A DNA stretch of 64,000 nucleotides from Clostridia bacterium (GTDB lineage Bacteria; Bacillota; Clostridia; Oscillospirales; CAG-382): contig JAFYPA010000025.1 in assembly GCA_017560085.1 (NCBI GenBank), positions 1,619 through 65,618 on the forward strand, read 5' to 3'. Below are positions 1-64,000 of the stretch, piece after piece. Position 1 is the first letter of the stretch. Each line of letters starts with the position of its first letter. The notes under the pieces are model-generated. The model saw only the letters and a list, made by a program, of their open reading frames with translations. It was not told where the DNA came from and did not search any database. Both the position numbers and the translations under genes were made by a program.

Positions 1-2862
1 CTTAACTGCTGTGTCGTAGCCGGGGAGTCTTGTTGCTTCATCAGCCTTGCCGTCTTCGTCATCGTCGATGAGGGAGATAGGATCAATCTGTTCACCGTGT
101 TCGGAAACGAAGGAGATTGTGAAGTATACTGATGTTGCCCATATGGAGTAGAGAACCATATCGCTTGTTACAGTAATATTTGCATCGGGAGCATACTCTG
201 GTATCATACTGCCTTCAACTGTTGTCCAGCCAATGTGCTTATAACCATTATTGAAATTCAGCTTCTTAAGGGAAAGAACTTCACCTTCGGCTCTGTAGTA
301 ATCAACGCCGTGTACAGTTACCTTATATACGTTGATGAATTCAACATCGTATGCACCTGCTTCGGGAGCGGGGATGAGGTCGCCGTCGAGGTCTGCGAGC
401 ATATATCTTTCGTCGCCAACCTGAACTGCGTTGTAATCGCCGTCAACCTCGTATGTGAAGCCTGCGAGCTCAATGCCCTTTGCCCATTCAAGGATAGCCT
501 TAATCTGGTCAGCAGATGTGCCCCATGTGTATGCTTCGTCGAGGCCTGTTGCTTCTGCGTGGAGCTTACCGTTCTTAACGTTGAGAACGATTGCGCCTGT
601 GTCTTCAACTGTGAGTGCGTTTTCTGTGTTGTTGATGATAACTCTTGTAGCATCGTCATCAACGCCGCAGGTTGCGAACTTGCCGATTGTACCGCCGTTT
701 ACTTCGAATACGGTTACACCGTCACGGATTGTAGCGTTAACATACTTGTCTGTTTCGCCATCCTTGTAGGAGTTAGTGCCAACACCTGTTGTTGTAACAT
801 CGCCGATTGTACCATCATTGATTGTGAAGTATCTGAGACCTGCGTAGGATGTTACGGAAGATGTACCGATAGGATTGAGGTTAATCTTGCCAACCTCACC
901 ACCGTTGATGTTGATGTAGTTAACACCGTAAGCTACGTTGTTGTTTCTCCAGCCGTGACCGTTGAAGATACCTGCAGCCTTACCGCCGTTGAAGTTAAGT
1001 GTTGTTGTACCTACAACATTAGCACCGGAAATACCTGCGTAGTGAACTGCACTCCATGTACCGCTGTTAACGTTGATAACAGAGTTATCGGAGTAGATGT
1101 TGTCGTAGTGAGCAACACCGACATTCTGAGAACCGCCTGCGAGAACTACGTTTTCACCGAATGTAAGCTCGGAGCCCATTGCAAGAAGACCGCCGTCCTT
1201 GCTTGCACCGTAAATCTTGATGTTGTTGAATTCAACATCTGTGTTGAATCTGATGTGAGAGTCCTTAAGTGTTGTACCGTCGTACCAACGCATATCGAAG
1301 ACAGAATCTGCTGTAAGACCTGTGATGTATACCTTCTTGCCTGCGCCCTTACCGAAATACTGGAGAGCTGCGCCGGATTCGTTCTTCTTTTCGTAGAGGT
1401 TTACGATAACGATTGTATCGAGTGTGTTGTCAGCCTTTGCGTCATCAATGATGATCTGCATAGCCTTCTTAAGTGTCTTAACGGGAGTTTCCTTTGTGAA
1501 ACCGTCGTTGGAGTCGTCACCTGTTGTGTCGAGGTAAACCTTCTTGCCACCGCCCCAAACAGCTGTAAATGTTACTGCAGCTGTTACAGTGTATGTTGCA
1601 CCGCCTGCAACGATTTCGTCTGTGTCGTTAACCTTCCAGCCCTTGAAGGAGAGCTCGTCGTCTGTAAGTGTGGGAAGTGTGATAACTGTGCCGTAAGCAA
1701 TTTCTTCAGCATCGTCGTCACCAATCTTAACTGTGTACTTAACAGCTTCCCAAACAGCTGTAAGTGTTACATTTGTAACAACCTTAACATTAACACCTGC
1801 ATCGTATGTTGCACCGTTGGCATCCCAGGTCTTAAATGTGAAGCCTTCAACCGCTGCGGGGGTGGGAAGTGTGATAACTGCACCGTCGTAAACGGTTTCT
1901 GTTGTTGTGCCGTTCTTGTCGTCAATGTATGTTACTGTGAACTTGCCGATTTCTTCCCATACTGCTGTGAAGGTCATGTGATCCTTAACTGTAACCTTAG
2001 CACCTGCTTCGTATGTTTCGCCGTTGCATTCCCAGCCTGCGAATGTAAAGCCGTCAACCGCTGCGGGTGTGGGAAGTGTGAACTGGCTATTGTATTCAAC
2101 AGATTCTTCTGTTGTGTCGTTCTTTTCGTCTTCAACTGTTACGGTGTACTTGTTTATTTCCCATTCAGAAACGAAATCAACTGCACCAGTAACTGTATAC
2201 TTGCCTGTATATACTTCTGTACCATCGGACCAGCCGAGAAAGGAATAACCTTCCTTGTCTGCGGGAGTGGGAAGAGTGATTTCTGTGCCTTCTTCATACT
2301 CCTGAGCATCCTCGCCGTCGAATGTTACTTCGTACTTGGGTGTTTCTGCTGCACCGCCGAGGCTAACCTTACCGTTTGTGAAGTTACCTGCAACAGCGGT
2401 ATTACCAACCTGGGAGAACTTTACGGAATCAAATTCGACAACCGCATCTCCTGTAGCACCCTCAATTGCTGTAAATACAAGGTTTGCGAACACACCGTCC
2501 TCGGCAACACCTGTTTCAAGGTCTGCACCGATATACTGAAGTGTGATAACATTCTTGGAGTTGATGTTTACATTTGCCATAGATGCATCGGGATATTCGA
2601 TAGAAGATGCCTTCTTGTCGAATGCGAGCTTTGTTGTATCAAATGTAAGCTTAAGTGTTGAACCGATGATGCCGTCGAAGCCATCTGCAAACTTAATATT
2701 GATAGGTACTATAATTTCTCCTGTTGCATCTGTTACTGTAACATCGTCTATTGCAACAGCAACAAGATTTCCGCTTTCAATTACGGGTTCTTTCGCGGAA
2801 ACAAAGGATGCACAGCCGACAATCATCATAAGTGCAAGAATCGCGCTGAATATCTTTTTCAT
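1..2862 (-). CDS. Large secreted protein, 3' end outside the window: signal peptide, N-terminal cohesin-like domain, several InlB-B/Listeria-Bacteroides-type repeats, then a beta-helix-like region
   Basis: Missing from the ORF track because its stop is outside the window. Minus-strand reading from ATG 2862 (SD GGAAAGGA): MKKIFSAILALMMIVGCASFVSA...IIVPINIKF...LKLTFDTTKL...DGVFANLVF (cohesin-like); repeats ITLPTP..KEGYSFLGW and FTLPTP..DGFTFAGW; then KVYLDTTGDDSNDGFTKETPVKTLKKA. Confidence 0.8.
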   Translation of the reverse strand, partial: MKKIFSAILALMMIVGCASFVSAKEPVIESGNLVAVAIDDVTVTDATGEIIVPINIKFADGFDGIIGSTLKLTFDTTKLAFDKKASSIEYPDASMANVNINSKNVITLQYIGADLETGVAEDGVFANLVFTAIEGATGDAVVEFDSVKFSQVGNTAVAGNFTNGKVSLGGAAETPKYEVTFDGEDAQEYEEGTEITLPTPADKEGYSFLGWSDGTEVYTGKYTVTGAVDFVSEWEINKYTVTVEDEKNDTTEESVEYNSQFTLPTPAAVDGFTFAGWECNGETYEAGAKVTVKDHMTFTAVWEEIGKFTVTYIDDKNGTTTETVYDGAVITLPTPAAVEGFTFKTWDANGATYDAGVNVKVVTNVTLTAVWEAVKYTVKIGDDDAEEIAYGTVITLPTLTDDELSFKGWKVNDTDEIVAGGATYTVTAAVTFTAVWGGGKKVYLDTTGDDSNDGFTKETPVKTLKKAMQIIIDDAKADNTLDTIVIVNLYEKKNESGAALQYFGKGAGKKVYITGLTADSVFDMRWYDGTTLKDSHIRFNTDVEFNNIKIYGASKDGGLLAMGSELTFGENVVLAGGSQNVGVAHYDNIYSDNSVINVNSGTWSAVHYAGISGANVVGTTTLNFNGGKAAGIFNGHGWRNNNVAYGVNYININGGEVGKINLNPIGTSSVTSYAGLRYFTINDGTIGDVTTTGVGTNSYKDGETDKYVNATIRDGVTVFEVNGGTIGKFATCGVDDDATRVIINNTENALTVEDTGAIVLNVKNGKLHAEATGLDEAYTWGTSADQIKAILEWAKGIELAGFTYEVDGDYNAVQVGDERYMLADLDGDLIPAPEAGAYDVEFINVYKVTVHGVDYYRAEGEVLSLKKLNFNNGYKHIGWTTVEGSMIPEYAPDANITVTSDMVLYSIWATSVYFTISFVSEHGEQIDPISLIDDDEDGKADEATRLPGYDTAVK

Positions 2863-2891
2863 GGTCTCTAATTCCTTTCCTTATAGTTTAA

Positions 2892-3614
2892 TCAGAACTC
2901 TTCGATTATGCCTGCTTCGTACTGGAGGATTGCGATAGCGTCGAAGAGGTCAACAGAATCGTCACCGTTAACATCACCGAGTGCATATTCTGCATCTGTG
3001 AGGTCTGTAACGCCTGCTTCATACTGAAGAACCGCAATAGCATCGAAGAGGTCGATGGATTCGTCCATATTAACGTCACCAAGCTCATATTCAGACTCAT
3101 CGCCGGAGCCGCCGACTACGGTAACCTTACCGTTAACCTTGTCAACAGTAACAACCTTACCGTCTTCTTCGTAAGCATTGTCAACAACCTCAAGCTTGAA
3201 GTCGTATGCGCCTGCTTTTGCGGGAGCTGTGAATTCAACATCAAAGAGCTTACCGGATTTTGTTTCTACATTGTAGAGACAAGCACCAACGAAGGTAATT
3301 GTTCTTGCATCTTCATCGTGATGGAACACATAAGTTTCACCTGCGAAGCCTGCGAAGTCAAGATAGAAGCTGTCCTTAACGAGGTCACTTGCCTCAGCAC
3401 CTTCATACTCGAATCCTTCGGGATATGTAAGCTTAATACCGAGTGTATTGAAGCCTGTGTTGTCGGAGAAGTTAACGGAGTAAGTAAAGCTTGCGCCACC
3501 GTTTGCTTCCACAACTGCACCTGTAACCGTAAGCTCATTTGCCGCACTTGCACTTACGCACAAAAGGCAGACAACTGTAGCAACGGTTGCCAAAATGATG
3601 GATAGTTTTTTCAT
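2892..3614 (-). CDS. Secreted cohesin-like domain + C-terminal dockerin protein
   Basis: Signal peptide MKKLSIILA..SASA; cohesin-like core (YSVNFSDNTGFNTLGIKLTY..SGKLFDVEF); duplicated dockerin repeats GDVNMDESIDLFDAIAVLQY and GDVNGDDSVDLFDAIAILQY. Confidence 0.85.
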   Translation of the reverse strand: MKKLSIILATVATVVCLLCVSASAANELTVTGAVVEANGGASFTYSVNFSDNTGFNTLGIKLTYPEGFEYEGAEASDLVKDSFYLDFAGFAGETYVFHHDEDARTITFVGACLYNVETKSGKLFDVEFTAPAKAGAYDFKLEVVDNAYEEDGKVVTVDKVNGKVTVVGGSGDESEYELGDVNMDESIDLFDAIAVLQYEAGVTDLTDAEYALGDVNGDDSVDLFDAIAILQYEAGIIEEF

Positions 3615-3903
3615 TGTACCTATACCATTCCTTTCTTTGCGGGAATCCCCGCTTTTGCAATTTTTGCATACCAAAGCATTATACAATACGTCTCGGTATA
3701 CTTAGTTACTATATATTATATATGGTTTTTAGAATAAAATCAAGGGGTTTTCTATATTTTTTTACACATTCTTGCGGTATTTTTCTGCCAATACCCCCAA
3801 AATATGGTGGTTTAACGTAAGTTTTTTCGATTGTAAACTTTTTTTGAACGAGGAAAGCCCCAAATGACCGTCAAATTCCGCCTCACCTCCCCTTCCGCAC
3901 GGC

Positions 3904-3947
3904 AAAAAAAGAAGCCGCTCCGAAATAATCCTCATCGAAGTGGCTTC
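3904..3947 (-). terminator. Probable intrinsic terminator after the MgtC gene
   Basis: On minus strand GAAGCCAC...GCGGCTTC stem followed by T7. Confidence 0.55.
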
Positions 3948-3981
3948 TGTGGTTTATATATATATAATAATATGTAGGAAA

Positions 3982-4713
3982 TCAGTCGATGGTGAAGGAG
4001 TAAACATCGGGATTTGCCTGCACGATGGAGGCAATCTCAAGGAAGTCTATATCCTTGTCGCTGTGCACCGTAAGAGTGAGTGTGAGTCGCTCCGCCTTGG
4101 ACTGAAGGGAGATTTTGCTGTTCTTTATCTGCATTCCGTGCTCCTCAAGCTGGGTCTTGAATGCGCTTACCGCCTCGGGTGTGTTCTTGAGGGATACAAC
4201 AACATCGTTTCTTACATCATTTGCAAGCACCTTGTCAAAGCCGATGAGGAAGGTGTGGAATACAATCTGAAGAACAATTATAAGCACCGTGGAAACAAGA
4301 CCCACAAAGTAAAGTCCGCTGCCGATTGTCATACCCACAGCCGCCGTAGCCCAGATGCCCGCCGCGGTGGTAAGTCCCTTGATGTTTGCACCCTTTACGA
4401 ATATCATTCCCGCACCGAGAAAGCCGACACCCGTGAGAATATTGGATGCAATTCTGGAGGCATCCGCCTGAATCTTGAGGTCTGGATTGTTTATAAGCAC
4501 ATCAAAGAAGCCGTACTTTGATACAACCATCGCAAGAGCCGCACCCAGTGCAACGATACAGTGGGTACGGAAGCCCGCATCCTTCTGTCTCATTGTACGC
4601 TCGATACCGATTGCGCCACCGCAAAGGCAGGCTATGAATATACGCACAACAAGGGGTGCCTGAGAAAGTATTCCGTCAAGCATTTCGCCTCCGGTTACAA
4701 TTAAATCTGTCAT
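3982..4713 (-). CDS. MgtC/SapB family membrane protein with C-terminal ACT-like domain
   Basis: IGIER..KDAGFRTH, DASRIASNILTGVGFLGAG and GLTTAAGIWATAAVG motifs; start moved to ATG 4713 behind SD GAGGA. Confidence 0.9.
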   Translation of the reverse strand: MTDLIVTGGEMLDGILSQAPLVVRIFIACLCGGAIGIERTMRQKDAGFRTHCIVALGAALAMVVSKYGFFDVLINNPDLKIQADASRIASNILTGVGFLGAGMIFVKGANIKGLTTAAGIWATAAVGMTIGSGLYFVGLVSTVLIIVLQIVFHTFLIGFDKVLANDVRNDVVVSLKNTPEAVSAFKTQLEEHGMQIKNSKISLQSKAERLTLTLTVHSDKDIDFLEIASIVQANPDVYSFTID

Positions 4714-4823
4714 ATATATTTCCTCTTTCTTATAAAATTTTATATACAAAACAAAGCGAATCCGCTCTGTAATTGCCGAAAAAATCAAGTCCTGCCGAAC
4801 AAAAATCCGGCAGGCTTTCGTAT

Positions 4824-5399
4824 TTATATGCTCTTGAAGCTTTCAACACCGAGCGAGCTCGCCTTGTAGCTCTCAAGGTATTCCGCTATTTTTTCAATAT
4901 CATCCGAAACGAAAACAAGCTCGCCGAAGTTCTTCAGGAAGCCCTCGCTTTCATATATACGGAGCATTTCAAGCATAGGATTGAAAAATCCGAAAGCATT
5001 GTAAAGCACAATCGCCTTTGAATGTCTGCCGAGCGAGCGAAGAGTAACAATCTCAAAAAGCTCGTCAAGGGTGCCGATTCCCCCGGGAGCCGCAATAAAG
5101 CAGTCGGAGCGCTCCTCAAGGATGCTCTTTCTCTCACGCATTGTGTCGGGGTAGATGTATTCCGAGCAGTGCTCGTAAAGTATGCCGTCCACATTGAAGA
5201 ACTTTGGAGCGACACAGAGTATGTCCTTTGCGTTTCCCTTCGTAAAGCCTCTTGCGGCGGCACCCATAAGTCCGTTACGGCCTCCGCCGAAAACAAGACC
5301 GTGTCCTCTTTTCGCAAGGCACATACCGAGATTTTCAACTGCGGTTACATACTTTTTATCAAGGGTTTTGCTTGAAGCACCGTAAATACATATATTCAT
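4824..5399 (-). CDS. LOG family (TIGR00730) phosphoribohydrolase
   Basis: NICIYGASS, LVFGGG..GLMG, MRERK, PGGIGTLDE; SD AAGGAG before ATG 5399. Confidence 0.9.
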   Translation of the reverse strand: MNICIYGASSKTLDKKYVTAVENLGMCLAKRGHGLVFGGGRNGLMGAAARGFTKGNAKDILCVAPKFFNVDGILYEHCSEYIYPDTMRERKSILEERSDCFIAAPGGIGTLDELFEIVTLRSLGRHSKAIVLYNAFGFFNPMLEMLRIYESEGFLKNFGELVFVSDDIEKIAEYLESYKASSLGVESFKSI

Positions 5400-5475
5400 A
5401 TGAATCTCCTTTTCTCCGTTTATTCGGCTCTTGACCGTATAAATTGACGGGAGCCCGCAGTGAATATAATGCGAT

Positions 5476-5504
5476 ATTATATCAGCAAACTCCCGAAATG
5501 TCAA
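5476..5504 (-). promoter_or_regulatory. Consensus sigmaA promoter for the LOG gene
   Basis: Minus strand TTGACA-N17-TATAAT. Confidence 0.75.
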
Positions 5505-5537
5505 TACACATTTTAAATTTTTTGCACATTTCAAATA

Positions 5538-6305
5538 TCAGAAATCGAATTCCTTTTCCTTGCAGACGAAAATCTCCGTTTCGGGATAGTCTCCCAGTGC
5601 CCTTTTTGCGTTTTCGAGGGCGATATTCGGGTGGTTATTCTCCTTGGAGAGATGGGCAAGATATATTTTCCTCGCTCCGCTCTGTGCAAGGTACGGAAGA
5701 AATCTTGCGCAATCGTCATTTGAGAGGTGTCCGTTCTTTGACAGGATTCGCTCCTGAAGGTAAATCGGATAGGGACCGTTCTTGAGCATTTCGATATCGT
5801 GGTTAGATTCAATCACGACAGTTTCGCACCCGAGAAGAGCAGATGCGATTCCCTTGGTGACATATCCGATATCGGTAGCATAACCGAGCCTTTCCTCGCC
5901 GCAGGTAACTCTGTAGCAGACGCTCCCCCATGAGTCGTGCGGTGTTTTATACACGTCAAAGCGGGCATTATCGGTAGTAAGGCTTTGTGTGGGATCGAGT
6001 ATATTAAGGTTTCTGCGGAGGTTATCAAATCCGTTTGTACAGTATATGTACTTTGCGGAGCTTGTGTTCATATAAACGGGAATATTATATTTTTTCGATA
6101 TAATTTCAAGTCCCTTGATATGGTCTGTATGCTCGTGCGTTATAAAAATTCCCCGTATATTCTCGATAGAGCTTCCGAGTGCATTAAGTGCGGAGCACAC
6201 TGCTTTACAGGACACTCCGACATCGATGAGGAATTCCTCGCCGTCACAGCTTAGGTGGGTTGAGTTTCCGGTTGAGCCGGAGAAGAGGGGGGTACAGGTA
6301 AGCAT
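5538..6305 (-). CDS. MBL-fold metallo-hydrolase (YycJ/WalJ-like)
   Basis: SGSTGN, THEHTDH, PHDS, ATDIG, IESNHD, GHLSN, LAHLSKENN. Confidence 0.9.
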   Translation of the reverse strand: MLTCTPLFSGSTGNSTHLSCDGEEFLIDVGVSCKAVCSALNALGSSIENIRGIFITHEHTDHIKGLEIISKKYNIPVYMNTSSAKYIYCTNGFDNLRRNLNILDPTQSLTTDNARFDVYKTPHDSWGSVCYRVTCGEERLGYATDIGYVTKGIASALLGCETVVIESNHDIEMLKNGPYPIYLQERILSKNGHLSNDDCARFLPYLAQSGARKIYLAHLSKENNHPNIALENAKRALGDYPETEIFVCKEKEFDF

Positions 6306-6319
6306 TTTTACTCCGTGAA

Positions 6320-6506
6320 AATAAGGTAATAGGGAATGGGGGATGGAAATTCGGAATTTGGAATTGAGTTGAAAATTTTTCCGTTGTAGAAATTTTTATT
6401 ATTTAAAATTAGTGCGGAGGGATTTTAGGATGCGGGTAAAGCCGATATGTCAAAGTTTTGGTCTCGCTTTTTCAAAAGCGAATCGCCGAAGGCCTCCCGT
6501 AAAAAA
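6320..6506. repeat. Composite intergenic repeat: degenerate heptamers + GAAAATTTTTC module + 32-bp module shared with 45704
   Basis: GAAATTCGGAATTT and TGAAAATTTTTC..AAATTTTTATTATTTAAAATT match the reverse complement of 38180-38252; 6450-6481 is identical to 45704-45735. Confidence 0.75.
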
Positions 6507-6509
6507 TCC

Positions 6510-7337
6510 TTACTTTATCCCCGACAAAGCCGCGCCGATAACCGTGCCGTACTGTGAATTCTGGGGGACGTGGATGTTTACATCGAACATTTCTTCGAGG
6601 GTTCTGAAGATTTTGTCTGACTGGGGGATGGTGGTGAGATTGCCTGTGAGGACGATGTCTCTTATGCCGAATCTTCTTGCGGAGAAGACTGCGAGTACTC
6701 CGACGGACTCGAAGACGAGGTTTATTACACCCAGCGCAACATCCGCCCTGTGTGCTACATCGGAAAGCTTTCCGAAGTTGGACGCCGTCATGTAGTCGGG
6801 AAGCCCGGGATGCATCTCCTTGCTGGAAATATCCGAAATTCTCAGGTCTACATTTCCGAGGTCGCCGTCCTTTGCAAGCTCTACGAGATTGTCAACATTG
6901 GATACGCCCAGCATCTTCTTGGAAAGTCCTATCAGCGTGCCTCCGCCGACTCCCGTACCGCCGAGGTATTCTATCGGTCCGCCCTTGACTGCGTGTACCA
7001 TCGCAGTACCTGTGCCAAGACTTCCGATTATCGCCTCGGGAAGTCCCGAAAGATACAGACCGCCAAGTCCGACACAGTCAAATTCCGTCTTGTGTACCGC
7101 GGGAATGCCGTAAAGATTGTCCTCGATAAAGGTCGAGCCTACGCCCGTCATCATTATTTTTTCTATGTCCGAAAGCTTTATTCCGTTCTCAAGCGTGAAC
7201 TTTCCGAATGCCCCGTACGCCGAGGATATCGGGTCGCCCGCCTTTACAAAGGTCGGATTTATCATTTTGTCACCGTCAAAGCCTACTATTTTCGTTGTGC
7301 TTCCGCCGACATCTATTCCTATTATTATATTGCTCAT
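6510..7337 (-). CDS. coaW: Type II pantothenate kinase
   Basis: IGIDVGGSTTK, TGVGS, EF..VGLGG, SLGTGT, GGTGVGGGT, GDLGNVDLRISDI, TASNFGK. Confidence 0.85.
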   Translation of the reverse strand: MSNIIIGIDVGGSTTKIVGFDGDKMINPTFVKAGDPISSAYGAFGKFTLENGIKLSDIEKIMMTGVGSTFIEDNLYGIPAVHKTEFDCVGLGGLYLSGLPEAIIGSLGTGTAMVHAVKGGPIEYLGGTGVGGGTLIGLSKKMLGVSNVDNLVELAKDGDLGNVDLRISDISSKEMHPGLPDYMTASNFGKLSDVAHRADVALGVINLVFESVGVLAVFSARRFGIRDIVLTGNLTTIPQSDKIFRTLEEMFDVNIHVPQNSQYGTVIGAALSGIK

Positions 7338-7378
7338 TTCGTTTTTCCTTTGCCCTTCCGAATTACTTTGCTTTCGCC

Positions 7379-7987
7379 TCAGCTTTTCTTGCCCGCCTGA
7401 CCGATGATTGTCTTGATTGCGGTCGCAAGAAGAAGATTTACGCAAAGCTCAACTACAAAGTTTATTCCGCACAGACCGAAAATAACATATGTGCCGAAGC
7501 TCGCACTTCCCGATGCCACAGACCAGCCTATAATGGTGTCCTTGAAGAAAATAAGCATTCCGAGAACGAAAAGCCCCGTGTTTACTATCGGTACGGCTAT
7601 GCCCGCAAGAATTATCGCGGCAAGACTGCTGAGCCTGCTCGCAAGCTTGTATACAAGTCCCGCGGTAAAGCCCGCAAGCGCGCCCTTACCTATACATATA
7701 ATCGCGGTTGCTATAAAATTCATACCCATAAGAAAGTGTGCCGTGGGGTCTATTATGAAAACTATCACTCCGAAAACAGTGCCGAGTATCGTGCCCGTGC
7801 CGATTCCGTACATCGCAGAGCCTACAAGAATCGGAACAAGCGCAAGCGTAAATGCCACGGGAAGAAGTCCCGCAGAGGAAATCATTGTCGCTACCGCCTG
7901 AAGCACAACTATGATAACTCCCAGAATGGAAATCATTACCATTTTGCGAATAGAGTTTTTGTCAAGCCTTTTTTGTGTCTTATTCAT
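7379..7987 (-). CDS. ECF transporter S component, probably pantothenate-specific (PanT-like)
   Basis: About 6 TM helices, TLALVPILVGS, PIVNTGLFVLG, GINFVVE; directly upstream of pantothenate kinase. Confidence 0.75.
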   Translation of the reverse strand: MNKTQKRLDKNSIRKMVMISILGVIIVVLQAVATMISSAGLLPVAFTLALVPILVGSAMYGIGTGTILGTVFGVIVFIIDPTAHFLMGMNFIATAIICIGKGALAGFTAGLVYKLASRLSSLAAIILAGIAVPIVNTGLFVLGMLIFFKDTIIGWSVASGSASFGTYVIFGLCGINFVVELCVNLLLATAIKTIIGQAGKKS

Positions 7988-8120
7988 AATTATTCATACA
8001 CCTTTCTGTTGATTTTGACTATAACAATTCTATCATATAATCATCCCATTATCAATAGCATAAAGCAAAATACCCCAACTTCACACAGAGGTCGAGGTTT
8101 AGATACCATTTGTTCGCTGT

Positions 8121-8615
8121 TTACTCATTATATTCCGCAATATACGCAATATATCCGTCATAATCGTCGATTTTCACCATTCTGACGTCCTCGGAGAATA
8201 CGCTCTTCTCCTTCATGCAGGGAACACCCCTTCCGATGAGCTTGGAAAGAGCCTCCTTCCTGACCCACATATCGGTAAAGGCTTCATCCGAGGGAGAATC
8301 TCCGAGAAAAGCAATCTCGTCCTCGCAGAAATAACGCCCTGCAAGAGCCGTCGGATTTTTCACTCTCCGCTCCGACCTCTCAAGGTCGATGCCGATTTCC
8401 CTTTGTGAAACAACGACAAGACAAAGCTCCTTGTCATGTGCAACACTGACATAGATTCCGTCAATCCCCACAATATGAGGCTTGCCGTTTTTGTCACGGT
8501 TGACGGAAAACCCTGAGCTGCGGGAAAGATATTCCCTGACCGATGCGATTATTTCCGCATCACTGTTTCCGCCGTCCCTTTTATGGGGATAGGAATATAT
8601 TTTGTAATTCTTCAT
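8121..8615 (-). CDS. 4'-phosphopantetheinyl transferase superfamily protein (Sfp-like)
   Basis: NGKP, SVAH, IGIDLE, WVRKEALSK. Confidence 0.85.
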   Translation of the reverse strand: MKNYKIYSYPHKRDGGNSDAEIIASVREYLSRSSGFSVNRDKNGKPHIVGIDGIYVSVAHDKELCLVVVSQREIGIDLERSERRVKNPTALAGRYFCEDEIAFLGDSPSDEAFTDMWVRKEALSKLIGRGVPCMKEKSVFSEDVRMVKIDDYDGYIAYIAEYNE

Positions 8616-8629
8616 ATCTTATTTGAAAG

Positions 8630-8656
8630 CGGGAGGAGCAGAGCCCCTCCCCTACA
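8630..8656 (-). repeat. Single GTAG-type REP-like palindrome
   Basis: Minus strand TGTAGGGGAGGGGCTCTGCTCCTCCCG; 27/27 identical to 59209-59235. Confidence 0.8.
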
Positions 8657-8668
8657 GTTTATATTTTT

Positions 8669-11263
8669 TTATTCTTCTGTTTTTTCCGATTCGGCAGACT
8701 CCGTCGGAGCTTCAGCTTCAATTGCAACCGGGTTTTCTCCGTCATTTACGTCCTCGGATTCTTCCTCGGGCTTTTCCTCTTCCTTCTTGACAACGGTGAT
8801 ACCGAAGATGGATACATTTTCGTCAACTCTCATTACCTTTACACCCTGAGTGTTTCTGGAGAGAAGCGAAATATCCTCTGTATGGATTCTGATGATTACG
8901 CCCTCGCTTGTGATAAGCATAATATCGTCGTCGTCACCAACTGCCGCGATACCGCAAAGGTTACCCGTCTTGTCTGTAAGCTTGTGACCGATAACGCCCT
9001 TACCGCCTCTGTTGTGTACGGGGAATTCTTCTGCGGATGCTCTCTTACCGAGACCCTTTTCCGTGATGGTGATGATGTTTCTCGGGTCGTTTTCCGTGAG
9101 TGCTACAGCACCTACTACATAGTCCTCCGCGCGAAGCTCGATTGCCTTAACGCCTCTTGCGGTTCTGCCTATGCTTCTTGCCTTTTCCTCGGGGAATCTT
9201 GCAACAAGACCGTCGTGGGTTGCAACGAGAATATCGCAGTCGCCCGTGGTCTTGAGAACATAGAGAAGCTCGTCGCCCTCGTCGAGGTTGATTGCGTTAA
9301 GACCGCCCTTGCGGTAGTTCTTGTATGCGGAAAGCTCGGTTCTCTTGATGATACCGTTCTTTGTTATCATTGTAAGGAAGGTCTTATCGTCAAACTCGGT
9401 TACGGATACGCTTGCGGTAAGCTTTTCGTCCTTTTCTACCTCTATGATGTTAACGATATTCGTGCCCTTTGAAGCCTTGCCGGATTCGGGGATTTCGTAG
9501 CCCTTCTTAACGTACATTCTGCCGTAGCTTGTGAACATAAGGAGATAATCGTGGCTATGCGCGATGATAACGTCCTCAACGAAGTCCTCTTCCTTGGTCT
9601 GCATACCGATAACGCCTCGTCCGCCTCTTCTCTGTGCGCTGTAGGTGTCGGCATCCATTCTCTTGATGTAGCCCTCGTGGGAAATTGTAAGCACGCAGTC
9701 ACGGCGCTCGATGAGGTCCTCTGCAACGATTTCGTTTTCAACCTGCTCGATTCTTGTTCTTCTTTCGTCGCCGTACTTTCTCTTGATTTCGAGAAGGTCG
9801 TCCTTGATGATGGCTTCAATCTTCTTTATGTCACCGAGAGTTTCGATAAGCTCTGCAATCTTGTTTCTGAGGTTTTCCATTTCCTCAAGGAGCTTGTCGA
9901 TTTCAAGACCGGAAAGTCGTCCGAGGGGCATCTGAACGATTTCCTGCGCCTGAATTTCGGAGAGCTCGAATCTTTCGATAAGGGAGGCTCTTGCATCGGG
10001 AATGGTCTTGGATGCTCTGATTATCTTGATTACCTCGTCGATGTTGTCAATGGCAATCTTGAGACCCTCCAATATGTGCATTCTCTTCTGAGCCTTGTCA
10101 AGGTCGTAGCGGAGTCTTCTTGTAACTACGTCAACCTGATGGTCAATGTAGTGACGGAGCATCTGCTTAAGGTTGAGTGTCTTGGGCTCACCACCTACAA
10201 GTGCAAGCATATTCACCGCAAAGGTGTCCTGAAGGGGGCTGTACTTATAGAGCTGATTGAGAACAAGCTGAGGATTTGCATCACGGCGAAGGGAGATAAC
10301 AACCTTGGTACCGTTTCTCATATCGGAAATATCGTTGATATCGGTAATGCCCTCAATCTTCTTGTCCTTTACGAGGTCCGCAATTGCCATAACAATGGCA
10401 CTCTTTCTCTGCATATAGGGGATTTCCGAAACTATAATGCTTGTCTTGCCCTTCTTTTCCTCGAATTCGCACTTTGCACGAACGGGAATTTTGCCTCGAC
10501 CCGTCATATAAGCCTCGTAAATGCCGTTGATACCGTAAATTGTACCGCCCGTCGGGAAGTCGGGACCCTTTATGAAGTTCATAAGGTCCATAATCTCGGC
10601 ATCGGGGTTGTCTATAAGGTGAATCGCACCGTCAATTACTTCATTAAGATTGTGAGGAGGAATGTTTGTAGCCATACCTACCGCAATACCAACCGTACCG
10701 TTTACGAGAAGGTTGGGGAATCTTGAGGGAAGAACCGTAGGCTCCTGCTCCTTGTTATCGAAGTTGGGCATAAAGTCAACTACATTCTTGTCAAGGTCGG
10801 TAACCATTTCGTCCGCCATTCTTGCAAGTCTTGCTTCTGTATAACGGTAAGCAGCCGCGCCGTCACCGTCGATATTACCGAAGTTACCGTGACCGTCAAC
10901 AAGGGGATAACGGAGTGAGAAGGGCTGTGCAAGTCTTACCATTGCATCGTATACCGCACTGTCACCGTGAGGATGATAGTGACCGATTACGTAACCTACG
11001 GTGGTTGCGGACTTACGGAAGGGCTTGCTGTGTGTGAGGCCGTCCTCGTACATGGAGTAGAGGATTCTTCTGTGTACGGGCTTAAGACCATCACGGACAT
11101 CGGGAAGTGCTCTGTCTACGATAACCGACATCGCATAGTCCATAAAGGAGGTTCTTACCTCGCGGGAGATTTCTACGTCTACTATTTTATCGTTCTTGTG
11201 GTATTCTGCCGTGGGCATTTCCTCTGCATTTACCATGCCTTCGTTGTTGATGTTTTCGCTCAT
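8669..11263 (-). CDS. gyrA: DNA gyrase subunit A
   Basis: [33 protein letters not shown], GyrA-box QRRGGRG, C-terminal pinwheel repeats. Confidence 0.97.
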
Positions 11264-11331
11264 CTTTCTGTTTCCTTTTCGTATAATGTATTTTTAGTTG
11301 TTTATGTACGCTAAAATCACGGGGGAATTCA

Positions 11332-13260
11332 TCAGCCCTCGACGATTTCCGTCTGTGCGGGTGCCTGTGTGCCCTCGTTTGCTTCGGAATCAGCATTCTT
11401 CTCTGCCTCGAGCTCTGCCTGATTTTCCGCTTCCTTTTCGGCACGGAGCTCTTCCTTTATCTTTGCGGCCTCCGCAGCCTGCCATTCATTGTACATTGCG
11501 GTTATCTTTTTGTTTTCCTTTTCAAGCTCGCTTACACGGCGCTTTGCCTGGCTTCTTGAGGAGAGTGCAAACTCCGCTACATCAAGCTGGGAATCGTAGT
11601 AATAATAGTAGTTTTCATATGTCTGCGTAAGACGGTTCAACGACTCAAGCGTTTTTTCCGTTACGGGCTCCTTGTCATTTCGCTGTGTGTACACAAGGAA
11701 CGCCTTGAGTGCGGCATCGGTAACGGTATCGTATTTTCCGCTGATATGACCGGGAGCCATAAATCCGCAGATGGTAAGTCGCTCCTGAAGTGCATAAACT
11801 CCGTCAGACTCTGCGCCCTCTGTAAGGAATTGCAGTGCATCCGCCGTAAGCTCCTTTTCGGGAGCCTTGAATTCGCCCCTTCTCATAGTGATGTCTATCT
11901 CAACATCGGGAGTAAGACCCACATTGTTGTACGAGCGTCCGAGCGGATCGAGCATTTCTATGGAGGTCACCGTGAACATATCTCCGTTGGTGAGTCTGTA
12001 GGACTGCTGACCTACCGCCTTTCCGTAGGTCTGTACGCCTACAATCATCGCACCGCAGTGATAGCTGAGAACAGAGCTGAAGAGCTCCGCCGCTGAGGCT
12101 GTGTACTCGTTTGTGAGAATTACTATTTTATCAAAGCTGAAGCCGTAGTCAATGCCTTGCGAGTATATGGGCTCGGGCTTGTCGTGCTGTCTTGAGTTTA
12201 TATAGTAGAGCACTCTGTCCTTGTCGGGAACTAAATAGCCTGCCATCTCCGTTGCGAACTCTATTCTTCCGCCCGAGTTATCGCGAAGGTCGATGATGAT
12301 ATTGCCGTTGCATTCCTTCTTGGCAAGGGTAAGAGCATTTCTGAAGTCCTCGCACACGGTGGACTTCGAGAAGGAGGAAATCAAAATGTAGCCGTACTTC
12401 TTTTCCTCGTTCTTTTGGTATATTACGTCGGAATGAACAACTCTGCCCATCAGCATCTTAACCGAAATGATTTCGCCGTTTCTTTCAACGTCAATGTGGA
12501 CGGGATATTCCTTTTTGCCTGACAGCTCGTTGATAATGAATTCGGGCTCGTTGGGAATTCCGAGCGAAACACCGTTTGCGTCAAACAGCTCCTCGCCGAC
12601 ATAAGGAAGGTGCTTGAGAAGGAAGTTCACGCTGTCAATAGTAAGTCCTTCTACGGGAATGCCCTCAATGGTAACAATCCTGTCGCCCGCCTTAAGACCC
12701 GCATTTCCCGCGGGGGAGTTTTCGTAAATCTCGGAAAAATAAGCTCTGCCGTCGGAGCCCTGCGAGAGCAGAACACCGTATCCCCTTGTTGAGCCGTCCG
12801 AGTCAAGACCCGTACCCGCCTCGAAGTATGCACTGTATTCGTCCATTGTTCCGAGAAGCGTGTCTATAAACAGCTTCATAAGGTCGGGATTTTCCTTGAC
12901 AAGCTTCATAAAGAAGGCTTCCTTTGCCTCTTCGCTTGTGAACTCGTAAAGATGTGTGCTTGAGTAAAGGTCTATAAGCTCAAGGAGAAAGTCGTAGTTG
13001 TAGCTCGCATAATGCGAGTAGTCGGGCTTGTAGCCTGCATATACGGGGTATTTGTCATTGGGGTCGTAGCGAAGAGCGTCGGGGCTTGTCTGCGCCTCGG
13101 AGGTGCTTTCCTTTTTTGCTTCCTCGGAGGTCTCCGCAGCTGTTACCTCTGCGGTCTTACCGTCCGAATTCGCCTCGGTGTCCGAAGCGTATGCGGTGCA
13201 GGTCGAAAGAAGCACACCGCACAGAATTGCGGACAGGACTCTTTTGAGTTTAATCTTCAT
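11332..13260 (-). CDS. S41 (Ctp-type) C-terminal processing peptidase with PDZ and peptidoglycan-binding-like domains
   Basis: Signal peptide, PDZ (SPAGNAGLKAGDRI), IIDLRDNSGG, TASAAE, TYGK, GLTPDV, VYALQERL..GKYD..T..ALKAF; SD GAAAGGA before ATG 13260. Confidence 0.88.
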   Translation of the reverse strand: MKIKLKRVLSAILCGVLLSTCTAYASDTEANSDGKTAEVTAAETSEEAKKESTSEAQTSPDALRYDPNDKYPVYAGYKPDYSHYASYNYDFLLELIDLYSSTHLYEFTSEEAKEAFFMKLVKENPDLMKLFIDTLLGTMDEYSAYFEAGTGLDSDGSTRGYGVLLSQGSDGRAYFSEIYENSPAGNAGLKAGDRIVTIEGIPVEGLTIDSVNFLLKHLPYVGEELFDANGVSLGIPNEPEFIINELSGKKEYPVHIDVERNGEIISVKMLMGRVVHSDVIYQKNEEKKYGYILISSFSKSTVCEDFRNALTLAKKECNGNIIIDLRDNSGGRIEFATEMAGYLVPDKDRVLYYINSRQHDKPEPIYSQGIDYGFSFDKIVILTNEYTASAAELFSSVLSYHCGAMIVGVQTYGKAVGQQSYRLTNGDMFTVTSIEMLDPLGRSYNNVGLTPDVEIDITMRRGEFKAPEKELTADALQFLTEGAESDGVYALQERLTICGFMAPGHISGKYDTVTDAALKAFLVYTQRNDKEPVTEKTLESLNRLTQTYENYYYYYDSQLDVAEFALSSRSQAKRRVSELEKENKKITAMYNEWQAAEAAKIKEELRAEKEAENQAELEAEKNADSEANEGTQAPAQTEIVEG

Positions 13261-14170
13261 TTTCGTTGTTCCTTTCATTGGGGTTTTCTCCGTTGTCGGC
13301 TTCGGGATTTTTCGCGTCCGTGATTTCCTCCATCACGCCGTCGCCGTTTTCCTTGAAGCGGAGCCTTGCGTTGCCGTCATCGTCGTACACGGTATAAACG
13401 GTTTCGCTCGGCTTGCATTTTGATTTACTGAGTGTAAGCTCTATTCGGGTCTGCTCGTAAAGAGCACCGCACGACCTTGACTCATAAGAGAGCACGAGGC
13501 TTCCGCCGTCAAGACCTATGCTTTCGTCAAGTGCGGTTATCTGATGCTCGGTTGTCACAAGAACGGGGTCTATCTTCTGCTTCACGCAGGAGTCGATAAG
13601 CGGGGTGTAGTGATGCCCCGTAAATATCCCCCTTTTGAGAAACAGACTGCCGTACTCACCGTCAATGCCCTCAAGCAGAATTTCTCCGCCCTCGGAAAAC
13701 AGTGTGATTACCGACCGTGCATCAATATTTATTTTGCGGAAGTCCTCGCACTGGGTATACAGAAGAATTCCGTATCTTTCATCGTCAAGCGGAATAGGAT
13801 GCTCGGGGCTGTATCTCTCGGGATAGAAGCCCTGCTCCGTGTAAAGCTCGGTGTTGGCGTTCAGCCTTCGCACCGTTTTGAAATAGGGACTGAACCTTGT
13901 GGGCGAGCGCTCGTTCCGTCTGGGGTCGAATTCCCAGAATTCCTCGTTGTACGGTGCCTTCACGCCGATTTGCTCACGGTAAGCCTCGAAGGAATACTCG
14001 GGCTCGAAGGAGGTGCGCTCGATTCTGAGCTTATAAAAAAGACAGCATCCCTCAAGCATTACGGTTTTTTCGCCGCCTGCCGTGGAAATTACCGTTCTTT
14101 CACGGAAAACATCCGTGATATCCGATGCGGTGTCGTCGTGAAACACCGTATCTTCGTTTGAATATGCCAT
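13250..14170 (-). CDS. Hypothetical protein, probably an extended DUF1934 family member
   Basis: C-terminal beta-rich region ..ALDESIGLDGGSLVLSY.. resembles DUF1934; lies directly behind murI. Confidence 0.55.
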   Translation of the reverse strand: MAYSNEDTVFHDDTASDITDVFRERTVISTAGGEKTVMLEGCCLFYKLRIERTSFEPEYSFEAYREQIGVKAPYNEEFWEFDPRRNERSPTRFSPYFKTVRRLNANTELYTEQGFYPERYSPEHPIPLDDERYGILLYTQCEDFRKINIDARSVITLFSEGGEILLEGIDGEYGSLFLKRGIFTGHHYTPLIDSCVKQKIDPVLVTTEHQITALDESIGLDGGSLVLSYESRSCGALYEQTRIELTLSKSKCKPSETVYTVYDDDGNARLRFKENGDGVMEEITDAKNPEADNGENPNERNNENED

Positions 14171-14216
14171 TTATTATGTTCCTTTTACTTTTCGTTTCTG
14201 TTGGTTTCTGCCGATA

Positions 14217-15104
14217 TTACTTTGCACCGCCGACCCTCAGCACCTCCGAGGGCTTCTGTGCGGTTATGTCTATACGGGTTACACCCGAAATGCTTCTGCC
14301 GAGGAAGCGGGAGGCGATTTCCGTAAAGTTCTGCGTTTCGTCGCTGACAAAGAAGGAGGAGCCGCCGTCCTTACCGTCGGAAAGTGCCTCGTCTTTTGTC
14401 ATTTTGTCCTTTATGGCCTCCGCGGCACAGCCGCCCGCATCGATTATACAGGGGCAATAGCCGAGCACCTCACGGCAGGCTCTTTCTATGTTGCTTCGGA
14501 TAATCGGGTAATGTGTACAGCCGAGAATAAGGCTTGCGGGAGCAAAGTCGGAAAGCTTTGCGATATACTCCTTCGCGATTTCCACGGTAATCATATTGCC
14601 GTCGCCGATATATCCGTTTTCCACCAGCGGAACGAACATCGGGCAAGCAACCGTCACGACATTGAAGTCGGGGTTGGTTCTTTTGATTTCCGCTTCATAA
14701 GCGCCGTTCTTTGCGGTCGCCTGAGTACCGAGCACAGCGATATTCCCCTTTTTGCCGAAGGGATGGCTCTGTGCCGCCTCGCAGGCCTTTCTGCAGGCGG
14801 GAGTCACGACGCCGACAATGGGCACGTCCGTCATGGAAGCGAGTGTAGGCATAGCAATGGAGCTTACCGTACCGCAGGCGATAAGCACCGCCTTCACATC
14901 CTTACGGATAAGAAAGGCGAGGTCGTCCATGGAATACTTAACAATAGTTTCCCCCGACCTTGTACCGTAGGGAACTCTGCCCGTATCGCCGAAGTATATT
15001 ATTTTCTCCCCGGGCAGAATCCTTTCAAGCACTCTGACGGATGTAAGTCCGCCGAGTCCCGAATCGAAAACGCCGATGGGTCTGTTATCGAAATTATTAC
15101 TCAT
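14217..15104 (-). CDS. murI: Glutamate racemase
   Basis: IGVFDSGLGG, GDTGRVPYG, ACGT, LGCTHYP. Confidence 0.96.
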   Translation of the reverse strand: MSNNFDNRPIGVFDSGLGGLTSVRVLERILPGEKIIYFGDTGRVPYGTRSGETIVKYSMDDLAFLIRKDVKAVLIACGTVSSIAMPTLASMTDVPIVGVVTPACRKACEAAQSHPFGKKGNIAVLGTQATAKNGAYEAEIKRTNPDFNVVTVACPMFVPLVENGYIGDGNMITVEIAKEYIAKLSDFAPASLILGCTHYPIIRSNIERACREVLGYCPCIIDAGGCAAEAIKDKMTKDEALSDGKDGGSSFFVSDETQNFTEIASRFLGRSISGVTRIDITAQKPSEVLRVGGAK

Positions 15105-15170
15105 ATCAAAGTCCTTTCGGAGTATGTGGTCTTGTAACGTTACATTATAATTATATAATAGACCATTATG

Positions 15171-15199
15171 ATTATATCACACAAAAAGAGATTTGTCAA
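15171..15199 (-). promoter_or_regulatory. Consensus sigmaA promoter of the murI operon
   Basis: Minus strand TTGACA-N17-TATAAT with extended -10 TG. Confidence 0.75.
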
Positions 15200-15360
15200 A
15201 CAAATAAGGCGTTTTAGGGGCGAAATAAGGGTGGTTTGGGGTAAAATTCACTTTTCGTTAATAATTTGTGTGGGGATATATGGCGGAAAGGGGCGAAAAT
15301 GGGTGAATTTGATATTGGGGTGGAAAGAATTCATAAATTGAGAGGAGGGAGCATAGGATT

Positions 15361-15921
15361 GAATGCATAATCAAGACTGCTTCGCAGTCTTTTGAAGAAT
15401 CCTGCGGATTCTTCTCGCAAGTTCAAAACTCGGAATTCGGAATTGAGGATGATTGCAGGGAATTCTATGAATTCTTTGTAATCTTCAAATAATTAAATTG
15501 GAATTTATAGGGGACAGGAACTAGGAACTAGGGGCTAGGGAAGGTTGGAAGCTTCGCTTCCTTCGTTTAAATTTAAATTGTTGTTTGTCGGTGAGGTTGC
15601 GGGTACGGATTGTAGGGCGCGACGACGAAGACCGCTTGCGGTCTTTTGCGCGCCGTTACCTTGCCGTTTATGCACACCTTGGATTAACAAACCGAATTTC
15701 AAAATATAATTGGATTTGTGCACCCTCAGGCAATCGTGCAAATTACTACCATTGCGATTCCTGCCACGGCGTGCCGAGGTTGAAGAATTCGGAGAATTCT
15801 TTAAAGATTGCAAGCAATCTTTGTCGTCACGCCCTACATTGTTGCGGTGCGTCTTCCCAACAAACCCAAATTTGAAGATTCCGAATTTCAAAAACTGCTT
15901 CACAGTCTTGACTGTGCATTC
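15361..15921. repeat. Nested palindromic composite element with an inner GTAG REP-like doublet
   Basis: Outer imperfect IR 15361-15396 / 15887-15921; inner inverted TGTAGGGCG(C/T)GACGAC..CGCCGT copies at 15611-15656 and 15766-15838. Confidence 0.8.
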
Positions 15922-15967
15922 CGCATCATCTCTTCCCCCTCCATAAAAAAGAAAGGAGCGTGATATT

Positions 15968-17500
15968 ATGCCACCCGAAAGAGTCAGAGCTTCGGGGAGA
16001 AATCTCAAGGTTTCTCTTGCGGGGCATTTAGGGGTTGTGGTGTTCAATTTTATAACAAGAAGAATGTTTCTGGGTCTGCTGGGAAGCGAGTGCACGGGGT
16101 TTGCAGGGCTTTGTGCTCATATACTTAATCTATTGTCGTTGCTTGAGCCGGGATTCGATGCGGCTTGTACCTTTTACCTCTATAAGCCGCTCGCCCGTGA
16201 GGACTATGAGCTTGCTTCTCAGATTGCTCGGTACCTTCGCAGTGTTTACATAAAAATCTGCCTGCTGACCGTGGCGGTCGGGGTATTGCTTTCACCCGTG
16301 GCTCTTGCACTTTCGGGGGACGGACTTGAAACCGAGTTCGCGCTGGCGGTTTATTGGCTCATTCTTGCGGAGGGGGCTATGTCGTTTTTGCTTACGCACA
16401 GACGGATTCTGCCCTTTGCCGACCAGAAGGGATATGTCGTTACGGGGTACGGATATGTCACCTTTATACTCTCGCGGTTCGTTCAGCTTGCGGTACTGCT
16501 TTATTCACGAAATTATATCGCTTACCTATTTTCGGGCATCATCGCAGGTCTTGTGGGCGAACTCGCTCTTTATAAAAAAATCGGCAGAATGTACCCTTTA
16601 CTGAAGGCTAAAAGCCGTCCGCCCGAAACCGAACACAGAAATGCGATAAAATCCAAGGTCCGCTCTCTGTTCTTCTGTAAGGTCGGCTCGATTCTGTGCA
16701 GCTCTACCGATAATATGGCGGTCTTTGCGTTCCTCGGACTTTCCGCGGGAGCGGAATACTCCAATTATACCATGCTCACGGGAACCTGCCTCGCCTTTGT
16801 GGCAATCACAACAGGTGCCGTGTCCGCAAGCGTCGGAAATCTCGGCGCTACAAGTGGCTCGGCACGAATGAAAAAGGTGTTCGGGACGGTGTATTTTGCA
16901 GTGTTCGTGCTGGCATCCTTCTTCGCTCAGGCTCTGTTCTTTGCCTGCCCGATGATTGTCGGGGCGTGGGTCGGCGCGGATATGATTCTGCCTACCATAA
17001 CTACGGCTCTTTTCTGTCTGCAGATGCTCGTAAGCTCCGTCCGAAAGCCCGTGGGCGTGTTCCTTGACGGCTTCGGTCTTTTTGAGAAGGAAAAATATAA
17101 ATCCCTTGCCGAGGGCGGAATTACTCTTGTTGCAACGCTTGTGCTCGCTCCGAGATACGGAATCGCGGGCGTCGTGCTCGGTCAGCTGTGTGCCTCGCTC
17201 GGATTTTCCTTTTTCTTCGAGGCGTACATACTTTACAGATACGGCTTCGGTGCGGGCTTTTCGGAATTTCTCCGTACGAGCGTGAAATATTGCTCGGCGT
17301 TCTTTTTGTCCCTCGGGCTTTCAGCCGTGATTTTTACCGTTTTCGGAGGGCACTTCCACGGAATAAGCGGAATTGTGTTTGCCCTTGCCGAGTGCGGATT
17401 CTCCGTTGGAGCGGTGTTCTCCGTTCTGTTTTTCGACTGCGAGTGTTTCAGGCAGAGCGGAAGGTATTTTCGGAAAATGATGGGGTCGGCGGACGGGTAA
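15968..17500 (+). CDS. Oligosaccharide flippase / MOP-superfamily exporter (Wzx-like)
   Basis: 12-14 TM helices, LYKPLA..D, DQKGY, STDN, ASVGNL; SD GAAAGGAG. Confidence 0.8.
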   Translation: MPPERVRASGRNLKVSLAGHLGVVVFNFITRRMFLGLLGSECTGFAGLCAHILNLLSLLEPGFDAACTFYLYKPLAREDYELASQIARYLRSVYIKICLLTVAVGVLLSPVALALSGDGLETEFALAVYWLILAEGAMSFLLTHRRILPFADQKGYVVTGYGYVTFILSRFVQLAVLLYSRNYIAYLFSGIIAGLVGELALYKKIGRMYPLLKAKSRPPETEHRNAIKSKVRSLFFCKVGSILCSSTDNMAVFAFLGLSAGAEYSNYTMLTGTCLAFVAITTGAVSASVGNLGATSGSARMKKVFGTVYFAVFVLASFFAQALFFACPMIVGAWVGADMILPTITTALFCLQMLVSSVRKPVGVFLDGFGLFEKEKYKSLAEGGITLVATLVLAPRYGIAGVVLGQLCASLGFSFFFEAYILYRYGFGAGFSEFLRTSVKYCSAFFLSLGLSAVIFTVFGGHFHGISGIVFALAECGFSVGAVFSVLFFDCECFRQSGRYFRKMMGSADG

Positions 17501-17505
17501 ATGTA

Positions 17506-17534
17506 TTGACATTTTCAATTACATATATTATAAT
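17506..17534 (+). promoter_or_regulatory. Perfect sigmaA promoter for the RyR-domain gene
   Basis: TTGACA-N17-TATAAT. Confidence 0.8.
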
Positions 17535-17605
17535 GTATTTACAAACCCGTTCGTGAAAATCGGATTTCCGAGGCTCGGAACGAACTAAAAGGAAAGGTAT
17601 TACCC

Positions 17606-17899
17606 ATGTACACCCCCACCCCCATAGACACAACCGACATATCCCTGCCCGAGGAGCTTTTATCCCTTCGTGAGCAAATCGCAAAGAATGTCCACGAAGC
17701 CTGGGCGAAGGGAAGAATTGACGACGGCTGGAGCTACGGCGAAAAAAGAGACGATGCAAACAAAAAGCATCCCTGCCTCGTCCCCTATGACGAGCTCCCC
17801 GAAAGCGAAAAGGACTACGACAGACGAACCGCCTTCGAAACCCTGAAGCTTGTTATCGCTCTGGGCTACGAAATAAAAAGGACGGAAAAGAACGGCTGA
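17606..17899 (+). CDS. Stand-alone RyR (ryanodine receptor repeat) domain protein
   Basis: YTPTPIDT..L..EQIAKNVHEAWA..RI..GWSYGEKRDD..KKHPCLVPYDELPESEKDYDR. Confidence 0.92.
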   Translation: MYTPTPIDTTDISLPEELLSLREQIAKNVHEAWAKGRIDDGWSYGEKRDDANKKHPCLVPYDELPESEKDYDRRTAFETLKLVIALGYEIKRTEKNG

Positions 17900-18094
17900 G
17901 TCCTTCGGATTTTTGCGGAAACAACCGTGTATTGCTTCGGCGGTGCACGGTATTTTTTGCATTTTTTGCCGTTTTCTTTATGTTTTTACAAAAAAACGCA
18001 AGGAAAAAATCCCCGCAAATGCCGTAAATTCGGGCATTTCCGCAGGGGTAAACAAAAAAATTATAAAAAAATCAAAAAAATTTGAAAAAACCTC

Positions 18095-18146
18095 TTGACA
18101 AATGAAAAAAGTTGTGGTATCATAATCGTGTACCAAAAAGGTACAC
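18095..18146 (+). promoter_or_regulatory. sigmaA promoter with probable Rrf2 operator
   Basis: TTGACA-N17-TATCAT, followed by GTGTACC-N5-GGTACAC (18128-18146) over the expected transcription start. Confidence 0.7.
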
Positions 18147-18190
18147 ATTAAACACGGCAACGAAACAACCACAGAAATGGGGAATCAGAA

Positions 18191-18607
18191 ATGCACTTTG
18201 CGCTGGAAACAGATTACGCCGTAAGAATGATAGCGGTGCTGGCGGACAGTACGCAAAGCGGAACCGAATCAATGGGTGCGGCGGCACTAGGTGAAGCGGC
18301 GTGCATTCCGAAGCCCACGGCTCTCAAGGTTTTGCGGCTTCTGAAGGACAAGGGAATAATCCACTCCACGGTGGGCTCAAGCGGAGGCTACCGACTTGCG
18401 AGAGCTCCGGGCGAAATAACACTCGCCAATGTTATAGAGGCTCTTGAGGGAAGGATAGAGATATCAAGGTGTATCTCGGACTCCTACGAGTGCTCAAGAA
18501 CAGGCTCGGAGCACGAGGGGTGCAAATTCCACCGTCTTTTCAGAGAGATGAACGACAAGCTCCGTGCAGAGCTTGACAATGTTACCTTTGAGGGTAAAAA
18601 TCTTTAG
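18191..18607 (+). CDS. Rrf2 family transcriptional regulator
   Basis: ETDYAVR, G..GGYRLAR..EITL..VIEALEG, three C-terminal Cys. Confidence 0.92.
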   Translation: MHFALETDYAVRMIAVLADSTQSGTESMGAAALGEAACIPKPTALKVLRLLKDKGIIHSTVGSSGGYRLARAPGEITLANVIEALEGRIEISRCISDSYECSRTGSEHEGCKFHRLFREMNDKLRAELDNVTFEGKNL

Positions 18608-18674
18608 TAGGTAAAAGGTAAAACCAACCTAAAATATATAAAAAATTCTATTTAAATTTTGGAGGAAGAAAGTT

Positions 18675-19262
18675 ATGAAAAAGTTTGTATGTCCTGTTTG
18701 CGGTTACGTTCACGAAGGTGAAGCAGCTCCCGAAAAGTGCCCTGTATGTAAGGTTCCCGGCGAAAAGTTCACCATTATGGAGGCAGGCGCAAAGCTCGCA
18801 GCTGAGCACGAATACGGCGTATATGCAAAGACAGTAAAGAACAACCCCGACATTTCCGAGGAGGACAAGAAGTACATATTCGAACAGCTCATGGCTAACT
18901 TCAACGGCGAATGCGCAGAAGTAGGTATGTACCTCTGCATGGCAAGAATCGCACACAGAGAAGGCTACCCCGAGGTAGGTCTCTACTGGGAAAAGGCAGC
19001 ATACGAGGAAGCAGAGCACGCAGCAAAGTTTGCAGAGCTTCTCGGCGAGGATCTCGAGCCCAACATGAGGGCTACAACAAAGGACAACCTCAAGTGGAGA
19101 GTTGACTGCGAATACGGCGCAACAAAGGGTAAGTTTGATCTTGCGGCTTGCGCTAAGAAGAATGGTCTTGATGCTATTCATGATACTGTGCATGAGATGG
19201 CTAGAGATGAAGCAAGACACGGCAGAGGTCTCGAAGGTCTTCTCAACAGATATTTCAAGTAA
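18675..19262 (+). CDS. Reverse rubrerythrin / NADH peroxidase
   Basis: N-terminal rubredoxin-like CPVCGY..CPVC, diiron motifs EEAEHA and DEARH. Confidence 0.92.
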
Positions 19263-19278
19263 TACCCCGACACATTTT

Positions 19279-19309
19279 GGGAGCGGATTTCAAATCCGCT
19301 CCCTTTTTT
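19279..19309 (+). terminator. Intrinsic terminator
   Basis: GGGAGCGGATTT-C-AAATCCGCTCCC followed by T6. Confidence 0.85.
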
Positions 19310-19415
19310 ATTTCTATTGCAAGCAGTAAAGCCGCCCCGAAGTAAAGCGGAGCGGCTAAAGCTATATTTAAGCTGTATTTGATATATTGTTTAAGCAACG
19401 GGATTTATCTTATCC

Positions 19416-22037
19416 TTATCCTTCCCCCTGACAAACAACCTTGACTCCGTCGATATCATCTCCGAAGTTATGTGCAAGTCTCTCCCATTTTTCTCTGGGG
19501 CCGCCAAAGTAAATTACTTCAAGGCTGTCACAGCCTTCAAATACACCGTCGGCAACAAGATGTATATCGCCCGGAAGCGACACTTTTTTCAGAGACGAGC
19601 ATCCCGAAAAAAGTCCCTGCATAATAACATTGACCTTGCTCGGAACAGCAATTGTTTCAAGAGATGTACAGTTTCTGAATGCATAAGCACCGATTGACTT
19701 CACGGTGGAGGGCAGGGTTATGGATTGAAGATTAGGATTATCCGCAAACGCAACCGCACCTACCGATTCTATTCCGTCGCAAAGAGATATATTTGTAACC
19801 TTCGGCAAGCCCGAAAACGCCTTGAAGCACACATCCTTGATTTCGCCGTTTACAGATACGGCAACTACGCTGTCCTTGCTCTTTTCAAGCCATTCGGGGT
19901 CTCTTACTATTCCGTCGGCACCGGTAAACAGTAAATCGCTCATATTTCCGTATCCGCCGACCATAAGAACGTCCATGCTTACGTTCCATCTGACGCCCAT
20001 TTCTCTTGTGTGCTCGGAATGGTCCGTGCCTCCGCAGAGAGGACAGAACTCACCTTCACCCCAATTGAGATACACATGCATACCGTCAATTAAATTCATT
20101 TCCCCAAGAGAAATGCCTGCAAACTGCTCGGGAGTGCCGGGATAATGAATAACCTTTACGTTACATCCCGAGGAAAATGCCGCATCGTTGATTCTTTCAA
20201 GGCTCACGGGTAGCTTTACGGTTTCAACCGATGTGCCGGCAAACACAGCGTTATCAATTATCTTTACACCCTCGGGAACAACATAATTTTTCTCGCCGTT
20301 GTTCAAGGGATACCATACCAGCCTTGTCATATCGGATGTATAAATTGCGCCGTGCTCATCCGTGATAAAATAAGGATTTTGCGCATCAATGCTTATAGTT
20401 GCCTTTTCACAAGTGGAAAAAGCACCGCTGTTTATGGCAGATACATTTTTTCCGATGTTGATTTTTTTAACCGTTCTGCAGCTTGAGAATGCGTACTCAC
20501 CGATATACTCAAGAGTCTCGGGGAAATCAAGATCCATATTGAGATACCAGCATCCGACAAATGCATATGAGCCTATCGATTTCAGATTCTTCGGTAATTT
20601 TATCGTGCGGAATGAACCGCTCTGGAAGGCTCTTGCCCCGATTTCGGTAACGCTGTCGGGGATAATCACCTCACGAAGCTCGATACAGTTGTTGAAGCAA
20701 AACTCCTTGATTGCCGTAATTCCGTCGGGAATAGCAATACTTTTCAGGCTCTGACAACCGGCAAAGGCAAACTTACCTATCTCTCTCACATTTTTGGGTA
20801 TATTAAGCTCTTCTATCTTATTTGCCTGATAGAAAGCATTTTCCTTTATTTCCGTAACGCTGTCGGGAAGTACAACCTTTTTCAGCTTACAAAGATTAAA
20901 AGCGGAATCACCGATAATCTCAACTCCGTCCGGAACGATATATTCCTCGCCCGCTCTGCTGATAGGATAATATAGAATCTCGGTTTTGTCCTTGTTGTAC
21001 AACACGCCGTCAACGTCACAGAAATAGGGATTTTCAGCCGAAACCGTTATCCTTCCGAGCTTTTTACAGTTCCAGAAGGCGTCAAAAGGGATTTCCGCAA
21101 TGGTTGAAGGAATGTATACATCCGTCAGCTCCGAACAGCCGGTGAATACACCGTAGTCAAGCTTTCCGACACCCTCGGGAATAGTAACAGACACAAGGCT
21201 TGTACCTGAAAATGCATGCATACCGATTGTCCGCATACTTGAAGGAAGGCTTACGGCGGTAAGGTTCGTGCATCCGCTGAAGGCTTCTGCGGTAATATCG
21301 ATAATACCCTCGGATATGCGGACCTCTTTTATCCGGTCAAGCTTCTTTTCCCACGGGGCGTGAAATACTGCACGCGTTGAGGAAACACCATTGCCGCCTG
21401 TTGTGGTGTGGTACATGACCTTAAAAATTTCCTCCATTTTGCCTTCTCCGCTTACGATGAGCACACCGTCCTCAAGAGACCAGCTTACGGGTACCTTGTC
21501 GGGCGAATTAAGCATTACCGTGCTTGTGGCGTTGTCCCATTTTACGTCAAGTCCCAGAAAGCTTGCTACCGCTCTTACGGGAAGATAGGTTGTACCGTCA
21601 ATGATAAACGGCTCTACGTAATTTCCGTTAGCATCGGCAGGCACAAGCTCTGTACCGTTTACCGTGATTCTGATGTTATTGTACACAAGATTCTTTTTTA
21701 CGTTACCGAACAGAGGCACAGCGACGGCATCCTTGCCGTAGGATACATTTCCGCCGTCTGTAAGTATGACCGTATTTGTCGCACCGTCCCAGTCCACGTT
21801 AAGTCCCACAGTCCCCGCAACGGCTCTTACGGGAAGATAGGTTGTACCGTCAATGATAAACGGCTCTACGTAGCTTCCGTTTGCGTCTGTAGGTGTAACC
21901 GCCACTCCGTTCAGCGTTATTTTTATATTGTTGTAGCACAGCTCCTTCTGAACAGCACCCTCGGATGCCAGAACGGTTGTTGCTGTAATTGATGTGAATA
22001 ATATGAGTAATCCTGCTAATAGTGTTTTGAGTTTCAT
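19416..22037 (-). CDS. Secreted BspA-type leucine-rich-repeat (LRR_5) protein with two copper-amine-oxidase-N (stalk) domains
   Basis: Two PFIIDGTTYLPVRAVA..GL.V.WD modules and many IP.SVTEIG..AF..C repeats. Confidence 0.9.
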   Translation of the reverse strand: MKLKTLLAGLLILFTSITATTVLASEGAVQKELCYNNIKITLNGVAVTPTDANGSYVEPFIIDGTTYLPVRAVAGTVGLNVDWDGATNTVILTDGGNVSYGKDAVAVPLFGNVKKNLVYNNIRITVNGTELVPADANGNYVEPFIIDGTTYLPVRAVASFLGLDVKWDNATSTVMLNSPDKVPVSWSLEDGVLIVSGEGKMEEIFKVMYHTTTGGNGVSSTRAVFHAPWEKKLDRIKEVRISEGIIDITAEAFSGCTNLTAVSLPSSMRTIGMHAFSGTSLVSVTIPEGVGKLDYGVFTGCSELTDVYIPSTIAEIPFDAFWNCKKLGRITVSAENPYFCDVDGVLYNKDKTEILYYPISRAGEEYIVPDGVEIIGDSAFNLCKLKKVVLPDSVTEIKENAFYQANKIEELNIPKNVREIGKFAFAGCQSLKSIAIPDGITAIKEFCFNNCIELREVIIPDSVTEIGARAFQSGSFRTIKLPKNLKSIGSYAFVGCWYLNMDLDFPETLEYIGEYAFSSCRTVKKINIGKNVSAINSGAFSTCEKATISIDAQNPYFITDEHGAIYTSDMTRLVWYPLNNGEKNYVVPEGVKIIDNAVFAGTSVETVKLPVSLERINDAAFSSGCNVKVIHYPGTPEQFAGISLGEMNLIDGMHVYLNWGEGEFCPLCGGTDHSEHTREMGVRWNVSMDVLMVGGYGNMSDLLFTGADGIVRDPEWLEKSKDSVVAVSVNGEIKDVCFKAFSGLPKVTNISLCDGIESVGAVAFADNPNLQSITLPSTVKSIGAYAFRNCTSLETIAVPSKVNVIMQGLFSGCSSLKKVSLPGDIHLVADGVFEGCDSLEVIYFGGPREKWERLAHNFGDDIDGVKVVCQGEG

Positions 22038-22187
22038 ATATTTTTTCCTCTCGTAATATAAGGGTAAATCGTTTTATGCGGTTATAAAATTAATAGAATT
22101 ATATCATAGTTTTCGGGGTTTTGCAAGAGTTTTTTACCTCGTTTCGTTCACATAAAAAGCACCTGCAATTTTATTTTTCACATCTTT

Positions 22188-22439
22188 TTGTTAAAGGAAA
22201 ACCTCAAGAACCTGATTGGAAATGCGTCCGCTCTCAAGGCAAAAGCAACGTGGAAAGCATTTTTCATAGTTGTCGCTATGCTTTGCGCACTTGCGGTTAT
22301 CTCTCCGCTTCTTGCTTCCATTATCATTCAGGACAAGACGAACACAATTGTCGGAGCTCCCGTACAGAATACGGCGGTTGAACAGCCCGTCGCAGAAGAA
22401 GCAACCGAGGCAACCTCACCCGAAGTAACGGCAGAATAA
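22188..22439 (+). CDS. Small hypothetical membrane protein (start uncertain)
   Basis: One hydrophobic helix, acidic tail, host-like codons, followed by a terminator-like hairpin; TTG start without a clear SD. Confidence 0.4.
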   Translation: MLKENLKNLIGNASALKAKATWKAFFIVVAMLCALAVISPLLASIIIQDKTNTIVGAPVQNTAVEQPVAEEATEATSPEVTAE

Positions 22440-22555
22440 CCGTTGCGGTTTAATACTTTGATTTTATAAGAGTCCGAAGATTTTTTCGGGCTCTTTTTTC
22501 ATCCCCAAAAGCAAAAAGAGAGCCTCACCATAGGCTCTCCCCCATCATTCAAATA

Positions 22556-22783
22556 TCAATCCTTAAATTCAAACAGCTTCTTAAGCGGAATATTCAACGC
22601 CTCCGCGATATCAATCAGAGTATCAAGCGTGCAGGAGCAGGCGGCGGTTTCAATCTTCTGCATATAAGTCCTGCTTATATCACACTTTTCGGCAAGCTGC
22701 ATTTGTGTCATTCCCTGTTCTTTTCGGTAATGCAAAATGTTCAGACCGATTGCAAGCCATATATCAAAATTCTTTCCCTTCAT
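22556..22783 (-). CDS. XRE-family helix-turn-helix regulator
   Basis: IGLNI..YRKEQGMTQ.QLAE..DISR.Y..KIE; SD GAGGTG. Confidence 0.88.
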   Translation of the reverse strand: MKGKNFDIWLAIGLNILHYRKEQGMTQMQLAEKCDISRTYMQKIETAACSCTLDTLIDIAEALNIPLKKLFEFKD

Positions 22784-22973
22784 AAGCCTCACCTCTTGCA
22801 TAATATTATAGCCAAAAAGCAAGGTGTTATCGACAAACAATATTTACTTAAAAGAGAACAAATAGTTTGCATTTTGGGCGTATGTGTGTTATAATGCAAT
22901 CATATAGTACGCATTTGATACAGATTTGTTACCATTTTGGTGTTTATAATATAGAATTGCAGAGGTAAAAGAT

Positions 22974-23435
22974 ATGAAAAAAATATGTTGCTTCGCAGGT
23001 CACTCAGACCTTGCAGACACGGAAGAAATATACACCCGACTTCTCTCCACTCTCGAAAATCTCGTATCGGAAGGCTCGGTTACCGAATTTTGGGTCGGCA
23101 ACTACGGAGCCTTTGACCGCCTCTCGGCAAGGGCTGTGCGCGAGATTAAGATGAAGCACCCCGAAATAAAATCGGCTCTGGTTGTTCCCTATCTCACATC
23201 GGGAATAAACGAGTACCGTGACGAGCTTCAAAAGGATTTTGACGATATTATAATTGCCGATATTCCGCCCAAAACACCGAAAAAATTACAGATTATAAAG
23301 TGCAATCAATATATGGTAAAAAGCTCGCAAATCCTTGTCTGCTATGTAAAGCATTCCTTCGGCGGAGCGGCAAAAACGCTTGAGTATGCCGAAAAGCGCA
23401 AGGACATCACCGTAATCAATCTCGCCCTTGAATAA
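22974..23435 (+). CDS. SLOG/DUF1273-like (YspA-related) protein
   Basis: CCFAGHS, FWVGNYGAFD, IIKCNQYMV..S..LVCYV..FGGAAKTLEYA. Confidence 0.7.
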   Translation: MKKICCFAGHSDLADTEEIYTRLLSTLENLVSEGSVTEFWVGNYGAFDRLSARAVREIKMKHPEIKSALVVPYLTSGINEYRDELQKDFDDIIIADIPPKTPKKLQIIKCNQYMVKSSQILVCYVKHSFGGAAKTLEYAEKRKDITVINLALE

Positions 23436-23518
23436 CCGCAAACAAAAATTCCGTCCCGAAGTAAGCTTAAACTCCGAGGCGGAATATATTTTATATTCAA
23501 AATTACTCTGTACGACCT

Positions 23519-24598
23519 TTACTTGTCATACCTTTCCCCCAGCACATAAGAGCAAACAAGAGTATCATCCCCATCCACAACAATAAAATCCGCATCGAAT
23601 CCGACCTTGATTTCTCCCTTGTTGAGTCCCATATATTTTGCGGGGGTGGTTGATGCCATACGGAAAGCATCCTCTCTCGGGATTCCGAATTCTATTGCCT
23701 TAAGTACATCCTCGTAAAGTGTGGATGCACCTCCCGCAAGTCTGCCGTGCTCATCCTTTATTGCTCTGCCTTCCTTGATGCGCTTGTGACCTGCGTGCAT
23801 TGTGTATTCTCCGTCGGGAAGTCCGAGGCCGCATACGGCGTCGCTTATGAGGATTACACGATCTTTACCGAAAATTCTGTAAACAGCCTTGGCAACGCTT
23901 TTGTGAACATGGATGCCGTCGCAGATAAGCTGAACGAACATATCTCCGTCTATTGCCGCACCGATAGGTCCCGGCTCTCTGTGGTGGAATACGGGCATAA
24001 CATTGAATATGTGAGTAAGGCTGTCGGCACCTGCCTCGATTGCCTTCATAGTGGTCTCGTAATCCGCGCCCGTGTGACCTATGGCGAATTTTATGTCCTT
24101 GTGTGCCTTTATAAAATCAAGTATCCCATCGACCTCTGCGGCGACATTCATAAGCTTTACCTTTTCAAGATGGGGAATACTGCGGTTTGAGGGCTTGTAT
24201 ATGTTGCCCGTAACTCCCGCACCGGGAAGCTTTTCCGCGACATAAGGTCCTTCGAGGTGATAGCCCGGAATATTCGCACCTGGAAGTCCCTCGTAATTTT
24301 CCTCAAGAGCCTTTTCGAATTTATCCTGCGGTATTGCGCCGATTGTGGGATACCAGGTTGTAACGCCGTTTTGTGCCATAAACACGCTCATTTCGGAAAG
24401 CTTATCAAAGCCGTAGTATGCATCCTTTCCGAGACAGCCGTGGCAATGGATGTCTATAAGCCCGGGGAAGACTTCTCTTCCGCCGAGGTCTGTGCCTTCC
24501 TTGTCGGATTTTCCTATTTTGGAAAATTTGCCGTCCGTTACCTCAAAATCGGTGAGCTCTCCGTTAATTCTTGCGTTTTTGTATATTACGGTTGACAT
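23519..24598 (-). CDS. nagA: N-acetylglucosamine-6-phosphate deacetylase
   Basis: PGLIDIHCHG, HLEGPY, GHT, THIFN, CDGIHV, LISDA, LAG; SD GGAGG. Confidence 0.85.
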   Translation of the reverse strand: MSTVIYKNARINGELTDFEVTDGKFSKIGKSDKEGTDLGGREVFPGLIDIHCHGCLGKDAYYGFDKLSEMSVFMAQNGVTTWYPTIGAIPQDKFEKALEENYEGLPGANIPGYHLEGPYVAEKLPGAGVTGNIYKPSNRSIPHLEKVKLMNVAAEVDGILDFIKAHKDIKFAIGHTGADYETTMKAIEAGADSLTHIFNVMPVFHHREPGPIGAAIDGDMFVQLICDGIHVHKSVAKAVYRIFGKDRVILISDAVCGLGLPDGEYTMHAGHKRIKEGRAIKDEHGRLAGGASTLYEDVLKAIEFGIPREDAFRMASTTPAKYMGLNKGEIKVGFDADFIVVDGDDTLVCSYVLGERYDK

Positions 24599-24783
24599 GG
24601 TAACACCTCCGAGTCTTTTTTTCATTGTACCACCGATTCCGCCAAAGGTCAACCGCTTTTTCAAAACAACGCAATATACTGTCTTTTTTGAGTAATATTG
24701 TTGTATGGAATTTGTATATAAAAGGGAAAAGGAGTACCCAAACCGGCACTCCCTCCCCTTTATTCAAAGAGCATAAATCTATA

Positions 24784-25470
24784 TCAATCGTCAAAATCCT
24801 TCTCGAACTTCAGAATTCTTCCGTCCTCGGCGTTAATTTCCGCTTCGTATTCGGTAAGACCTCTTCTGAATTCGATTTCGTAAACATATCTGCCGTCGTC
24901 TCTGTCAAGCTTTACCTTTATTAAGGTAACCTCCGACTCCTTAAGACCCGCCTTTTCAAGGGCGATTTCCCTGGCTCTTTCCTCGCCTATGAATCCCTTC
25001 TCTTCGGGAGCTGCGGGCTTTTCGACAGGCTTTACCTCAGGCTTTTCCTTGTCGTCCCCGGGAAGCGGCTTTTTGTTTTTTGCGTCCTTTTCCTTGGTTT
25101 TGTATTTGTTGTTGTCATCCTTTGCTGCGGCATTTTCCGAGCCCTCGATTATTACGTCGGCATCGGTTACGGTGGTGTCTGTCACGGCACGAAGCTCGAT
25201 AAGCTTTTCGTCCTCATACCAGAATACGGTTTTACCCATAATCTCACCTATTGCCCTTATCGGGAGATAGGTTGTACCTTCATACAAAATGGGGTAAACC
25301 GTCTCACCGTCGGCATTCTTGAATTTTGCAACCTCGCCCTCAATCTTTACGGTAAAGTCGGGGCGGAGCTGAGCCTTTATTTCCTTTATCGCAGCCGACG
25401 CGCCGACCGTGGCGCCGACTCCGACAACAAATGTCGCAAGTGCGAGGATGAATGCTGTTTTCTTTTTCAT
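24784..25470 (-). CDS. Secreted stalk-domain + C-terminal PepSY domain protein
   Basis: YPILYEGTTYLPIRAIG; IGEERAREIAL..KLDRDDGRYVYEIEF..EYEAEINAEDGRIL. Confidence 0.85.
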   Translation of the reverse strand: MKKKTAFILALATFVVGVGATVGASAAIKEIKAQLRPDFTVKIEGEVAKFKNADGETVYPILYEGTTYLPIRAIGEIMGKTVFWYEDEKLIELRAVTDTTVTDADVIIEGSENAAAKDDNNKYKTKEKDAKNKKPLPGDDKEKPEVKPVEKPAAPEEKGFIGEERAREIALEKAGLKESEVTLIKVKLDRDDGRYVYEIEFRRGLTEYEAEINAEDGRILKFEKDFDD

Positions 25471-25528
25471 GTACAATCATCTCCTTCATATATATAATGT
25501 GTGCTTTCACTGAGTTTATGCTCCGATT

Positions 25529-25540
25529 TTATCTGTACAT
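25529..25540 (-). other. Candidate 3-codon leader ORF (Met-Tyr-Arg-stop) upstream of the PepSY gene
   Basis: Minus strand AAGGAGGAG-N6-ATG TAC AGA TAA just downstream of TATAAT. Confidence 0.45.
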
Positions 25541-25593
25541 CGGTATCTCCTCCTTCCTTTGTCTGCATTATACTCCGTTTTTCGGAAAAGCTC

Positions 25594-25608
25594 CGTGACC
25601 TTGTCACA
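25594..25608 (-). promoter_or_regulatory. Candidate Crp/Fnr-family binding site facing the PepSY gene
   Basis: Minus strand TGTGAC-AAG-GTCACG, 21 nt upstream of TATAAT (25567-25572). Confidence 0.65.
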
Positions 25609-25742
25609 TTTTTCCAAAAAGAAAAGCACCCACGGAATCAGACCCGTTGACAACAGCTCGCGTCTGTGATAAAATATCCGTGCGGACAAAAGAAAATCTC
25701 CCCGTGCGAAAACGCAAAGGGAGACGGAATAAGCTCTGCTTT

Positions 25743-25757
25743 TGTGACAAAGTCACG
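25743..25757 (+). promoter_or_regulatory. Candidate Crp/Fnr-family binding site facing trxA
   Basis: TGTGAC-AAA-GTCACG, 21 nt upstream of TAAAAT (25779-25784). Confidence 0.65.
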
Positions 25758-25827
25758 GAATAAATTCCGAAAGTGCGGTAAAATATACTCACAAAGGAAC
25801 AATACAAAAAACAAGGAGGACATAACA

Positions 25828-26136
25828 ATGTCAGTAATACACGTTAACAAGGAAAATTTCGAACAGCTCAAAAAGGAGCAAAGACCGGTGCTTCTGGACT
25901 TCTACGCAGACTGGTGCGGACCGTGCAAGATGGTAGCTCCCATCATCGAGCAGATTGCGGATGAAAGACCCGATATCGCCGTTGCCAAGGTAAACGTAGA
26001 CGACCAGCCCGAGCTTGCGGGTGCATTCGGTGTGTTCAGCATCCCGACGCTTGTTGTAATGAAGGACGGCGAGGTAGTTCAGAAGTCCGCAGGTGCAAGA
26101 CCCAAGGAAGCAATTCTTGAGCTTATCGACGGCTAA
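25828..26136 (+). CDS. trxA: Thioredoxin
   Basis: DFYADWCGPCK, SIPT; SD AAGGAGG. Confidence 0.95.
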   Translation: MSVIHVNKENFEQLKKEQRPVLLDFYADWCGPCKMVAPIIEQIADERPDIAVAKVNVDDQPELAGAFGVFSIPTLVVMKDGEVVQKSAGARPKEAILELIDG

Positions 26137-26144
26137 AGGGCTAC

Positions 26145-26822
26145 TTAAAGGGCAAGCTCACGAAGGCGCTTCTTATCGATAACCCTTATACCCTCACTTC
26201 TTGAGGAGGTAACAATACCCTCCGAAACGAAATATTTCATCATTCTTGAAACAACCTCACGGGCAGAACCCATGTATTTGGCTATCTGCTCGTGAGTTAA
26301 TTTTATGCAGTCTCCACCGTTTTTGGAAAGCTCGTCAAGAAGAAAAATGGCAAGCCTTTTGTCAAAGCTCATAAAGAGAATCTGCTGCATTACCCACATA
26401 ACGTCGGAAAAGCGGGAGACAGCCGTTTCAAGGGCAAATATTTTAACCTCGCAAATCCGCTCGGACATATCCGCATAGGCACAGCCTCCGACAACAATGC
26501 AGTCGCTGTCGTCCTCGGCGTCTATAAATACATCAAAGGTAATAGCCTCAAGCACGCAGGAGGCGGAGAGCATACACATATCCCCCGCATAAAGACGGTA
26601 GAGGGTAATTTCCCTTCCGTCCTCGGAAAGTATGTAGGCACGAAGGCACCCCGACTTTATTATAATAACGCCGGTGCATTCGCTTCCGTCGTGAATTGTT
26701 GTGCCCTTGGGAAAGCTGATATTCTGCGAGCTTCGGATAAGAGTATCTCTGTCGGATTGCGAAAGCGTATTCCAGAAGGGAAATACATCCGAATAAAGCT
26801 CTGTAATCTGTCGGTTGTCCGT
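26145..26822 (-). CDS. Crp/Fnr family transcriptional regulator with apparent ACG start
   Basis: Frame is open from ACG 26822 (xDNRQITELYSDVFPFWN..KSGCLRAYILSEDGREITLYRL) to the HTH THEQIAKYMGSAREVVSR; in-frame TGA three codons upstream. Confidence 0.85.
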   Translation of the reverse strand, partial: TDNRQITELYSDVFPFWNTLSQSDRDTLIRSSQNISFPKGTTIHDGSECTGVIIIKSGCLRAYILSEDGREITLYRLYAGDMCMLSASCVLEAITFDVFIDAEDDSDCIVVGGCAYADMSERICEVKIFALETAVSRFSDVMWVMQQILFMSFDKRLAIFLLDELSKNGGDCIKLTHEQIAKYMGSAREVVSRMMKYFVSEGIVTSSRSEGIRVIDKKRLRELAL

Positions 26823-26956
26823 GGCTTGTCACCCTCTCTTTGGATTTTACAAAATTATACCATACCGACATCCGAATGTCAAGAAGAACAGGACACCGCA
26901 GAGCAAAAAGCACCCCCGAAGCCGACACTTCCGACCTCGGGGGCTTTGCATATTAC

Positions 26957-29900
26957 TTACTTTTTAGCCTCTGCCGAAAGGTCAAAGGCATTTGCCGATG
27001 CGAGGTTGGGGAATATTGCCCAAGCCGCAACATCGAGATAAGGAGCCTTGCCGTCGGTTGTGATGAATGCCGCACCGTTATAGAATGCAGTACCCTTCAA
27101 AGCACCGAGGGGCATAAAGTGAATCTGTGTGGCGTGAGTTGCCTCGGAGGGGAAGCCTGTCACCTTGATGACAATTTCCTCCCACTGTCCGTTTGCCACA
27201 ACCGCACTGCCGGATACAGAGCCCGCACCGTTACCTACCTTGCCGCCTTCCGCATCAACCATATTGTATACGGTTGCGCCCGAGGTACCCTTACAGTTGG
27301 TTCTGATAAGACCCTTGATGTAGATAACCTCACTTCCGAGAGAGAACTTGGGAAGGCTGTAGCAGTCAAGATTTATCGTGGAAGTCTCGTTGTGGATTGT
27401 TCCGTGGGCGTACTTGATGCCCGTGGAAGCATCCGTGAGGTTTTCCATAGTGATAGCGGTTCTAAGGTCTGCGTAAAGCTTGTTTGCGGTTGTCTTAACA
27501 AGGAGAGGTGCTACGATTTCCGTGCTTTCGCCCACTTCTGCCTCTGCCTCTGCCTTGGGTGCTTCAGCCTCGGGAGCCTCCTTTGTCGCTCTGTCCTCGT
27601 CTGTTACGGGAGCTGTCTTTTCTATGCTGTAGCTCCACTGATAAAGCGGAATGTAATCCACAAAGTAAACCTGTGCGTTCTTGTCGCCGAGGTCGTTTGC
27701 AATCTTGAATGCGGCGGATGCATCTGCCTTTGCATTCTTGCCCGTGGAGTGAGAGTAAAGCTGGTTGCCTATACCCTGGATGTAGATGTTACCGTCATAT
27801 GAGGGAGCATTGGATGCGAAGTGGCAGGTTGTCTGTGAAAGCTCGTAAACGGATCTGTCGAATACATTGTTCACGATTCTGAAGTCGGTGAATTCGTTTC
27901 TTGAGCCGCCGCTTCTGATGTGTCTCTGGGAGTTGATGTCACGTCTTGTTGAGCCGAAGCCGAAGCCTGCGCGTCTCATAAGGTTGTTTTCAAATACTAC
28001 GTTGTTACCCTTTCTTGTGGCTGTTGCACTTGTGGATTCACCGTAGAAGTATTCGATGGAGTACTGACACATATCCATTACATTGTTGGAGTATGTGATG
28101 TTGTTCATAACAAGAGTGTTGTCGCCGTTTCCTACCTGATGAGTTACAGCCGCATCGTAAATCTGATAGAAGTAGCAGTTGTCAACGAGGTAGCCGTCAA
28201 TACCGCCGTAAACCTCGATTGCGTTACCGTATCTTGTTGCAATGCCGTTTCTCATATCGTATGTCTGAATGTTACCGCCAATCCAGTAGAATTCACAGTT
28301 TGTAACGGTAAGATTCTTGTTTGTACCGGAGGAGATACCGAAGCAGGAATTTCTGATGTCCAGGTTGTCGATTGTAACACCGTTGTTACCGCCACAAGTG
28401 ATAACCGCACCGTAGGTTACAAATTCGATGGAGTCGAATACCTTACCGGGGTTACCGTTGTCGCATCTGAGGTAAAATTCGCCCACGGATTCTCTGGGTG
28501 CAAAGTATGAGCCGCTGCTTACCGAGTCCGCAAAATGTACGAATTCGAAGTTTCTGTCAAGCTCCGTCTTGTAGTCGTAATCGTTCTTTGTCTTGTATAC
28601 GGTGAACTTTCCGCTGTCCTTGTTGTTGTCGGGCATATCCTTGTATGCGTAGCCGTCACCGCCGTTGAATACGATTGTACCGATGTCCTTGTAGTCTTCT
28701 CTGTAATACTTCCAGATGAGTGCGCCCGTGTCCTTGTTTTCATATACGAGAGACCACTTTGCGGGGTCGGCGCCGTTTTCGTATGAGCCGTTGAGGATAG
28801 GCTTTGCGCCCTCACCGTATGCGGTGTAGGTTACGTTTGCCTTGGCGTTTATCTTTTCAAACCATTCGCCGCCTCGCTGGAGAAGAACAACATCTCCGCT
28901 TCTTGCAAGCTGGTTACCCTTTGCGAAGCTCTTTACCGCCTTGTCGGGGGAAAGACCGTCATTCTTGTCGTCACCGTTTACGGAAACGTAAATCTTTCTG
29001 CCCGTGTGATTTGAAAGATCCATATTGGGAGTTGCCTTGATTTCCGCAATTCTCTTTGCTTCAAGTGCATCGAGCTCTGCAACCTTTGCGTTACCTGCCG
29101 CTGTGTCGTAAAGCTTTTCTCTGCCTATCTTCTGCTCAAGGATGAGAATCGGGTCTGCCATGGGATAAAGCCATGCATCGTTCCATTCAACATGGGGAAC
29201 TGTTGCTTCAGCAATATCTGCGAATGCCCAGTGGTTAAAGTCAACATCGAAGAAGAGAACGGAAATATCGTTTGTGAGAGCGTCAGCCTTCTTGGAAAGA
29301 CCTCTTGCACGGTTGATAACCGTTACGACCTCTGCTCTTGTGATTGTGTTGTCGGGCTTGAATGTGAATGTGCCGTCAGATTCTGCATAGCCGTTGATGA
29401 GACCTGCGGAAGCCGCCGCCATAATGGATGTATACTTTGCGTGGTCTGCGGGAACATCTGTAAATGCTGCCTTGATTCCCTTGTCCTGTGCGAGTCCTGT
29501 GAGATATACGAGCTCGGAGAATTCAGCTCTTGTGATGGGCTTGTTGGGCTCGAAGCTACCGCTGTAGCTCTTAAGAAGTCCCTTAGCCTCGCAGAAGCCG
29601 ATGTACTTTGCAAACCACTGGTCTGCGGGAACATCAGCAAATGCGGAAGTGCCTGCAATTGCTTCTTCCTTTTCGAGAAGTCTTGCAATAACCGTACAAG
29701 CCTCTGCTCTTGTCATTGTTCCCGAGGGAAGGAATGTGCCGTCCGCATAGCCGTTCATATAAGCGGTATGTGTCCGGAAGTCGGGCTTATCCTTGAAGAA
29801 CATTACTCTTGAAACAAACATAACGTCGGTTTCGTCAAGTATGGGAAGGCTGTCAAGACCGTATGCACGGATATGCATCTGCTTCATATTGGGAGTGGGA

Positions 29901-31180
29901 TTGTCGGGATTTACATTGCCCTCAAGCACGGACATATCAAAGAGTGCGATTGCCCATGTGTTTGCAACAAGAGGCTCTGTGGAGTTTGCGCCTACCGACT
30001 TTGTAAGAACGGCACCGTTGGTCATAACGTCCACTCTCATATTGATGTTCTTGGGGTTGGGTGCCTGATAGTAATACTCGATAGCGAACCATCTGTATGA
30101 GTTAAGGTCGATGTTCGCACCTGCGTACTTGTAGCCGTCAAGGCTGATTGTCTTGCCCGTGCTTGTTCTCTTGGTGTTGGGCGTACACATTACAACCTCT
30201 CTGCCGTCCTTGGTTGTGTTTTCAAGGAATGCGGTATCTGCGCCGTTTACTATTTCGTTGGAGTAGTCAATGTATTTAAGGGAGATGAAGTCCTCAACCT
30301 CTCTTTCAACCTTCCAGGAAACGGTGAAGGTGCAGTTGTATTCCGCTGTGAATTCCGTGCCGGGTGCATATGTCTTATTGTCAATACTGCTTATCCAGCC
30401 GAGGAATTCGGAGTTGTCGTATGTAAAGGGATTTTCGGGAAGAGTGAACTTTTCACCGCACTTGTAGGTCTTTACGAATTCGTCACCCGTAGCCTCGGGC
30501 GTTGCCTTGTTGAACTGTACGTCAACCGTCGCATCGGGGTTGGGGTTGGATTTGTAGAAGGTATACTTCGCTACATAGAACACATCATCCGCCGTAAGTG
30601 CCGTAAGAGGTGTTGCACCGAAGGGATAGAAGTGAAGCTGAACAAGATAAGGATTCTTGTTATCGGGATTGAGAGCTATATCACTGAAGTCGAAATACGC
30701 CTCTTCCCATTTGCCGGCAACAAGAGGCTTGTGGGATTCAACCATCTTTGCGCCCTTTATAACACTTGTGGAGCCGGGAAGAAGATTGACTCTGAGCTTG
30801 TCCGTTGTAACGGGAGTGTCCTTGGGAGCATAGTAATAGGTAACTCCGAGGTATCTGTACTCGGGAATGTTTACCGTCACGCCTTTGGATGCATACTTGC
30901 CCAGCGAATAGCAGTCGAGAGTATAGGTTGAGCCCTCGAAGGTTTCGGGTGTGGGTGTGAACTTAACGGCGGTCTTGCCCTCAAATGCAACATTCTTTTC
31001 AACTGTTGCGTTGGGCTTGCCGTTTACGATTCCGCCCGTAATGTCGTTGAAGTCAAAGGAGATGTATCCCTCTCCGACCTCATACTTTGCGTTTTCCTCC
31101 TGCGCGTTTACCGTGAAGGCTACTGCACTTACCGTCATCATAAGGCAGAACGCAAGGGTTAAAATTCTGCGTAATTTCAT
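26957..31180 (-). CDS. SLH-anchored right-handed beta-helix protein (paralog 1)
   Basis: Signal peptide, repeated N-terminal beta modules, B-repeat, SLH repeats (GYADGTF.P..TMTRAE), IYVS..GDDKNDG, RYGNAIEVYG, YDAAVTHQ. Confidence 0.88.
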   Translation of the reverse strand: MKLRRILTLAFCLMMTVSAVAFTVNAQEENAKYEVGEGYISFDFNDITGGIVNGKPNATVEKNVAFEGKTAVKFTPTPETFEGSTYTLDCYSLGKYASKGVTVNIPEYRYLGVTYYYAPKDTPVTTDKLRVNLLPGSTSVIKGAKMVESHKPLVAGKWEEAYFDFSDIALNPDNKNPYLVQLHFYPFGATPLTALTADDVFYVAKYTFYKSNPNPDATVDVQFNKATPEATGDEFVKTYKCGEKFTLPENPFTYDNSEFLGWISSIDNKTYAPGTEFTAEYNCTFTVSWKVEREVEDFISLKYIDYSNEIVNGADTAFLENTTKDGREVVMCTPNTKRTSTGKTISLDGYKYAGANIDLNSYRWFAIEYYYQAPNPKNINMRVDVMTNGAVLTKSVGANSTEPLVANTWAIALFDMSVLEGNVNPDNPTPNMKQMHIRAYGLDSLPILDETDVMFVSRVMFFKDKPDFRTHTAYMNGYADGTFLPSGTMTRAEACTVIARLLEKEEAIAGTSAFADVPADQWFAKYIGFCEAKGLLKSYSGSFEPNKPITRAEFSELVYLTGLAQDKGIKAAFTDVPADHAKYTSIMAAASAGLINGYAESDGTFTFKPDNTITRAEVVTVINRARGLSKKADALTNDISVLFFDVDFNHWAFADIAEATVPHVEWNDAWLYPMADPILILEQKIGREKLYDTAAGNAKVAELDALEAKRIAEIKATPNMDLSNHTGRKIYVSVNGDDKNDGLSPDKAVKSFAKGNQLARSGDVVLLQRGGEWFEKINAKANVTYTAYGEGAKPILNGSYENGADPAKWSLVYENKDTGALIWKYYREDYKDIGTIVFNGGDGYAYKDMPDNNKDSGKFTVYKTKNDYDYKTELDRNFEFVHFADSVSSGSYFAPRESVGEFYLRCDNGNPGKVFDSIEFVTYGAVITCGGNNGVTIDNLDIRNSCFGISSGTNKNLTVTNCEFYWIGGNIQTYDMRNGIATRYGNAIEVYGGIDGYLVDNCYFYQIYDAAVTHQVGNGDNTLVMNNITYSNNVMDMCQYSIEYFYGESTSATATRKGNNVVFENNLMRRAGFGFGSTRRDINSQRHIRSGGSRNEFTDFRIVNNVFDRSVYELSQTTCHFASNAPSYDGNIYIQGIGNQLYSHSTGKNAKADASAAFKIANDLGDKNAQVYFVDYIPLYQWSYSIEKTAPVTDEDRATKEAPEAEAPKAEAEAEVGESTEIVAPLLVKTTANKLYADLRTAITMENLTDASTGIKYAHGTIHNETSTINLDCYSLPKFSLGSEVIYIKGLIRTNCKGTSGATVYNMVDAEGGKVGNGAGSVSGSAVVANGQWEEIVIKVTGFPSEATHATQIHFMPLGALKGTAFYNGAAFITTDGKAPYLDVAAWAIFPNLASANAFDLSAEAKK
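29305..29761. repeat. 457-bp SLH-coding segment nearly identical to 52023-52479
   Basis: Colinear without indels, about 24 mismatches by hand count (~95%). Confidence 0.9.
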
Positions 31181-31388
31181 AGCTTTTCCATCCTTTCGTA
31201 AATGAAAAATATTACAGTTCAATTATGGCACACTTTCACTTAAATGTCAAGTATTTGTTGCATTTTTGAAAAAATTACCGCATATTGCACAAAAATATAT
31301 CAAAAAACGCAATTTTCGTGCCGTCTGCATTTTACTCCGTGCGGAGTAATATAATGTTTCGGAATCATTTTTCGAAAGGAAACGCAAT

Positions 31389-32486
31389 ATGAAAAAGAAA
31401 AAACACTCGCGCGAGCTGATAACACACTGCACAAGAGCGTTCTTCATCCTGACCTTCGCCATTCTTTCCCTTGGCGGACTTTACGGCAAAAGCGGATTTA
31501 CGGCTTACGCCCCGCAACGAAACGGCACGCCCGTAATTTCCACAGTGCTTGACGCACGGACACACAATGAATCCTCCGACCTTAACCCGCACGGATTTCC
31601 GCAGACCTCGGCACGGGCACTCTGCCTTATAAGTGGTGACACGGGCGAGCTTCTTTACTGTCAGAACGGCAACGAGGCTCTGCCTATGGCAAGCACCACC
31701 AAGATTATGACGGCTCTTGTCGCACTTGAGAGGTGCTCTGCGGATTCGGTTGTGACAGTCCCTCGTGAGGCGTGCAATATCGAGGGCTCCTCCGTTTATC
31801 TTCGGGAGGGCGAGAAAATCACGGTGCGGGATTTACTGTACGGACTTATGCTTGAGTCGGGCAACGATGCCGCCTGCGCTCTTGCGATAGCCTCCTATGG
31901 CAGTGTGGACAAATTCGTGACGGCTATGAACAAAAGGGCAAGAGAGCTGGGGCTTGTCTCCACAAGCTTTGCAAATCCCCACGGTCTGCCTGCGGAAAAT
32001 CATTACACCACCGCAAGGGAGCTTGCAAAAATTGCCTATACCGCCATGCAGAATCCGCTTTTCCGTGAGATTGTAAAAACAAAGACCTACACGGCAAATG
32101 GCGAAAACGGCGAGCCGACAAGGTATTTTTCAAACCACAACAGACTTCTCGGCTCCTACGAGGGCACGGTCGGAATAAAGACGGGCTACACTCTTAGTGC
32201 GGGAAGATGCCTTGTGACAAGTGCTCTGCGGGACGGCACCTCCTTTATAGCGGTGACTCTGGGCGACAGAAACGATTTTGCCGACCACAGAGCGATGTAC
32301 GACTTCGCCTTTGAAAATTTCCGCACGGTTCATTTTGCGAAAAAAGGCGAGGTCTGCGGTATATTCGGCGGTGTAAAAATGGGAAGCTTCGAAGAAATAG
32401 CATTTACGGTACACAAGGACGACGAAAAAAGCTCCTTCGATACGGATATTACACTTCGGATGTGCTCGGATTTCAATAATAATTAA
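31389..32486 (+). CDS. D-alanyl-D-alanine carboxypeptidase (peptidase S11, DacB/DacF-like)
   Basis: MASTTKIMT, SGNDA, FANPHGL, KTGYT. Confidence 0.92.
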   Translation: MKKKKHSRELITHCTRAFFILTFAILSLGGLYGKSGFTAYAPQRNGTPVISTVLDARTHNESSDLNPHGFPQTSARALCLISGDTGELLYCQNGNEALPMASTTKIMTALVALERCSADSVVTVPREACNIEGSSVYLREGEKITVRDLLYGLMLESGNDAACALAIASYGSVDKFVTAMNKRARELGLVSTSFANPHGLPAENHYTTARELAKIAYTAMQNPLFREIVKTKTYTANGENGEPTRYFSNHNRLLGSYEGTVGIKTGYTLSAGRCLVTSALRDGTSFIAVTLGDRNDFADHRAMYDFAFENFRTVHFAKKGEVCGIFGGVKMGSFEEIAFTVHKDDEKSSFDTDITLRMCSDFNNN

Positions 32487-32577
32487 CAGCAGATACATAG
32501 AATTTCCCTGCCGTTGTGTGATACAATTATAATGTATATTTATTTTTGAAAATTCAGAACGGAAGGTAATAAAAAGT

Positions 32578-35500
32578 ATGAAGCTCGGAAAACTGCTCTC
32601 GATTCTGTTATGTGCGTACGCCGTAATGACTCTTGCGGTAATGTCGGTATCCGCCGACAGCACCTTCGGTGTAAACGTAAAGCTTGACGGCTCACAGTTT
32701 GTAAGCGCCTACGGTGTCGCAAAGTCTCACGACGGACTTGTAACCTTAAAGACGGCTACCCTCACGGACGGCTATCAGTATGACGATGTAACAAGGGTTG
32801 TGAAAATCGTTCCAAATAAATCCTACACGGGTACAAATCCCATAGGCATAAAGCACACCTCGGTTGCGTCCATGCAGTACACTCTCAAGGACATAAAGTA
32901 TGTAAGATACTACTACTATTACACGGGCGACTACAGCGGAAGAGCAAAGCTTGTTCTCCCCGCCTCCGAGTTCAACCTCACAAAGGACTGTGTTGTTTAC
33001 TCGATGGAAACCCTTGAAAAAAACAGATGGACTTATCTTACCTTCAATATCGAGGACGTAATCTACGGATACGTCTACACGGGCGGCTCTCTTGCGAATA
33101 TGCAGTTCTATCCCTTCGGAGACACAAAGCCATCGGCGCTTTCCTCGGATGAGCTTCTTCTGCGCGAAATCTATCTCTGGGGTAAGGACAATGTGAATAC
33201 GCTTGCGGCTCTCTCAAGCGGTACTCTCGTTCCGAGGTATCCCGTAAGCTTTGTTCCCGGCAGAAGCGATTCTGTGGGTACTGCTCCCGAAACGGTATGG
33301 GTTGAGGTCGGCGAGGAAATCATCCTTCCCGAAAACACCTTCACCCGTGAGGGCTACACCTTTGCAGGCTGGATTTGCGGAGTCGGAAGCAAGGTTATGC
33401 AGCCCGGTGACAAATATGTCGTCGAGGAAAGAAAAAGAGTTGGCGGTCCCGACACGGCAACCCTTGACTTTATCGCAAACTGGCAGCCGATCAAGGAGGA
33501 GGAGGGTGTTGCCCTTCTTCCCGCAGTAAACAGAGTAGGCTATACGGCGTTCTGCGGAGGCATTGTTGACGGCAGAAAGTACGGCTCTCTTACAAGACCT
33601 GTTATGTTTGACGGTCTTGAAACGGTAAAGTTCACATACGACGAAAACGGCAAGGATGTATCCAAGTACCAGGTTTCCTTTGACGGCTGGACGTGGAACA
33701 CGCTTCCTCTCGACCTTGCCCACTACAAGTGTCTTATCATCCCCTACTACTACAAGACAAGCGGAACAAAGAGCTTCATTCCGCTTATGAATATGCTCGG
33801 CGGCTCGGACAGAGCCCTTTCAAAGAGCTACACCGTTTCAAGCAGTACGGGAAATCTCAAGAGAAACCAGTGGGCGGTTATGGCGTTCACCTTCGATTAC
33901 GAAACAAACGCGGGACTCAACAAGCTGATTCAGTGGGACTACTCCACGGTTGTAAACCAGATTCACTTCTGGATGTTCGGAAACGGAAAGGCATCAAGCC
34001 TTGTTCCCGGTGACGAGCTTTACCTCGGTGACTTCGTGTTCCTCAACTACGTTCCCGAAAAGCTTTCCACGCTTACCTTCTCAAAGGGCTTTCTTACGGG
34101 CGACGAGGACGGATATGCCCGTCCCCTTGACGAGCTTACAAACGCTGAGGCGGCTTCCATTCTCGCAAAGTCCAACGGCTTTACCGTCGGAAGCGAGGCA
34201 TCCTATACAGCCACAACCTACACCGATGTAAAATCCGGCGACTGGTTCCTTCCCTATGTTTCCTATCTTGAAAGCAAGGGGATTCTTCCCGGTAAAGGAA
34301 AATTCAACCCCAATGCAAAGTGTCCCTTTGACGACTATGTCGAATGGACTGTAAAGGCATCGGCGGGCGGTGCGGCATCCGACGGAGATTTCGGAAAGCT
34401 TCCCGTATCCGAATCTGCCGCCGGCATCACAAGAGCAAGCGCCGTAAACCTTGCGCTCAATATTATGAAGGGCGTCAGCTACAACACAAGCGATGCACAG
34501 AAGATAATCGGTGACGAGGCTCTTTATCCCGATGTATCAAAGAATCAGTGGTTCTATCCCGACATTGTATTCTCATCCCTTCCCACGCTCAGCTATACGG
34601 TGAACGGTGACTCCAAGGTTGTTGATGTATATTACAACAAGCCCGTCAAGGAGGAGGACTTCCCGCAGGATAAGCTGGATGAGGGCTCAAAATATGTTGC
34701 GGAGCTTGACAGGCTTACAATCGACAGAATAAACGAAATCCTTCTCTCGGATTCTCAATATACGCAGAAGAAGGGCGGACGCACACACTATGTTTCAAGC
34801 TCTGGCGGCAGCGGTACTACCGGAAGCTCAAGCGAGGACAATCCCATTTACGTAAAGACTCTCAACGAGGCATCCTCTATTCCCCTTGCCCCCGGTGATG
34901 TTGTGCTCTTCAAGAGAGGAGATGTATTCAGAGGTAATCTCACAGCTCAGGCGGGCGTTACCTACTCCGCATACGGAAGCGGTGACAAGCCCAAGCTCAT
35001 AACCTCTCCCGAGAATGCTTCGGGCAAGGACAAATGGGAGCTTTACTATTCGGATGAAACAGGCAAGAAAATCTGGAAATTCAAGAACGGCGAGCTTCCC
35101 GATATAGGTGCAATCAACCTTATTTCGGACGGTGGAGAGCACCTTATAGCATACAAGGAGATTCCCTCCTACTACGCGAACACCTTCTGGGTGCGCGGCA
35201 AGGTTGAAATGGAGGAGTACGATGTTATAACACAGCTCGACAACGACTACGAATTCGTTCATCTCGCACAGTATCAGCCGGGCTCTGATTACGAAAAGCT
35301 TTCACTTTCGGGCGGTGTTCCCGCAAACAATGCGGTAGGTCCCATCTATCTCAGATGTGACGACGGCAATCCCGGTACGCTTTATCCCAGAATCGAGTTC
35401 AACGGTGACTACCATACAATCAGATGCAACGGTGACAGCATTACAATCGACAATCTCTGTCTTCTCTACTTCGGCAGACACGGTGTTTCCGCAGGTACAA

Positions 35501-36276
35501 ACCACAATCTTACCGTAAGAAACTGTGAAATCGGCTGGGGCGGTGGCTCTGTTCAGTCCTATAATACATCCTCCGGCTCTGCCACAAGATTCGGTAACGG
35601 TGTCGAAATCTACGGCGCACTTACCAACTACACCATTGACAACTGTTATGTATACGAAATCTACGATGCAGGTATCACACATCAGATTTCGGGCACATCC
35701 TCCGGTAACTACTATATGGAGGGCGTATACTACACAAACAACGTTCTTGTCAACTCCACCTACAACATCGAATACTTTATGTCCATGAACACCGTAAAGG
35801 ATTCCGCAACGGGCACGGTACCGCTTCAGGAGCGTTATATGAAGAATGTATACTTCACGGACAACATAGTAAGAAAAGCGGGCTACGGCTGGGGTGTACA
35901 GCGTCCCGACAGTGCTCCCTCCAATATCAAGGGCTGGACACATCACAATCTTTCCGATAACTACATCATAGAAGGAAACATCTTCGACAGATGTCTTGAC
36001 CTTCAGAACTTCCGTACCGACTACAATGTTATGCTCGGTACGACATACGAGTCCTCCACGCCTTATATGAAGAACAACATCTTCGTTCAGACGCCCGGCA
36101 GAATTCTTATGACCTTCCACAAGACAAGCTATATGACAGACCTCAATTCCGAGGAGCTTCTCACAAAGCTTGCAGGCCCCGGCAACAAGGTATACTTCTA
36201 CCCCGACGACGAAAAGGAATACTGGGGCAATGTCCACTGGAGAGATCTTGAGGCTATAAGAGAAAACAAGAAATAA
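32578..36276 (+). CDS. SLH-containing right-handed beta-helix protein (paralog 2, divergent SLH region)
   Basis: Signal peptide, B-repeat, degenerate SLH (DVKSGDWF, ITRASAV), FKRGD, RFGNGVEIYG, YDAGITHQ. Confidence 0.85.
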   Translation: MKLGKLLSILLCAYAVMTLAVMSVSADSTFGVNVKLDGSQFVSAYGVAKSHDGLVTLKTATLTDGYQYDDVTRVVKIVPNKSYTGTNPIGIKHTSVASMQYTLKDIKYVRYYYYYTGDYSGRAKLVLPASEFNLTKDCVVYSMETLEKNRWTYLTFNIEDVIYGYVYTGGSLANMQFYPFGDTKPSALSSDELLLREIYLWGKDNVNTLAALSSGTLVPRYPVSFVPGRSDSVGTAPETVWVEVGEEIILPENTFTREGYTFAGWICGVGSKVMQPGDKYVVEERKRVGGPDTATLDFIANWQPIKEEEGVALLPAVNRVGYTAFCGGIVDGRKYGSLTRPVMFDGLETVKFTYDENGKDVSKYQVSFDGWTWNTLPLDLAHYKCLIIPYYYKTSGTKSFIPLMNMLGGSDRALSKSYTVSSSTGNLKRNQWAVMAFTFDYETNAGLNKLIQWDYSTVVNQIHFWMFGNGKASSLVPGDELYLGDFVFLNYVPEKLSTLTFSKGFLTGDEDGYARPLDELTNAEAASILAKSNGFTVGSEASYTATTYTDVKSGDWFLPYVSYLESKGILPGKGKFNPNAKCPFDDYVEWTVKASAGGAASDGDFGKLPVSESAAGITRASAVNLALNIMKGVSYNTSDAQKIIGDEALYPDVSKNQWFYPDIVFSSLPTLSYTVNGDSKVVDVYYNKPVKEEDFPQDKLDEGSKYVAELDRLTIDRINEILLSDSQYTQKKGGRTHYVSSSGGSGTTGSSSEDNPIYVKTLNEASSIPLAPGDVVLFKRGDVFRGNLTAQAGVTYSAYGSGDKPKLITSPENASGKDKWELYYSDETGKKIWKFKNGELPDIGAINLISDGGEHLIAYKEIPSYYANTFWVRGKVEMEEYDVITQLDNDYEFVHLAQYQPGSDYEKLSLSGGVPANNAVGPIYLRCDDGNPGTLYPRIEFNGDYHTIRCNGDSITIDNLCLLYFGRHGVSAGTNHNLTVRNCEIGWGGGSVQSYNTSSGSATRFGNGVEIYGALTNYTIDNCYVYEIYDAGITHQISGTSSGNYYMEGVYYTNNVLVNSTYNIEYFMSMNTVKDSATGTVPLQERYMKNVYFTDNIVRKAGYGWGVQRPDSAPSNIKGWTHHNLSDNYIIEGNIFDRCLDLQNFRTDYNVMLGTTYESSTPYMKNNIFVQTPGRILMTFHKTSYMTDLNSEELLTKLAGPGNKVYFYPDDEKEYWGNVHWRDLEAIRENKK

Positions 36277-36310
36277 TCCCACAAATCCCACACAGCATGA
36301 GGTATAAATT

Positions 36311-37402
36311 TTGATTAAACTCGTACACATATCCGACCTTCATCTCGACACCCCCTTTGCGGGGTGCGACCTTGCCGAAAGAAGTGCAAGACGGAGCGAG
36401 CTCCGTGACGGACTTTCCGCGGTATGCAGATACTGCAAGGAAAACTCGGTACAGCTTCTTCTCATAGCGGGCGACCTTTTCGAGAGCGACTACACAAGCC
36501 GTGAGACCGCACGGTTCGTTGCGGAGTGTCTCGGCACGATTCCCGAAACCCGTGTATTTATTTCGCCCGGGAACCACGACCCGTACAACGGCGCATCGCC
36601 CTACAGATACTGTCAGTTCCCCGACAATGTACACATATTCAGCGGTGAGTCCCTTGAGTCGGTGGAAATTCCCGAGCTTCACACGGCTGTTTACGGCTAC
36701 GCCTTCACGGGCGAGAGTATGACGGAAAACCCCGTGCACGGAATTCATCCCTTTGACACGGACAGAATCAACATTCTTGTAGCCCACGGAGATTACGATG
36801 TTCCCCGTTCTCCCTATTACAGCATAAGTCATTCGGACATATGCGAAAGCGGACTTGACTATGTGGCGCTCGGTCACATTCACAAGCCCTCGGGAATAAT
36901 GAATGCGGGCGGAACTGTCTGGGCATACAGCGGATGTCTTATCGGCAGAGATTTCGGTGAATGCGGTGAGCGAGGAATGATTGCGGGCACGATTTCCAAG
37001 GAAAGCGGTGCAAATCTCAGCTATATTCCCGTAACGAAAGCGAGCTTTGAGGAGCTTCGTATAGATACGAATGACAAGTCCATTGACGAGGCAATTGAGG
37101 AAGCAAGGCGTCTTCGCTCGGAGCTTGCCTCTGAGTGCAGGGTAAGGATAACTCTTTGCGGAACGGACAGGGCAAGGCTTGACATAATCCGTCAGAATCT
37201 TCTTTCCGATGCGACTATGGGCTTTTGCGAGGTTCTTGAGGAAATTTCCGAATCTGCGGTATTTGAGGAAATTGCGGATGAATTCTCCATGCGTGGAGAA
37301 TTTGCGAGGAGGCTTCGTCCGTACATTGAGTCCGAGGATGAGAGTGTAAGGGAAACTGCGGAAATGGCGTTGAGGCTTGGACTTGAGGCGTTGAAGAAGT
37401 AG
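36311..37402 (+). CDS. Mre11/SbcD-like DNA repair exonuclease (YhaO-type metallophosphoesterase)
   Basis: HISDLHL, AGDLF, PGNHD, AHG, YVALGHIH. Confidence 0.9.
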   Translation: MIKLVHISDLHLDTPFAGCDLAERSARRSELRDGLSAVCRYCKENSVQLLLIAGDLFESDYTSRETARFVAECLGTIPETRVFISPGNHDPYNGASPYRYCQFPDNVHIFSGESLESVEIPELHTAVYGYAFTGESMTENPVHGIHPFDTDRINILVAHGDYDVPRSPYYSISHSDICESGLDYVALGHIHKPSGIMNAGGTVWAYSGCLIGRDFGECGERGMIAGTISKESGANLSYIPVTKASFEELRIDTNDKSIDEAIEEARRLRSELASECRVRITLCGTDRARLDIIRQNLLSDATMGFCEVLEEISESAVFEEIADEFSMRGEFARRLRPYIESEDESVRETAEMALRLGLEALKK

Positions 37403-37451
37403 GCAATAAAATGTTATTCGGGGAGCAGGCTGTCAGGGTTTGCTCCTTTGA

Positions 37452-38327
37452 AAATAGGTAATAGTGAAGAGTGAAGAGTGAATAAGTAAGGTGAAAATTT
37501 TTCGGGGGAAAAATTTTTATTTATTTTAAATTGGTACAGTGCGAATTACATTCGTTGCGATTCCTATTACTTGGCACAAAGAAGGAGAGTTTTCGAAATA
37601 TACAATTAGGCTAAAACAGGCAATGAAAGGATATATTCCGACAACTTAATTACATAATGGAGGGTTTTTTATGCATGCTATAGATGAGTTGATAAAAATG
37701 CTATATGCAGTTAATCCACAAGAAATCCAGAATGAAGGTATTCGGCTTGCGCGTGAAGTGGAGCATATTGCGGTTTTTATTCTACCACCGGACAGTGGGG
37801 CTTGGGAAAACTGCGCTAAAATTCTCGCAGAACGAGATGATAAAACACTAAAACCTTATTTAATAGATATTTTTGAATGGTTGATGGATATGACTTATCC
37901 AGGGGCTTTCATTATATATGACAGATTATTAAGGTATGAAAAGAATCAACATTTTTTTTGGTGTGTGGAAATGTGTACAAAATATGCAAAGGTGATAAAC
38001 GAGTATCCTTGGTATCACAATATGATCTCATTAATTGGCGGTAAAGATGAGTGGGATAAATTATAGTTGATTGTTTGGTTAATTATCCGACCCGAACGCA
38101 GAAATTCATAAAGTTCTGTTTTTGGTAAAATTCCGATGTGGTAGCCGTAAGTTTTGTTGAATTTCCGTGCAGAATAACAAATTCGCACAGCAACAATTTT
38201 AAATAATAAAAATTTTTCTTACAGAAAAATTTTCACCTAAATTCCGAATTTCAAGATTGCGAAGCAATCCCATTATGCATTATGCATTATGCATTATGCA
38301 TTGGAAAGAATCCTTCGGATTCTTTCC
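37452..38327. mobile_element. Putative non-autonomous element with 59-bp inverted repeats and heptamer-repeat flanks, carrying a cargo gene
   Basis: IRs 37489-37547 / 38180-38238 (first 15 bp identical); (GTGAAGA)n on the left, (CATTATG)4 on the right; AT-rich interior. Confidence 0.6.
37671..38066 (+). CDS. DUF5071-like protein, AT-rich and probably foreign
   Basis: WENCAKIL..LKPYL..IFEWLMDMTYPGA..I..RL; SD GGAGG; TTA/CTA/CCA codons that are uncommon in the highly biased neighbouring genes. Confidence 0.7.
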   Translation: MHAIDELIKMLYAVNPQEIQNEGIRLAREVEHIAVFILPPDSGAWENCAKILAERDDKTLKPYLIDIFEWLMDMTYPGAFIIYDRLLRYEKNQHFFWCVEMCTKYAKVINEYPWYHNMISLIGGKDEWDKL

Positions 38328-38352
38328 CTCCCATCCCGAAAGGTGGTATAAT

Positions 38353-40887
38353 ATGTCAGAAACAAAATCATATACAGTCAGCGGAATGACCTGTGCCGCT
38401 TGCAGTGCGAGAGTGGAGAAGGCGGCTCTGGGCGTTGACGGAGTTGAAAGCTGTGCCGTGAATCTTCTTACGGGGAGTATGACGGTTACGGGCGAAATGA
38501 CCGACATAGCTGTGATTTCTGCCGTGGAAAAGGCGGGATACGGATGTATTTGCGCTGACGGTGGTTCTCGCAGAGAGACAGGGAAAAGTGATAGCGGTAA
38601 TGCTTATGAAAAGGAATCACGGGTGCTGATTTCACGGCTTTTGTCCTCGCTTGGGTTCCTTGCGGTGCTGATGTACTTCTCTATGGGACATAATATGCTC
38701 GGACTTCCGCTTCCTTCCTTCTTTGACGGCAATCCCATTGCCGTGGGACTTGTGCAGATGCTATGCGCTCTTGCGGTTATGATTATCGGCGGAAGATTCT
38801 TTGTCAGCGGTGCAAAATCGGTTTTGAGGCTTTCTCCCAATATGGACGCCCTTGTGGCAATCGGATCGGGGGCGGCGTTTGTGTACAGTACTGCGGTGCT
38901 GTTTGTTATGAGCGACTACGCCTTTAAGGGCGAGATTGCTATGGCAAGCCATCAGCTCCATAACCTCTACTTCGAGTCTGCGGCTATGATTCTTGCACTT
39001 GTTACAGTCGGAAAAGCACTCGAGGCACGCTCAAAGGCTAAAACGGGCGACGCGCTCCGAGGACTTCAAAGCCTTATGCCTGAAACGGCTACCGTTATCC
39101 GTGACGGAGTTGAGGTTAAAATCCCCGTTGCCGAGCTCGTTCCGGGGGATGTCTTCATTGTAAGACCGGGCGAGCAGATTTCCACAGACGGCTTTATCAT
39201 TGAGGGTCATACCGCCGTCAACGAATCGGCTGTCACCGGCGAGAGCGTGCCTGCGGAAAAAAGCGTCGGCGATACCGTCACCGGTGCTACAGTCAATACC
39301 TCGGGCTTTATAAAATGCCGTGCAACAAGAGTCGGTAACGATACCGTGCTTTCAAAAATAATAGAAACCGTCAGCGATGCTAACGCAACTAAAGCTCCAA
39401 TTGCAAAGACTGCAGATAAGGTCGCTTCCGTGTTTGTTCCTGCGGTTATGGGCGTGGCGCTTGTTACCGCAATCGTGTGGCCAGTACTCGGTCAAAGCTT
39501 CGGATTTGCTCTTGCAAGAGCGGTTTCCGTGCTTGTTATAAGCTGTCCCTGCTCGCTGGGACTTGCAACTCCCGTTGCCATTATGGTGGGAAGCGGTGTC
39601 GGTGCGAAAAACGGCATCCTCTTCAAGAGTGCGGAAATGCTCGAAATCTGCGGAAGAGTCAATACCGTGGTGCTTGACAAAACAGGCACCGTCACAAGCG
39701 GAAGCCTTGCGGTAAACGGCGTTTATCCCGAAAAGGGAGTTTCCTCGGACGAGCTTCTTTCTGTCGCTCTCACCCTTGAGGAGAAAAGCGAGCATCCGCT
39801 TGCAAGGGCGGTTGTTGATTTCTGCAATTCCAAGGGAATCAAAAGTAAAAGCTGCGACGACTTCTGCGCAGACGTCGGAAGCGGTGTCCGCTGTGTGATA
39901 GAAACCAAGCCCTGCTTCGGCGGTAAAATAGGCTATCTCGAGGAAAAGGGCATAAATATTCCCGCGGGAGCAAAGGAAAAGGCGGACAGCCTTTCCGAAA
40001 AGGGCAGTACACCTCTGTTTTTCGCCTGTGGCGGAAAATATCTCGGAATCATCTCCGCCGCGGATACCATAAAGCCCGACAGTAAATTCGCAGGAGAAGC
40101 CTTCAGAAAAATGGGCATCGAAACGGTGCTTCTCTCCGGTGACAACGCCCTTGTGACAAGGGCAATCGCCGAAAAGGCGGGCATAGAAAGGGCAATTTCC
40201 AACGCAACTCCCTCGGAGAAGGCGGATAGGATTACCGAGCTTCGCAAAAACGGTAAGGTCGCAATGGTCGGTGACGGAATCAACGATGCCCCCGCACTTG
40301 CATCTGCGGATGTGGGTATGGCAATCGGTACGGGAACGGACGTTGCCAGAGATACGGCGGGCGTTATTCTTATGAACGGAAGCCTTGTTTCCGCAGTTAA
40401 CGGCATTAAGCTTTCCCGCGCGGTGCTTCGCAATATAAAGCAGAATCTGTTCTGGGCGTTTTTCTATAACTGCATAGGCATTCCCGTGGCGGCAGGCGCG
40501 CTCTCGCCCGTCGGAATTACACTGAGTCCCATGATAGGTGCTCTGGCTATGGGTCTTTCAAGTGTATTTGTGGTTTCAAATGCGTTAAGGCTTAACTCGT
40601 TCAGAGCGGAAAAGGCGGAAATTGCCGAAAACACCGAAAAACGGACAACAGAAATAATTATTGAAGAATCCACGGAGGAAAACACAATGGAAAAAGTATT
40701 TGAAGTAAAGGGCATGATGTGCCACCACTGCGAAAATCACGTAAAGAAGGCACTTGAGGCAATCGACGGCGTTACCGAGGCAATTGCAAGTCACACAGAG
40801 GGCAAGGTTACGGTTAAGCTTTCGGGAGACGTTGCGGATGAGGTGATTAAGTCTGCAATAGTTGAAGAAGGATATGAGGTTGGATAA
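38353..40887 (+). CDS. copA: Copper-translocating P1B-type ATPase with N- and C-terminal HMA domains
   Basis: GMTCAAC, TGES, CPC, DKTGT, SEHPL, GDGIND, YN..GIP, C-terminal GMMCHHC; start moved to ATG 38353. Confidence 0.93.
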   Translation: MSETKSYTVSGMTCAACSARVEKAALGVDGVESCAVNLLTGSMTVTGEMTDIAVISAVEKAGYGCICADGGSRRETGKSDSGNAYEKESRVLISRLLSSLGFLAVLMYFSMGHNMLGLPLPSFFDGNPIAVGLVQMLCALAVMIIGGRFFVSGAKSVLRLSPNMDALVAIGSGAAFVYSTAVLFVMSDYAFKGEIAMASHQLHNLYFESAAMILALVTVGKALEARSKAKTGDALRGLQSLMPETATVIRDGVEVKIPVAELVPGDVFIVRPGEQISTDGFIIEGHTAVNESAVTGESVPAEKSVGDTVTGATVNTSGFIKCRATRVGNDTVLSKIIETVSDANATKAPIAKTADKVASVFVPAVMGVALVTAIVWPVLGQSFGFALARAVSVLVISCPCSLGLATPVAIMVGSGVGAKNGILFKSAEMLEICGRVNTVVLDKTGTVTSGSLAVNGVYPEKGVSSDELLSVALTLEEKSEHPLARAVVDFCNSKGIKSKSCDDFCADVGSGVRCVIETKPCFGGKIGYLEEKGINIPAGAKEKADSLSEKGSTPLFFACGGKYLGIISAADTIKPDSKFAGEAFRKMGIETVLLSGDNALVTRAIAEKAGIERAISNATPSEKADRITELRKNGKVAMVGDGINDAPALASADVGMAIGTGTDVARDTAGVILMNGSLVSAVNGIKLSRAVLRNIKQNLFWAFFYNCIGIPVAAGALSPVGITLSPMIGALAMGLSSVFVVSNALRLNSFRAEKAEIAENTEKRTTEIIIEESTEENTMEKVFEVKGMMCHHCENHVKKALEAIDGVTEAIASHTEGKVTVKLSGDVADEVIKSAIVEEGYEVG

Positions 40888-40961
40888 TGGATAATGCATA
40901 ATGCATAATGCATAATGCATAATCAAGACTGCTTCGCAGTCTTAGGTGAAGATTTTTCGGG
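40882..40961 (+). repeat. Half element: (AATGCAT)n + AAGACTGC-TTC-GCAGTCTT hairpin + AGGTGAAGATTTTTC
   Basis: 40914-40943 is identical to 15362-15391 (30 nt); the heptamer run overlaps the copA stop codon. Confidence 0.85.
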
Positions 40962-41115
40962 GAGCTCGGTGTGGGCTTCCCGATTTTGCTTATTAAAAAA
41001 GTACATTTTTGATAAAATATATTAAAATATGATACTTTTTACTATTTACTTTTGACAAAATATAGTGTATAATAAAATTGTCTTAATATATTTCTATAAA
41101 GAAAGGAAGAAAAAC

Positions 41116-44100
41116 ATGAAAAAGACAGCAAAGCTTTTGAGCGTGATTCTTGCCGTTATTATGATGACAACCATGATTCCGGTAACTATGCTCAATTCTA
41201 TGGCAGCTCCCACATCCTCGACCGTTGTTTACATTATGGCAGACGGCTCGGGTAACGGTACTGCTCCCGATAAGCCTACAACTCTTGTTAAGGCTATCAC
41301 AACTCTCGATGCCGCAGGTGGCGGTACAATAGTACTTGTAGGACCTACAAATCTTACAAGCAACATTCTTCTCGGTAACAACTCCCCCGACATCACAATC
41401 AAGGTTACATCCGTGTACGGTGGCGTTGACTACAGAGAAACAGCAAATGCGGCTCTCGTATTTACAAAGGACTGGATTAACGTATCCTCCAAAAATGTAT
41501 TTGAATACGAGAACATAAATTTCCTTATGCAGGGTGCAAACTGCTCCTTCTTCGGTAACGGCTTCCCGCTTACCTTCGGTAAGGGTGTTAAGGTTATTAT
41601 CGCAGAGGGCCGCGATGCCAAGGATGTAAAGAACTATCCCAACATCTATGGTGGCTCCGCACACGACCTTTCAGGTACAACAAACTTCCCCGCACATACA
41701 TCCATCACCGTTCTTTCCGGTACATTCAGAAGTGTATATCCCAGCGGCTTCGGTACTGAGGCAAAGCCCAGACCTTCTCTCTCCGCAACACTTGCTATCT
41801 CCTCCAAGGTTAAGATTATGCACGCCCTCGGATATGAGTACAACGCTCCTCACTCCAAGATTGAAGGCGATGTTACTCTTATCACAATCGACGGCAGGCA
41901 CGAAGCTCTCAAGCACGATACCGAAAAGAAGGTTGTTGAGGTTTCAGGCGGTAACGGTCACGTTTCCGGTATCGCGCCCGGCAAGGTAATGATCTGTGCC
42001 GACACAGGCTATGCCGCAAAGATTGGCGACAAGGTTGTTCCCAACGGCGCTTACGAGTTCGATGGTGCTGAGCTCAAGGTTACATTCGTTGAGTCCGACA
42101 TCAACAGGGAAGCAGAGCTTGCTCTCACACGCCCCACACTTCCCGCCGCAATTCCCGGAGAATACATCAAGGGCTATGACAACGGCGACGGAACATTCTC
42201 CTTCAAGCCCTCGGGCAACATCACGATTGCAGAGGCTTCCACAATCCTTGTCCGTCTTATGACAACAGAGGACGCAATCAAGGGTCAGTACACAACAGAT
42301 AAGGCAAAGGAAAGCGACTGGTTCTACAACAACATCGCATACCTCGATGCTTACGGCTCCTTCGACACATTCGACAACTTTGACGGCAACCGTCAGATTA
42401 CAAGAGCGGAATTCGTAAAGCTTGTTTCTCTCTACAGAAAGATACTTGCAAAGACTACGGAAGAAATCAAGTTCACCGACGTTTCTGCAGACTACAAGTA
42501 TGCAGACTGCATCAAGACCGCTACAATGGGTAAGATTGTAAACGGCTACGACAACGGTGACGGCACATTCTCCTTCAAGCCCGACGCTCCCATCACAAGA
42601 GCAGAGGTTGTAACGGTTATCAACAGAATCTTTGATATGGCTGACCTTGCTCCCATCAAGTACAAGGACAAGCTTCCCAACTTCTCCGACGTTGACATTA
42701 CTCACTGGGCAGCATACCAGATTATTGCTGCGGCAGGCGGTAAGGATAAGCCCGCTGAAAAGCAGGAAATCACAGGTACAGGTGAGGTTGAGCACACAGT
42801 TGCAGGTAATGTTGTATTCGTTAAGGACGGTGGCGAGGGCGACGGCTCCTCCGCTGAAAAGGCAACAACCTGGAACAAGGGTGTGGGACTTATCAAGGAA
42901 AGCGGTACAGTAGTTGTCTGCGGTCCTGTTGAGTTCAACTCCAACTTCAGATTCTCCGGCGGTCATACCGGCACACAGATTATCACATCCGTTTACGACG
43001 GTGTTGACTACAGAGCAACAGCAGATGCGGCTATCATCTTCGGCTCCAACTGGAGAAATGGTGTTCCCGCAGGTACAACAATTTTCGATAACATCGCATT
43101 TATTTCAAAAGGTTCAAACTGCTCCATCTACTGCGACAACCAGAACGTAACCTTCGGTAAGGACGTTGTATGTGTAATTGAAAGCGGTGCTCCCATCGCT
43201 CTCTACGGTGGCTCTGCAAACGACCTGAGCGCTTGTGTAAACTACATTGATTCTACAAGCACAGCAGTTGCACACACCGGCAATTACTTTGCAAACCTCA
43301 CAATTAACGGCGGTACATGGGGTAACATCTCCGGTACAGGTAACGGCAGTGAAGCAAAGCCCAGAGAAAACAACGGCTCTGCAATCACAATTTCCGGCGA
43401 AGTAATCGCAGGCTCTATTACCTGCGGTAACAGCACAACTATGGGTAAAAGAGTAAACGGTCTTCGTACACTCGTACTCAACAACTACGGCGCTGCTACA
43501 ATCGATCCCGTTCACTATGACATCATTGTAAGCGTTAAGGCTGAGGCTGAAGCTAAGGTTGTAGGCATGACAAAGGAAAGCGTTACTATCCTTGTTACAG
43601 CCAACGACGGCTCCAAGGTTCAGGGCGTTAACGACGACGGCACAATCACATTCGAGGGTGAAGGCTCTCTTATCGTTACAGGCACAGGCAACGCAATCAC
43701 AGCCGTAAAGGGTGGCAAGACTGCAATTGACGGCGTTGTTGACGAAAACGTTGAGTTTGTAACAGACGAATATCTCAAGGAGCTTGATGCTCGTCAGGCA
43801 CAGAGAAAGGCAGAAATTCTCGCAACAGTTTCCACAATCAAGCCCAAGGAAGGCAAGAAGGCATACTATGTTTCCTCCTCCGCAGGTAACGACGAAAACG
43901 ACGGTCTTTCCGCTGACAAGCCCTTCAAGACAATCACAAAGGTAAATGCGGCAAATCTCGTACCGGGCGACGTTGTTTACTTCAAGCGCGGCGACGAATG
44001 GAGAGGTACAACTCTTAAGGCAAAGAACGGCGTATCCTACACAGCATACGGCGAAGGCGCAAAGCCCGTAATCAGCCTTTCTCCCTTCGACGGTGCAAAG

Positions 44101-45201
44101 CACGGTACATGGACACCCGTTGAGGGCTATACCAATGTATACAAGTACAGCGAGCTCTTTACAGAGGACATCGGATCTCTCGCATTCAACGAAAGAACAT
44201 TTACAGAAATCTATGCACAGAAGATACTCTTCGACTTTATCGGCAAGGATCCCGCAAAGCCTCACTTCAGAGGCGATCCCGCAGACAAGATTGCAGAGGA
44301 TCAGCTTTCCTACCTCAAGAACGACCTTGACTTCTGGCACGATACAAAGGGTCCCAACATCACATATGCAAAGGGCGGCGAGCTTTATCTCCGTTCCGAC
44401 AAGGGCAACCCCGCTGAAAGATTTACAAACATCGAATTCAACCCCAGAGCAAGCTGTATTACGGTAGGTAATGCTGTTGACGTAACAATCGACAACCTTA
44501 CAATCCGTCACGCAGGTGTTCACGGTGTTTCCTCCTCCACAACAAGAAACCTCACAGTTACAAACTGTGTATTCGAATGGATCGGCGGCGGTGTACAGAA
44601 CTACAACGACGGCTCTTACGTAAGACTTGGTAACGCAGTAGAAATCTACGGCGGATGCGAGGGCTACATTGTTGACAACTGCTACATCGAGCAGGTTTAC
44701 GATGCAGGTGTTACACATCAGGTTTCTCACGAATCCGACGGTGACTATGTTATGAAGGATGTAACATACTCCAACAATGTAATTCTCAACTGTATCTACT
44801 CCATCGAGCACTTCAACAGAGCTCGTGCGAACACAACAAGATATCTTGTAAACATCAACTACAAGAACAATCTCTGCAGATATGCGGGCTACTGCTTCGG
44901 TAACACAAGACCCGACAAGACAGTTGCGTCCCACATTCGTTCCGGTACTATTGTTGACACAGCGAACTTCGTTGTAGAAAACAATGTATTCGACAGATCC
45001 ACGGTACAGCTCTTCAAGCTTCAGGCAGGCGGTGACGAGCAGATTCAGTGGAAGAACAATGTATACATCCACAGACTCGGTGCTTCCTACGGTACAATGA
45101 CAGGTGTAAGCATTACTTACAACGGCAACATTTCCAAGGAAGTTGAAAGATACTTTGCATTCCCCGAGGTTAACGGAAAGTATCTCTTTATTAAGGAATA
45201 A
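41116..45201 (+). CDS. SLH-anchored right-handed beta-helix protein (paralog 3, different accessory modules)
   Basis: Two modules with TSVY(G/D)GVDYR..A.AA..F, SLH repeats, YYVSS..GNDENDG, RLGNAVEIYG, YDAGVTHQ. Confidence 0.88.
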   Translation: MKKTAKLLSVILAVIMMTTMIPVTMLNSMAAPTSSTVVYIMADGSGNGTAPDKPTTLVKAITTLDAAGGGTIVLVGPTNLTSNILLGNNSPDITIKVTSVYGGVDYRETANAALVFTKDWINVSSKNVFEYENINFLMQGANCSFFGNGFPLTFGKGVKVIIAEGRDAKDVKNYPNIYGGSAHDLSGTTNFPAHTSITVLSGTFRSVYPSGFGTEAKPRPSLSATLAISSKVKIMHALGYEYNAPHSKIEGDVTLITIDGRHEALKHDTEKKVVEVSGGNGHVSGIAPGKVMICADTGYAAKIGDKVVPNGAYEFDGAELKVTFVESDINREAELALTRPTLPAAIPGEYIKGYDNGDGTFSFKPSGNITIAEASTILVRLMTTEDAIKGQYTTDKAKESDWFYNNIAYLDAYGSFDTFDNFDGNRQITRAEFVKLVSLYRKILAKTTEEIKFTDVSADYKYADCIKTATMGKIVNGYDNGDGTFSFKPDAPITRAEVVTVINRIFDMADLAPIKYKDKLPNFSDVDITHWAAYQIIAAAGGKDKPAEKQEITGTGEVEHTVAGNVVFVKDGGEGDGSSAEKATTWNKGVGLIKESGTVVVCGPVEFNSNFRFSGGHTGTQIITSVYDGVDYRATADAAIIFGSNWRNGVPAGTTIFDNIAFISKGSNCSIYCDNQNVTFGKDVVCVIESGAPIALYGGSANDLSACVNYIDSTSTAVAHTGNYFANLTINGGTWGNISGTGNGSEAKPRENNGSAITISGEVIAGSITCGNSTTMGKRVNGLRTLVLNNYGAATIDPVHYDIIVSVKAEAEAKVVGMTKESVTILVTANDGSKVQGVNDDGTITFEGEGSLIVTGTGNAITAVKGGKTAIDGVVDENVEFVTDEYLKELDARQAQRKAEILATVSTIKPKEGKKAYYVSSSAGNDENDGLSADKPFKTITKVNAANLVPGDVVYFKRGDEWRGTTLKAKNGVSYTAYGEGAKPVISLSPFDGAKHGTWTPVEGYTNVYKYSELFTEDIGSLAFNERTFTEIYAQKILFDFIGKDPAKPHFRGDPADKIAEDQLSYLKNDLDFWHDTKGPNITYAKGGELYLRSDKGNPAERFTNIEFNPRASCITVGNAVDVTIDNLTIRHAGVHGVSSSTTRNLTVTNCVFEWIGGGVQNYNDGSYVRLGNAVEIYGGCEGYIVDNCYIEQVYDAGVTHQVSHESDGDYVMKDVTYSNNVILNCIYSIEHFNRARANTTRYLVNINYKNNLCRYAGYCFGNTRPDKTVASHIRSGTIVDTANFVVENNVFDRSTVQLFKLQAGGDEQIQWKNNVYIHRLGASYGTMTGVSITYNGNISKEVERYFAFPEVNGKYLFIKE

Positions 45202-45222
45202 TCCGCAGAAGGATAAAAATTA

Positions 45223-45259
45223 CGGCTCTCTCCAAAATAACGGAGGGAGCCGATTTTTT
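45223..45259 (+). terminator. Intrinsic terminator
   Basis: CGGCTCTCTCC..GGAGGGAGCCG followed by a T-tract. Confidence 0.8.
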
Positions 45260-45760
45260 AATGCATAATGCATAATGCATAATGCATAATGCATAATCGG
45301 AATGCATAATCGGAATGCACAATTCACAATGCACAATGCACAATTGATGTTGATTGCTTCGCAATCTTCGGTGGATTAAATTCAGACAGCAATAATTTTT
45401 ATCTCTGAGAGCTGACCGTGGGGTGGGAGGATTGCACGGAATAAGGTTGTAGTTTAGTAAACTTGGATTACCTCCACCCTAATCTGCGACGATGCCGTGG
45501 GTTGGCATCGTTGCACGGAATATGGTTGCCCTTTAGTAAACTTGGACTACCTCCACCCTAATCTGCGACGCGACCTTGGGTCGGGAGCGTTGCACGGAAT
45601 TCCTTGCCCTTTATAACAGCAGAACGGTACGCAACAGAACGCCCACAGCACTTCCTAACATAAAACCCGGCGCAAGGAGCGAATGCGAGTGGAGCCATCC
45701 TATTCAAAGTTTTGGTCTCGCTTTTTCAAAAGCGAGCCGTCGGAGACCTCCCGTAAAAAA
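45260..45760. repeat. Composite element: heptamer array, hairpin, 79-bp tandem repeats and 32-bp module
   Basis: (AATGCAT)5 plus variants; 45349-45370 identical to 49199-49220; TTGCACGGAAT at 45432, 45511, 45590; 45704-45735 identical to 6450-6481. Confidence 0.85.
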
Positions 45761-45789
45761 AGCCGTACCAATTGGCACGGCTTGGTTTG

Positions 45790-46437
45790 TTATCTTTTGG
45801 GTCTTGCGACGAGGCGGTTGATGGTGAAGCCGCGGGCGCTGAAGGTGGCTTCGTATTCGGTTACGACGTTGTCGGCGTTGTAGGGGGAGTTGTGGAGGTC
45901 GAAGGTAACGTCGGAGAGCTCGTAGCCTGCTTCGGGGAATTCTTCGAGTGAGAAGTCGAAGAAGGGACGGTTGTCGGTTTTGAAGTAGAGAACACCGTCG
46001 GGAGCGAGGAGATTCTTGTAGATTTCGAGGAAGGCTCTGTAGGTGAGTCGTCTCTTGGCGTGGCGGGACTTCGGCCACGGGTCGGAGAAGTTCAGATAGA
46101 TTTCGTCTATTTCACCGGGGGCGAAAAACTTGGGGAGATCTCTTGCATCACCTGCTATGAAGCGAACATTGTCAATCTCTTCGTCTGCCGTGATTTTTTC
46201 CATAGCGAGCATTATTACATCTCTTACCACTTCCATCGCTACAAAGAATCTGTCATCCTTGTGCTTCTTGGACATTCCGTATACAAAGCTGCCCTTGCCA
46301 CAGCCGATTTCAAGACAGAGCTTTCTGCCGCCGCACAGCTCGTGCCATTTGCCCATGTATTCCTCGGGATTCGTTATGTTTACACTCTCGCAGGCAAGAA
46401 TTCTGTCCTCCGTGTGCTTTTTCTTTCTCATTCTCAT
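45790..46437 (-). CDS. trmB: tRNA (guanine-N7)-methyltransferase
   Basis: LEIGCGKG, IYLNFSDPWPKSRHAKRRLT, FKTDN, TEYE. Confidence 0.96.
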   Translation of the reverse strand: MRMRKKKHTEDRILACESVNITNPEEYMGKWHELCGGRKLCLEIGCGKGSFVYGMSKKHKDDRFFVAMEVVRDVIMLAMEKITADEEIDNVRFIAGDARDLPKFFAPGEIDEIYLNFSDPWPKSRHAKRRLTYRAFLEIYKNLLAPDGVLYFKTDNRPFFDFSLEEFPEAGYELSDVTFDLHNSPYNADNVVTEYEATFSARGFTINRLVARPKR

Positions 46438-46590
46438 TGTCAGTACCTCTTTATATCCGATTTTTTATCCAAATTTTGTGCCGAAAAATTAACGCATAAT
46501 TTCCGACCTTTTGCAGAAAATATAACCGTCGCAAGAGCTTTGCGTACAAATGCTATCAAACGCAATCAATACCTGAAAGGATGAAAATAT

Positions 46591-46794
46591 ATGCTTGACA
46601 GAATCGCACTTATCCTTGCCGTCGTCGGCGGTCTTAACTGGGGCCTCGTGGGACTCTTCGGCTTTGACCTTGTCGCCTGGCTTTTCGGCTCTCAGACAGC
46701 AGTGCTTGCAAGAGTCGTGTACGTCGTCGTGGCTCTCAGCGCTCTCTGGTGTACCTCTCTTCTGTTCAGAGACAGAGAAGAAAAGGCAAAGTAA
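46591..46794 (+). CDS. DUF378 family small membrane protein
   Basis: IALILAVVGGLNWGLVGLFGFDLVA. Confidence 0.9.
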   Translation: MLDRIALILAVVGGLNWGLVGLFGFDLVAWLFGSQTAVLARVVYVVVALSALWCTSLLFRDREEKAK

Positions 46795-46865
46795 AGCCCT
46801 CTTATCCGTCGCTTCGGATTATGTCCGACGGCGGATTTTTTCAGCCGTTTTTTAACCTTTTACCC

Positions 46866-47660
46866 TTAAAGAAGGGGAGTTATGTCCTTGACGGAAGCGA
46901 ACTTCAGGTCGGGAAGCTCCTCGGGCTGTGCCTTTCCCAGCATTTCCTCCGTGGTCTCACCGCTCATAACAAGCACCGCACAAAGTCCGTTCTTCTTGCC
47001 GAGCGCAATGTCCGTGTAAAGTCTGTCGCCTACCATTGCGGTCTTCTTTCTTTCTATACCCGAAAGAAGCTCTATCATCTCCGCAGTTTCCGCGTAGGGC
47101 TTGCCGAAATACTTCGGCTCCTTGCCCGTGGAAAGAGTTACCGCTCCGCAGATTGCTCCGCTGTCGGGGATAAAGCCGTCGGGCGTGGGACAGTTGATGT
47201 CGGGATGAGTGGAGTAGAAAATTGCTCCGTTTCTTATAAGAGTACACGCTCTTTCGAGCTTTTCGTAGGTAAGAGTAAGGTCGAAGCTTACCACAACAAT
47301 TTTTGCATCGTCGGAAAGCGGAATTCCCGCATCGTTAAAGCTCTTTTCAAGATTCTTTGTGCCAACGAGATATACGCTTTCACCCTTGTGATACTTATTA
47401 AGATATGCGGTTGTTACATCACCCGAGGTAACAACGTTCTTTCTCTCACAGGGGAAGCCCAGACGGCCCAGCTTGTTTACATAGTCCTCGGGAGCCTTGG
47501 AGGCGTTGTTGGTGAAGTAAATCATCTTTCTTCCGCTCTCGATTATTCTGTTGCAGAATTCTCTCGCACCGTCGATTACATTGTCACCGAGGTAAATCGT
47601 GCCGTCCATATCAAGCACGAAAAGGTCTATGCCGTCTATCGTCTTTTTTACGTCTGTCAT
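46866..47660 (-). CDS. HAD-IIA family hydrolase (NagD-like)
   Basis: LDMDGTIY, TNN, GKP, MVGDRLYTDI. Confidence 0.93.
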   Translation of the reverse strand: MTDVKKTIDGIDLFVLDMDGTIYLGDNVIDGAREFCNRIIESGRKMIYFTNNASKAPEDYVNKLGRLGFPCERKNVVTSGDVTTAYLNKYHKGESVYLVGTKNLEKSFNDAGIPLSDDAKIVVVSFDLTLTYEKLERACTLIRNGAIFYSTHPDINCPTPDGFIPDSGAICGAVTLSTGKEPKYFGKPYAETAEMIELLSGIERKKTAMVGDRLYTDIALGKKNGLCAVLVMSGETTEEMLGKAQPEELPDLKFASVKDITPLL

Positions 47661-47677
47661 AGCTGTACTCCAATTTA

Positions 47678-48211
47678 TCAGTTAAGATATCCGATTTCGC
47701 CCGTCGCAACCGTCATTACACCGTTATAAAAGGCATCGGGGTCGTTGTCGATTCTGTTGTATACCTTGAGAGCATCCATGCTCTTGCGGAAAAAGAGAGT
47801 AGTGGAAAAGTAGGTCTTTCCCGCAACCAGCATCTCGAATTTCACGTTTGACCCGCCGGAAACGGACTCGAGGTCAAGTCGGTAGTCGATACCGCAGACA
47901 ATCTTTTTGTATCTTCGGAGCGACTTGTTGATTGCGCCTCTGAAAAGGGGCTTTTTTTCCTTGAGTGCAGACACGATTGAGTGCCCCACATCGGATATGG
48001 CGGCATAGCTTTCGCTCATCGCGCTTCCGCTCTTTTTTACATATATCTGACCTGCCGACTCAAGGTCGGAAAGGTATGTGTCAATCTGCATTTTGTCAAG
48101 CTCGCCGCAGGCAAGAAGTATCTCGCGCGCCTCGGCAAGAGTTACCTCGTCGGGCAGCTCCGAAAACACAAACAACGCCAGAAGCTCCGCTTCCTGTTTC
48201 TGTATAAGCAA
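47678..48211 (-). CDS. Hypothetical protein, DUF4364-like
   Basis: N-terminal winged-helix-like region and C-terminal P..FY..VM pattern; co-oriented with the HAD gene. Confidence 0.5.
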   Translation of the reverse strand: MLIQKQEAELLALFVFSELPDEVTLAEAREILLACGELDKMQIDTYLSDLESAGQIYVKKSGSAMSESYAAISDVGHSIVSALKEKKPLFRGAINKSLRRYKKIVCGIDYRLDLESVSGGSNVKFEMLVAGKTYFSTTLFFRKSMDALKVYNRIDNDPDAFYNGVMTVATGEIGYLN

Positions 48212-48468
48212 CTGTATTTCCTCGCAATTTATTCTGTTTTATTATCCAAAAGAGTATACCACACGGGGGAGAGATTTTCAACCGCTTTTTTATGTATAAT
48301 TTGTAACAAGCAGAGCTATGGGCAAATGCGGATTTTCGTTGGGATTTTGTGATAACCTCTTGACAAATGTCGGGGGGATTGTGTATAATTATATTACAAA
48401 GGACAAAAATATTTACAGCATAAATATAAAACAACAATCGGCAAAGCCGAAGGAAAGGCGGTACGGTT

Positions 48469-48825
48469 ATGGATATAAAGGACATAAAAAGCAAGGTATC
48501 TTCAATAACTGACGACGTTAAGGGTGGTCTGGAAATTATGGGCAGATACGTTCTCAGGCACGACATCCGCTCGAAAATCACTCTTCTCGACAAAGAAAAG
48601 GGCGTAAAGCTTTTCGAAAAGGACAGAAACACAACGGACGAATATCCGCTTGTAAAGCTTGTGGCTCTTGTTTTTGCGGCGTTAGCGGGAATTGCCGTTA
48701 TCGCAATCGGTCTTTCGGCCGGTGCAAGCCGCAAGAAGGTCATCAAGGCACAGAAGTCGGAAATTAAAAGACTTCGCAAGCTCTGCAAGGGTGCGGGCGT
48801 TGACACAAGCATAAAGAAAAAATGA
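48469..48825 (+). CDS. Hypothetical protein with a single TM helix
   Basis: SD GAAAGGCGG; upstream TTGACA-N18-TATAAT (48360-48389). Confidence 0.7.
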   Translation: MDIKDIKSKVSSITDDVKGGLEIMGRYVLRHDIRSKITLLDKEKGVKLFEKDRNTTDEYPLVKLVALVFAALAGIAVIAIGLSAGASRKKVIKAQKSEIKRLRKLCKGAGVDTSIKKK

Positions 48826-48878
48826 CACGCAGAAAATGCGTTTCGGAAATACACTAAAAAACGAAAGGAATCACGACT

Positions 48879-49109
48879 ATGCCTCACATTAACGTAAAAA
48901 TGATAGAAGGAAGAAGCGAGGAGCAGAAGAAGGCACTCGCAGCCGCACTCCAGAAGGCACTCACGGAAACCCTCGGCTGTGCCGATATGTGGGTATCAAT
49001 CTCCATTGACGACTACAACGGAAAAGAATGGCAGGATGTCTTTGAAAAGGACATCAAGGGAAGCAGGCTTTACAAGGAGCCTGAATACGATCCTAAGATT
49101 TTGCTTTGA
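48879..49109 (+). CDS. 4-oxalocrotonate tautomerase family protein
   Basis: N-terminal Pro1, PHINVKM..GRSEEQK. Confidence 0.9.
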   Translation: MPHINVKMIEGRSEEQKKALAAALQKALTETLGCADMWVSISIDDYNGKEWQDVFEKDIKGSRLYKEPEYDPKILL

Positions 49110-49113
49110 TATG

Positions 49114-49147
49114 AAAAACCCTCGGCGGAAATGCCGGGGGTTTTTTT
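49114..49147 (+). terminator. Intrinsic terminator
   Basis: AAAAACCCTCGGC..GCCGGGGG followed by T7. Confidence 0.8.
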
Positions 49148-49608
49148 CGGTGCGGTGCACCGAAATGCATAATGCATAATGCATAATGCATAATCGAGGT
49201 TGATTGCTTCGCAATCTTCGATTATTTAAATTTGGGTTTATCGGGGAGTTTGTGCACCCTCTGAACGCATTTTTAATCTGATGTGGGTGCTTCCTGCTAA
49301 CTCCCTCAGTCAGCTATGCTGACAGCTCCCTCAAGAGGGAGCCATACTGTGCCCCTGCTTTGGTGCGGATATTCGAGTTTTCGCAATGCCTTATGCCATT
49401 TTGTTTTGCATATTGTTTCGGCTGTTGCAGAAGGGTGGACTTTTGTGTGGCTCCCTCTTGAGGGAGCTGTCGCCGTAGGCGACTGAGGGAGTTAGCGGGA
49501 ATCGCAATGATTGTAATTCGCACAATTATAAGTGGGTACACAAACATCCCGATAAACCCAATTTTGCATTTTGCATTTATCATTTTGCATTTCGGTGCAC
49601 CGCACCGA
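49147..49608. mobile_element. MITE/REPIN-like triple-nested palindromic element
   Basis: Perfect 23-bp terminal IR 49147-49169 / 49586-49608; second IR about 49228-49260 / 49533-49565; inner 49-bp IR 49296-49344 / 49448-49496. Confidence 0.75.
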
Positions 49609-49692
49609 CAAATTCCAAAAAAATCCTGCCCCGAAACAGCATCTCACCGTTTCGGGGCGTTCATATTTTTGCTTTATCGGTTAACCGCGATA

Positions 49693-52600
49693 TTACTTCG
49701 CAACCGCCTTAAGGTCGAAAGCCTGTGCGGATACAAGGTTTTCAAATACCGCCCACGCCGCAACATCAACATATGCGTTGTCCTTGAGCTTGCCACCCTC
49801 AAAGTAGCTTGAGCCCTTTACGTTGCCCATAGGCATAAGGTGAATCTGATCGAAGTATGCTGTTCCTGCGGGTACGCCCGTAATCTGAACGATTACCTCT
49901 TCCCATTCATCCGTGCCCTTTGCGGGGTTTGTAGCGGATGCCGCCTTGGAGGCGAGAAGTACATTGCCGTCAGCGTCCTTGAAGCGGTATACGTTGATGT
50001 AGGGTGCTACCTGCTGGTTTGTTCTCATAAGTATCTTGAAGTATACAACTCCGTTACCTGTCTTAGGCTTTGGAAGTCCGTGGCAGTCCATGTTGATTGC
50101 CGCAGAATCATCCTTGAAGCTGAGGTGAACATAGGTAATACCTGTTGCGGAATCTACGAGAGTTTCCGTGTCGTAGGAGTTTCTCTTGTCCTTATAGAGT
50201 GTTTTGTCCTTCTGTGTTCTTATAAGAAGAGGATCTGTAACGTTTGTGCTTTCGGCTACAGCGGGGAGAAGCTCCTTCTCGGGTACTGCGGGAGCGGCTG
50301 CTACCTTTCTGTCCTCGTCCGTTACCTCTGCCTTCTTTTCGTGTGTGTAGGTGTATGTATACTTGGGAATGTAGTCTACATAGTAAACCTGTGCGTTCTT
50401 ATCGCCGAGTGCTGTCTGGATTGCGTACTTTGCTCCGAGGTCTGCTTCAGCCTTGTGGCCTCTGCCGTTTTCGAAGAGGTGGTTGCCGATACCCTGGATA
50501 TATACATTTCCGTCATATACAGGTGCTGTTGCATCAAAGTCGGAGTATGTCTGTGTGAGCTCGTGAACGGCTCTGTCGAGTACGTTGTTTCTGATGTAGT
50601 ATTCGGTGAATTCGTTCTTGGAGTTACCTGAACGGATATTTCTCTGGTTGTTTACGTCGGGACGGATAGAGCCGAAGCCGTAGCCTGCACGACGGAGAAG
50701 GTTTCCTTCAATCACAACATTCTTACCCTGTCTGAGTGCGGTGGGCTTGTCTGTGGATGCGGAGAGGAAGTATTCGATGTTGTATACGCAGTCTGTGATT
50801 ACATTGTCCTTGTAGAGAATGTTGTCTTCTCTTGCATCAACGGTTGAGCCCTTGGAAATCTGATGTGTGATACCTGCATCGTAGCACTGGTAAACATAGC
50901 AGTTTTCAATTACATAGCCGTCGCACGCACCGTAAACCTCGATACCGTTACCGAAGGGAGTTACGGAGCCGTTTGCGTTGTAGCCCTGAGTAGAGCCACC
51001 AATCCAGCCGATTTCACAGTTCTGAATTACAAGACCCACAACTGTGCCCGAGCCGATACCGTGAGAGCCGCCGTATTTTACGCAGATGTTATCGAAGGTT
51101 ACATTGTTAGCCGCCTGAATTACGTTGATTCTTGTGTTGAATTCGAGAGAGTCGAATACCTTACCGGGGTTACCGTTGTCACATCTGAAGTAGAGAGGAC
51201 CACGGGCTGTGCCGATGTTGATAATCTTGGAAGCGGATTCTGCAAGGTGAACGAATTCAAAGTTCTTGTCAAGCTCCTTCTTCCAGTCGTATGCAACGTC
51301 GTTCTTGCCTCTGACAAGCCACTTGCCGTCGTATGTGGGACGCTCCTTGATAGCGAAGCCGCCGTCAACGCCGTCGTTGAATACGATTGTACCTACGTCA
51401 TCATAGTTCTTTTCGTCGTAGTACTTCCAGATGAGTGCGCCTGTTTCCTTATCCTCGTGAACGAGAGTCCACTTCTTGGGATCTGCACCGTTTTCGGGCG
51501 AGCCGTAGAAGGTAGGCTTTGCGCCTTCGCCGTATGCGGTGTAAACAACGCCCGCAACTGCCTGCCACTTTTCACGCCAGATATCGCCTCTCTTAAAGAG
51601 AACCGCGTCACCGGCTGTTGTCATTCTCATAGCCTTTAAAACAGTCTTTACGGGAGTGCTTTCTGAAAGACCGTCGTTCTTGTCGTCACCTGTGGAGGAG
51701 GAAACGTAAATCTTCTTACCCTTGATGCCGGAAAGGTCCATATTGGGTGTGCTTCTGATTTCTTCTATTCTCTTCTCTTCAAGAGCATCGTATTCCGCAA
51801 CCTTTGCGTAGCCTGCTTCCTTGTTGTAAAGAGTTGTTGTGTCAATCTTTTCGCTGAGTGCGAGAAGGGGATCCTTTGTTGTGTAGAGCCACTGACCTGC
51901 CTGCTCAACATGGGGAACCGTTGCTTCCGCAATGTCTGCGAATGCCCAGTGTGTGCTGTCAACATCGAGGAAGAGGATGTAGATGTTGCCCGTGAGGTTT
52001 TCCATCTTCTTGGAGATGCCCTTTGCACGGTTGATTACGGTTACAACCTCTGCTCTTGTGATTGTGTTGTCGGGCTTGAATGTGAATGTGCCGTCAGATT
52101 CTGCATAGCCGTTGATAAGACCTGCGGAAGCCGCCGCCATAATGGATGTGTACTTTGCGTGGTCAGCGGGAACATCTGTAAATGCTGCCTTGATTCCCTT
52201 ATCCTGTGCAAGACCCGTAAGGTATACGAGCTCGGAGAATTCAGCTCTTGTGATGGGCTTGTTGGGCTCGAAGCTACCGCTGTAGCTCTTAAGAAGTCCC
52301 TTAGCCTCGCAGAAGCCGATGTACTTTGCGAACCACTGGTCTGCGGGAACATCAGCAAATGCGGAAGTGCCTGCAATGTTTTCTTCCTTTTCAAGAAGTC
52401 TTGCAATAACCGTACAAGCTTCAGCTCTTGTCATTGTGCCTGCGGGGAGGAATGTACCGTCCGCATAGCCGTTCATATATGTTTCGTGCTTGTCGAATTC
52501 AGGCTCGTCCTTGAAGAAGATGAGGCTGGAGATGTAAAGAGTATCGTCGGGATGCTGATCGTGACCGATAGCTGTACCGAAGCCGTATACCCACATCTGA

Positions 52601-53847
52601 CGGAGGAAGGGAACCGTGCCCTCGATAAATGCTGTGGAAAGCTCGGAAATATCGAAGGTGGAAACCGCCCACGCATCGGTAATGATGTCTTCTCTTGACT
52701 GGAAGCTCATGGGCTTTGAAAGAGTATTGCCGAGGTTTCTGATTTCAATCTTCTGCTTGCCTGTTACGGGCTGCTGAGATTCGTAGTAATATTCGATAGC
52801 GGCATACTTGTATGCGGAAAGGTCGATGTTAGCCTTTGTGTAGTTGTAGCCGTCGATGATTACGGAGCGCTCTTCGGTATATGCGGGGTTGGGTGTTACC
52901 TGAACAACAACCTTGCCGTCGAATTCAACACCGTTTTCAACAACGCCGGTGTCTCTGTTTGTAACAATACCGTTTGCGTAGTCGGAGAAGGAGAAGGTTG
53001 CAATGTCGGGAGAAACAACTCTTACCTTCCACTGTGCCTCATATACAATGTCAAATTCGGGGTTGGAAACAACCGTGCCTGCGGGAACGATATCCTCTGT
53101 ACCGGACTTCTTCCAGCCGAGGAATTCCGCATTTTCAAAGTTATAGGGGTTTTCGGGAAGAGTGAAGGTTTCACCGGGCTTAAGCTTATAGTCCTTGTCC
53201 TCGCCCTGTGCGTCGGGGTTTACCTTGCGGAGCGAGATTGTTGTAAGTGAATCCGGGTCGGGATTCTTCTTGTAGAATACAACCTTATCGATGTAAATCA
53301 CATCTGTTTCCTTGAGTGTTCCGGGATTTGTGTTGTTGAAGGGACGGATACCCATCTGCTTAAGGTTACCGGGTGTACCGCTCATTGCGGAGAGGTTGAA
53401 GATAGCCTCGTCCCACTTGTTTGCAACGATGTCCTTGTTGGAAAGAACCTCACAGCTCATGGGGTTTGAGAATCTGCAGTAAAGCTTTCCGTTGTAGGAG
53501 GGATTCTCCGACTGGTAGTAATATGTAACGCCTACGTACTTATAGTCGGGAAGCGGAATCTTTACAGCCTTACCGTCAACGCCGTAGTGGTCAAGAGTCA
53601 TAACGGTGGAATTTGCAAGATCAGGTGTGGGAGTAATCTTAACAACGCTTCTGCCGTCAAAGGTTGCGTCTCTGTCTGCAATACCTACGGTTGCCTTGTT
53701 AACAAATTCGCAGAACAATGTTCTGTAGTCGTAAACGATTGTGTCACCGTCTACTCTGGGTGCTTCGCCCTGTGAAGCCGAAACGGTAAATGCAAGAGTG
53801 CTTACCGCCATAAGAGCACAGAGCACGAGAGAGAGAATTTTCTTCAT
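49693..53847 (-). CDS. SLH-anchored right-handed beta-helix protein (paralog 4)
   Basis: Same architecture as paralog 1, including the C-terminal module ending DVAAWAVF.NL.SA.AFDL; PFGNGIEVYG, YDAGITHQ. Confidence 0.88.
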   Translation of the reverse strand: MKKILSLVLCALMAVSTLAFTVSASQGEAPRVDGDTIVYDYRTLFCEFVNKATVGIADRDATFDGRSVVKITPTPDLANSTVMTLDHYGVDGKAVKIPLPDYKYVGVTYYYQSENPSYNGKLYCRFSNPMSCEVLSNKDIVANKWDEAIFNLSAMSGTPGNLKQMGIRPFNNTNPGTLKETDVIYIDKVVFYKKNPDPDSLTTISLRKVNPDAQGEDKDYKLKPGETFTLPENPYNFENAEFLGWKKSGTEDIVPAGTVVSNPEFDIVYEAQWKVRVVSPDIATFSFSDYANGIVTNRDTGVVENGVEFDGKVVVQVTPNPAYTEERSVIIDGYNYTKANIDLSAYKYAAIEYYYESQQPVTGKQKIEIRNLGNTLSKPMSFQSREDIITDAWAVSTFDISELSTAFIEGTVPFLRQMWVYGFGTAIGHDQHPDDTLYISSLIFFKDEPEFDKHETYMNGYADGTFLPAGTMTRAEACTVIARLLEKEENIAGTSAFADVPADQWFAKYIGFCEAKGLLKSYSGSFEPNKPITRAEFSELVYLTGLAQDKGIKAAFTDVPADHAKYTSIMAAASAGLINGYAESDGTFTFKPDNTITRAEVVTVINRAKGISKKMENLTGNIYILFLDVDSTHWAFADIAEATVPHVEQAGQWLYTTKDPLLALSEKIDTTTLYNKEAGYAKVAEYDALEEKRIEEIRSTPNMDLSGIKGKKIYVSSSTGDDKNDGLSESTPVKTVLKAMRMTTAGDAVLFKRGDIWREKWQAVAGVVYTAYGEGAKPTFYGSPENGADPKKWTLVHEDKETGALIWKYYDEKNYDDVGTIVFNDGVDGGFAIKERPTYDGKWLVRGKNDVAYDWKKELDKNFEFVHLAESASKIINIGTARGPLYFRCDNGNPGKVFDSLEFNTRINVIQAANNVTFDNICVKYGGSHGIGSGTVVGLVIQNCEIGWIGGSTQGYNANGSVTPFGNGIEVYGACDGYVIENCYVYQCYDAGITHQISKGSTVDAREDNILYKDNVITDCVYNIEYFLSASTDKPTALRQGKNVVIEGNLLRRAGYGFGSIRPDVNNQRNIRSGNSKNEFTEYYIRNNVLDRAVHELTQTYSDFDATAPVYDGNVYIQGIGNHLFENGRGHKAEADLGAKYAIQTALGDKNAQVYYVDYIPKYTYTYTHEKKAEVTDEDRKVAAAPAVPEKELLPAVAESTNVTDPLLIRTQKDKTLYKDKRNSYDTETLVDSATGITYVHLSFKDDSAAINMDCHGLPKPKTGNGVVYFKILMRTNQQVAPYINVYRFKDADGNVLLASKAASATNPAKGTDEWEEVIVQITGVPAGTAYFDQIHLMPMGNVKGSSYFEGGKLKDNAYVDVAAWAVFENLVSAQAFDLKAVAK

Positions 53848-54059
53848 AGTCTCTTTCCTTTCTTTGGGGAAAATTTTAAATTTCGGATAGCCTCCGAAGC
53901 TTACCACTATTATGACTTATTTTTGCTTATTTGTCAAGTGAGAAAATGTTGATATTTACTAAAAAAATAGCAGTTTTTTATATTTTCGGCGAAAGATACC
54001 CGTAATTCACACCCGAAGCAAAAAAATCCCCCGCACGATAGCACGGGGGAAATAGTTTT

Positions 54060-57000
54060 TTATTTTACATCCGCAGGAACATAGTAAAGCTTCGCTTCCG
54101 TCTCACCGATTTTCTCGAGAGCGTCAACGGCAGTACCGTTGAAGTTATACTGTGTCGAGCCGTTTGCACCCATCTTTGTGAAGGTGTTGCCGTATCTCTG
54201 AATGTATGTGTTGCCCTTGAGGACGGGAAGCCATACCGCAGAGTTTGCACCGATGTCGCAGGCGTTTACCTTATCCATAAAGAAGGTATTGTTCTCGATT
54301 CTGAACTCCTCCGCACGGTTATAGGAAAGCTCCCAGCCCTTGATTGAAGCACTTCTTGACGGGTCGTGTCCCCAGCCCTCACCGCTTCTTGCAAGGAGGT
54401 TGTCCGTGTAGTTGATGTTCTTCATATATCTTTCAACGCTTGCCGTATCGCCCGCACCGATGAAATACTCGATGTTGTAGATACACTTGTCGATTACATT
54501 GTTCTTAAAGTATACATTCTGCTGAATAATCATACCTGCGCCACCCGCGGAATACTGATGTGTGATGCCCGCGTCGTAGCACTGATAGATATAACAGCTG
54601 TCGATTGTGAAGCCGTTGCATCCGCCGTAAACCTCGATGCCGTTACCGTATCTTGTCATATTGCCCTTGCTGTAGTGCTGAGCGGAGCCGCCTATCCAGC
54701 CGATTTCGAGATTTCTGAAGGTTACATTATTTACCGTACCCATGGAAATTGCGTGACCGCCGGTGTAGATAAGCTTGAGGTTTTCAAATGTGTTGCCCGT
54801 CTTTGCGGAAATGATGGAGGATCTCTGTGCGATTTCCACGGAGTCGTATACCTTACCGGGATTACCCTCGTCGCATCTTACATAGAGAGTGGAGTTTCTC
54901 GTTGTAACATCCGCACCGTCCGTGTTTACCGTTCCGTAAGCTATTACGAAGGTCTCGTTGGCTGTGAGCATATCCTTGATTTCAACATCCTTGTTGTTCA
55001 GCTGATACTTGCCCGCAACGATTCTCGGCATAACCTTTGTAAGGGTCTTTTCGCCGCCGTTTATAATAACGTTACCTACATCGTTTACCTTGTCGCCAAG
55101 CGCCCAGATGTTTGTTGTGCCCTCAAGGAGAGTCCATCTTGATTCATCCGCAAGGTCACCGAGGATGTTGCCGTTGAATATCGGCTTTTCGCCCTCTCCG
55201 TATGCACCGTAGCTTACATTTGCGACAGCCGCCCAGGGCTCACGCCACATATCGCCTCTGTTGAAGAGCACTGCGTCGCCTTCTCTTGCAACGGAGCCTG
55301 CCTTCTTTGCGGTTGCGAAGGGCTTGTCCGCAGAAAGACCGTCGTTGTCGTCGCTTCCGCTTGCGGAAACATAGTATGTCTTACCCTTTACGGATACTGC
55401 GGAGTCGGGTGCGTTCTTTATTTCTTCTATTCTCTTGTCGATAAGGGCGGAGGTCTCTTCCATCTTCTTTGTGCCCGCATCATAGTCGGGTGTGAAGTCC
55501 TCGTCACCGCTGTCCTCGATGAATTTCTTCTTCCATACCTCCTTGCCGTCCTCGTTATAGTAGGAAATATGACCGACGGAGGCATCTATAATATCGGCAA
55601 ATGCCCAGTGCTCCTCGGTAACATCCGAGAAGAGCTTCTTTGAGGAAGCGGAAATGCCCTGTGCCGAGGGAGCTCTGCCGTAGGCGTTATTGATAACCTT
55701 TACGACCTCTGCTCTTGTAATTGTGTTGTCAGGCTTGAAGCTGAATGTGCCGTCACCATTGTCGTAGCCGTTTACAAGTCCTGCCTTGCCCGCCGCGGAA
55801 ACAACCTCGGCTCTTGCGTGGTCTGCGGGGACATCCGTGAATGTGCCGTTCTTGCCGTTGTCGGAAAGGAGTCCCATATTGTAAACAAGCTCCACGAATT
55901 CGGCTCTTGTGATTGCCTGATTGGGCTTGAATTCACCGCTGTAGCTCTTAAGATATCCGAGCGATTCCACATAGGAAACATACTTGTGATACCAGTCTGC
56001 GGGAAGAACATCGGAGAATGCTGTTGTCTTATCCGCGGGAACCTTATCGTCACCGCCCGCACAGAGTCTTGCAACTATTGTACAAGCCTCGGCTCTTGTC
56101 ATATTGCCGTTCACACCGAATGTGCCGTCGGCATAGCCGTTGATGTAGCTGTCGTGATAGCCCGATGCTGTTGATGCCTCGGGAATTGCGTAAATTTTGG
56201 CAACGTAGATTCTGTCGTTTTCGTTGAGATTCTTTACTGCTGTGTCACCGAGGGGAATAACGTGCGCCTGCATAATTACGGGGTCTACGCCCTCGATTTT
56301 CTTTTCCTTGCCCACTGTGAGGTCAAAGGAGGTAAGCGCCCATCTGTTTGCAACAAAGTTCTCACGGGATACGAGATATGAGTGTCCCTTGAAGGTATTC
56401 TGCTTCATAATGTTGAACTTTGCCTTTGCGCCCGCCACGGGAGTATCCGTAACATATTTGTAGAGAATCATAAGGGTGGAATAGCCGTTGAGGTTAATCT
56501 TCGCACCGCCGTAGCTCCAGCCGTCAAGGATGATTGTACCCGAAGCACCGTTCTTCTCGTATGCGGGGTTGGGAACAATTTCGATTGCGCTCATTCCGTC
56601 AATTTCAACCTTGTTGAGCTTTGCGGTGTTTTCACCGTTACATACACCGTTGGAGTAATTTACAAAGTCAAGCTCCACGAAATCCTCGGGAACAAAGATT
56701 GTAACCCATCTTACAACAAAGCTTGTACCGGATTCGCCGATTGTGTATGTGTCACCGGGCTGATAAAGAATGCCGTCAGCCTCGTTGTACCAGCCTGCCG
56801 CCTCAAGACCCTTTATCGTGAAGGGGATTTCGGGAAGAGTAATCTTGTCTCCGCTCTTGCCCTCCATATTTGCGGGAGCAGTACCCTCTGCCGTGCCCGC
56901 ACCGGATTCGAAGGAAATCTGATGAAGTGCGTTGGGGTTGGGGTTTTCCTCGGAGAAGATGAAGTTTCTTATAAGCATACAGTCACCCTCGTTGAACATT

Positions 57001-57548
57001 GAGGGCGGATAATCACCGAAGGGCAGGAAGTGAATCTGCGAAAGATTCTTTGCACCTTCCGCAATCACGGGCTTAAGACCTGTACCGATATTTACGGTAA
57101 ACTTACTCCACTCGTTCTTTACGAGATTTTCACCGCATCTTACGGTAACCCTCTTGGTGATGGACTTACCCGGACCCGGGTGGAAATTGAAGTAAGGCTT
57201 TACGCTTACGGGTGCATTTGTGACAAGCTTGTATTCCACCGTGAGGTAGTTATATCTTGTCATATCGATACCGAGATTGTCAATGCTGTAGCCGTCGACA
57301 GCCGCAGCACCCGCCTCGCTTGTGGAGGGGATGGGCTCGATTTTTATAACGCTTCCCATATCCTTATCCTCGGATGCGGAAATTACGGCGTGCTTTTTGC
57401 CGTTAACATTGTTTTTCTGGATTTTGGAATAGTGTATCGTAAGAACACCGCTGTCCGCACTCTGTGCGGAGGTAAATGCCGTGAACGACATTGCGCTCGC
57501 CGTCATAACGCAGGCAAGAGCCGTTGCAAAAATTTTTCTGAGCTTCAT
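54060..57548 (-). CDS. SLH-anchored right-handed beta-helix protein (paralog 5)
   Basis: Signal peptide, two N-terminal modules, B-repeat, SLH repeats, RYGNGIEVYG, YDAGITHQ. Confidence 0.88.
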   Translation of the reverse strand: MKLRKIFATALACVMTASAMSFTAFTSAQSADSGVLTIHYSKIQKNNVNGKKHAVISASEDKDMGSVIKIEPIPSTSEAGAAAVDGYSIDNLGIDMTRYNYLTVEYKLVTNAPVSVKPYFNFHPGPGKSITKRVTVRCGENLVKNEWSKFTVNIGTGLKPVIAEGAKNLSQIHFLPFGDYPPSMFNEGDCMLIRNFIFSEENPNPNALHQISFESGAGTAEGTAPANMEGKSGDKITLPEIPFTIKGLEAAGWYNEADGILYQPGDTYTIGESGTSFVVRWVTIFVPEDFVELDFVNYSNGVCNGENTAKLNKVEIDGMSAIEIVPNPAYEKNGASGTIILDGWSYGGAKINLNGYSTLMILYKYVTDTPVAGAKAKFNIMKQNTFKGHSYLVSRENFVANRWALTSFDLTVGKEKKIEGVDPVIMQAHVIPLGDTAVKNLNENDRIYVAKIYAIPEASTASGYHDSYINGYADGTFGVNGNMTRAEACTIVARLCAGGDDKVPADKTTAFSDVLPADWYHKYVSYVESLGYLKSYSGEFKPNQAITRAEFVELVYNMGLLSDNGKNGTFTDVPADHARAEVVSAAGKAGLVNGYDNGDGTFSFKPDNTITRAEVVKVINNAYGRAPSAQGISASSKKLFSDVTEEHWAFADIIDASVGHISYYNEDGKEVWKKKFIEDSGDEDFTPDYDAGTKKMEETSALIDKRIEEIKNAPDSAVSVKGKTYYVSASGSDDNDGLSADKPFATAKKAGSVAREGDAVLFNRGDMWREPWAAVANVSYGAYGEGEKPIFNGNILGDLADESRWTLLEGTTNIWALGDKVNDVGNVIINGGEKTLTKVMPRIVAGKYQLNNKDVEIKDMLTANETFVIAYGTVNTDGADVTTRNSTLYVRCDEGNPGKVYDSVEIAQRSSIISAKTGNTFENLKLIYTGGHAISMGTVNNVTFRNLEIGWIGGSAQHYSKGNMTRYGNGIEVYGGCNGFTIDSCYIYQCYDAGITHQYSAGGAGMIIQQNVYFKNNVIDKCIYNIEYFIGAGDTASVERYMKNINYTDNLLARSGEGWGHDPSRSASIKGWELSYNRAEEFRIENNTFFMDKVNACDIGANSAVWLPVLKGNTYIQRYGNTFTKMGANGSTQYNFNGTAVDALEKIGETEAKLYYVPADVK

Positions 57549-57746
57549 AAGAGTTCTCCTTTTTCTTTTGGTTTATACAATTCTATCACAGTTTGGTGTT
57601 TGATGTCAATATGTTTTTGGTATGCGGTTTATTAGTTTTTCGCCAAAAAGAGCACAACACCCCTCCCCGACCCGACTTTCGGTCGAAAATACCGTACAAC
57701 GAAAAATCCCCCGAAAAATCGGGGGAATGTCTTGAGGTCTTATGTG

Positions 57747-58508
57747 TTAATGTCTCGTCTTCGTATCCCGAAGAATAAACTCCGCAATAATATTCGCCAT
57801 AGGGCTTGAGCCGTCCTCGTAAAGCTCCTTTACGTATGCACAGTGATTGCCGTGCATAATTCTCATATCAACCTTGCTCATATCGTATCTGAAATGGCGA
57901 AGGGTGGAGATAACGAGATTCGTCTGCTCCAGTCTGTTTTCCATATCGTTATCCGAAACTATGAACATCATTCTGGGATATTCCTTTTCAACGCCTATGT
58001 GGTAAAGAGGTGCCGCCTCGTCGATAATTACTCTGTTGCGGTTGATTCCTCTTTCCTTTTCAAGGATATTGAAGTGAGTTGTAGGCTGACCCGCATCGTG
58101 GAGATAGCCCGCAACGTCCATAGGGTCAACGCCCGCATCACGCAGGAAGTGGGTATCAAAGCAAAGCATCATGGAGAGGTAACCGCCCGCAGAGCTTCCG
58201 CCTACGAAAACGCCCTTGCATTTGCCGTAATTACCTATATTCTTCATAGTCCACGCAACAGCATTTGCGCTGTCAACGACAAAGTCCGGGAATTTCGCAT
58301 CGGGGTACATTCTGTACTGAGTGCTTGCAACGGCAAAGCCCATTTCCATAAGCTTGTCGTGGAAGGGCTCCCAGCTTCCGCCCGCAACCATTCCGCCGCC
58401 GTGGAAATAAACGAAGCAATAAAATTCGTCCTTGCCCTCCGGAATACGAAGGTCAAGATAGCACTCCTCGGAAGCGTCGCTGTACATTATATGCTTATAA
58501 ATAGCCAT
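57747..58508 (-). CDS. Alpha/beta hydrolase (HSL-type esterase)
   Basis: FHGGG, GSSAGG. Confidence 0.88.
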   Translation of the reverse strand: MAIYKHIMYSDASEECYLDLRIPEGKDEFYCFVYFHGGGMVAGGSWEPFHDKLMEMGFAVASTQYRMYPDAKFPDFVVDSANAVAWTMKNIGNYGKCKGVFVGGSSAGGYLSMMLCFDTHFLRDAGVDPMDVAGYLHDAGQPTTHFNILEKERGINRNRVIIDEAAPLYHIGVEKEYPRMMFIVSDNDMENRLEQTNLVISTLRHFRYDMSKVDMRIMHGNHCAYVKELYEDGSSPMANIIAEFILRDTKTRH

Positions 58509-58524
58509 ACCGTCACCCTCTTAA

Positions 58525-58833
58525 TCACTTATTTTCCGCATTCTTCGCATCAAGAGCTCTGTTGCGGAAGTAAATACCGAGATTTACGCTTACAACAACA
58601 AGATTGAGTATGTAGAAGAACACAACGTACCACTTTGTGCTTCCGATATTGAATCCGATATTGATAAACTTGGAAGCGATACCGCAAACGTAGCCGAAGA
58701 GAATAAGGCTGAGGAAGAGCGGGCTTGTGCCCTTTGCAGTACGAGCCTTAAAAGCCTTTCTCGCATTGATAGGCCAGGAAGCACCGAAGCTTACCACCAT
58801 AAGTATTTCCAAAATTTCCGCCAAAAATTCCAT
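58525..58833 (-). CDS. PQ-loop/SemiSWEET-like small membrane protein
   Basis: Three TM helices, FGASWP..RTAKG.S..F. Confidence 0.65.
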   Translation of the reverse strand: MEFLAEILEILMVVSFGASWPINARKAFKARTAKGTSPLFLSLILFGYVCGIASKFINIGFNIGSTKWYVVFFYILNLVVVSVNLGIYFRNRALDAKNAENK

Positions 58834-58929
58834 AGTAAAAATTCCTTTCTTGTTCCCACATTACGGGAGGATTTTGTTGTTGCTTTTATTATACAACAGA
58901 ATTTTGGTTTTGTAAAGAGGAATTTTGAA

Positions 58930-59389
58930 AAATGCAAAATGGTAAATTGGAATTTGTCGAGGAATTTGCATCGTGTAGGGAACGACCTATGTGTCGTTCC
59001 GCTTGTTCCAATTTTGAATCTGTTGTGGCGATGCACCACACATATTCTGTAGGGGCGGGGTTCTACTCCGCCCGTTCCCCGGACATCGCACAAAGCATAA
59101 ACAAAAAACATAAACATAAAATCGACAAAAGCATCGAAAATTAATATATTTCTGCATTAGCGCCCCTCCTGCAAATGATGTTATTCCAGCATCGGCATTC
59201 CTGCGAAACGGGAGGAGCAGAGCCCCTCCCCTACAATGGCAATTGTACATCGCCACATCAGATGCGAAAATGGCAGGCACGGAACGACACGCAGGTCGTT
59301 CCCTACAATCCGCACCGCAACATCCCCACAACCCCCTAATTTTGCATTTTGCCCTTTGCATTTTGCATTTCGGTGCACCGCACCGACAA
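58930..59389. repeat. Nested palindromic element with two pairs of GTAG REP-like sequences (BIME/REPIN-like)
   Basis: ~100-bp inverted arms 58974-59076 / 59207-59307; right end 59364-59389 identical to 49586-49611. Confidence 0.85.
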
Positions 59390-59575
59390 CCCCCCATTTG
59401 AAGGACATAATTCACCTTACACCGCAGCCACCCTTCGCACAGCAATAATCATGCGAGTCTGAAATGTTTTCAAAATAGAAACAGAAAATGGAATAATGGG
59501 GAGTATAATAGGAATGCAAAATGTAAAATGCAAAATGAAAAATTATAACCTTAATATAGAGAAAGGTCTTTTACT

Positions 59576-60352
59576 ATGAATGTTCTTAAACAAAAAATAC
59601 TCGAGGGCAAAAAGCTCTGCGGTACTCTCGTCAGCCTTACCGACCCCGCCCTGTCCGAAATTCTTGCAAATGCAGGCTATGACTATATCTGGATTGATAT
59701 GGAGCATACCGCCATCTCCTTCAAGGATGCTCTTTGCCATATGAACGCCGCAAGAGCATACGGCGTTCCGTCAATCGTCCGTGTTCCGCAGGATGACCTT
59801 ACCTTTACCAAGAAGGTCGTTGATATGGGTCCCGAGGGAATTATTTTCCCTATGCTCCGCACGGCAGAGCAGGCTAAAAGGCTTATCGATATGACTCTCT
59901 TCCCCCCGCTCGGAACAAGAGGCTTCGGTCCGCTTCGTGCTATCCGTTACGGTGCGGATGACTCAAAGAAATTCACCGCAGAGGGCAGTCTTGATATGTG
60001 CCGCTTTATGCAGATTGAGCATATCGACTGCGTGGAAAATCTCCGCGAAATCGTGAAGATTCCCTACATAGACGGCTTTATCTTCGGACCTAACGACCTC
60101 TCGGGCTCTATAGGTGAAATCGGCAGAGTGTTTGATAAGAACACTATGGACTTACTGAGAAAATCCATCGAAATCCTTCGTGAAAACGGAAAGTATATCG
60201 GTCTTGCGGGCGGATTTACCGCAGATACCTTAAAGCGCTGGAGCGAGCTTGACCTTGATATGATTACGCTCGGCTCGGACTGGACATTCCTTTATGACCG
60301 TGCGGTGTCCGCCATGAAGGACGCACGCGAGATATTCCTCAATAAAAAATAA
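59576..60352 (+). CDS. HpcH/HpaI aldolase family protein
   Basis: WIDMEH, IVRVP, FPPLGTRGFG, QIE, GPNDLS. Confidence 0.92.
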   Translation: MNVLKQKILEGKKLCGTLVSLTDPALSEILANAGYDYIWIDMEHTAISFKDALCHMNAARAYGVPSIVRVPQDDLTFTKKVVDMGPEGIIFPMLRTAEQAKRLIDMTLFPPLGTRGFGPLRAIRYGADDSKKFTAEGSLDMCRFMQIEHIDCVENLREIVKIPYIDGFIFGPNDLSGSIGEIGRVFDKNTMDLLRKSIEILRENGKYIGLAGGFTADTLKRWSELDLDMITLGSDWTFLYDRAVSAMKDAREIFLNKK

Positions 60353-60398
60353 TCGCACGGGGGAATTCCCCGATAAAATTCATCCGAAAGGAAAAAAT

Positions 60399-62576
60399 AT
60401 GCGACTTAAAACAAGAAATATGACCTCCGTGAAGCCTCCGAAAACAAGACTTGCCTTGCTTGTCATTGTTCTTGCGGCGGCGTGCGTTGTGTTTATAGGA
60501 CGGCTTGTAAATCTTCAGTTCGCCAAGGACGAGCTTTACGATACGGGCATCTCCTCCGTCAACACCGTGATTACGGAAATTCCCACGGTGCGAGGAGAAA
60601 TCACGGACGTAAACGGCGTGGTGCTTGCTTCAAACACCTACTACAGCAACATCGCCCTTGACAAAAAGAAGCTCCCCGCAGGCGAGGAAAACAGAGTGGT
60701 GCTCGAGCTGTGCGAGTTTTTCGACAAGCACGGAGTCGTGCCGAAGGACATTCTTCCCGTCTCGAAAAACGCCCCCTACAGACTTGACAGCGACTATGAG
60801 GACAACACGGACAAGCAGAGATACGTAAAGAACTACGCAAAATACATGGGCTACGAGCGGGAAAAGCTGATTGCAACGCCAACCGCCCTTTACGATACTC
60901 TTCTTTCAAGATACGGTCTTAAAAGAAGCACCGAATACACAGACGAGCAGAAGCGAAGAATAATCGGCATCCGCTTCACACTCGATGTGAACGCATACTC
61001 CTCGAATCTCCCCTGTGTGCTTGTGGAAAATGCGGATACCGCCACCGTCGGACTTATTTCCGACTCCTTCTACACATTCCCCGGGGTGGAAATCCTCAAG
61101 AGCTCAAAGCGTGTTTATAACATAGACAGACTTGCCTCACACCTTCTCGGAAAAACGGGCCCCATTTATGCGGAGGACGCCGAATACTATTCGGGTCTCG
61201 GCTACAGCCTTAACGAAATCGTCGGCAAGGAGGGCGCAGAGGCTGCATTCGAGCAGTATCTGCGAGGCATAAACGGCAAGCGAGAAACCGTCACGACTCT
61301 TGACGGCGAAACAGTTCTTTCCGTCCGTGATTCGGTGGAGGCAAAGCCCGGATATTCGGTAAGCCTTACCATTGATGCGGAAATGCAGGCAACGGCGGAA
61401 GAGGCTCTCGAGCGTGTCATAAAGGCTCAGGCGTACAGCGGTGCGCTCAATCCCAAAAAGTACGACGGCGAGGATGCAAACGCAGGTGCGGTTGTTGTTA
61501 TGGACCCGAGAAACGGAGCGGTAAGAGTTCTTGCCTCCTACCCCACCTACAGCCTTAACACTTATTCGGAGGATATAAAGACCTTAAGTGAGGACACAAA
61601 GAACACACCTCTTGTAAACAGAGCGACGGGCGGTATTTACGAGCCCGGCTCCACCTTCAAGATTGCCACGGCGGCGGCAGCGCTCCACTACGGAGTCACC
61701 ACCTACGACGAGCTTATTTACGACAAGGGCGAGTATTTCTTCCACGAAACCTACAAGCCTCACTGCTGGATTTACGACTCCAAGGGTGTCACCCACGGAT
61801 ATCAGAATGTAACGCAGGCAATTCAGAATTCCTGCAACTATTTCTTCTTTGAAATGGGCAAGCGTCTGGGCATCGAAAAGATGAACAACTACGCAAGAGG
61901 TCTCGGTCTCGGCGTAAAGACGGGAATCGAGACGGGCGAATCCTCGGGTATTCTTGTCGGCCCCGAATATATGCAGGCAAACGGACTTGTATGGAATCCG
62001 GGCTATGTTCTTCAGGCGGCAATCGGACAGCAGCACCTTTTCACACCGCTTCAGATTACATCCTATATTTCAACCTTCCTCAACGGCGGTAAGCGATACA
62101 AGGCTCACCTTTTCGACAGAGCCTTCGACTTTGCCACGGGAGAGACGGTTGAGTCCTACAACACCGAGCTTCTTTCGGATGCGAATATCCCCACGGAAAC
62201 GGTAAACATACTCAAGGAGGCGATGCGCCGAGTTGTTGACGACGGTACGGCATCCTCCACCTTTATCGGATACAAGTACCCCGTAGGCGGTAAGACAGGT
62301 ACGGCTCAGGTCGCACACGGCTCGGACAATGTTGTGTTCGTAGGGTTTGCTCCTTATGAAAATCCCGAAATCGTAATTACGGTTATTCTCGAGCACGGCT
62401 ATGCGTCGAGAAATGCGGCACAGGTCGCAAAGGAAATCTTCGACTGCTACTTCAGAAAGCTCTACCCCGACGACTTCGGCGTAGCACAGATAAGCCCCGA
62501 CACCGAGGCGGATTCCGAGGAAACAACAAAACCGGAAAATGACGGAAGCATCATTATGGGTGACTCCGCAGAATAA
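60399..62576 (+). CDS. Class B penicillin-binding protein (PBP2/MrdA-like transpeptidase)
   Basis: RGEITDVNG, GKEGAE, PGSTFK, SCN, GKTGTAQ. Confidence 0.92.
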   Translation: MRLKTRNMTSVKPPKTRLALLVIVLAAACVVFIGRLVNLQFAKDELYDTGISSVNTVITEIPTVRGEITDVNGVVLASNTYYSNIALDKKKLPAGEENRVVLELCEFFDKHGVVPKDILPVSKNAPYRLDSDYEDNTDKQRYVKNYAKYMGYEREKLIATPTALYDTLLSRYGLKRSTEYTDEQKRRIIGIRFTLDVNAYSSNLPCVLVENADTATVGLISDSFYTFPGVEILKSSKRVYNIDRLASHLLGKTGPIYAEDAEYYSGLGYSLNEIVGKEGAEAAFEQYLRGINGKRETVTTLDGETVLSVRDSVEAKPGYSVSLTIDAEMQATAEEALERVIKAQAYSGALNPKKYDGEDANAGAVVVMDPRNGAVRVLASYPTYSLNTYSEDIKTLSEDTKNTPLVNRATGGIYEPGSTFKIATAAAALHYGVTTYDELIYDKGEYFFHETYKPHCWIYDSKGVTHGYQNVTQAIQNSCNYFFFEMGKRLGIEKMNNYARGLGLGVKTGIETGESSGILVGPEYMQANGLVWNPGYVLQAAIGQQHLFTPLQITSYISTFLNGGKRYKAHLFDRAFDFATGETVESYNTELLSDANIPTETVNILKEAMRRVVDDGTASSTFIGYKYPVGGKTGTAQVAHGSDNVVFVGFAPYENPEIVITVILEHGYASRNAAQVAKEIFDCYFRKLYPDDFGVAQISPDTEADSEETTKPENDGSIIMGDSAE

Positions 62577-62672
62577 GTCATAAGAAACAAAAGCTGCCGA
62601 AGCAAAGCCTCGGCAGTAAAATCCAATATTGAATTTTAAGCGGTCGCACGGATTTTTCTGTGCGGTCGTTTT

Positions 62673-62996
62673 TTATTCCTCTGTTTCAACCGTGGGGAAT
62701 GATTCTCTGTCGATTTCAACGGAGGGCTCACGGCACTCGGGGTATTCGAAGGTGTGGAACCAGTGATCCTTTTCGGCAATAGCCTTTCTTAAATCCTTCA
62801 GGCGGAAGTCCTCCTCGGAGGAGTACAGTGCGATAAGGGACGCCCCGATTGCTCCGAAGGAAAGTGCAAGTGCGTAAAACGCCGATGCCATACTCTTCTT
62901 TTCACCGTAGGTTGCGAAAAACGCCGTAAGGCAGATAACCGCATTCACAAGAAGAATAACACCTGCTGCAACATAAAGCTTTGTCTTTTTAATCAT
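62673..62996 (-). CDS. Hypothetical membrane protein (2 TM)
   Basis: SD AGGAAGGA; directly downstream of prfB. Confidence 0.65.
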   Translation of the reverse strand: MIKKTKLYVAAGVILLVNAVICLTAFFATYGEKKSMASAFYALALSFGAIGASLIALYSSEEDFRLKDLRKAIAEKDHWFHTFEYPECREPSVEIDRESFPTVETEE

Positions 62997-63038
62997 ACTT
63001 ATATCCTTCCTTTCGTAAGCCTTGAAATTCGGTAAGGG

Positions 63039-64000
63039 TTATCTTAAGAATTCGCCCTTAGCCTTGAGGTATGCGTTCATAAAGCCGTCGATTTCACCGT
63101 CCATAACCGCAGTGATGTTGGTTTCCTCGTAGCCTGTTCTTGTGTCCTTTGCGAGTGTATAGGGCATAAACACGTAGGAACGAATCTGTGAGCCCCATTC
63201 GATGTTGAGCTTGTCTCCGCGGATGTCCTCAATCTTGTCAAGCTTTTCTCTCGCCTTGATTTCCGCAAGCTTTGAGCGGAGCATCTTAAGACAGGTTTCT
63301 CTGTTCTGAAGCTGGCTTCTTTCCGTCTGACAGCCTACAACGATACCTGTGGGCTTATGCTTGATTCGAACAGCGGAGTCGGTCTTGTTAACGTGCTGAC
63401 CGCCCGCACCGCTGGAACGGTGTGTTTCCATTTCGAGATCCTCTTCACGAAGCTCGATTGTGCCGTCGTCCTCGAATTCGGGTGTGATTTCAACGGAAGC
63501 AAAGGAGGTCTGACGTCTGCCCGATGCATCAAAGGGAGAAACTCTTACGAGTCTGTGTACGCCGCCCTCACTCTTGAGGTAACCGTAAGCGAATTCGCCC
63601 GTTACCGTGAAGGTTGCGCTCTTGATGCCTGCGCCGTCGCCCTCGAGGTAGTCGATGAGCTTAACCTTGAAGCCGCTCTTTTCTGCCCATCTGTTGTACA
63701 TTCTGTAGAGCATTTCAGCCCAGTCCTGAGCCTCTGTACCGCCCGCACCGGGGTGGATGGAGACAATGGCATTGAGCTTATCGAATTCTCCGGAGAGAAG
63801 TGCTCTTATATTCTGCTGGTCATATTCCTTTTCAACTGCAGCGAGCTCGGAGAGAATTTCCTCGGTAAAGCTTTCGTCGTCCTCCTCAAGAGCCATTTCG
63901 ATAAGCTGCTCAAGAGCCTCTGCATCCTCGCAGAGCTTATCATAGCTGTCTGCAATCTGCTTTGCGGTATTGAGCTCGGACATAACGCTCTGAGCGTCGT
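63039..64000 (-). CDS. prfB: Peptide chain release factor 2 (5' end outside the window)
   Basis: SPF motif (VRVSPFD), GGQ, IEWGSQIRSY; frame open to the window edge. Confidence 0.96.
   Translation of the reverse strand, partial: DAQSVMSELNTAKQIADSYDKLCEDAEALEQLIEMALEEDDESFTEEILSELAAVEKEYDQQNIRALLSGEFDKLNAIVSIHPGAGGTEAQDWAEMLYRMYNRWAEKSGFKVKLIDYLEGDGAGIKSATFTVTGEFAYGYLKSEGGVHRLVRVSPFDASGRRQTSFASVEITPEFEDDGTIELREEDLEMETHRSSGAGGQHVNKTDSAVRIKHKPTGIVVGCQTERSQLQNRETCLKMLRSKLAEIKAREKLDKIEDIRGDKLNIEWGSQIRSYVFMPYTLAKDTRTGYEETNITAVMDGEIDGFMNAYLKAKGEFLR

Follow-up and report, generated by a model that had tools for sequence, protein, structure and literature searches.

What fills the long intergenic gaps of this gut bacterium, and by what route did it reach them? 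The gaps are occupied by nested hairpin repeats whose ends bear tandem 7-letter words. A preliminary description of the window, i.e., the whole stretch of 64,000 nucleotides analyzed here, had read seven such gaps between positions 6320 and 59545 as one system of elements with fixed ends and interchangeable cores, mobilized in trans. With the seven gaps as blastn queries against the 3.10-Mb genome (G000, a metagenome bin, 91% complete), the modules gave from 10 to more than 400 matches and flanking coding DNA gave one. Comparisons were made with G001, a second species of the same genus, with the further relatives G002 to G005, and with a panel of 41 related genomes. The material is not a single element. 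At least three repeat families lie one inside another in a constant order, and every family has a counterpart with a gene at other places in the genome: PF05635 genes for the U arms, DUF559 genes for the X doublets and a RAYT-like gene for the GTAG REPs.

Anatomy of the seven loci

The same parts are indeed reused in all seven gaps: tandem heptamers, C-TTC-G hairpins, an A5T5 hairpin, an AAATT-N4-TTTRTCG end and variable cores. The four matches between distant loci listed in the preliminary description are all exact and are given below. Period-7 arrays in the window were called with Tandem Repeats Finder. Features lie on the plus strand, except that right arms are on the minus strand and the Z modules and the cores of loci 6 and 7 carry no strand.

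In locus 1, GGAATTY heptamers (h3) precede the A5T5 hairpin module C (6345-6410; 20-28 genome copies by blastn), an order (h3>C>) that recurs. A nested hairpin, the Z module (6450-6506; 12-22 genome copies), lies against the 3' end of a minus-strand gene that ends at 6510, and its positions 6450-6481 are identical to 45704-45735. The left arm of locus 2 (15362-15416) consists of one AATGCAT unit, a P2 hairpin (AAGACTGC-TTC-GCAGTCTT; 13 genome matches) and a P3 hairpin (GAAGAATCC-TGC-GGATTCTTC; 21 matches), with 15362-15391 repeated exactly at 40914-40943 in locus 4. It is followed by a U unit (15430-15561; 35-57 genome matches) with h3 and h5 arrays (15430-15444, 15516-15532) and a GGAAGC-TTC-GCTTCC hairpin. 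The core (15575-15873), assigned from its sequence and the E motif statistics, is an E-TIR element (AAATTGTTGTTTGTCGGTGAGG ... CCCAACAAACCCAAATTT) that encloses an inverted GTAG REP pair (GTAGGGCGCGACG at 15612; CCCTAC at 15832); its genome copies number six for V1 and two for V2. By reverse complement, the right arm (15874-15921) mirrors the left, with an h3 unit, a P2-like hairpin and an AATGCAC unit.

Locus 3 opens with a GAAAATAGGTAAT lead, an (AGTGAAG)3 array (h4; 37463-37482) and a C hairpin module with 28 genome matches (37452-37535). Its core is a 131-aa accessory ORF amid two inverted C modules (37671-38066). The ORF gave a weak DUF5071 match (21.1 bits, under the cut-off of 27), matched no NCBIfam family and is present in 2 of the 41 related genomes. 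The mirrored right arm (38180-38327) comprises a C module, h3 units, a GATTGC-GAA-GCAATC hairpin, (AATGCAT)4 (array 38271-38302) and a P3-like hairpin, annotated h1< P3>. Locus 4 is a solo half-element (40884-40943) of 5.7 heptamers (array 40884-40923) and a P2 hairpin, which lies between the stop codon of copA, a gene recognized by its domains, and the terminator-like hairpin of that gene (~40950-40985). In locus 5, 12.6 mixed AATGCAT/AATGCAC/AATCGGA heptamers (array 45259-45344) and a GATTGC-TTC-GCAATC hairpin (together 45259-45370) stand immediately past a terminator T-run, and 45349-45370 equals 49199-49220 in locus 6. A 79-bp tandem repeat of 2.5 copies (Tandem Repeats Finder; 45414-45613; 9-21 genome matches) forms the core, and a Z module (45640-45760; ~20 matches), part of which is found in G001 at 94% identity, adjoins the trmB terminator.

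The left arm of locus 6 (49147-49250; order T> h1> E>) contains a T hairpin (CGGTGCGGTGCACCG), (AATGCAT)4 (array 49164-49194), a U hairpin and a left E-TIR. Its core (49285-49500) is a pair of X hairpin doublets (X> Xm X<; X has 20 genome matches), the same doublets that frame DUF559 genes. In the right arm (49540-49611), a right E-TIR is followed by a (GCAAAAT)n array (h2; 49561-49592) and a T hairpin; 49586-49611 is identical to 59364-59389 in locus 7. There, h2 units, a left E-TIR (AAATTGGAATTTGTCG) and REP R1 (GTAGGGAACGACC...; 21 genome matches) at 58931-59005 lead to an inverted pair of REP R2 (GTAGGGGCGGGGTTCTACTCCGCCC and its imperfect complement; 59046-59243), which matches REPs inside the RAYT-like ORF. 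The right side (59275-59389) holds the mirrored REP R1, a right E-TIR, an h2 array (59339-59370) and a T hairpin. A separate (AATGCAA)n array (59513-59543) lies immediately upstream of the gene starting at 59576. The preliminary description had several elements start right behind terminators or stop codons, as found at 40884, which overlaps the copA stop, and at 45259 and 49147, just past T-runs.

Order and orientation across the genome

The modules are enriched genome-wide. There are 146 period-7 arrays (at least three exact 7-mers), whereas the other periods between 4 and 12 have 0-10 apiece. Among perfect triloop hairpins with 6-bp stems, loop TTC occurs 172 times and GAA 122 times, with at most 55 for any other loop; TTC hairpins have C-G closure in 264/294 cases and use 87 different stems. 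In a U unit, ~4-5 tandem heptamers lead into a C-TTC-G-loop hairpin, which is followed by an AT-rich tail; such units stand alone or form inverted pairs, ~190 bp in length, that fold back on themselves. Within 55 nt on the inward side, 120/156 AATGCAT-type arrays have a perfect stem of 6 bp or more, vs 27/156 outward and 4.45% of 2000 random positions. Exactly four units are present in 72/120 AATGCAT arrays. Inverted array pairs fold at z < -3 in 46 of 48 cases (median -8.45), with array-array pairing in 37 of 48. In 33 units the hairpin stems pair completely (100%) at positions 1-5 with three pair types at positions 2-5; the variable sites are hairpin loops and centers.

The similar outside-to-inside order reported from the window proved to be a fixed one, h1 > P2 > P3 > T > h2 > E > X or R, and also h1 > h3 > C. 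Heptamers do point inward, since adjacent array pairs 30-330 bp apart are convergent in 49/62 cases. A gene as core, seen in the 131-aa ORF of locus 3, is rare: at 700-1500 bp only 5/24 pairs are convergent, and the genes bracketed by arrays are ordinary accessory or housekeeping genes.

The end motif AAATT-N4-5-TTKRTSR has 150 matches genome-wide vs 10 for a reversed control. The inner MITE-like elements have a common terminal inverted repeat, AAATTGGRRTTTGTCGG, around X hairpin doublets or inverted GTAG REP pairs. Fixed ends with interchangeable cores hold for this layer, in which 17 strict AAATT..TTTRTCG pairs enclose GTAG REP pairs (6), X doublets (5) or other cores (6); the notion of one system gives way to the nested families. 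E-TIR elements are independent of their surroundings, because at 19 left junctions the same terminal repeat adjoins different sequence (U hairpins 8, C modules 3, h2 arrays 3, the rest other). TA flanks these elements at 12/19 left and 7/11 right ends, which may simply be part of the inverted repeat.

Gene-bearing counterparts

The genes that the preliminary description suggested searching for alongside the same repeats, i.e., RAYT, DUF559 and four-helix-bundle genes, all exist elsewhere in the genome. Seven Avd-like four-helix-bundle genes (PF05635) score 77-138 bits (cut-off 33.8). Four of them are immediately preceded by h5, h4 or h1-type arrays, three of these four also by a U hairpin, and in one, on contig C6, the array arm is mirrored downstream; as background, an array is present in the 150 nt upstream of 147 of 2356 crude genes (crude ORF calls). 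The other three are preceded by ~155-nt palindromes in which a 7-8-nt word alternates with mini-hairpins. Each of these paralogs, 29-60% identical to one another, has its own word, and the word palindromes also exist as gene-less copies. For heptamer classes h2 and h3 a partner gene is absent from the assembly.

The association extends to other genomes. In G001 a PF05635 gene is enclosed by convergent AATGCAT arrays, and the G002 cassette orthologous to that on C6 has kept the hairpin with a different heptamer in both arms; G002 to G005 have PF05635 genes and lack AATGCAT arrays. Outside G000, the upstream word is repeated at least four times at 14/29 PF05635 genes vs 7/174 control windows. 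When proteins from different genomes share a word, they group in the tree (mean identity 82%, n=11, vs 50% for different words, n=205). This does not prove recognition of the word, since related proteins inherit gene and leader together. Four-helix-bundle proteins such as Avd are not known to cleave DNA.

X-like hairpin doublets lie alongside both DUF559 genes of G000 and all five copies examined in relatives. DUF559 has a Vsr-like endonuclease fold. Around the genes the order is X< gene X>, and the gene-less form is reversed, X> .. X<, so that the latter is no simple internal deletion. The RAYT-like HUH-Y1 gene on contig C21 scores 76.9 bits against NCBIfam REP_Tyr_transpos and contains an inverted REP pair that is 88% complementary; locus 7 REP R2 matches its two REPs at 100% over 27 nt and 97% over 37 nt. 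A GTAGG palindrome lies inside the ORF in 7/7 homologs and its reverse complement in 6/7. Copies of the RAYT-gene REP are scattered through three homolog genomes (15, 14 and 8 times) and through G000 (at least 10 sites).

Evidence for copying

The preliminary description proposed comparing orthologous gaps for presence and absence, and the two species of the genus do differ. Nine gaps with flanks 73-89% identical were compared. For six, G001 has a filled gap and G000 a short one that lacks the G001 heptamer arrays (66 vs 23, 489 vs 82, 717 vs 88, 225 vs 76, 459 vs 130 and 535 vs 286 bp), and one has different elements in the two species. The hisH-hisA gap, filled in both, keeps AATGCAT-type arrays at both ends with an interior that differs; in the L146/C36 gap, also filled in both, an unrelated interior stands beside other heptamers. 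Neither a target-site duplication nor a clean empty site could be demonstrated, and the intergenic DNA of G001 and G000 is unalignable at this divergence.

Long copies within G000 are near-identical: exact 80-mers are present in as many as 12 copies and exact 120-mers in as many as 6, array plus hairpin recurs as an exact unit at many loci, and 77 of 318 repeat islands are located at contig ends. The 120-mers point to recent copying. Copying is also indicated by a four-helix-bundle cassette on contig C29 of G000, which matches one from another family at ~90% identity over promoter, leader and gene only. The four-unit peak, the long exact repeats and the islands at contig ends argue for copying rather than slippage.

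Origin of the nested layers

The reading that we favor, with confidence somewhat above even, is that the gaps hold gene-less nested palindromes of at least three families, copied with the aid of the products of their partner genes. The gene-less copies would be non-autonomous relatives of the gene-bearing cassettes, brought into new gaps by the cassette gene products. New copies may insert preferentially in the AT-rich centers or loops of pre-existing palindromes, which would build up the Russian-doll layering, and would be co-transcribed with their neighbors as RNA hairpins. Mobilization in trans, put forward in the preliminary description, is something we infer; between the arms in G000 we found no transposase-like gene and no protein of a known transposase fold.

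Alternatively, the modules might be selected structural cassettes that are not mobile, serving as mRNA 3'-end stabilizers, intercistronic processing sites or leaders at the RNA or DNA level, with recombination shuffling copies into mosaics. Elements occupy the gaps as far as the adjoining stop codons and ribosome-binding sites. Outer array ends lie within 45 nt of gene ends in 86/225 and of gene starts in 42/225 cases, about twice the frequency at random intergenic positions (23% and 9%; crude ORF calls), and one 190-bp h4 family faces the downstream gene start in 8/10 copies. This gap-filling position and orientation would also fit a selected regulatory role, as would the solo unit between the copA stop codon and terminator, stems that vary while pairing is maintained, the shared hisH-hisA array ends and the scarcity of islands in divergent gaps (23/212 classifiable vs a 17% background). 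However, two 190-bp elements scanned contained no promoter, the downstream genes have no function in common, and the six gaps filled in just one species and the repeated 120-mers speak for copying. We therefore consider the cassette explanation unlikely, although it is compatible with mobility, as a copied element can be co-opted.

It is likewise improbable, in our judgment, that the palindromes spread otherwise and are only landing pads, with the small genes (four-helix-bundle, DUF559 and the 131-aa ORF) being mobile and homing into the centers, so that the association reflects target choice. Such homing would account for the central position of the sparsely distributed 131-aa ORF, the opposite framing of DUF559 and the variability of loops and centers. 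It also agrees with the C29 four-helix-bundle cassette, which moved between families as a unit with its own promoter (11/12 consensus positions matched). On the other hand, each four-helix-bundle paralog has its own word, the leader moves with the gene between genomes, the heptamer changed jointly in both arms of the G002 and G000 cassettes, and the REPs lie inside the RAYT-like reading frame in all seven homologs.

Quite improbable is a third possibility, that HUH-Y1 enzymes move all layers as single-stranded hairpins and the small genes are bystanders. G000 has two Y1 enzymes, a multi-copy IS200 TnpA and the RAYT-like protein, and the REP cores match the gene of the latter. The commonest hairpin, GC-TTC-GC, reads on the other strand as GCGAAGC, an unusually stable DNA mini-hairpin. 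Yet G002 has an IS200 TnpA without AATGCAT arrays, and G001 has arrays, U units and GTAG REPs while the RAYT-like gene was not found there. That slippage-prone heptamers lie beside unrelated hairpins by chance, as a published slippage account of prokaryotic heptanucleotide excess (summarized in PMC4692102) could suggest, is hardly credible, being contradicted by the four-unit peak, the convergence, the inward hairpins and the exact recurring units.

Comparison with known systems

The repeat arms that frame three kinds of small genes offer a testable lead on long-unexplained bacterial 7-letter repeats. The preliminary description did not recognize the combination as described; some parts of it are published. 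What is reported in PMC4692102 includes convergent heptamer arrays with a mode of four units in Xanthomonas, and PMC3733652 includes REP dimers within long palindromes.

BIMEs, which become mosaics through recombination between copies, are the model for the structural-cassette explanation. REPINs and IS200/IS605-derived palindromic elements, with their movement as single-stranded hairpins, are the model for transport by HUH-Y1 enzymes. The heptamer arrays and U hairpins differ from these in that they have no GTAG head and are unlike IS200 ends.

Repeat modules in the window and in the genome

The window belongs to contig C10 of a metagenome bin (G000) of 3.10 Mb in 128 contigs, 91% complete and with 46% G+C; sequencing runs with DNA near-identical to the window are labelled as animal gut metagenomes. 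Its proteins include gyrase A, a copper ATPase and proteins with S-layer-homology and copper-amine-oxidase-N domains, a set consistent with an organism of the Clostridia type. A preliminary description had read seven of its intergenic gaps as one trans-mobilised element system with fixed ends and interchangeable cores. The observation itself is confirmed, and the interpretation is supported in part. The listed parts are present where they were placed, the gaps hold ten period-7 arrays plus a 79-bp repeat (Tandem Repeats Finder), and all four matches claimed between distant loci are exact. The modules are also enriched throughout the genome, with 10 to >400 blastn matches compared to a single match for flanking coding DNA, and the GC-TTC-GC hairpin proved to be a recurrent motif, 264 of the 294 TTC-loop hairpins being closed by C-G. 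Rfam (gathering threshold) and tRNA scans gave no match within the window.

The window also encodes five very large ORFs of 1162-1421 aa (26957-31222, 32578-36276, 41065-45201, 49693-53907 and 54060-57548), four of them with S-layer-homology domains. They have internal repeats in common, which show up as repeat islands within coding sequence and have no relation to the intergenic elements.

Heptamer arrays

Throughout G000, 146 arrays of at least three exact 7-mers were found, versus 0-10 for each other period between 4 and 12, and AATGCAT accounts for 95 of them. The number of units in exact AATGCAT arrays (n = 120) is 2, 3, 4, 5 and 6 in 25, 19, 72, 3 and 1 cases, respectively, a sharp mode unlike a slippage spread. 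If reading starts at the first ATG, the mini-frame in an AATGCAT array is ATG CAT AAT GCA TAA.

The arrays are accompanied by small hairpins at a defined side. Perfect triloop hairpins with 6-bp stems carry TTC (172) or GAA (122) loops, any other triloop occurring at most 55 times, and the 294 TTC-loop hairpins have 87 different stems. Of 156 AATGCAT-type arrays, 120 have a perfect stem of 6 bp or more within 55 nt on the inner side and 27 on the outer side; 4.45% of 2000 random positions have such a stem. On the strand of the array the loop is TTC 59 times and GAA three times. Among adjacent arrays, 49 of the 62 pairs with a spacing of 30-330 bp are convergent. When the spacing is 700-8000 bp, 53 of 101 pairs are divergent, the arrangement expected where complete elements are neighbours.

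Nesting order and inverted units

Modules were labelled by blast and a period-7 detector. In 318 repeat islands the heptamer classes h1 (AATGCAT-type), h4 (AGTGAAG), h2 (GCAAAAT), h3 (GGAATTY) and h5 were counted 171, 74, 54, 30 and 24 times. From outside to inside, the order h1, P2, P3, T, h2, E and then X or R recurs at many loci, P2, P3, T and X being hairpin modules, E the AAATT-N4-TTTRTCG repeat and R a GTAG REP; a second recurrent order is h1, h3 and hairpin module C. With > and < for module orientation, the window locus at 49147-49616 reads T> h1> E> X> Xm> X< h2< T<.

The elementary block of the outer layer, here called the U unit, consists of about 4-5 heptamers, a short in-phase linker, a C-TTC-G-loop hairpin and an AT-rich tail ending in AAATT. 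Inverted U pairs occur 48 times with a spacing of 60-330 bp, most elements measuring about 190-200 bp. When folded single-stranded, these pairs gave a median z of -8.45 relative to mononucleotide shuffles, with z < -3 in 46 of 48 and the two arrays pairing together in 37 of 48; scores of this strength are expected from their construction.

Two further features of the window deserve mention. The Z module (45640-45760 and 6450-6506), about 120 nt long, forms a nested hairpin and has some 20 copies in G000, located at gene 3' ends; it is partially conserved at 94% in G001, a second species of the same genus, and has no Rfam match. At 37671-38066, in the third window locus, an AT-rich ORF of 131 aa lies exactly between two inverted C hairpin modules. 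It gave a weak DUF5071 match only, was found in 2 of 41 genomes and looks like an accessory gene that landed at the palindrome centre.

Inner E-TIR elements

The AAATT-N4-TTTRTCG motif is the terminal inverted repeat (E-TIR) of MITE-like elements. It matches 150 times in G000 compared to 10 for a reversed control. In the 17 strict convergent pairs, which span 125-447 bp, the core is a GTAG REP pair in 6, an X doublet in 5 and another sequence in 6. In one X-type subfamily, up to 12 copies share an exact 80-mer and up to 6 an exact 120-mer. All 19 left junctions of this subfamily share the terminal repeat, beyond which lie U hairpins (8), C modules (3), h2 arrays (3) or REP, P2, unique or truncated sequence (5).

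Because the terminal repeat is common and the cores differ, this layer does have fixed ends and interchangeable cores. The earlier claim thus stands for the E-TIR layer only and fails as a description of the whole architecture. The E-TIR element is an element in its own right, which usually, not always, lies inside U arms. TA flanks the element at 12 of the 19 left junctions and at 7 of the 11 on the right; being palindromic, TA fits either a target duplication or an extension of the repeat, and no target-site duplication was definable at the E-TIR junctions or in orthologous gaps. Genes for IS110, TnpB and IS630-type DDE (DDE_3) transposases were not found in the 91%-complete G000 assembly.

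Four-helix-bundle genes framed by heptamer arms

The preliminary description had proposed four-helix-bundle, DUF559 and RAYT genes as possible partners of the repeats, and all three kinds, the last as a RAYT-like gene, are present. The four-helix-bundle genes, seven in G000 (PF05635, 77-138 bits), are framed by heptamer and hairpin arms. On contig C6 (L175:1501-1818) an h5 array and a GAAAGC-TTC-GCTTTC hairpin lie on both sides of the gene, mirrored. Directly upstream of the genes on C109, C78 and C26 are h4, h1 and h4-type arrays, followed by a U hairpin on C109 and C78, and the genes on C35, C118 and C29 have upstream palindromes of about 155 nt in which the word GTGAAAT, AATGATG or ATGAATTG alternates with mini-hairpins. 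A tandem array stands upstream of 4 of the 7 genes versus 147 of 2356 crude genes (p about 4e-4; binomial, our own arithmetic). The seven proteins are 29-60% identical pairwise, and each has its own word. The words also occur away from the genes: GTGAAAT clusters number seven in G000 (one by the gene, two by gene remnants and four gene-less), and two of four ATGAATT clusters are gene-less.

The association extends to other genomes, from which 29 PF05635 genes (20 genomes) were collected. In G001, AATGCAT arrays at 5800 (+) and 6298 (-) of C45 enclose a gene (5929-6234), and in G002 the ortholog of the C6 cassette has kept the hairpin, with GGATTTA-type heptamers in both arms. A word repeated at least four times in the 260 nt upstream (7-mer plus complement) was found for 14 of the 29 genes versus 7 of 174 control windows. 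In a maximum-likelihood tree, same-word proteins from different genomes cluster (ATGAATT 100/99, AATGATG 100/96). Mean identity is 82% for pairs with the same word (n = 11) and 50% for pairs with different words (n = 205). Since kin share both gene and leader, the match of word and protein demonstrates co-inheritance of the cassette rather than recognition.

The C29 cassette (L216, C29:13700-15139) is about 90% identical to a stretch of G050 (L195), a genome from another family of the class. The similarity ends outside promoter, leader and gene, the sequences on either side having nothing in common. The leader is a word-and-hairpin sequence of about 170 nt, the first half of which is repeated downstream of the gene in G000; its promoter, TTGAAA-17-TATAAT, agrees with the consensus in 11 of 12 positions and has an upstream TG. 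The cassette looks to have been transferred horizontally as a whole.

All seven genes match PF05635, the '23S rRNA intervening sequence protein' family, which according to passages of one paper resembles Avd of diversity-generating retroelements (PMC10053308). A diversity-generating retroelement was rejected as an explanation: with seven PF05635 genes and no reverse transcriptase (PF00078) match in the 91%-complete assembly, the genes are stand-alone and not retroelement parts. The nearest solved structures are 2GSC (Xanthomonas campestris XCC0516) and 2RLD, with five chains each; 2GSC, the nearest to the C6 protein, comes from the organism of the described GGGAATC arrays. Literature searches turned up no account of heptamer arrays framing PF05635 genes.

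DUF559 genes and X doublets

Both DUF559 genes of G000 occur with X doublets. The gene on C83 lies between X< and X>, and that on C123 has an X-like doublet downstream. In relatives, five of five DUF559 genes examined stand beside similar hairpin doublets, three of them with doublets on both sides. The order X< gene X> is opposite to the gene-less form, X> .. X<, so the latter is not a simple internal deletion.

A RAYT-like gene with intragenic REPs

A single-copy Y1 gene of 178 aa lies between ruvA and ruvB on contig C21 (L002:1399-1935). It scores 76.9 bits with the NCBIfam model REP_Tyr_transpos (cut-off 80) and 33 bits with the IS200 model, and the HxH motif and conserved Tyr are invariant in the RAYT-like alignment. 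This RAYT-like HUH-Y1 gene carries the same REPs that occur elsewhere in the genome. R1 and R2 gave 21 and 8 blast matches in G000; they have GTAGGG heads and, within the nested elements, are confined to the innermost cores. An inverted doublet, R1> R2> ... R2< R1<, occupies window 58966-59305, and 6 of the 17 E-TIR pairs hold GTAGG together with CCTAC.

The REPs of window 59046-59243 recur inside the RAYT-like reading frame, with 100% identity over 27 nt and 97% over 37 nt. The intragenic copies are inverted, on either side of the HUH motif, and recur at at least 10 other sites in G000, many at contig ends. Homologs were detected in 9 of 40 other genomes searched, none from the same genus; the gene was not found in G001, though G001 has similar REPs. 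A GTAGG palindrome is present at about nt 105-135 in all seven aligned homologs (L149-L155), and its reverse complement at about nt 295-333 in six, with only the heads visible in G021. The sequence of the intragenic REP varies between species, and the two copies within one gene match. In the G000 gene, translation passes through the first REP in another frame and gives CRGGVLLRP in place of VGQGLAPA, which argues that DNA and not peptide is kept. In three genomes the intragenic REP is dispersed (G009 15 times, G015 14 times, G033 8 times). Passages of two papers (PMC5581495, PMC6006769) contain no mention of intragenic REPs. RAYT-like genes with an intragenic REP pair bear on the question of how the match between a domesticated transposase and its repeat is maintained.

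G000 also holds a classical multi-copy IS200 tnpA (L003:1300-1581 and L001; C39 end and C97). Its left end has a perfect hairpin (ACCACCAGCAGTGCTGGTGGT) and a stem that hides the ribosome-binding site; compared by eye, this end is unlike any module, which speaks against IS200/IS605-derived palindromes as the source of the modules. The C39 copy (L003) stands just after a terminator, and IS200 copies break contigs.

Genomic placement of the islands

The following placement figures rest on crude ORF calls (2356 ORFs, 90% coding). Contig ends hold 77 of the 318 islands; the nesting of the gene-less copies explains why short-read assemblies break at such gaps. Of 212 classifiable islands, 136 lie between tandem, 53 between convergent and 23 between divergent genes, with background frequencies of 65%, 18% and 17%. 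For 86 of 225 arrays, a gene end lies no more than 45 nt from the outer end of the array, versus 23% of random intergenic positions; for a start codon with ribosome-binding site the same distance applies to 42 arrays, versus 9%. Outer flanks without a terminator often carry a G-rich purine tract (GGGAGG, GGGGGA), e.g., at window 15340-15361, 38303-38340 and 15921-15945. The 29 islands with a midpoint in crude ORFs mostly concern spurious short ORFs or over-long starts; the rest are a few single-array hits deep in long ORFs and one island in the RAYT-like gene.

A 190-bp family with h4 arrays is oriented toward the downstream start in 8 of 10 copies; a role as promoter cassette was rejected, as no sigma-70 consensus was present inside the two copies scanned (L162). 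Thirteen convergent array pairs lie more than 330 bp apart and enclose a HTH regulator, GNATs, EamA, ProRS, a FGGY kinase, ferritin and others. These are ordinary genes without a transposase among them, which contradicts an autonomous element bounded by arrays. Arms as cassettes of the GxxExxY nuclease (PF13366) were likewise discarded: no match was found in G000 or G001, and there was one marginal match among 41 genomes.

Distribution and turnover between species

AATGCAT arrays (pattern matches) number 175 in G000, 30 in G001 and 1-2 in two other genera, and were not found in the other 37 of 41 genomes searched. AGTGAAK arrays number 59 in G000, 18 in G014 and 1-2 in eleven further genomes. 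For array-bearing loci of G001, we located the flanks in G000 (73-89% identical) and compared nine orthologous gaps, a choice by element presence in G001 that builds in the direction of bias. Six gaps are filled in G001 and short in G000, where the heptamer arrays of G001 are lacking (66/23, 489/82, 717/88, 225/76, 459/130 and 535/286 bp). One gap contains different elements in the two species. The hisH-hisA gap is filled in both, with AATGCAT-type arrays at both ends and a different interior, and so is the L146/C36 gap, with an unrelated interior beside other heptamers. The differences are real despite the selection bias. The modules are 92-100% conserved between G001 and G000, better than the coding flanks.

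At the strain level, no empty site was bridged by Logan contigs of four runs (window 36500-56400); these contigs break at element borders, and depth is 10-90 fold higher over the elements. A search of metagenome contigs with a HAD hydrolase as bait gave no relative above 71% amino-acid identity and hence no close strain, and the 80 loci retrieved (510,597 bases) contain only two heptamer arrays.

Arrays of the form (AATGCAT)3-AATC also occur in 23 stretches of other species (L095-L117), mostly from gut Bacteroidales/Muribaculaceae bins, and on eight stretches of seven viral contigs (L219-L226). The inner parts of these cross-phylum loci differ, many other heptamer units are nearby, and the habitat is the same. 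The small ORFs between the arrays of the Bacteroidales loci are, read by eye, ordinary small proteins. Two contigs of another bin (L101, L103) end directly after a heptamer array in adapter-like sequence, which we take to be the Nextera adapter; heptamer arrays may be spots where assemblies meet adapter read-through.

Proposed mechanism and alternatives

The results show three repeat families with a fixed architecture and nesting order, each with a gene-bearing form, as well as recent copying and turnover between species. To explain them, we propose that the gene-less forms, as non-autonomous relatives, rely on the products of the small genes. New copies would insert into older palindromes, at their AT-rich centres or loops, which would make the oldest layer the outermost; hairpin loops are indeed where small hairpins and variable inserts were seen. 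The host would tolerate the elements because they occupy the space left between stop codons, terminators and ribosome-binding sites and are probably transcribed as hairpins. We lean toward this reading as a whole.

Two alternatives overlap with it. The islands could be selected structural cassettes rather than mobile DNA; the array ends sit close to gene ends and start codons more often than random intergenic positions do, whereas the filling of six of nine orthologous gaps in one species only speaks against it. We give this explanation a small probability. Alternatively, the palindromes could be landing pads for mobile small genes. The 131-aa ORF at an element centre and the opposite order of the X doublets around DUF559 speak for it, the separate word of each four-helix-bundle paralog against it; this explanation seems improbable to a similar degree. 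That HUH-Y1 enzymes move all layers is harder to maintain: the RAYT-like gene and IS200 supply such enzymes, while GTAG heads are restricted to the innermost cores. Finally, plain slippage repeats, of free length and independent of their neighbours, share with the arrays the over-representation of period 7 (146 versus at most 10), but are contradicted by the four units in 72 of 120 arrays, the inward hairpin at 120 of 156 and the convergence of 49 of 62 pairs, and can practically be dismissed.

For the dependence of gene-less copies on small-gene products, a more specific and rather doubtful idea concerns the heptamer arms. The stand-alone Avd-like proteins might be sequence-specific heptamer readers, a five-subunit ring engaging about five 7-nt words of single-stranded DNA or RNA, with an own word for each paralog, and driving or controlling the copying both of the cassette that encodes them and of gene-less foldback copies by the hundreds. 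If true, the heptanucleotide repeats of Xanthomonas, cyanobacteria, Beggiatoa and gut Bacteroidales would have a common cause, and a protein-repeat partnership parallel to RAYT-REPIN would exist with a different fold.

Comparison with known systems

The REP cores and Y1 gene fit the REP-RAYT kind, save for the intragenic REPs and the sub-cut-off score. As in REP, BIME and REPIN systems, GTAG-headed imperfect palindromes form inverted pairs, are extragenic, lie mostly between tandem and convergent genes, build mosaics with linker motifs and are tied, as the species' own REP, to a single-copy Y1 gene. Unlike in those systems, a REP pair lies inside the RAYT-like frame instead of flanking it, and REPs make up the innermost layer only, the heptamer arrays, C-TTC-G hairpins and E-TIR having no GTAG head. 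REP dimers embedded in longer palindromes are described for A. variabilis and H. neapolitanus in passages of an earlier paper (PMC3733652).

The E-TIR elements resemble MITEs such as Correia elements in their small size (125-447 bp), lack of coding sequence, terminal inverted repeats of about 20 bp and many near-identical copies. They differ in that the G000 assembly yielded no parent insertion sequence sharing their ends and in that the cores are interchangeable, some being REP pairs. Drosophila foldback elements have long inverted arms of short tandem sub-repeats around a variable centre, and the BOX elements of Streptococcus pneumoniae, a Firmicute, are intergenic repeats with a modular A-B(n)-C build. 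The G000 elements are like the former in their sub-repeat arms and variable centre and like the latter in their modularity and Firmicute host; sequences and hosts are, however, unrelated and neither is known to have a heptamer unit. To our knowledge, neither has small partner genes of the four-helix-bundle, DUF559 or RAYT-like kinds.

The closest likeness in the repeat unit is to known heptamer arrays, i.e., GGGAATC of Xanthomonas, GGGGAYT of Nostoc, TAACTGA of Beggiatoaceae and the cyanobacterial STRR, which are heptanucleotide repeats; all are intergenic and far over-represented. Over-representation of heptanucleotide repeats in many bacteria has been known since 2007 with no agreed cause, and GGGAATC in Xanthomonas has a mode of 4 units and 70-75 convergent pairs, is mostly transcribed and has no known partner (passages of PMC4692102). 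TAACTGA arrays stand a few nt upstream of start codons and have a cross-phylum distribution (PMC4679880). The Xanthomonas and Beggiatoaceae papers report neither a partner gene nor a link to mobile elements (PMC4692102, PMC4679880). In contrast, the G000 arrays are outer arms of nested palindromes, have an inward hairpin (120 of 156) and frame PF05635 genes.

The heptamers of G000 are thus outer arms of copied palindromic elements and not loose simple repeats. The same arms frame Avd-like genes, with one word per paralog, by which an old descriptive puzzle becomes testable at the bench. Three repeat-gene partnerships (four-helix bundle, DUF559 and RAYT-like) are found side by side in one genome, with the nesting of the gene-less copies visible. 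What is new compared to the known systems is the joint architecture together with the gene-repeat partnerships, above all that of heptamer arms with Avd-like genes.

Follow-up and report, generated by a model that had tools for sequence, protein, structure and literature searches.

Features of the sbcD-like/copA spacer

We analysed a 64,000-nt stretch of DNA from a Clostridia bacterium (contig JAFYPA010000025.1 of assembly GCA_017560085.1), referred to below as the window, in which the spacer between an sbcD-like gene and copA holds one complete gene (the cargo) lying between two inverted copies (the arms) of a dispersed repeat. The features of this region, in window coordinates, are as follows.

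36311..37402, + strand: SbcD-like calcineurin-type phosphoesterase gene, the left neighbour (ORF; Pfam Metallophos E=1.8e-13)
37422..37449, + strand: GC hairpin (GGAGCA..TGCTCC) followed by TTT, terminator-like, after the sbcD-like gene (sequence reading)
37463..37483, + strand: heptamer run outside the left arm, AGTGAAG AGTGAAG AGTGAAT (three copies, at most one mismatch)
37484..37547, + strand: left arm, a copy of the dispersed hairpin repeat (GGTGAAAATTTTTC-loop-GAAAAATTTTTATTTATT..AAATTGG..GTGCGAATT) running left to right (inverted repeat; family listing; predicted hairpin -11.6 kcal/mol)
37530..37649, + strand: open stretch of 39 codons with its stop, not considered a gene remnant (no homologue; chance length; 5' part derived from repeat)
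37549..37568, + strand: fragment of a second repeat family, core TTGCGATTCCT, directly adjoining the left arm (identical over 20 nt to C25:5104-5123, opposite strand)
37659..37663, + strand: GGAGG ribosome-binding site, 7 nt before the cargo ATG (sequence reading)
37671..38066, + strand: cargo, an intact 131-aa DUF5071-family gene for a predicted all-alpha helical-repeat protein (Pfam, homology, AlphaFold2)
38067..38179, no strand: unique AT-rich 3' spacer from the cargo stop to the right arm (no significant similarity)
38180..38243, - strand: right arm, the second copy of the hairpin repeat, running right to left (inverted repeat; family listing; predicted hairpin -10.7 kcal/mol)
38255..38269, no strand: small palindrome GATTGCGAAGCAATC between the right arm and the heptamers (sequence reading; comparison of copies)
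38271..38298, + strand: heptamer run outside the right arm, CATTATG repeated four times (direct-repeat detection; sequence reading)
38303..38327, + strand: hairpin GGAAAGAATCC-TTC-GGATTCTTTCC in the copA leader (sequence reading)
38353..40887, + strand: CopA-type heavy-metal P-type ATPase gene, the right neighbour (Pfam E1-E2_ATPase 8e-58, HMA 6.8e-29, Hydrolase 6.6e-25)

The arms (37484-37547 and 38180-38243) are each 64 nt long, are 78% complementary and have 632 nt between them. The initial annotation, which was made from the letters of the window, had described imperfect inverted copies with limits (37489-37547 and 38180-38238) that fall within these 64-nt arms, bordered on the outside by heptamer runs; both the inverted copies and the runs (37463-37483 and 38271-38298) were confirmed. 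The inverted repeat is not a chance match, but it stems from two members of a family of 38 copies and is not a structure specific to this pair.

Two of the smaller features also occur beside other copies of the repeat. The 3' half of the hairpin after the sbcD-like gene, CTCCTTTGAAAATAGGTAAT, recurs in this way (compared for the copies on contigs C86 and C120), and beside other copies its reverse complement carries the ribosome-binding site of a gene e.g. beside the C86 copy. The GATTGCGAAGCAATC palindrome is also found beside the copies at C78, C16 and C8:25349. The hairpin after the sbcD-like gene was not called by a consensus terminator scan, and promoter and terminator consensus sites were no more numerous in the region than in shuffled sequence. 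A search of Rfam with the arms and spacers returned a single row, a chance match to rliD (E=0.33), and the 3' spacer (38067-38179) had no significant DNA or protein similarity in any frame to this genome or the fetched homologue loci.

The short open stretch upstream of the cargo had been read as the 3' tip of an upstream gene. A frame with its stop at 37647-37649 does exist, measuring 39 codons from stop to stop, but the analysis does not support its reading as a gene tip. Twenty of its first bases (37549-37568) match a member of the second dispersed repeat family exactly. When the 364 nt of non-ORF sequence lying between the outer arm ends were shuffled 2000 times, an open stretch of 39 codons or more arose in 89% of the shuffles. 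No homologue was found in this genome, in 48 loci or in 400 genomes of the order, the best per-genome E value in the six-frame search of those 400 genomes being 0.023 i.e. at chance level. We judge from these comparisons that the stretch is not a gene remnant.

A dispersed hairpin repeat family

The arms are two of 38 oriented copies (37 loci by BLAST) of one dispersed hairpin repeat. The core pattern has 32 exact matches in this genome, compared with none for the reversed control, and no exact match in 40 relatives, which include six congeners. Predicted folding gives the central hairpin in 37 of the 38 copies, at least two tandem heptamers stand on the 5' side of 31, and all 38 lie between ORFs on a crude ORF map. 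The heptamer side faces the start of a gene 19 times and the end of a gene 18 times, the corresponding counts for the tail side being 16 and 14, i.e. the repeat has no orientation bias towards genes. Thirty-six copies are solo, among them the one noted earlier at 6370, which occupies 6367-6400 of the window (C10:7985-8018); the sbcD-like/copA spacer is the only intergenic region with two cores. The repeats are a species-specific family of AT-rich hairpins of ~60 nt, scattered through intergenic DNA.

Other short repeats accompany this family. The genome contains 146 exact period-7 runs, 95 of them of the AATGCAT class, which is the unit of the CATTATG run on the right side of the locus, and the 11-nt core TTGCGATTCCT occurs 38 times in this genome, nearly always within one conserved mosaic element that spans roughly 120-340 nt. 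The species has its own amplified hairpin repeat together with this second mosaic family and the heptamer runs, and the repeats and runs have remodelled regulatory spacers e.g. the one before copA. Homologues of Y1 (HUH) transposases are also encoded in the genome, and one of them, a RAYT-like gene that lies between ruvA and ruvB (C21:6592-6951), has no core copies within 900 nt on either side.

The arms are not a specific pair

We compared the arms with each other and with the rest of the family. Arm-to-arm identity is 81% over 62-63 nt. The nearest relative of the left arm is C125:16544 (0.87), with the right arm (0.81) ranking 16th of 37, and the nearest relatives of the right arm are C25:4957 and C123:49201 (0.87), with the left arm ranking 17th of 37; each arm has 15-16 closer relatives elsewhere in the genome than its partner. 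The locus has the terminal inverted repeat of a composite transposon or MITE pair, and the arms are no more alike than unrelated copies of the family. Their outer flanks carry heptamers of different classes (AGTGAAG on one side; AATTCCGAA.. followed by CATTATG on the other), and neither a target-site duplication outside the arm ends nor a direct repeat at the ends was found. There is no second copy of the arm-cargo-arm unit in this genome, no other cargo-bearing pair of arms among the 38 copies, and no comparable flanking inverted repeat at any of the 39 other homologue loci, so that evidence of movement in any of these forms was not found.

The two arms are the only pair less than 7 kb apart among the 38 copies, and the cargo is the one gene in the genome bracketed by the repeat. 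When the copies were placed at random in intergenic DNA, 59% of 20000 trials contained one or more pairs within 800 nt, and 19% contained an inward-facing one. Nor are the repeats generally linked to foreign genes: low GC3 (<=0.35) was seen in two of the 66 ORFs adjoining cores, both entries being this cargo, and an exact heptamer run lies within 400 nt of one of 35 low-GC3 ORFs, compared with 156 of 1996 other ORFs. A striking coincidence is that one of the ~1% most AT-rich genes is the only gene bracketed by two cores; this was noticed post hoc, yet independent placement does not predict it.

The initial annotation had proposed that these repeat ends can capture and move arbitrary DNA without an encoded recombinase. 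This proposal is not supported, as the arms resemble random family members, lack a target-site duplication and belong to a unit present once. The opposing possibility named in the same annotation, i.e. that the arms are independent solo insertions, essentially describes what we found, because in rank, in their differing flanks and in the frequency of chance pairing the arms behave as independent solo copies. The general lesson is that, before mobility is claimed for a gene between two repeats, one should ask whether the two arms resemble each other more than they resemble other members of their family.

The cargo is a divergent DUF5071-family gene

The cargo had been described as an AT-rich DUF5071-like gene with its own SD, and this description holds: it is an intact ORF of 131 aa (37671-38066) with GGAGG 7 nt upstream. 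Its match to the Pfam DUF5071 model (PF16804) is restricted to residues 49-91 and scores 21.1 bits (E=4.1e-4), below the gathering score of 27. However, all 34 relatives scanned score above 27 bits (they come from 34 of the 35 loci L014-L048; the L044 copy, for which no ORF reaching 100 aa was obtained, was left out), and the cargo is homologous over its full length to proteins above this threshold. A profile built from the cargo and two relatives retrieved 755 representative relatives at E<=1e-3, the nearest ESM Atlas clusters of the cargo are DUF5071 (at 0.97), and the conserved residues W45, A49 and G78 are all present. The AlphaFold2 model has nine helices and a pLDDT of 96.2. Judged by homology, the cargo is a real and intact, if divergent, member of DUF5071.

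The cargo is single-copy in this genome, and its nearest relatives in species genomes are just 27-46% identical. A closer protein relative (P0002), encoded on a public contig of 5.5 kb, is 85% identical, and the sole return of a metagenome scan was a relative of 47% identity. Plasmid and phage collections contained no match to the protein, NCBIfam, PADLOC and PHROGs had no family for it, and no published function for DUF5071 (PF16804) was found in the literature. Cthe_2751 of Clostridium thermocellum (PDB 3UT4, 3UT7, 3UT8) is a small all-alpha protein of ~130 aa, for which the structural report gives no established function and only a very low match to a splicing endonuclease (PMC3282739). The family profile of the cargo matches Cthe_2751 at E=1.1e-4 and the cargo model superposes on it with a TM score of 0.47-0.48, although the sequence match spans just 32 residues and the Foldseek E-value is 0.11.

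Composition, distribution and origin of the cargo

GC content is 0.31-0.40 across 37500-38300, compared with about 0.49-0.58 in the flanking genes. The cargo itself has a GC content of 0.36 (0.52 in the flanks) and a GC3 of 0.31, the values for its neighbours being 0.56 (sbcD-like gene) and 0.52 (copA), which places it in the lowest 1.06% of 2257 ORFs. Relatives of the cargo are present in three of 150 other genomes of the family and in none of six congeners. Composition and this patchy distribution uphold the earlier impression of a foreign-looking gene. Low GC is here a weaker sign of recent transfer, because DUF5071 members are often AT-richer than their hosts (e.g. 0.47 against 0.59 at L018, and 0.44 against 0.57 at L021). 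From these sequence features, the cargo is most likely a horizontally acquired accessory gene.

The sbcD-like gene and copA lie on different contigs in four of the six congeners (G001, G002, G004 and G006), while G005 matches copA only and G003 matches neither gene. In G002 a different gene stands upstream of copA. The copA promoter-operator region that is conserved in congeners is missing here, and therefore the spacer was remodelled. Public sequencing runs yielded short contigs, and none of them spans the junction in either state, with the cargo or without it. In runs X2 and X4 the flanks are covered and the cargo is not, which does not count as absence. A contig from run X3 matches 37888-38148 with one difference in 261 nt and is then unlike the window for 126 nt. 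In two runs of other studies (X3 and X5) there are contigs >99% identical to the cargo, the contigs of the flanking genes there differing by ~2-4%. As neither an empty site in the congeners nor a bridging public contig was seen, we infer the insertion itself.

Toxin and immunity context

We scanned the neighbours of the DUF5071 relatives, taking + strand ORFs of >=100 aa, and found RHS_repeat or PT-HINT ORFs within about 3.5 kb at seven of 35 loci (L014, L015, L017, L019, L028, L041 and L044), the other 28 being housekeeping or unknown contexts. In this genome, which is 91% complete, there is no match to RHS_repeat, PT-HINT or LXG. The cargo does not lie directly downstream of a toxin gene, the open stretch before it being without homologue, and it is a solitary orphan, no cognate toxin gene having been found in the genome. 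The initial annotation had likened the locus to an orphan immunity module behind a truncated gene tail. The module is plausible given the company that the relatives keep, but the truncated gene tail is not borne out.

Orphan immunity genes are described as a concept for polymorphic toxin systems (PMC10539506, PMC12247911). The cargo resembles such genes in being small, AT-rich, patchily distributed and without a cognate toxin gene, and in having relatives in clusters of small genes beside Rhs or PT-HINT toxins. It differs in that no immunity activity is published for DUF5071, in that only seven of 35 relatives are near such toxins, and in that there is no array, recombinase or toxin remnant at this locus. 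Judged by the neighbourhoods of its relatives, the product is most likely a small binding protein built of helical repeats, like those encoded in immunity-gene clusters beside Rhs or PT-HINT polymorphic toxins. A solitary DUF5071 gene whose relatives keep this company provides a testable hypothesis i.e. that the product is an immunity-like binding protein.

Interpretation of the locus

The evidence points to an ordinary acquired accessory gene in a repeat-rich spacer. We consider it probable that independent members of the repeat family surround a horizontally acquired, possibly immunity-like orphan DUF5071 gene. The two cores, which would have been placed independently, face each other in the sbcD-like/copA spacer, with ~0.6 kb of unique AT-rich DNA between them that holds one intact gene with its own ribosome-binding site. 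On the left, the unique DNA does not begin at the end of the arm, because the fragment of the second repeat is fused to the left arm. The gene may have landed in this dispensable mosaic spacer by illegitimate or homology-assisted recombination, and transposition by the repeat ends was probably not involved.

It is doubtful that the inverted pair is causally tied to the gene, whether as a REPIN-like doublet that patches in foreign single-gene fragments or as the ends of a non-autonomous element with a passenger gene, mobilised in trans by a RAYT-like Y1 transposase; a tie of either kind would amount to a recombinase-distant route by which a gut Clostridium gains orphan immunity-like genes. For the doublet, a pre-existing REPIN-like palindrome would have broken or slipped and repair would have patched in foreign DNA, i.e. 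the repeats would have caused the insertion but would not move the gene. Such an event would explain why the only core pair coincides with a gene that is among the most foreign-looking, the predicted energies make a strong hairpin of each core, and on the left the unique DNA starts after the fused second-repeat fragment, as expected for illegitimate joining. We nevertheless regard this course of events as unlikely, as the genome has no other close inverted core doublet, no empty-site sequence was seen in the six congeners or the public runs, and the idea is conjectural throughout. The composite capture cassette, in which two hairpin copies serve as the ends of a non-autonomous unit with the recombinase encoded elsewhere and the DUF5071 gene as passenger, would mean that small repeats can mobilise genes by a novel route, and we think it very unlikely. 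The gene, which is complete, looks foreign and has a ribosome-binding site of its own, does lie within a true inverted pair, it is the only one so bracketed and is among the most AT-rich, the species-specific, amplified family must have been mobile at some time, and Y1 homologues including the RAYT-like gene on C21 are available. Against this, the arms are no more alike than copies drawn at random from the family (rank 16-17 of 37), no target duplication accompanies their differing outer flanks, the unit is present once, no other arm pair exists, the repeats are unlinked to other foreign genes and the 900-nt flanks of the RAYT-like gene are free of cores. In addition, because the repeat is found in this species only and the relatives of the gene, in distant Clostridia, lack such repeats, the unit could not have arrived ready-made, and the X3 contig keeps the cargo sequence almost unchanged but diverges after 38148, inside the unit.

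The gene could also be a resident, old in the lineage, lost in relatives and AT-rich as its family is, with repeats settling later and independently in both spacers. Homologues elsewhere are commonly AT-richer than their flanks, the repeats occupy intergenic DNA without orientation preference and random placement often yields neighbouring copies, all of which would fit this history. It is quite unlikely, however, given that the gene was not found in any of the six congeners or in 147 of the 150 other genomes of the family, that the congeners' copA promoter-operator region is absent from this remodelled spacer and that the GC3 gap to the two neighbours is 0.21-0.25. The >99% identical cargo contigs from runs whose flanking-gene contigs differ more also speak against residence, as a hint only.

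Comparison with known systems

An integron cassette was rejected on anatomy only, the copies being dispersed singly without an array and the arms being inverted rather than direct. The ends of IS200/IS605- or PATE-like elements are expected in direct orientation on one strand; because the arms here are inverted, this reading was also rejected. The locus resembles MITEs and Correia-type elements, and MITE pairs or composite transposons that carry passenger genes, in that two inverted copies of a small non-coding repeat bracket a passenger gene. It differs from such elements in having no target-site duplication, arms whose similarity to each other does not exceed that to other copies, and no second unit.

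REP/BIME and REPIN-RAYT are systems of short palindromic intergenic repeats in Proteobacteria, REPINs being regular inverted doublets with a short spacer that flank their RAYT gene. The family described here does not have the REPIN-RAYT arrangement: there is one inverted pair only, the other copies are solo and the RAYT-like gene is not flanked by cores. Further differences are the stem, which consists almost entirely of A and T, and the heptamer runs found alongside the unit. The family does have the properties of REP-type repeats, i.e. short palindromic units in dozens of copies, intergenic and in either orientation, and like REPs it is lineage-specific and mixed with other short modules in mosaics.

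Structure of the spacer

In the source genome, G000, the window corresponds to C10:1619-65618, and its sbcD-like and copA-type genes are separated by a gap of 950 nt. The parts of this spacer are given below; the arms are two inverted copies of a hairpin repeat and the cargo is the DUF5071-like gene between them.

Features of the spacer and its bordering genes (window positions)
36311-37402, sbcD-like phosphoesterase gene (Metallophos E=1.8e-13)
37422-37449, GC hairpin, then TTT
37463-37483, three AGTGAAG-type heptamers
37484-37547, left arm
123 nt, leader between left arm and cargo ORF
37659-37663, GGAGG ahead of the cargo ORF
37671-38066, cargo ORF, 131 codons
113 nt, spacer between cargo ORF and right arm
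38180-38243, right arm
38255-38269, small palindrome
38271-38298, four CATTATG heptamers
38303-38327, hairpin, then the copA ribosome-binding site
38353-40887, copA-type P-type ATPase gene

A repeat finder returned the arms as 64 nt long, 632 nt apart and 78% complementary, and GC content was 0.31-0.40 between them versus ~0.5 outside. Because the spacer parts, the arm match and the drop in GC were all confirmed, the initial annotation was right in coordinates and content about the arms, heptamers, GGAGG, ORF and AT-rich interior. The genes on either side of the region, at 32578-36276 and 41065-45201, encode very large secreted proteins of 1232 and 1378 aa whose C-terminal parts are visibly similar, e.g. 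..GDVVLFKRGDVFRG.. and ..GDVVYFKRGDEWRG...

The arms as copies of a dispersed hairpin repeat

BLAST with the left arm found 37 loci in G000, and an oriented pattern search found 38 copies of the hairpin repeat, including the solo copy previously noted at 6370 (C10:7985-8018, i.e. window 6367-6400). The exact pattern of the core, i.e. the repeat unit, is GAAAATTTTTC-N3-7-AAAAATTTTTAT; read backwards it is absent from G000. Because it occurs 32 times in G000 and 0 times in the 40 relatives searched, six of which are congeners, the repeat is, as judged from these counts, amplified in the G000 species alone among those genomes. A central hairpin was predicted in 37 of the 38 copies (9-16 pairs, -3.0 to -15.2 kcal/mol), with variable loops and some stems lengthened by a C-G pair, and 31 of the 38 carry, within 70 nt on the 5' side, two or more heptamers in tandem. 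In a crude ORF map the copies are located between ORFs without orientation preference, the heptamer side lying towards a gene start in 19 cases and a gene end in 18, and the other side in 16 and 14, respectively.

The arms had been read as a specific pair. They are 81% identical over 62-63 aligned nt, and when the 37 other copies are ranked by similarity, the left arm's partner comes only 16th and the right arm's 17th. The closest relative of the left arm is at C125:16544 (0.87); those of the right arm are at C25:4957 and C123:49201 (both 0.87), the C123 copy having the loop and a ATTATTTAAAATTG stretch in common with it. The outer flanks carry different heptamer classes, inspection revealed no target duplication there, and arm-arm similarity stops at the end of the family consensus. 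The arms are the sole pair less than 7 kb apart among the 38 copies; when we dropped 38 copies randomly into the intergenic DNA of the crude ORF map (20000 trials), 59% of trials placed a pair within 800 nt, and 19% placed one that faced inward. From identity rank, flanks, spacing, simulation and consensus-limited similarity, the arms therefore resemble solo copies that are independent of each other, a state of affairs that the initial annotation had named as counting against its capture reading.

The open stretch before the cargo

The open stretch upstream of the cargo, previously taken for the 3' tip of an upstream gene, runs for 39 codons from stop to stop and begins within the left arm. 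Bases 37549-37568 recur unchanged, on the opposite strand, at C25:5104-5123 and belong to a second dispersed repeat family, whose core TTGCGATTCCT (38 occurrences) is nearly always embedded in a single conserved mosaic element about 120-340 nt long. Neither G000 nor 48 fetched loci gave a significant match to the stretch, its best per-genome E in 400 genomes of the order was 0.023, and an open stretch at least as long arose in 89% of shuffles of 364 non-ORF bases. With a repeat-derived start, no homologue in these searches and a length common in shuffles, we conclude against a gene remnant. Unique DNA on the left starts at ~37570, past the second-repeat fragment fused to the arm, whereas transposition by the arms would be expected to produce a different junction.

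Examples of the second family in G000 are at C92:3660-3780, C10:66120-66265 and C25:5040-5130; in this family a core AATTGCGATTATTGCGATTCCTGC precedes variable hairpin modules, CCCCTCATCAGTCAGCTTCGCTGACAGC among them. Its 11-nt core comes within ~60 nt after the hairpin core in several loci; 20 of its 38 occurrences are too close to contig ends to yield the full 300 nt of leading and 900 nt of trailing flank.

Origin of the cargo gene

The cargo is single-copy in G000, and a relative was found in none of six congeners and in just 3 of 150 further genomes from the family. Its GC3 is 0.31, versus 0.56 and 0.52 in its neighbours, and it falls in the bottom 1.06% of the 2257 ORFs that reach 100 aa. 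DUF5071 relatives are often AT-richer than their hosts, and composition therefore overstates how recent the transfer was. We compared the copA leader (window 38244-38352) with L002:100-290 and L004:1300-1480, two fetched loci. Congeners keep a promoter-operator region ahead of copA (TAGAATTATTAA.., GTTAG..CTAAC) that is absent from G000, whose spacer has therefore been rebuilt. This region, an AT-rich promoter-like stretch plus the inverted repeat GTTAG-N6-CTAAC, is common to congeners G001, G002 and G006 and partly G004; the G000 leader consists of repeat modules up to the ribosome-binding site.

Contigs from two public runs of other studies matched parts of the cargo with differences at 1 of 261 nt, 1 of 193 and 0 of 173, and separate contigs from these runs differed from the flanks by ~2-4%; one cargo contig turns unlike after 38148, inside the arm-bounded unit. 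These are short metagenome contigs, and the disparity is a hint only as to foreignness.

The cargo protein and its possible role

The cargo protein scored 21.1 bits on Pfam DUF5071, under the threshold of 27. Relatives at 27-46% identity turned up at 35 loci in a scan of species genomes, mostly in Clostridia MAGs, and all 34 scanned relatives passed the threshold, the L044 copy being left out as it gave no ORF that reached 100 aa. Searching 1.84 billion representatives with a profile gave 755 matches at E<=1e-3, many carrying two or three tandem domain copies; in the listed relatives P0004-P0035 these often lie in one protein of 250-410 aa. ESM Atlas grouped the cargo with DUF5071 clusters at 0.97, and a word-based search found just two close relatives (85% and 43% identity). 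Judged by homology, the cargo is clearly a DUF5071 member despite its sub-threshold score.

AlphaFold2 (59 sequences) predicted nine helices with pLDDT 96.2. Foldseek gave no match at E<=0.001 with this model; its weak matches were designed armadillo or helical-repeat proteins and Cthe_2751 (3UT4), TM 0.47-0.48, which the family profile matched at E=1.1e-4. The available text of the Cthe_2751 structure paper (PMC3282739) offers no established function, and one passing mention aside, we found no functional study of DUF5071 (PF16804) in the literature text available. NCBIfam, PADLOC, PHROGs and the plasmid and phage collections gave no match to the cargo.

In 7 of the 35 loci (L014, L015, L017, L019, L028, L041, L044) the relative has RHS_repeat or PT-HINT ORFs no more than ~3.5 kb away, often with runs of small same-strand ORFs too; the remaining 28 have housekeeping or unknown contexts. 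RHS_repeat, PT-HINT and LXG had no match in G000 (91% complete). The suggestion that the cargo is an orphan immunity gene, a concept described in PMC10539506 and PMC12247911, fits this neighbourhood pattern of relatives, and that part of the initial annotation may stand, without the supposed gene tail. Directly upstream of the relative, loci L016, L027 and L035 encode a DUF6560 membrane protein.

Repeats and foreign genes

Only two of 66 core-adjacent ORFs had GC3 of at most 0.35, both being the cargo, and an exact heptamer run lay within 400 nt of 1 of 35 low-GC3 ORFs (the cargo) versus 156 of 1996 other ORFs. With the window's own locus as positive control, none of 39 other loci of the cargo's family had an inverted repeat comparable to the arms, four having matches of 14-19 nt only. 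Because of the GC3 counts, heptamer proximity and family loci, there is no general link between repeats and foreign genes.

The proposal that the repeat ends capture and move DNA thus lacks support, given arms that resemble independent solo copies and no general link. We favour a DUF5071 orphan gene that is intact, acquired and possibly immunity-like, lying in a dispensable spacer of mosaic make-up in which two independent copies of a species-specific hairpin repeat, opposed in orientation, happen to occur. A causal role for the repeats, either by forming a fragile doublet or by serving as ends mobilised in trans, is kept alive because the genome's sole core pair brackets one of its most foreign-looking genes, but we consider such a role unlikely. 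Y1 transposase homologues are present in G000 without linkage to the hairpin repeat.

One of these homologues, a RAYT-like Y1 (HUH) gene at C21:6592-6951 (35.8 bits, HVHMIV and SYHDH motifs), sits between ruvA and ruvB, and no hairpin core lies within 900 nt of it; C97:61-417 encodes a stronger IS200/IS605-type TnpA, and there are fragments at two contig ends. Besides the heptamer runs at 37463-37483 and 38271-38298, the window has e.g. one at ~40890-40920. G000 holds 146 exact tandem heptamer runs of at least three copies (95 of the AATGCAT class); runs of period 5, 6, 8 and 9 number 0, 5, 0 and 2. CATTATG-run matches also occur in related genera, e.g. G001, G014, G016 and G020. Six small same-strand ORFs at C127:23481-26589 (103-236 aa, GC3 0.21-0.34), with no Pfam match, look like a foreign island of unknown genes.
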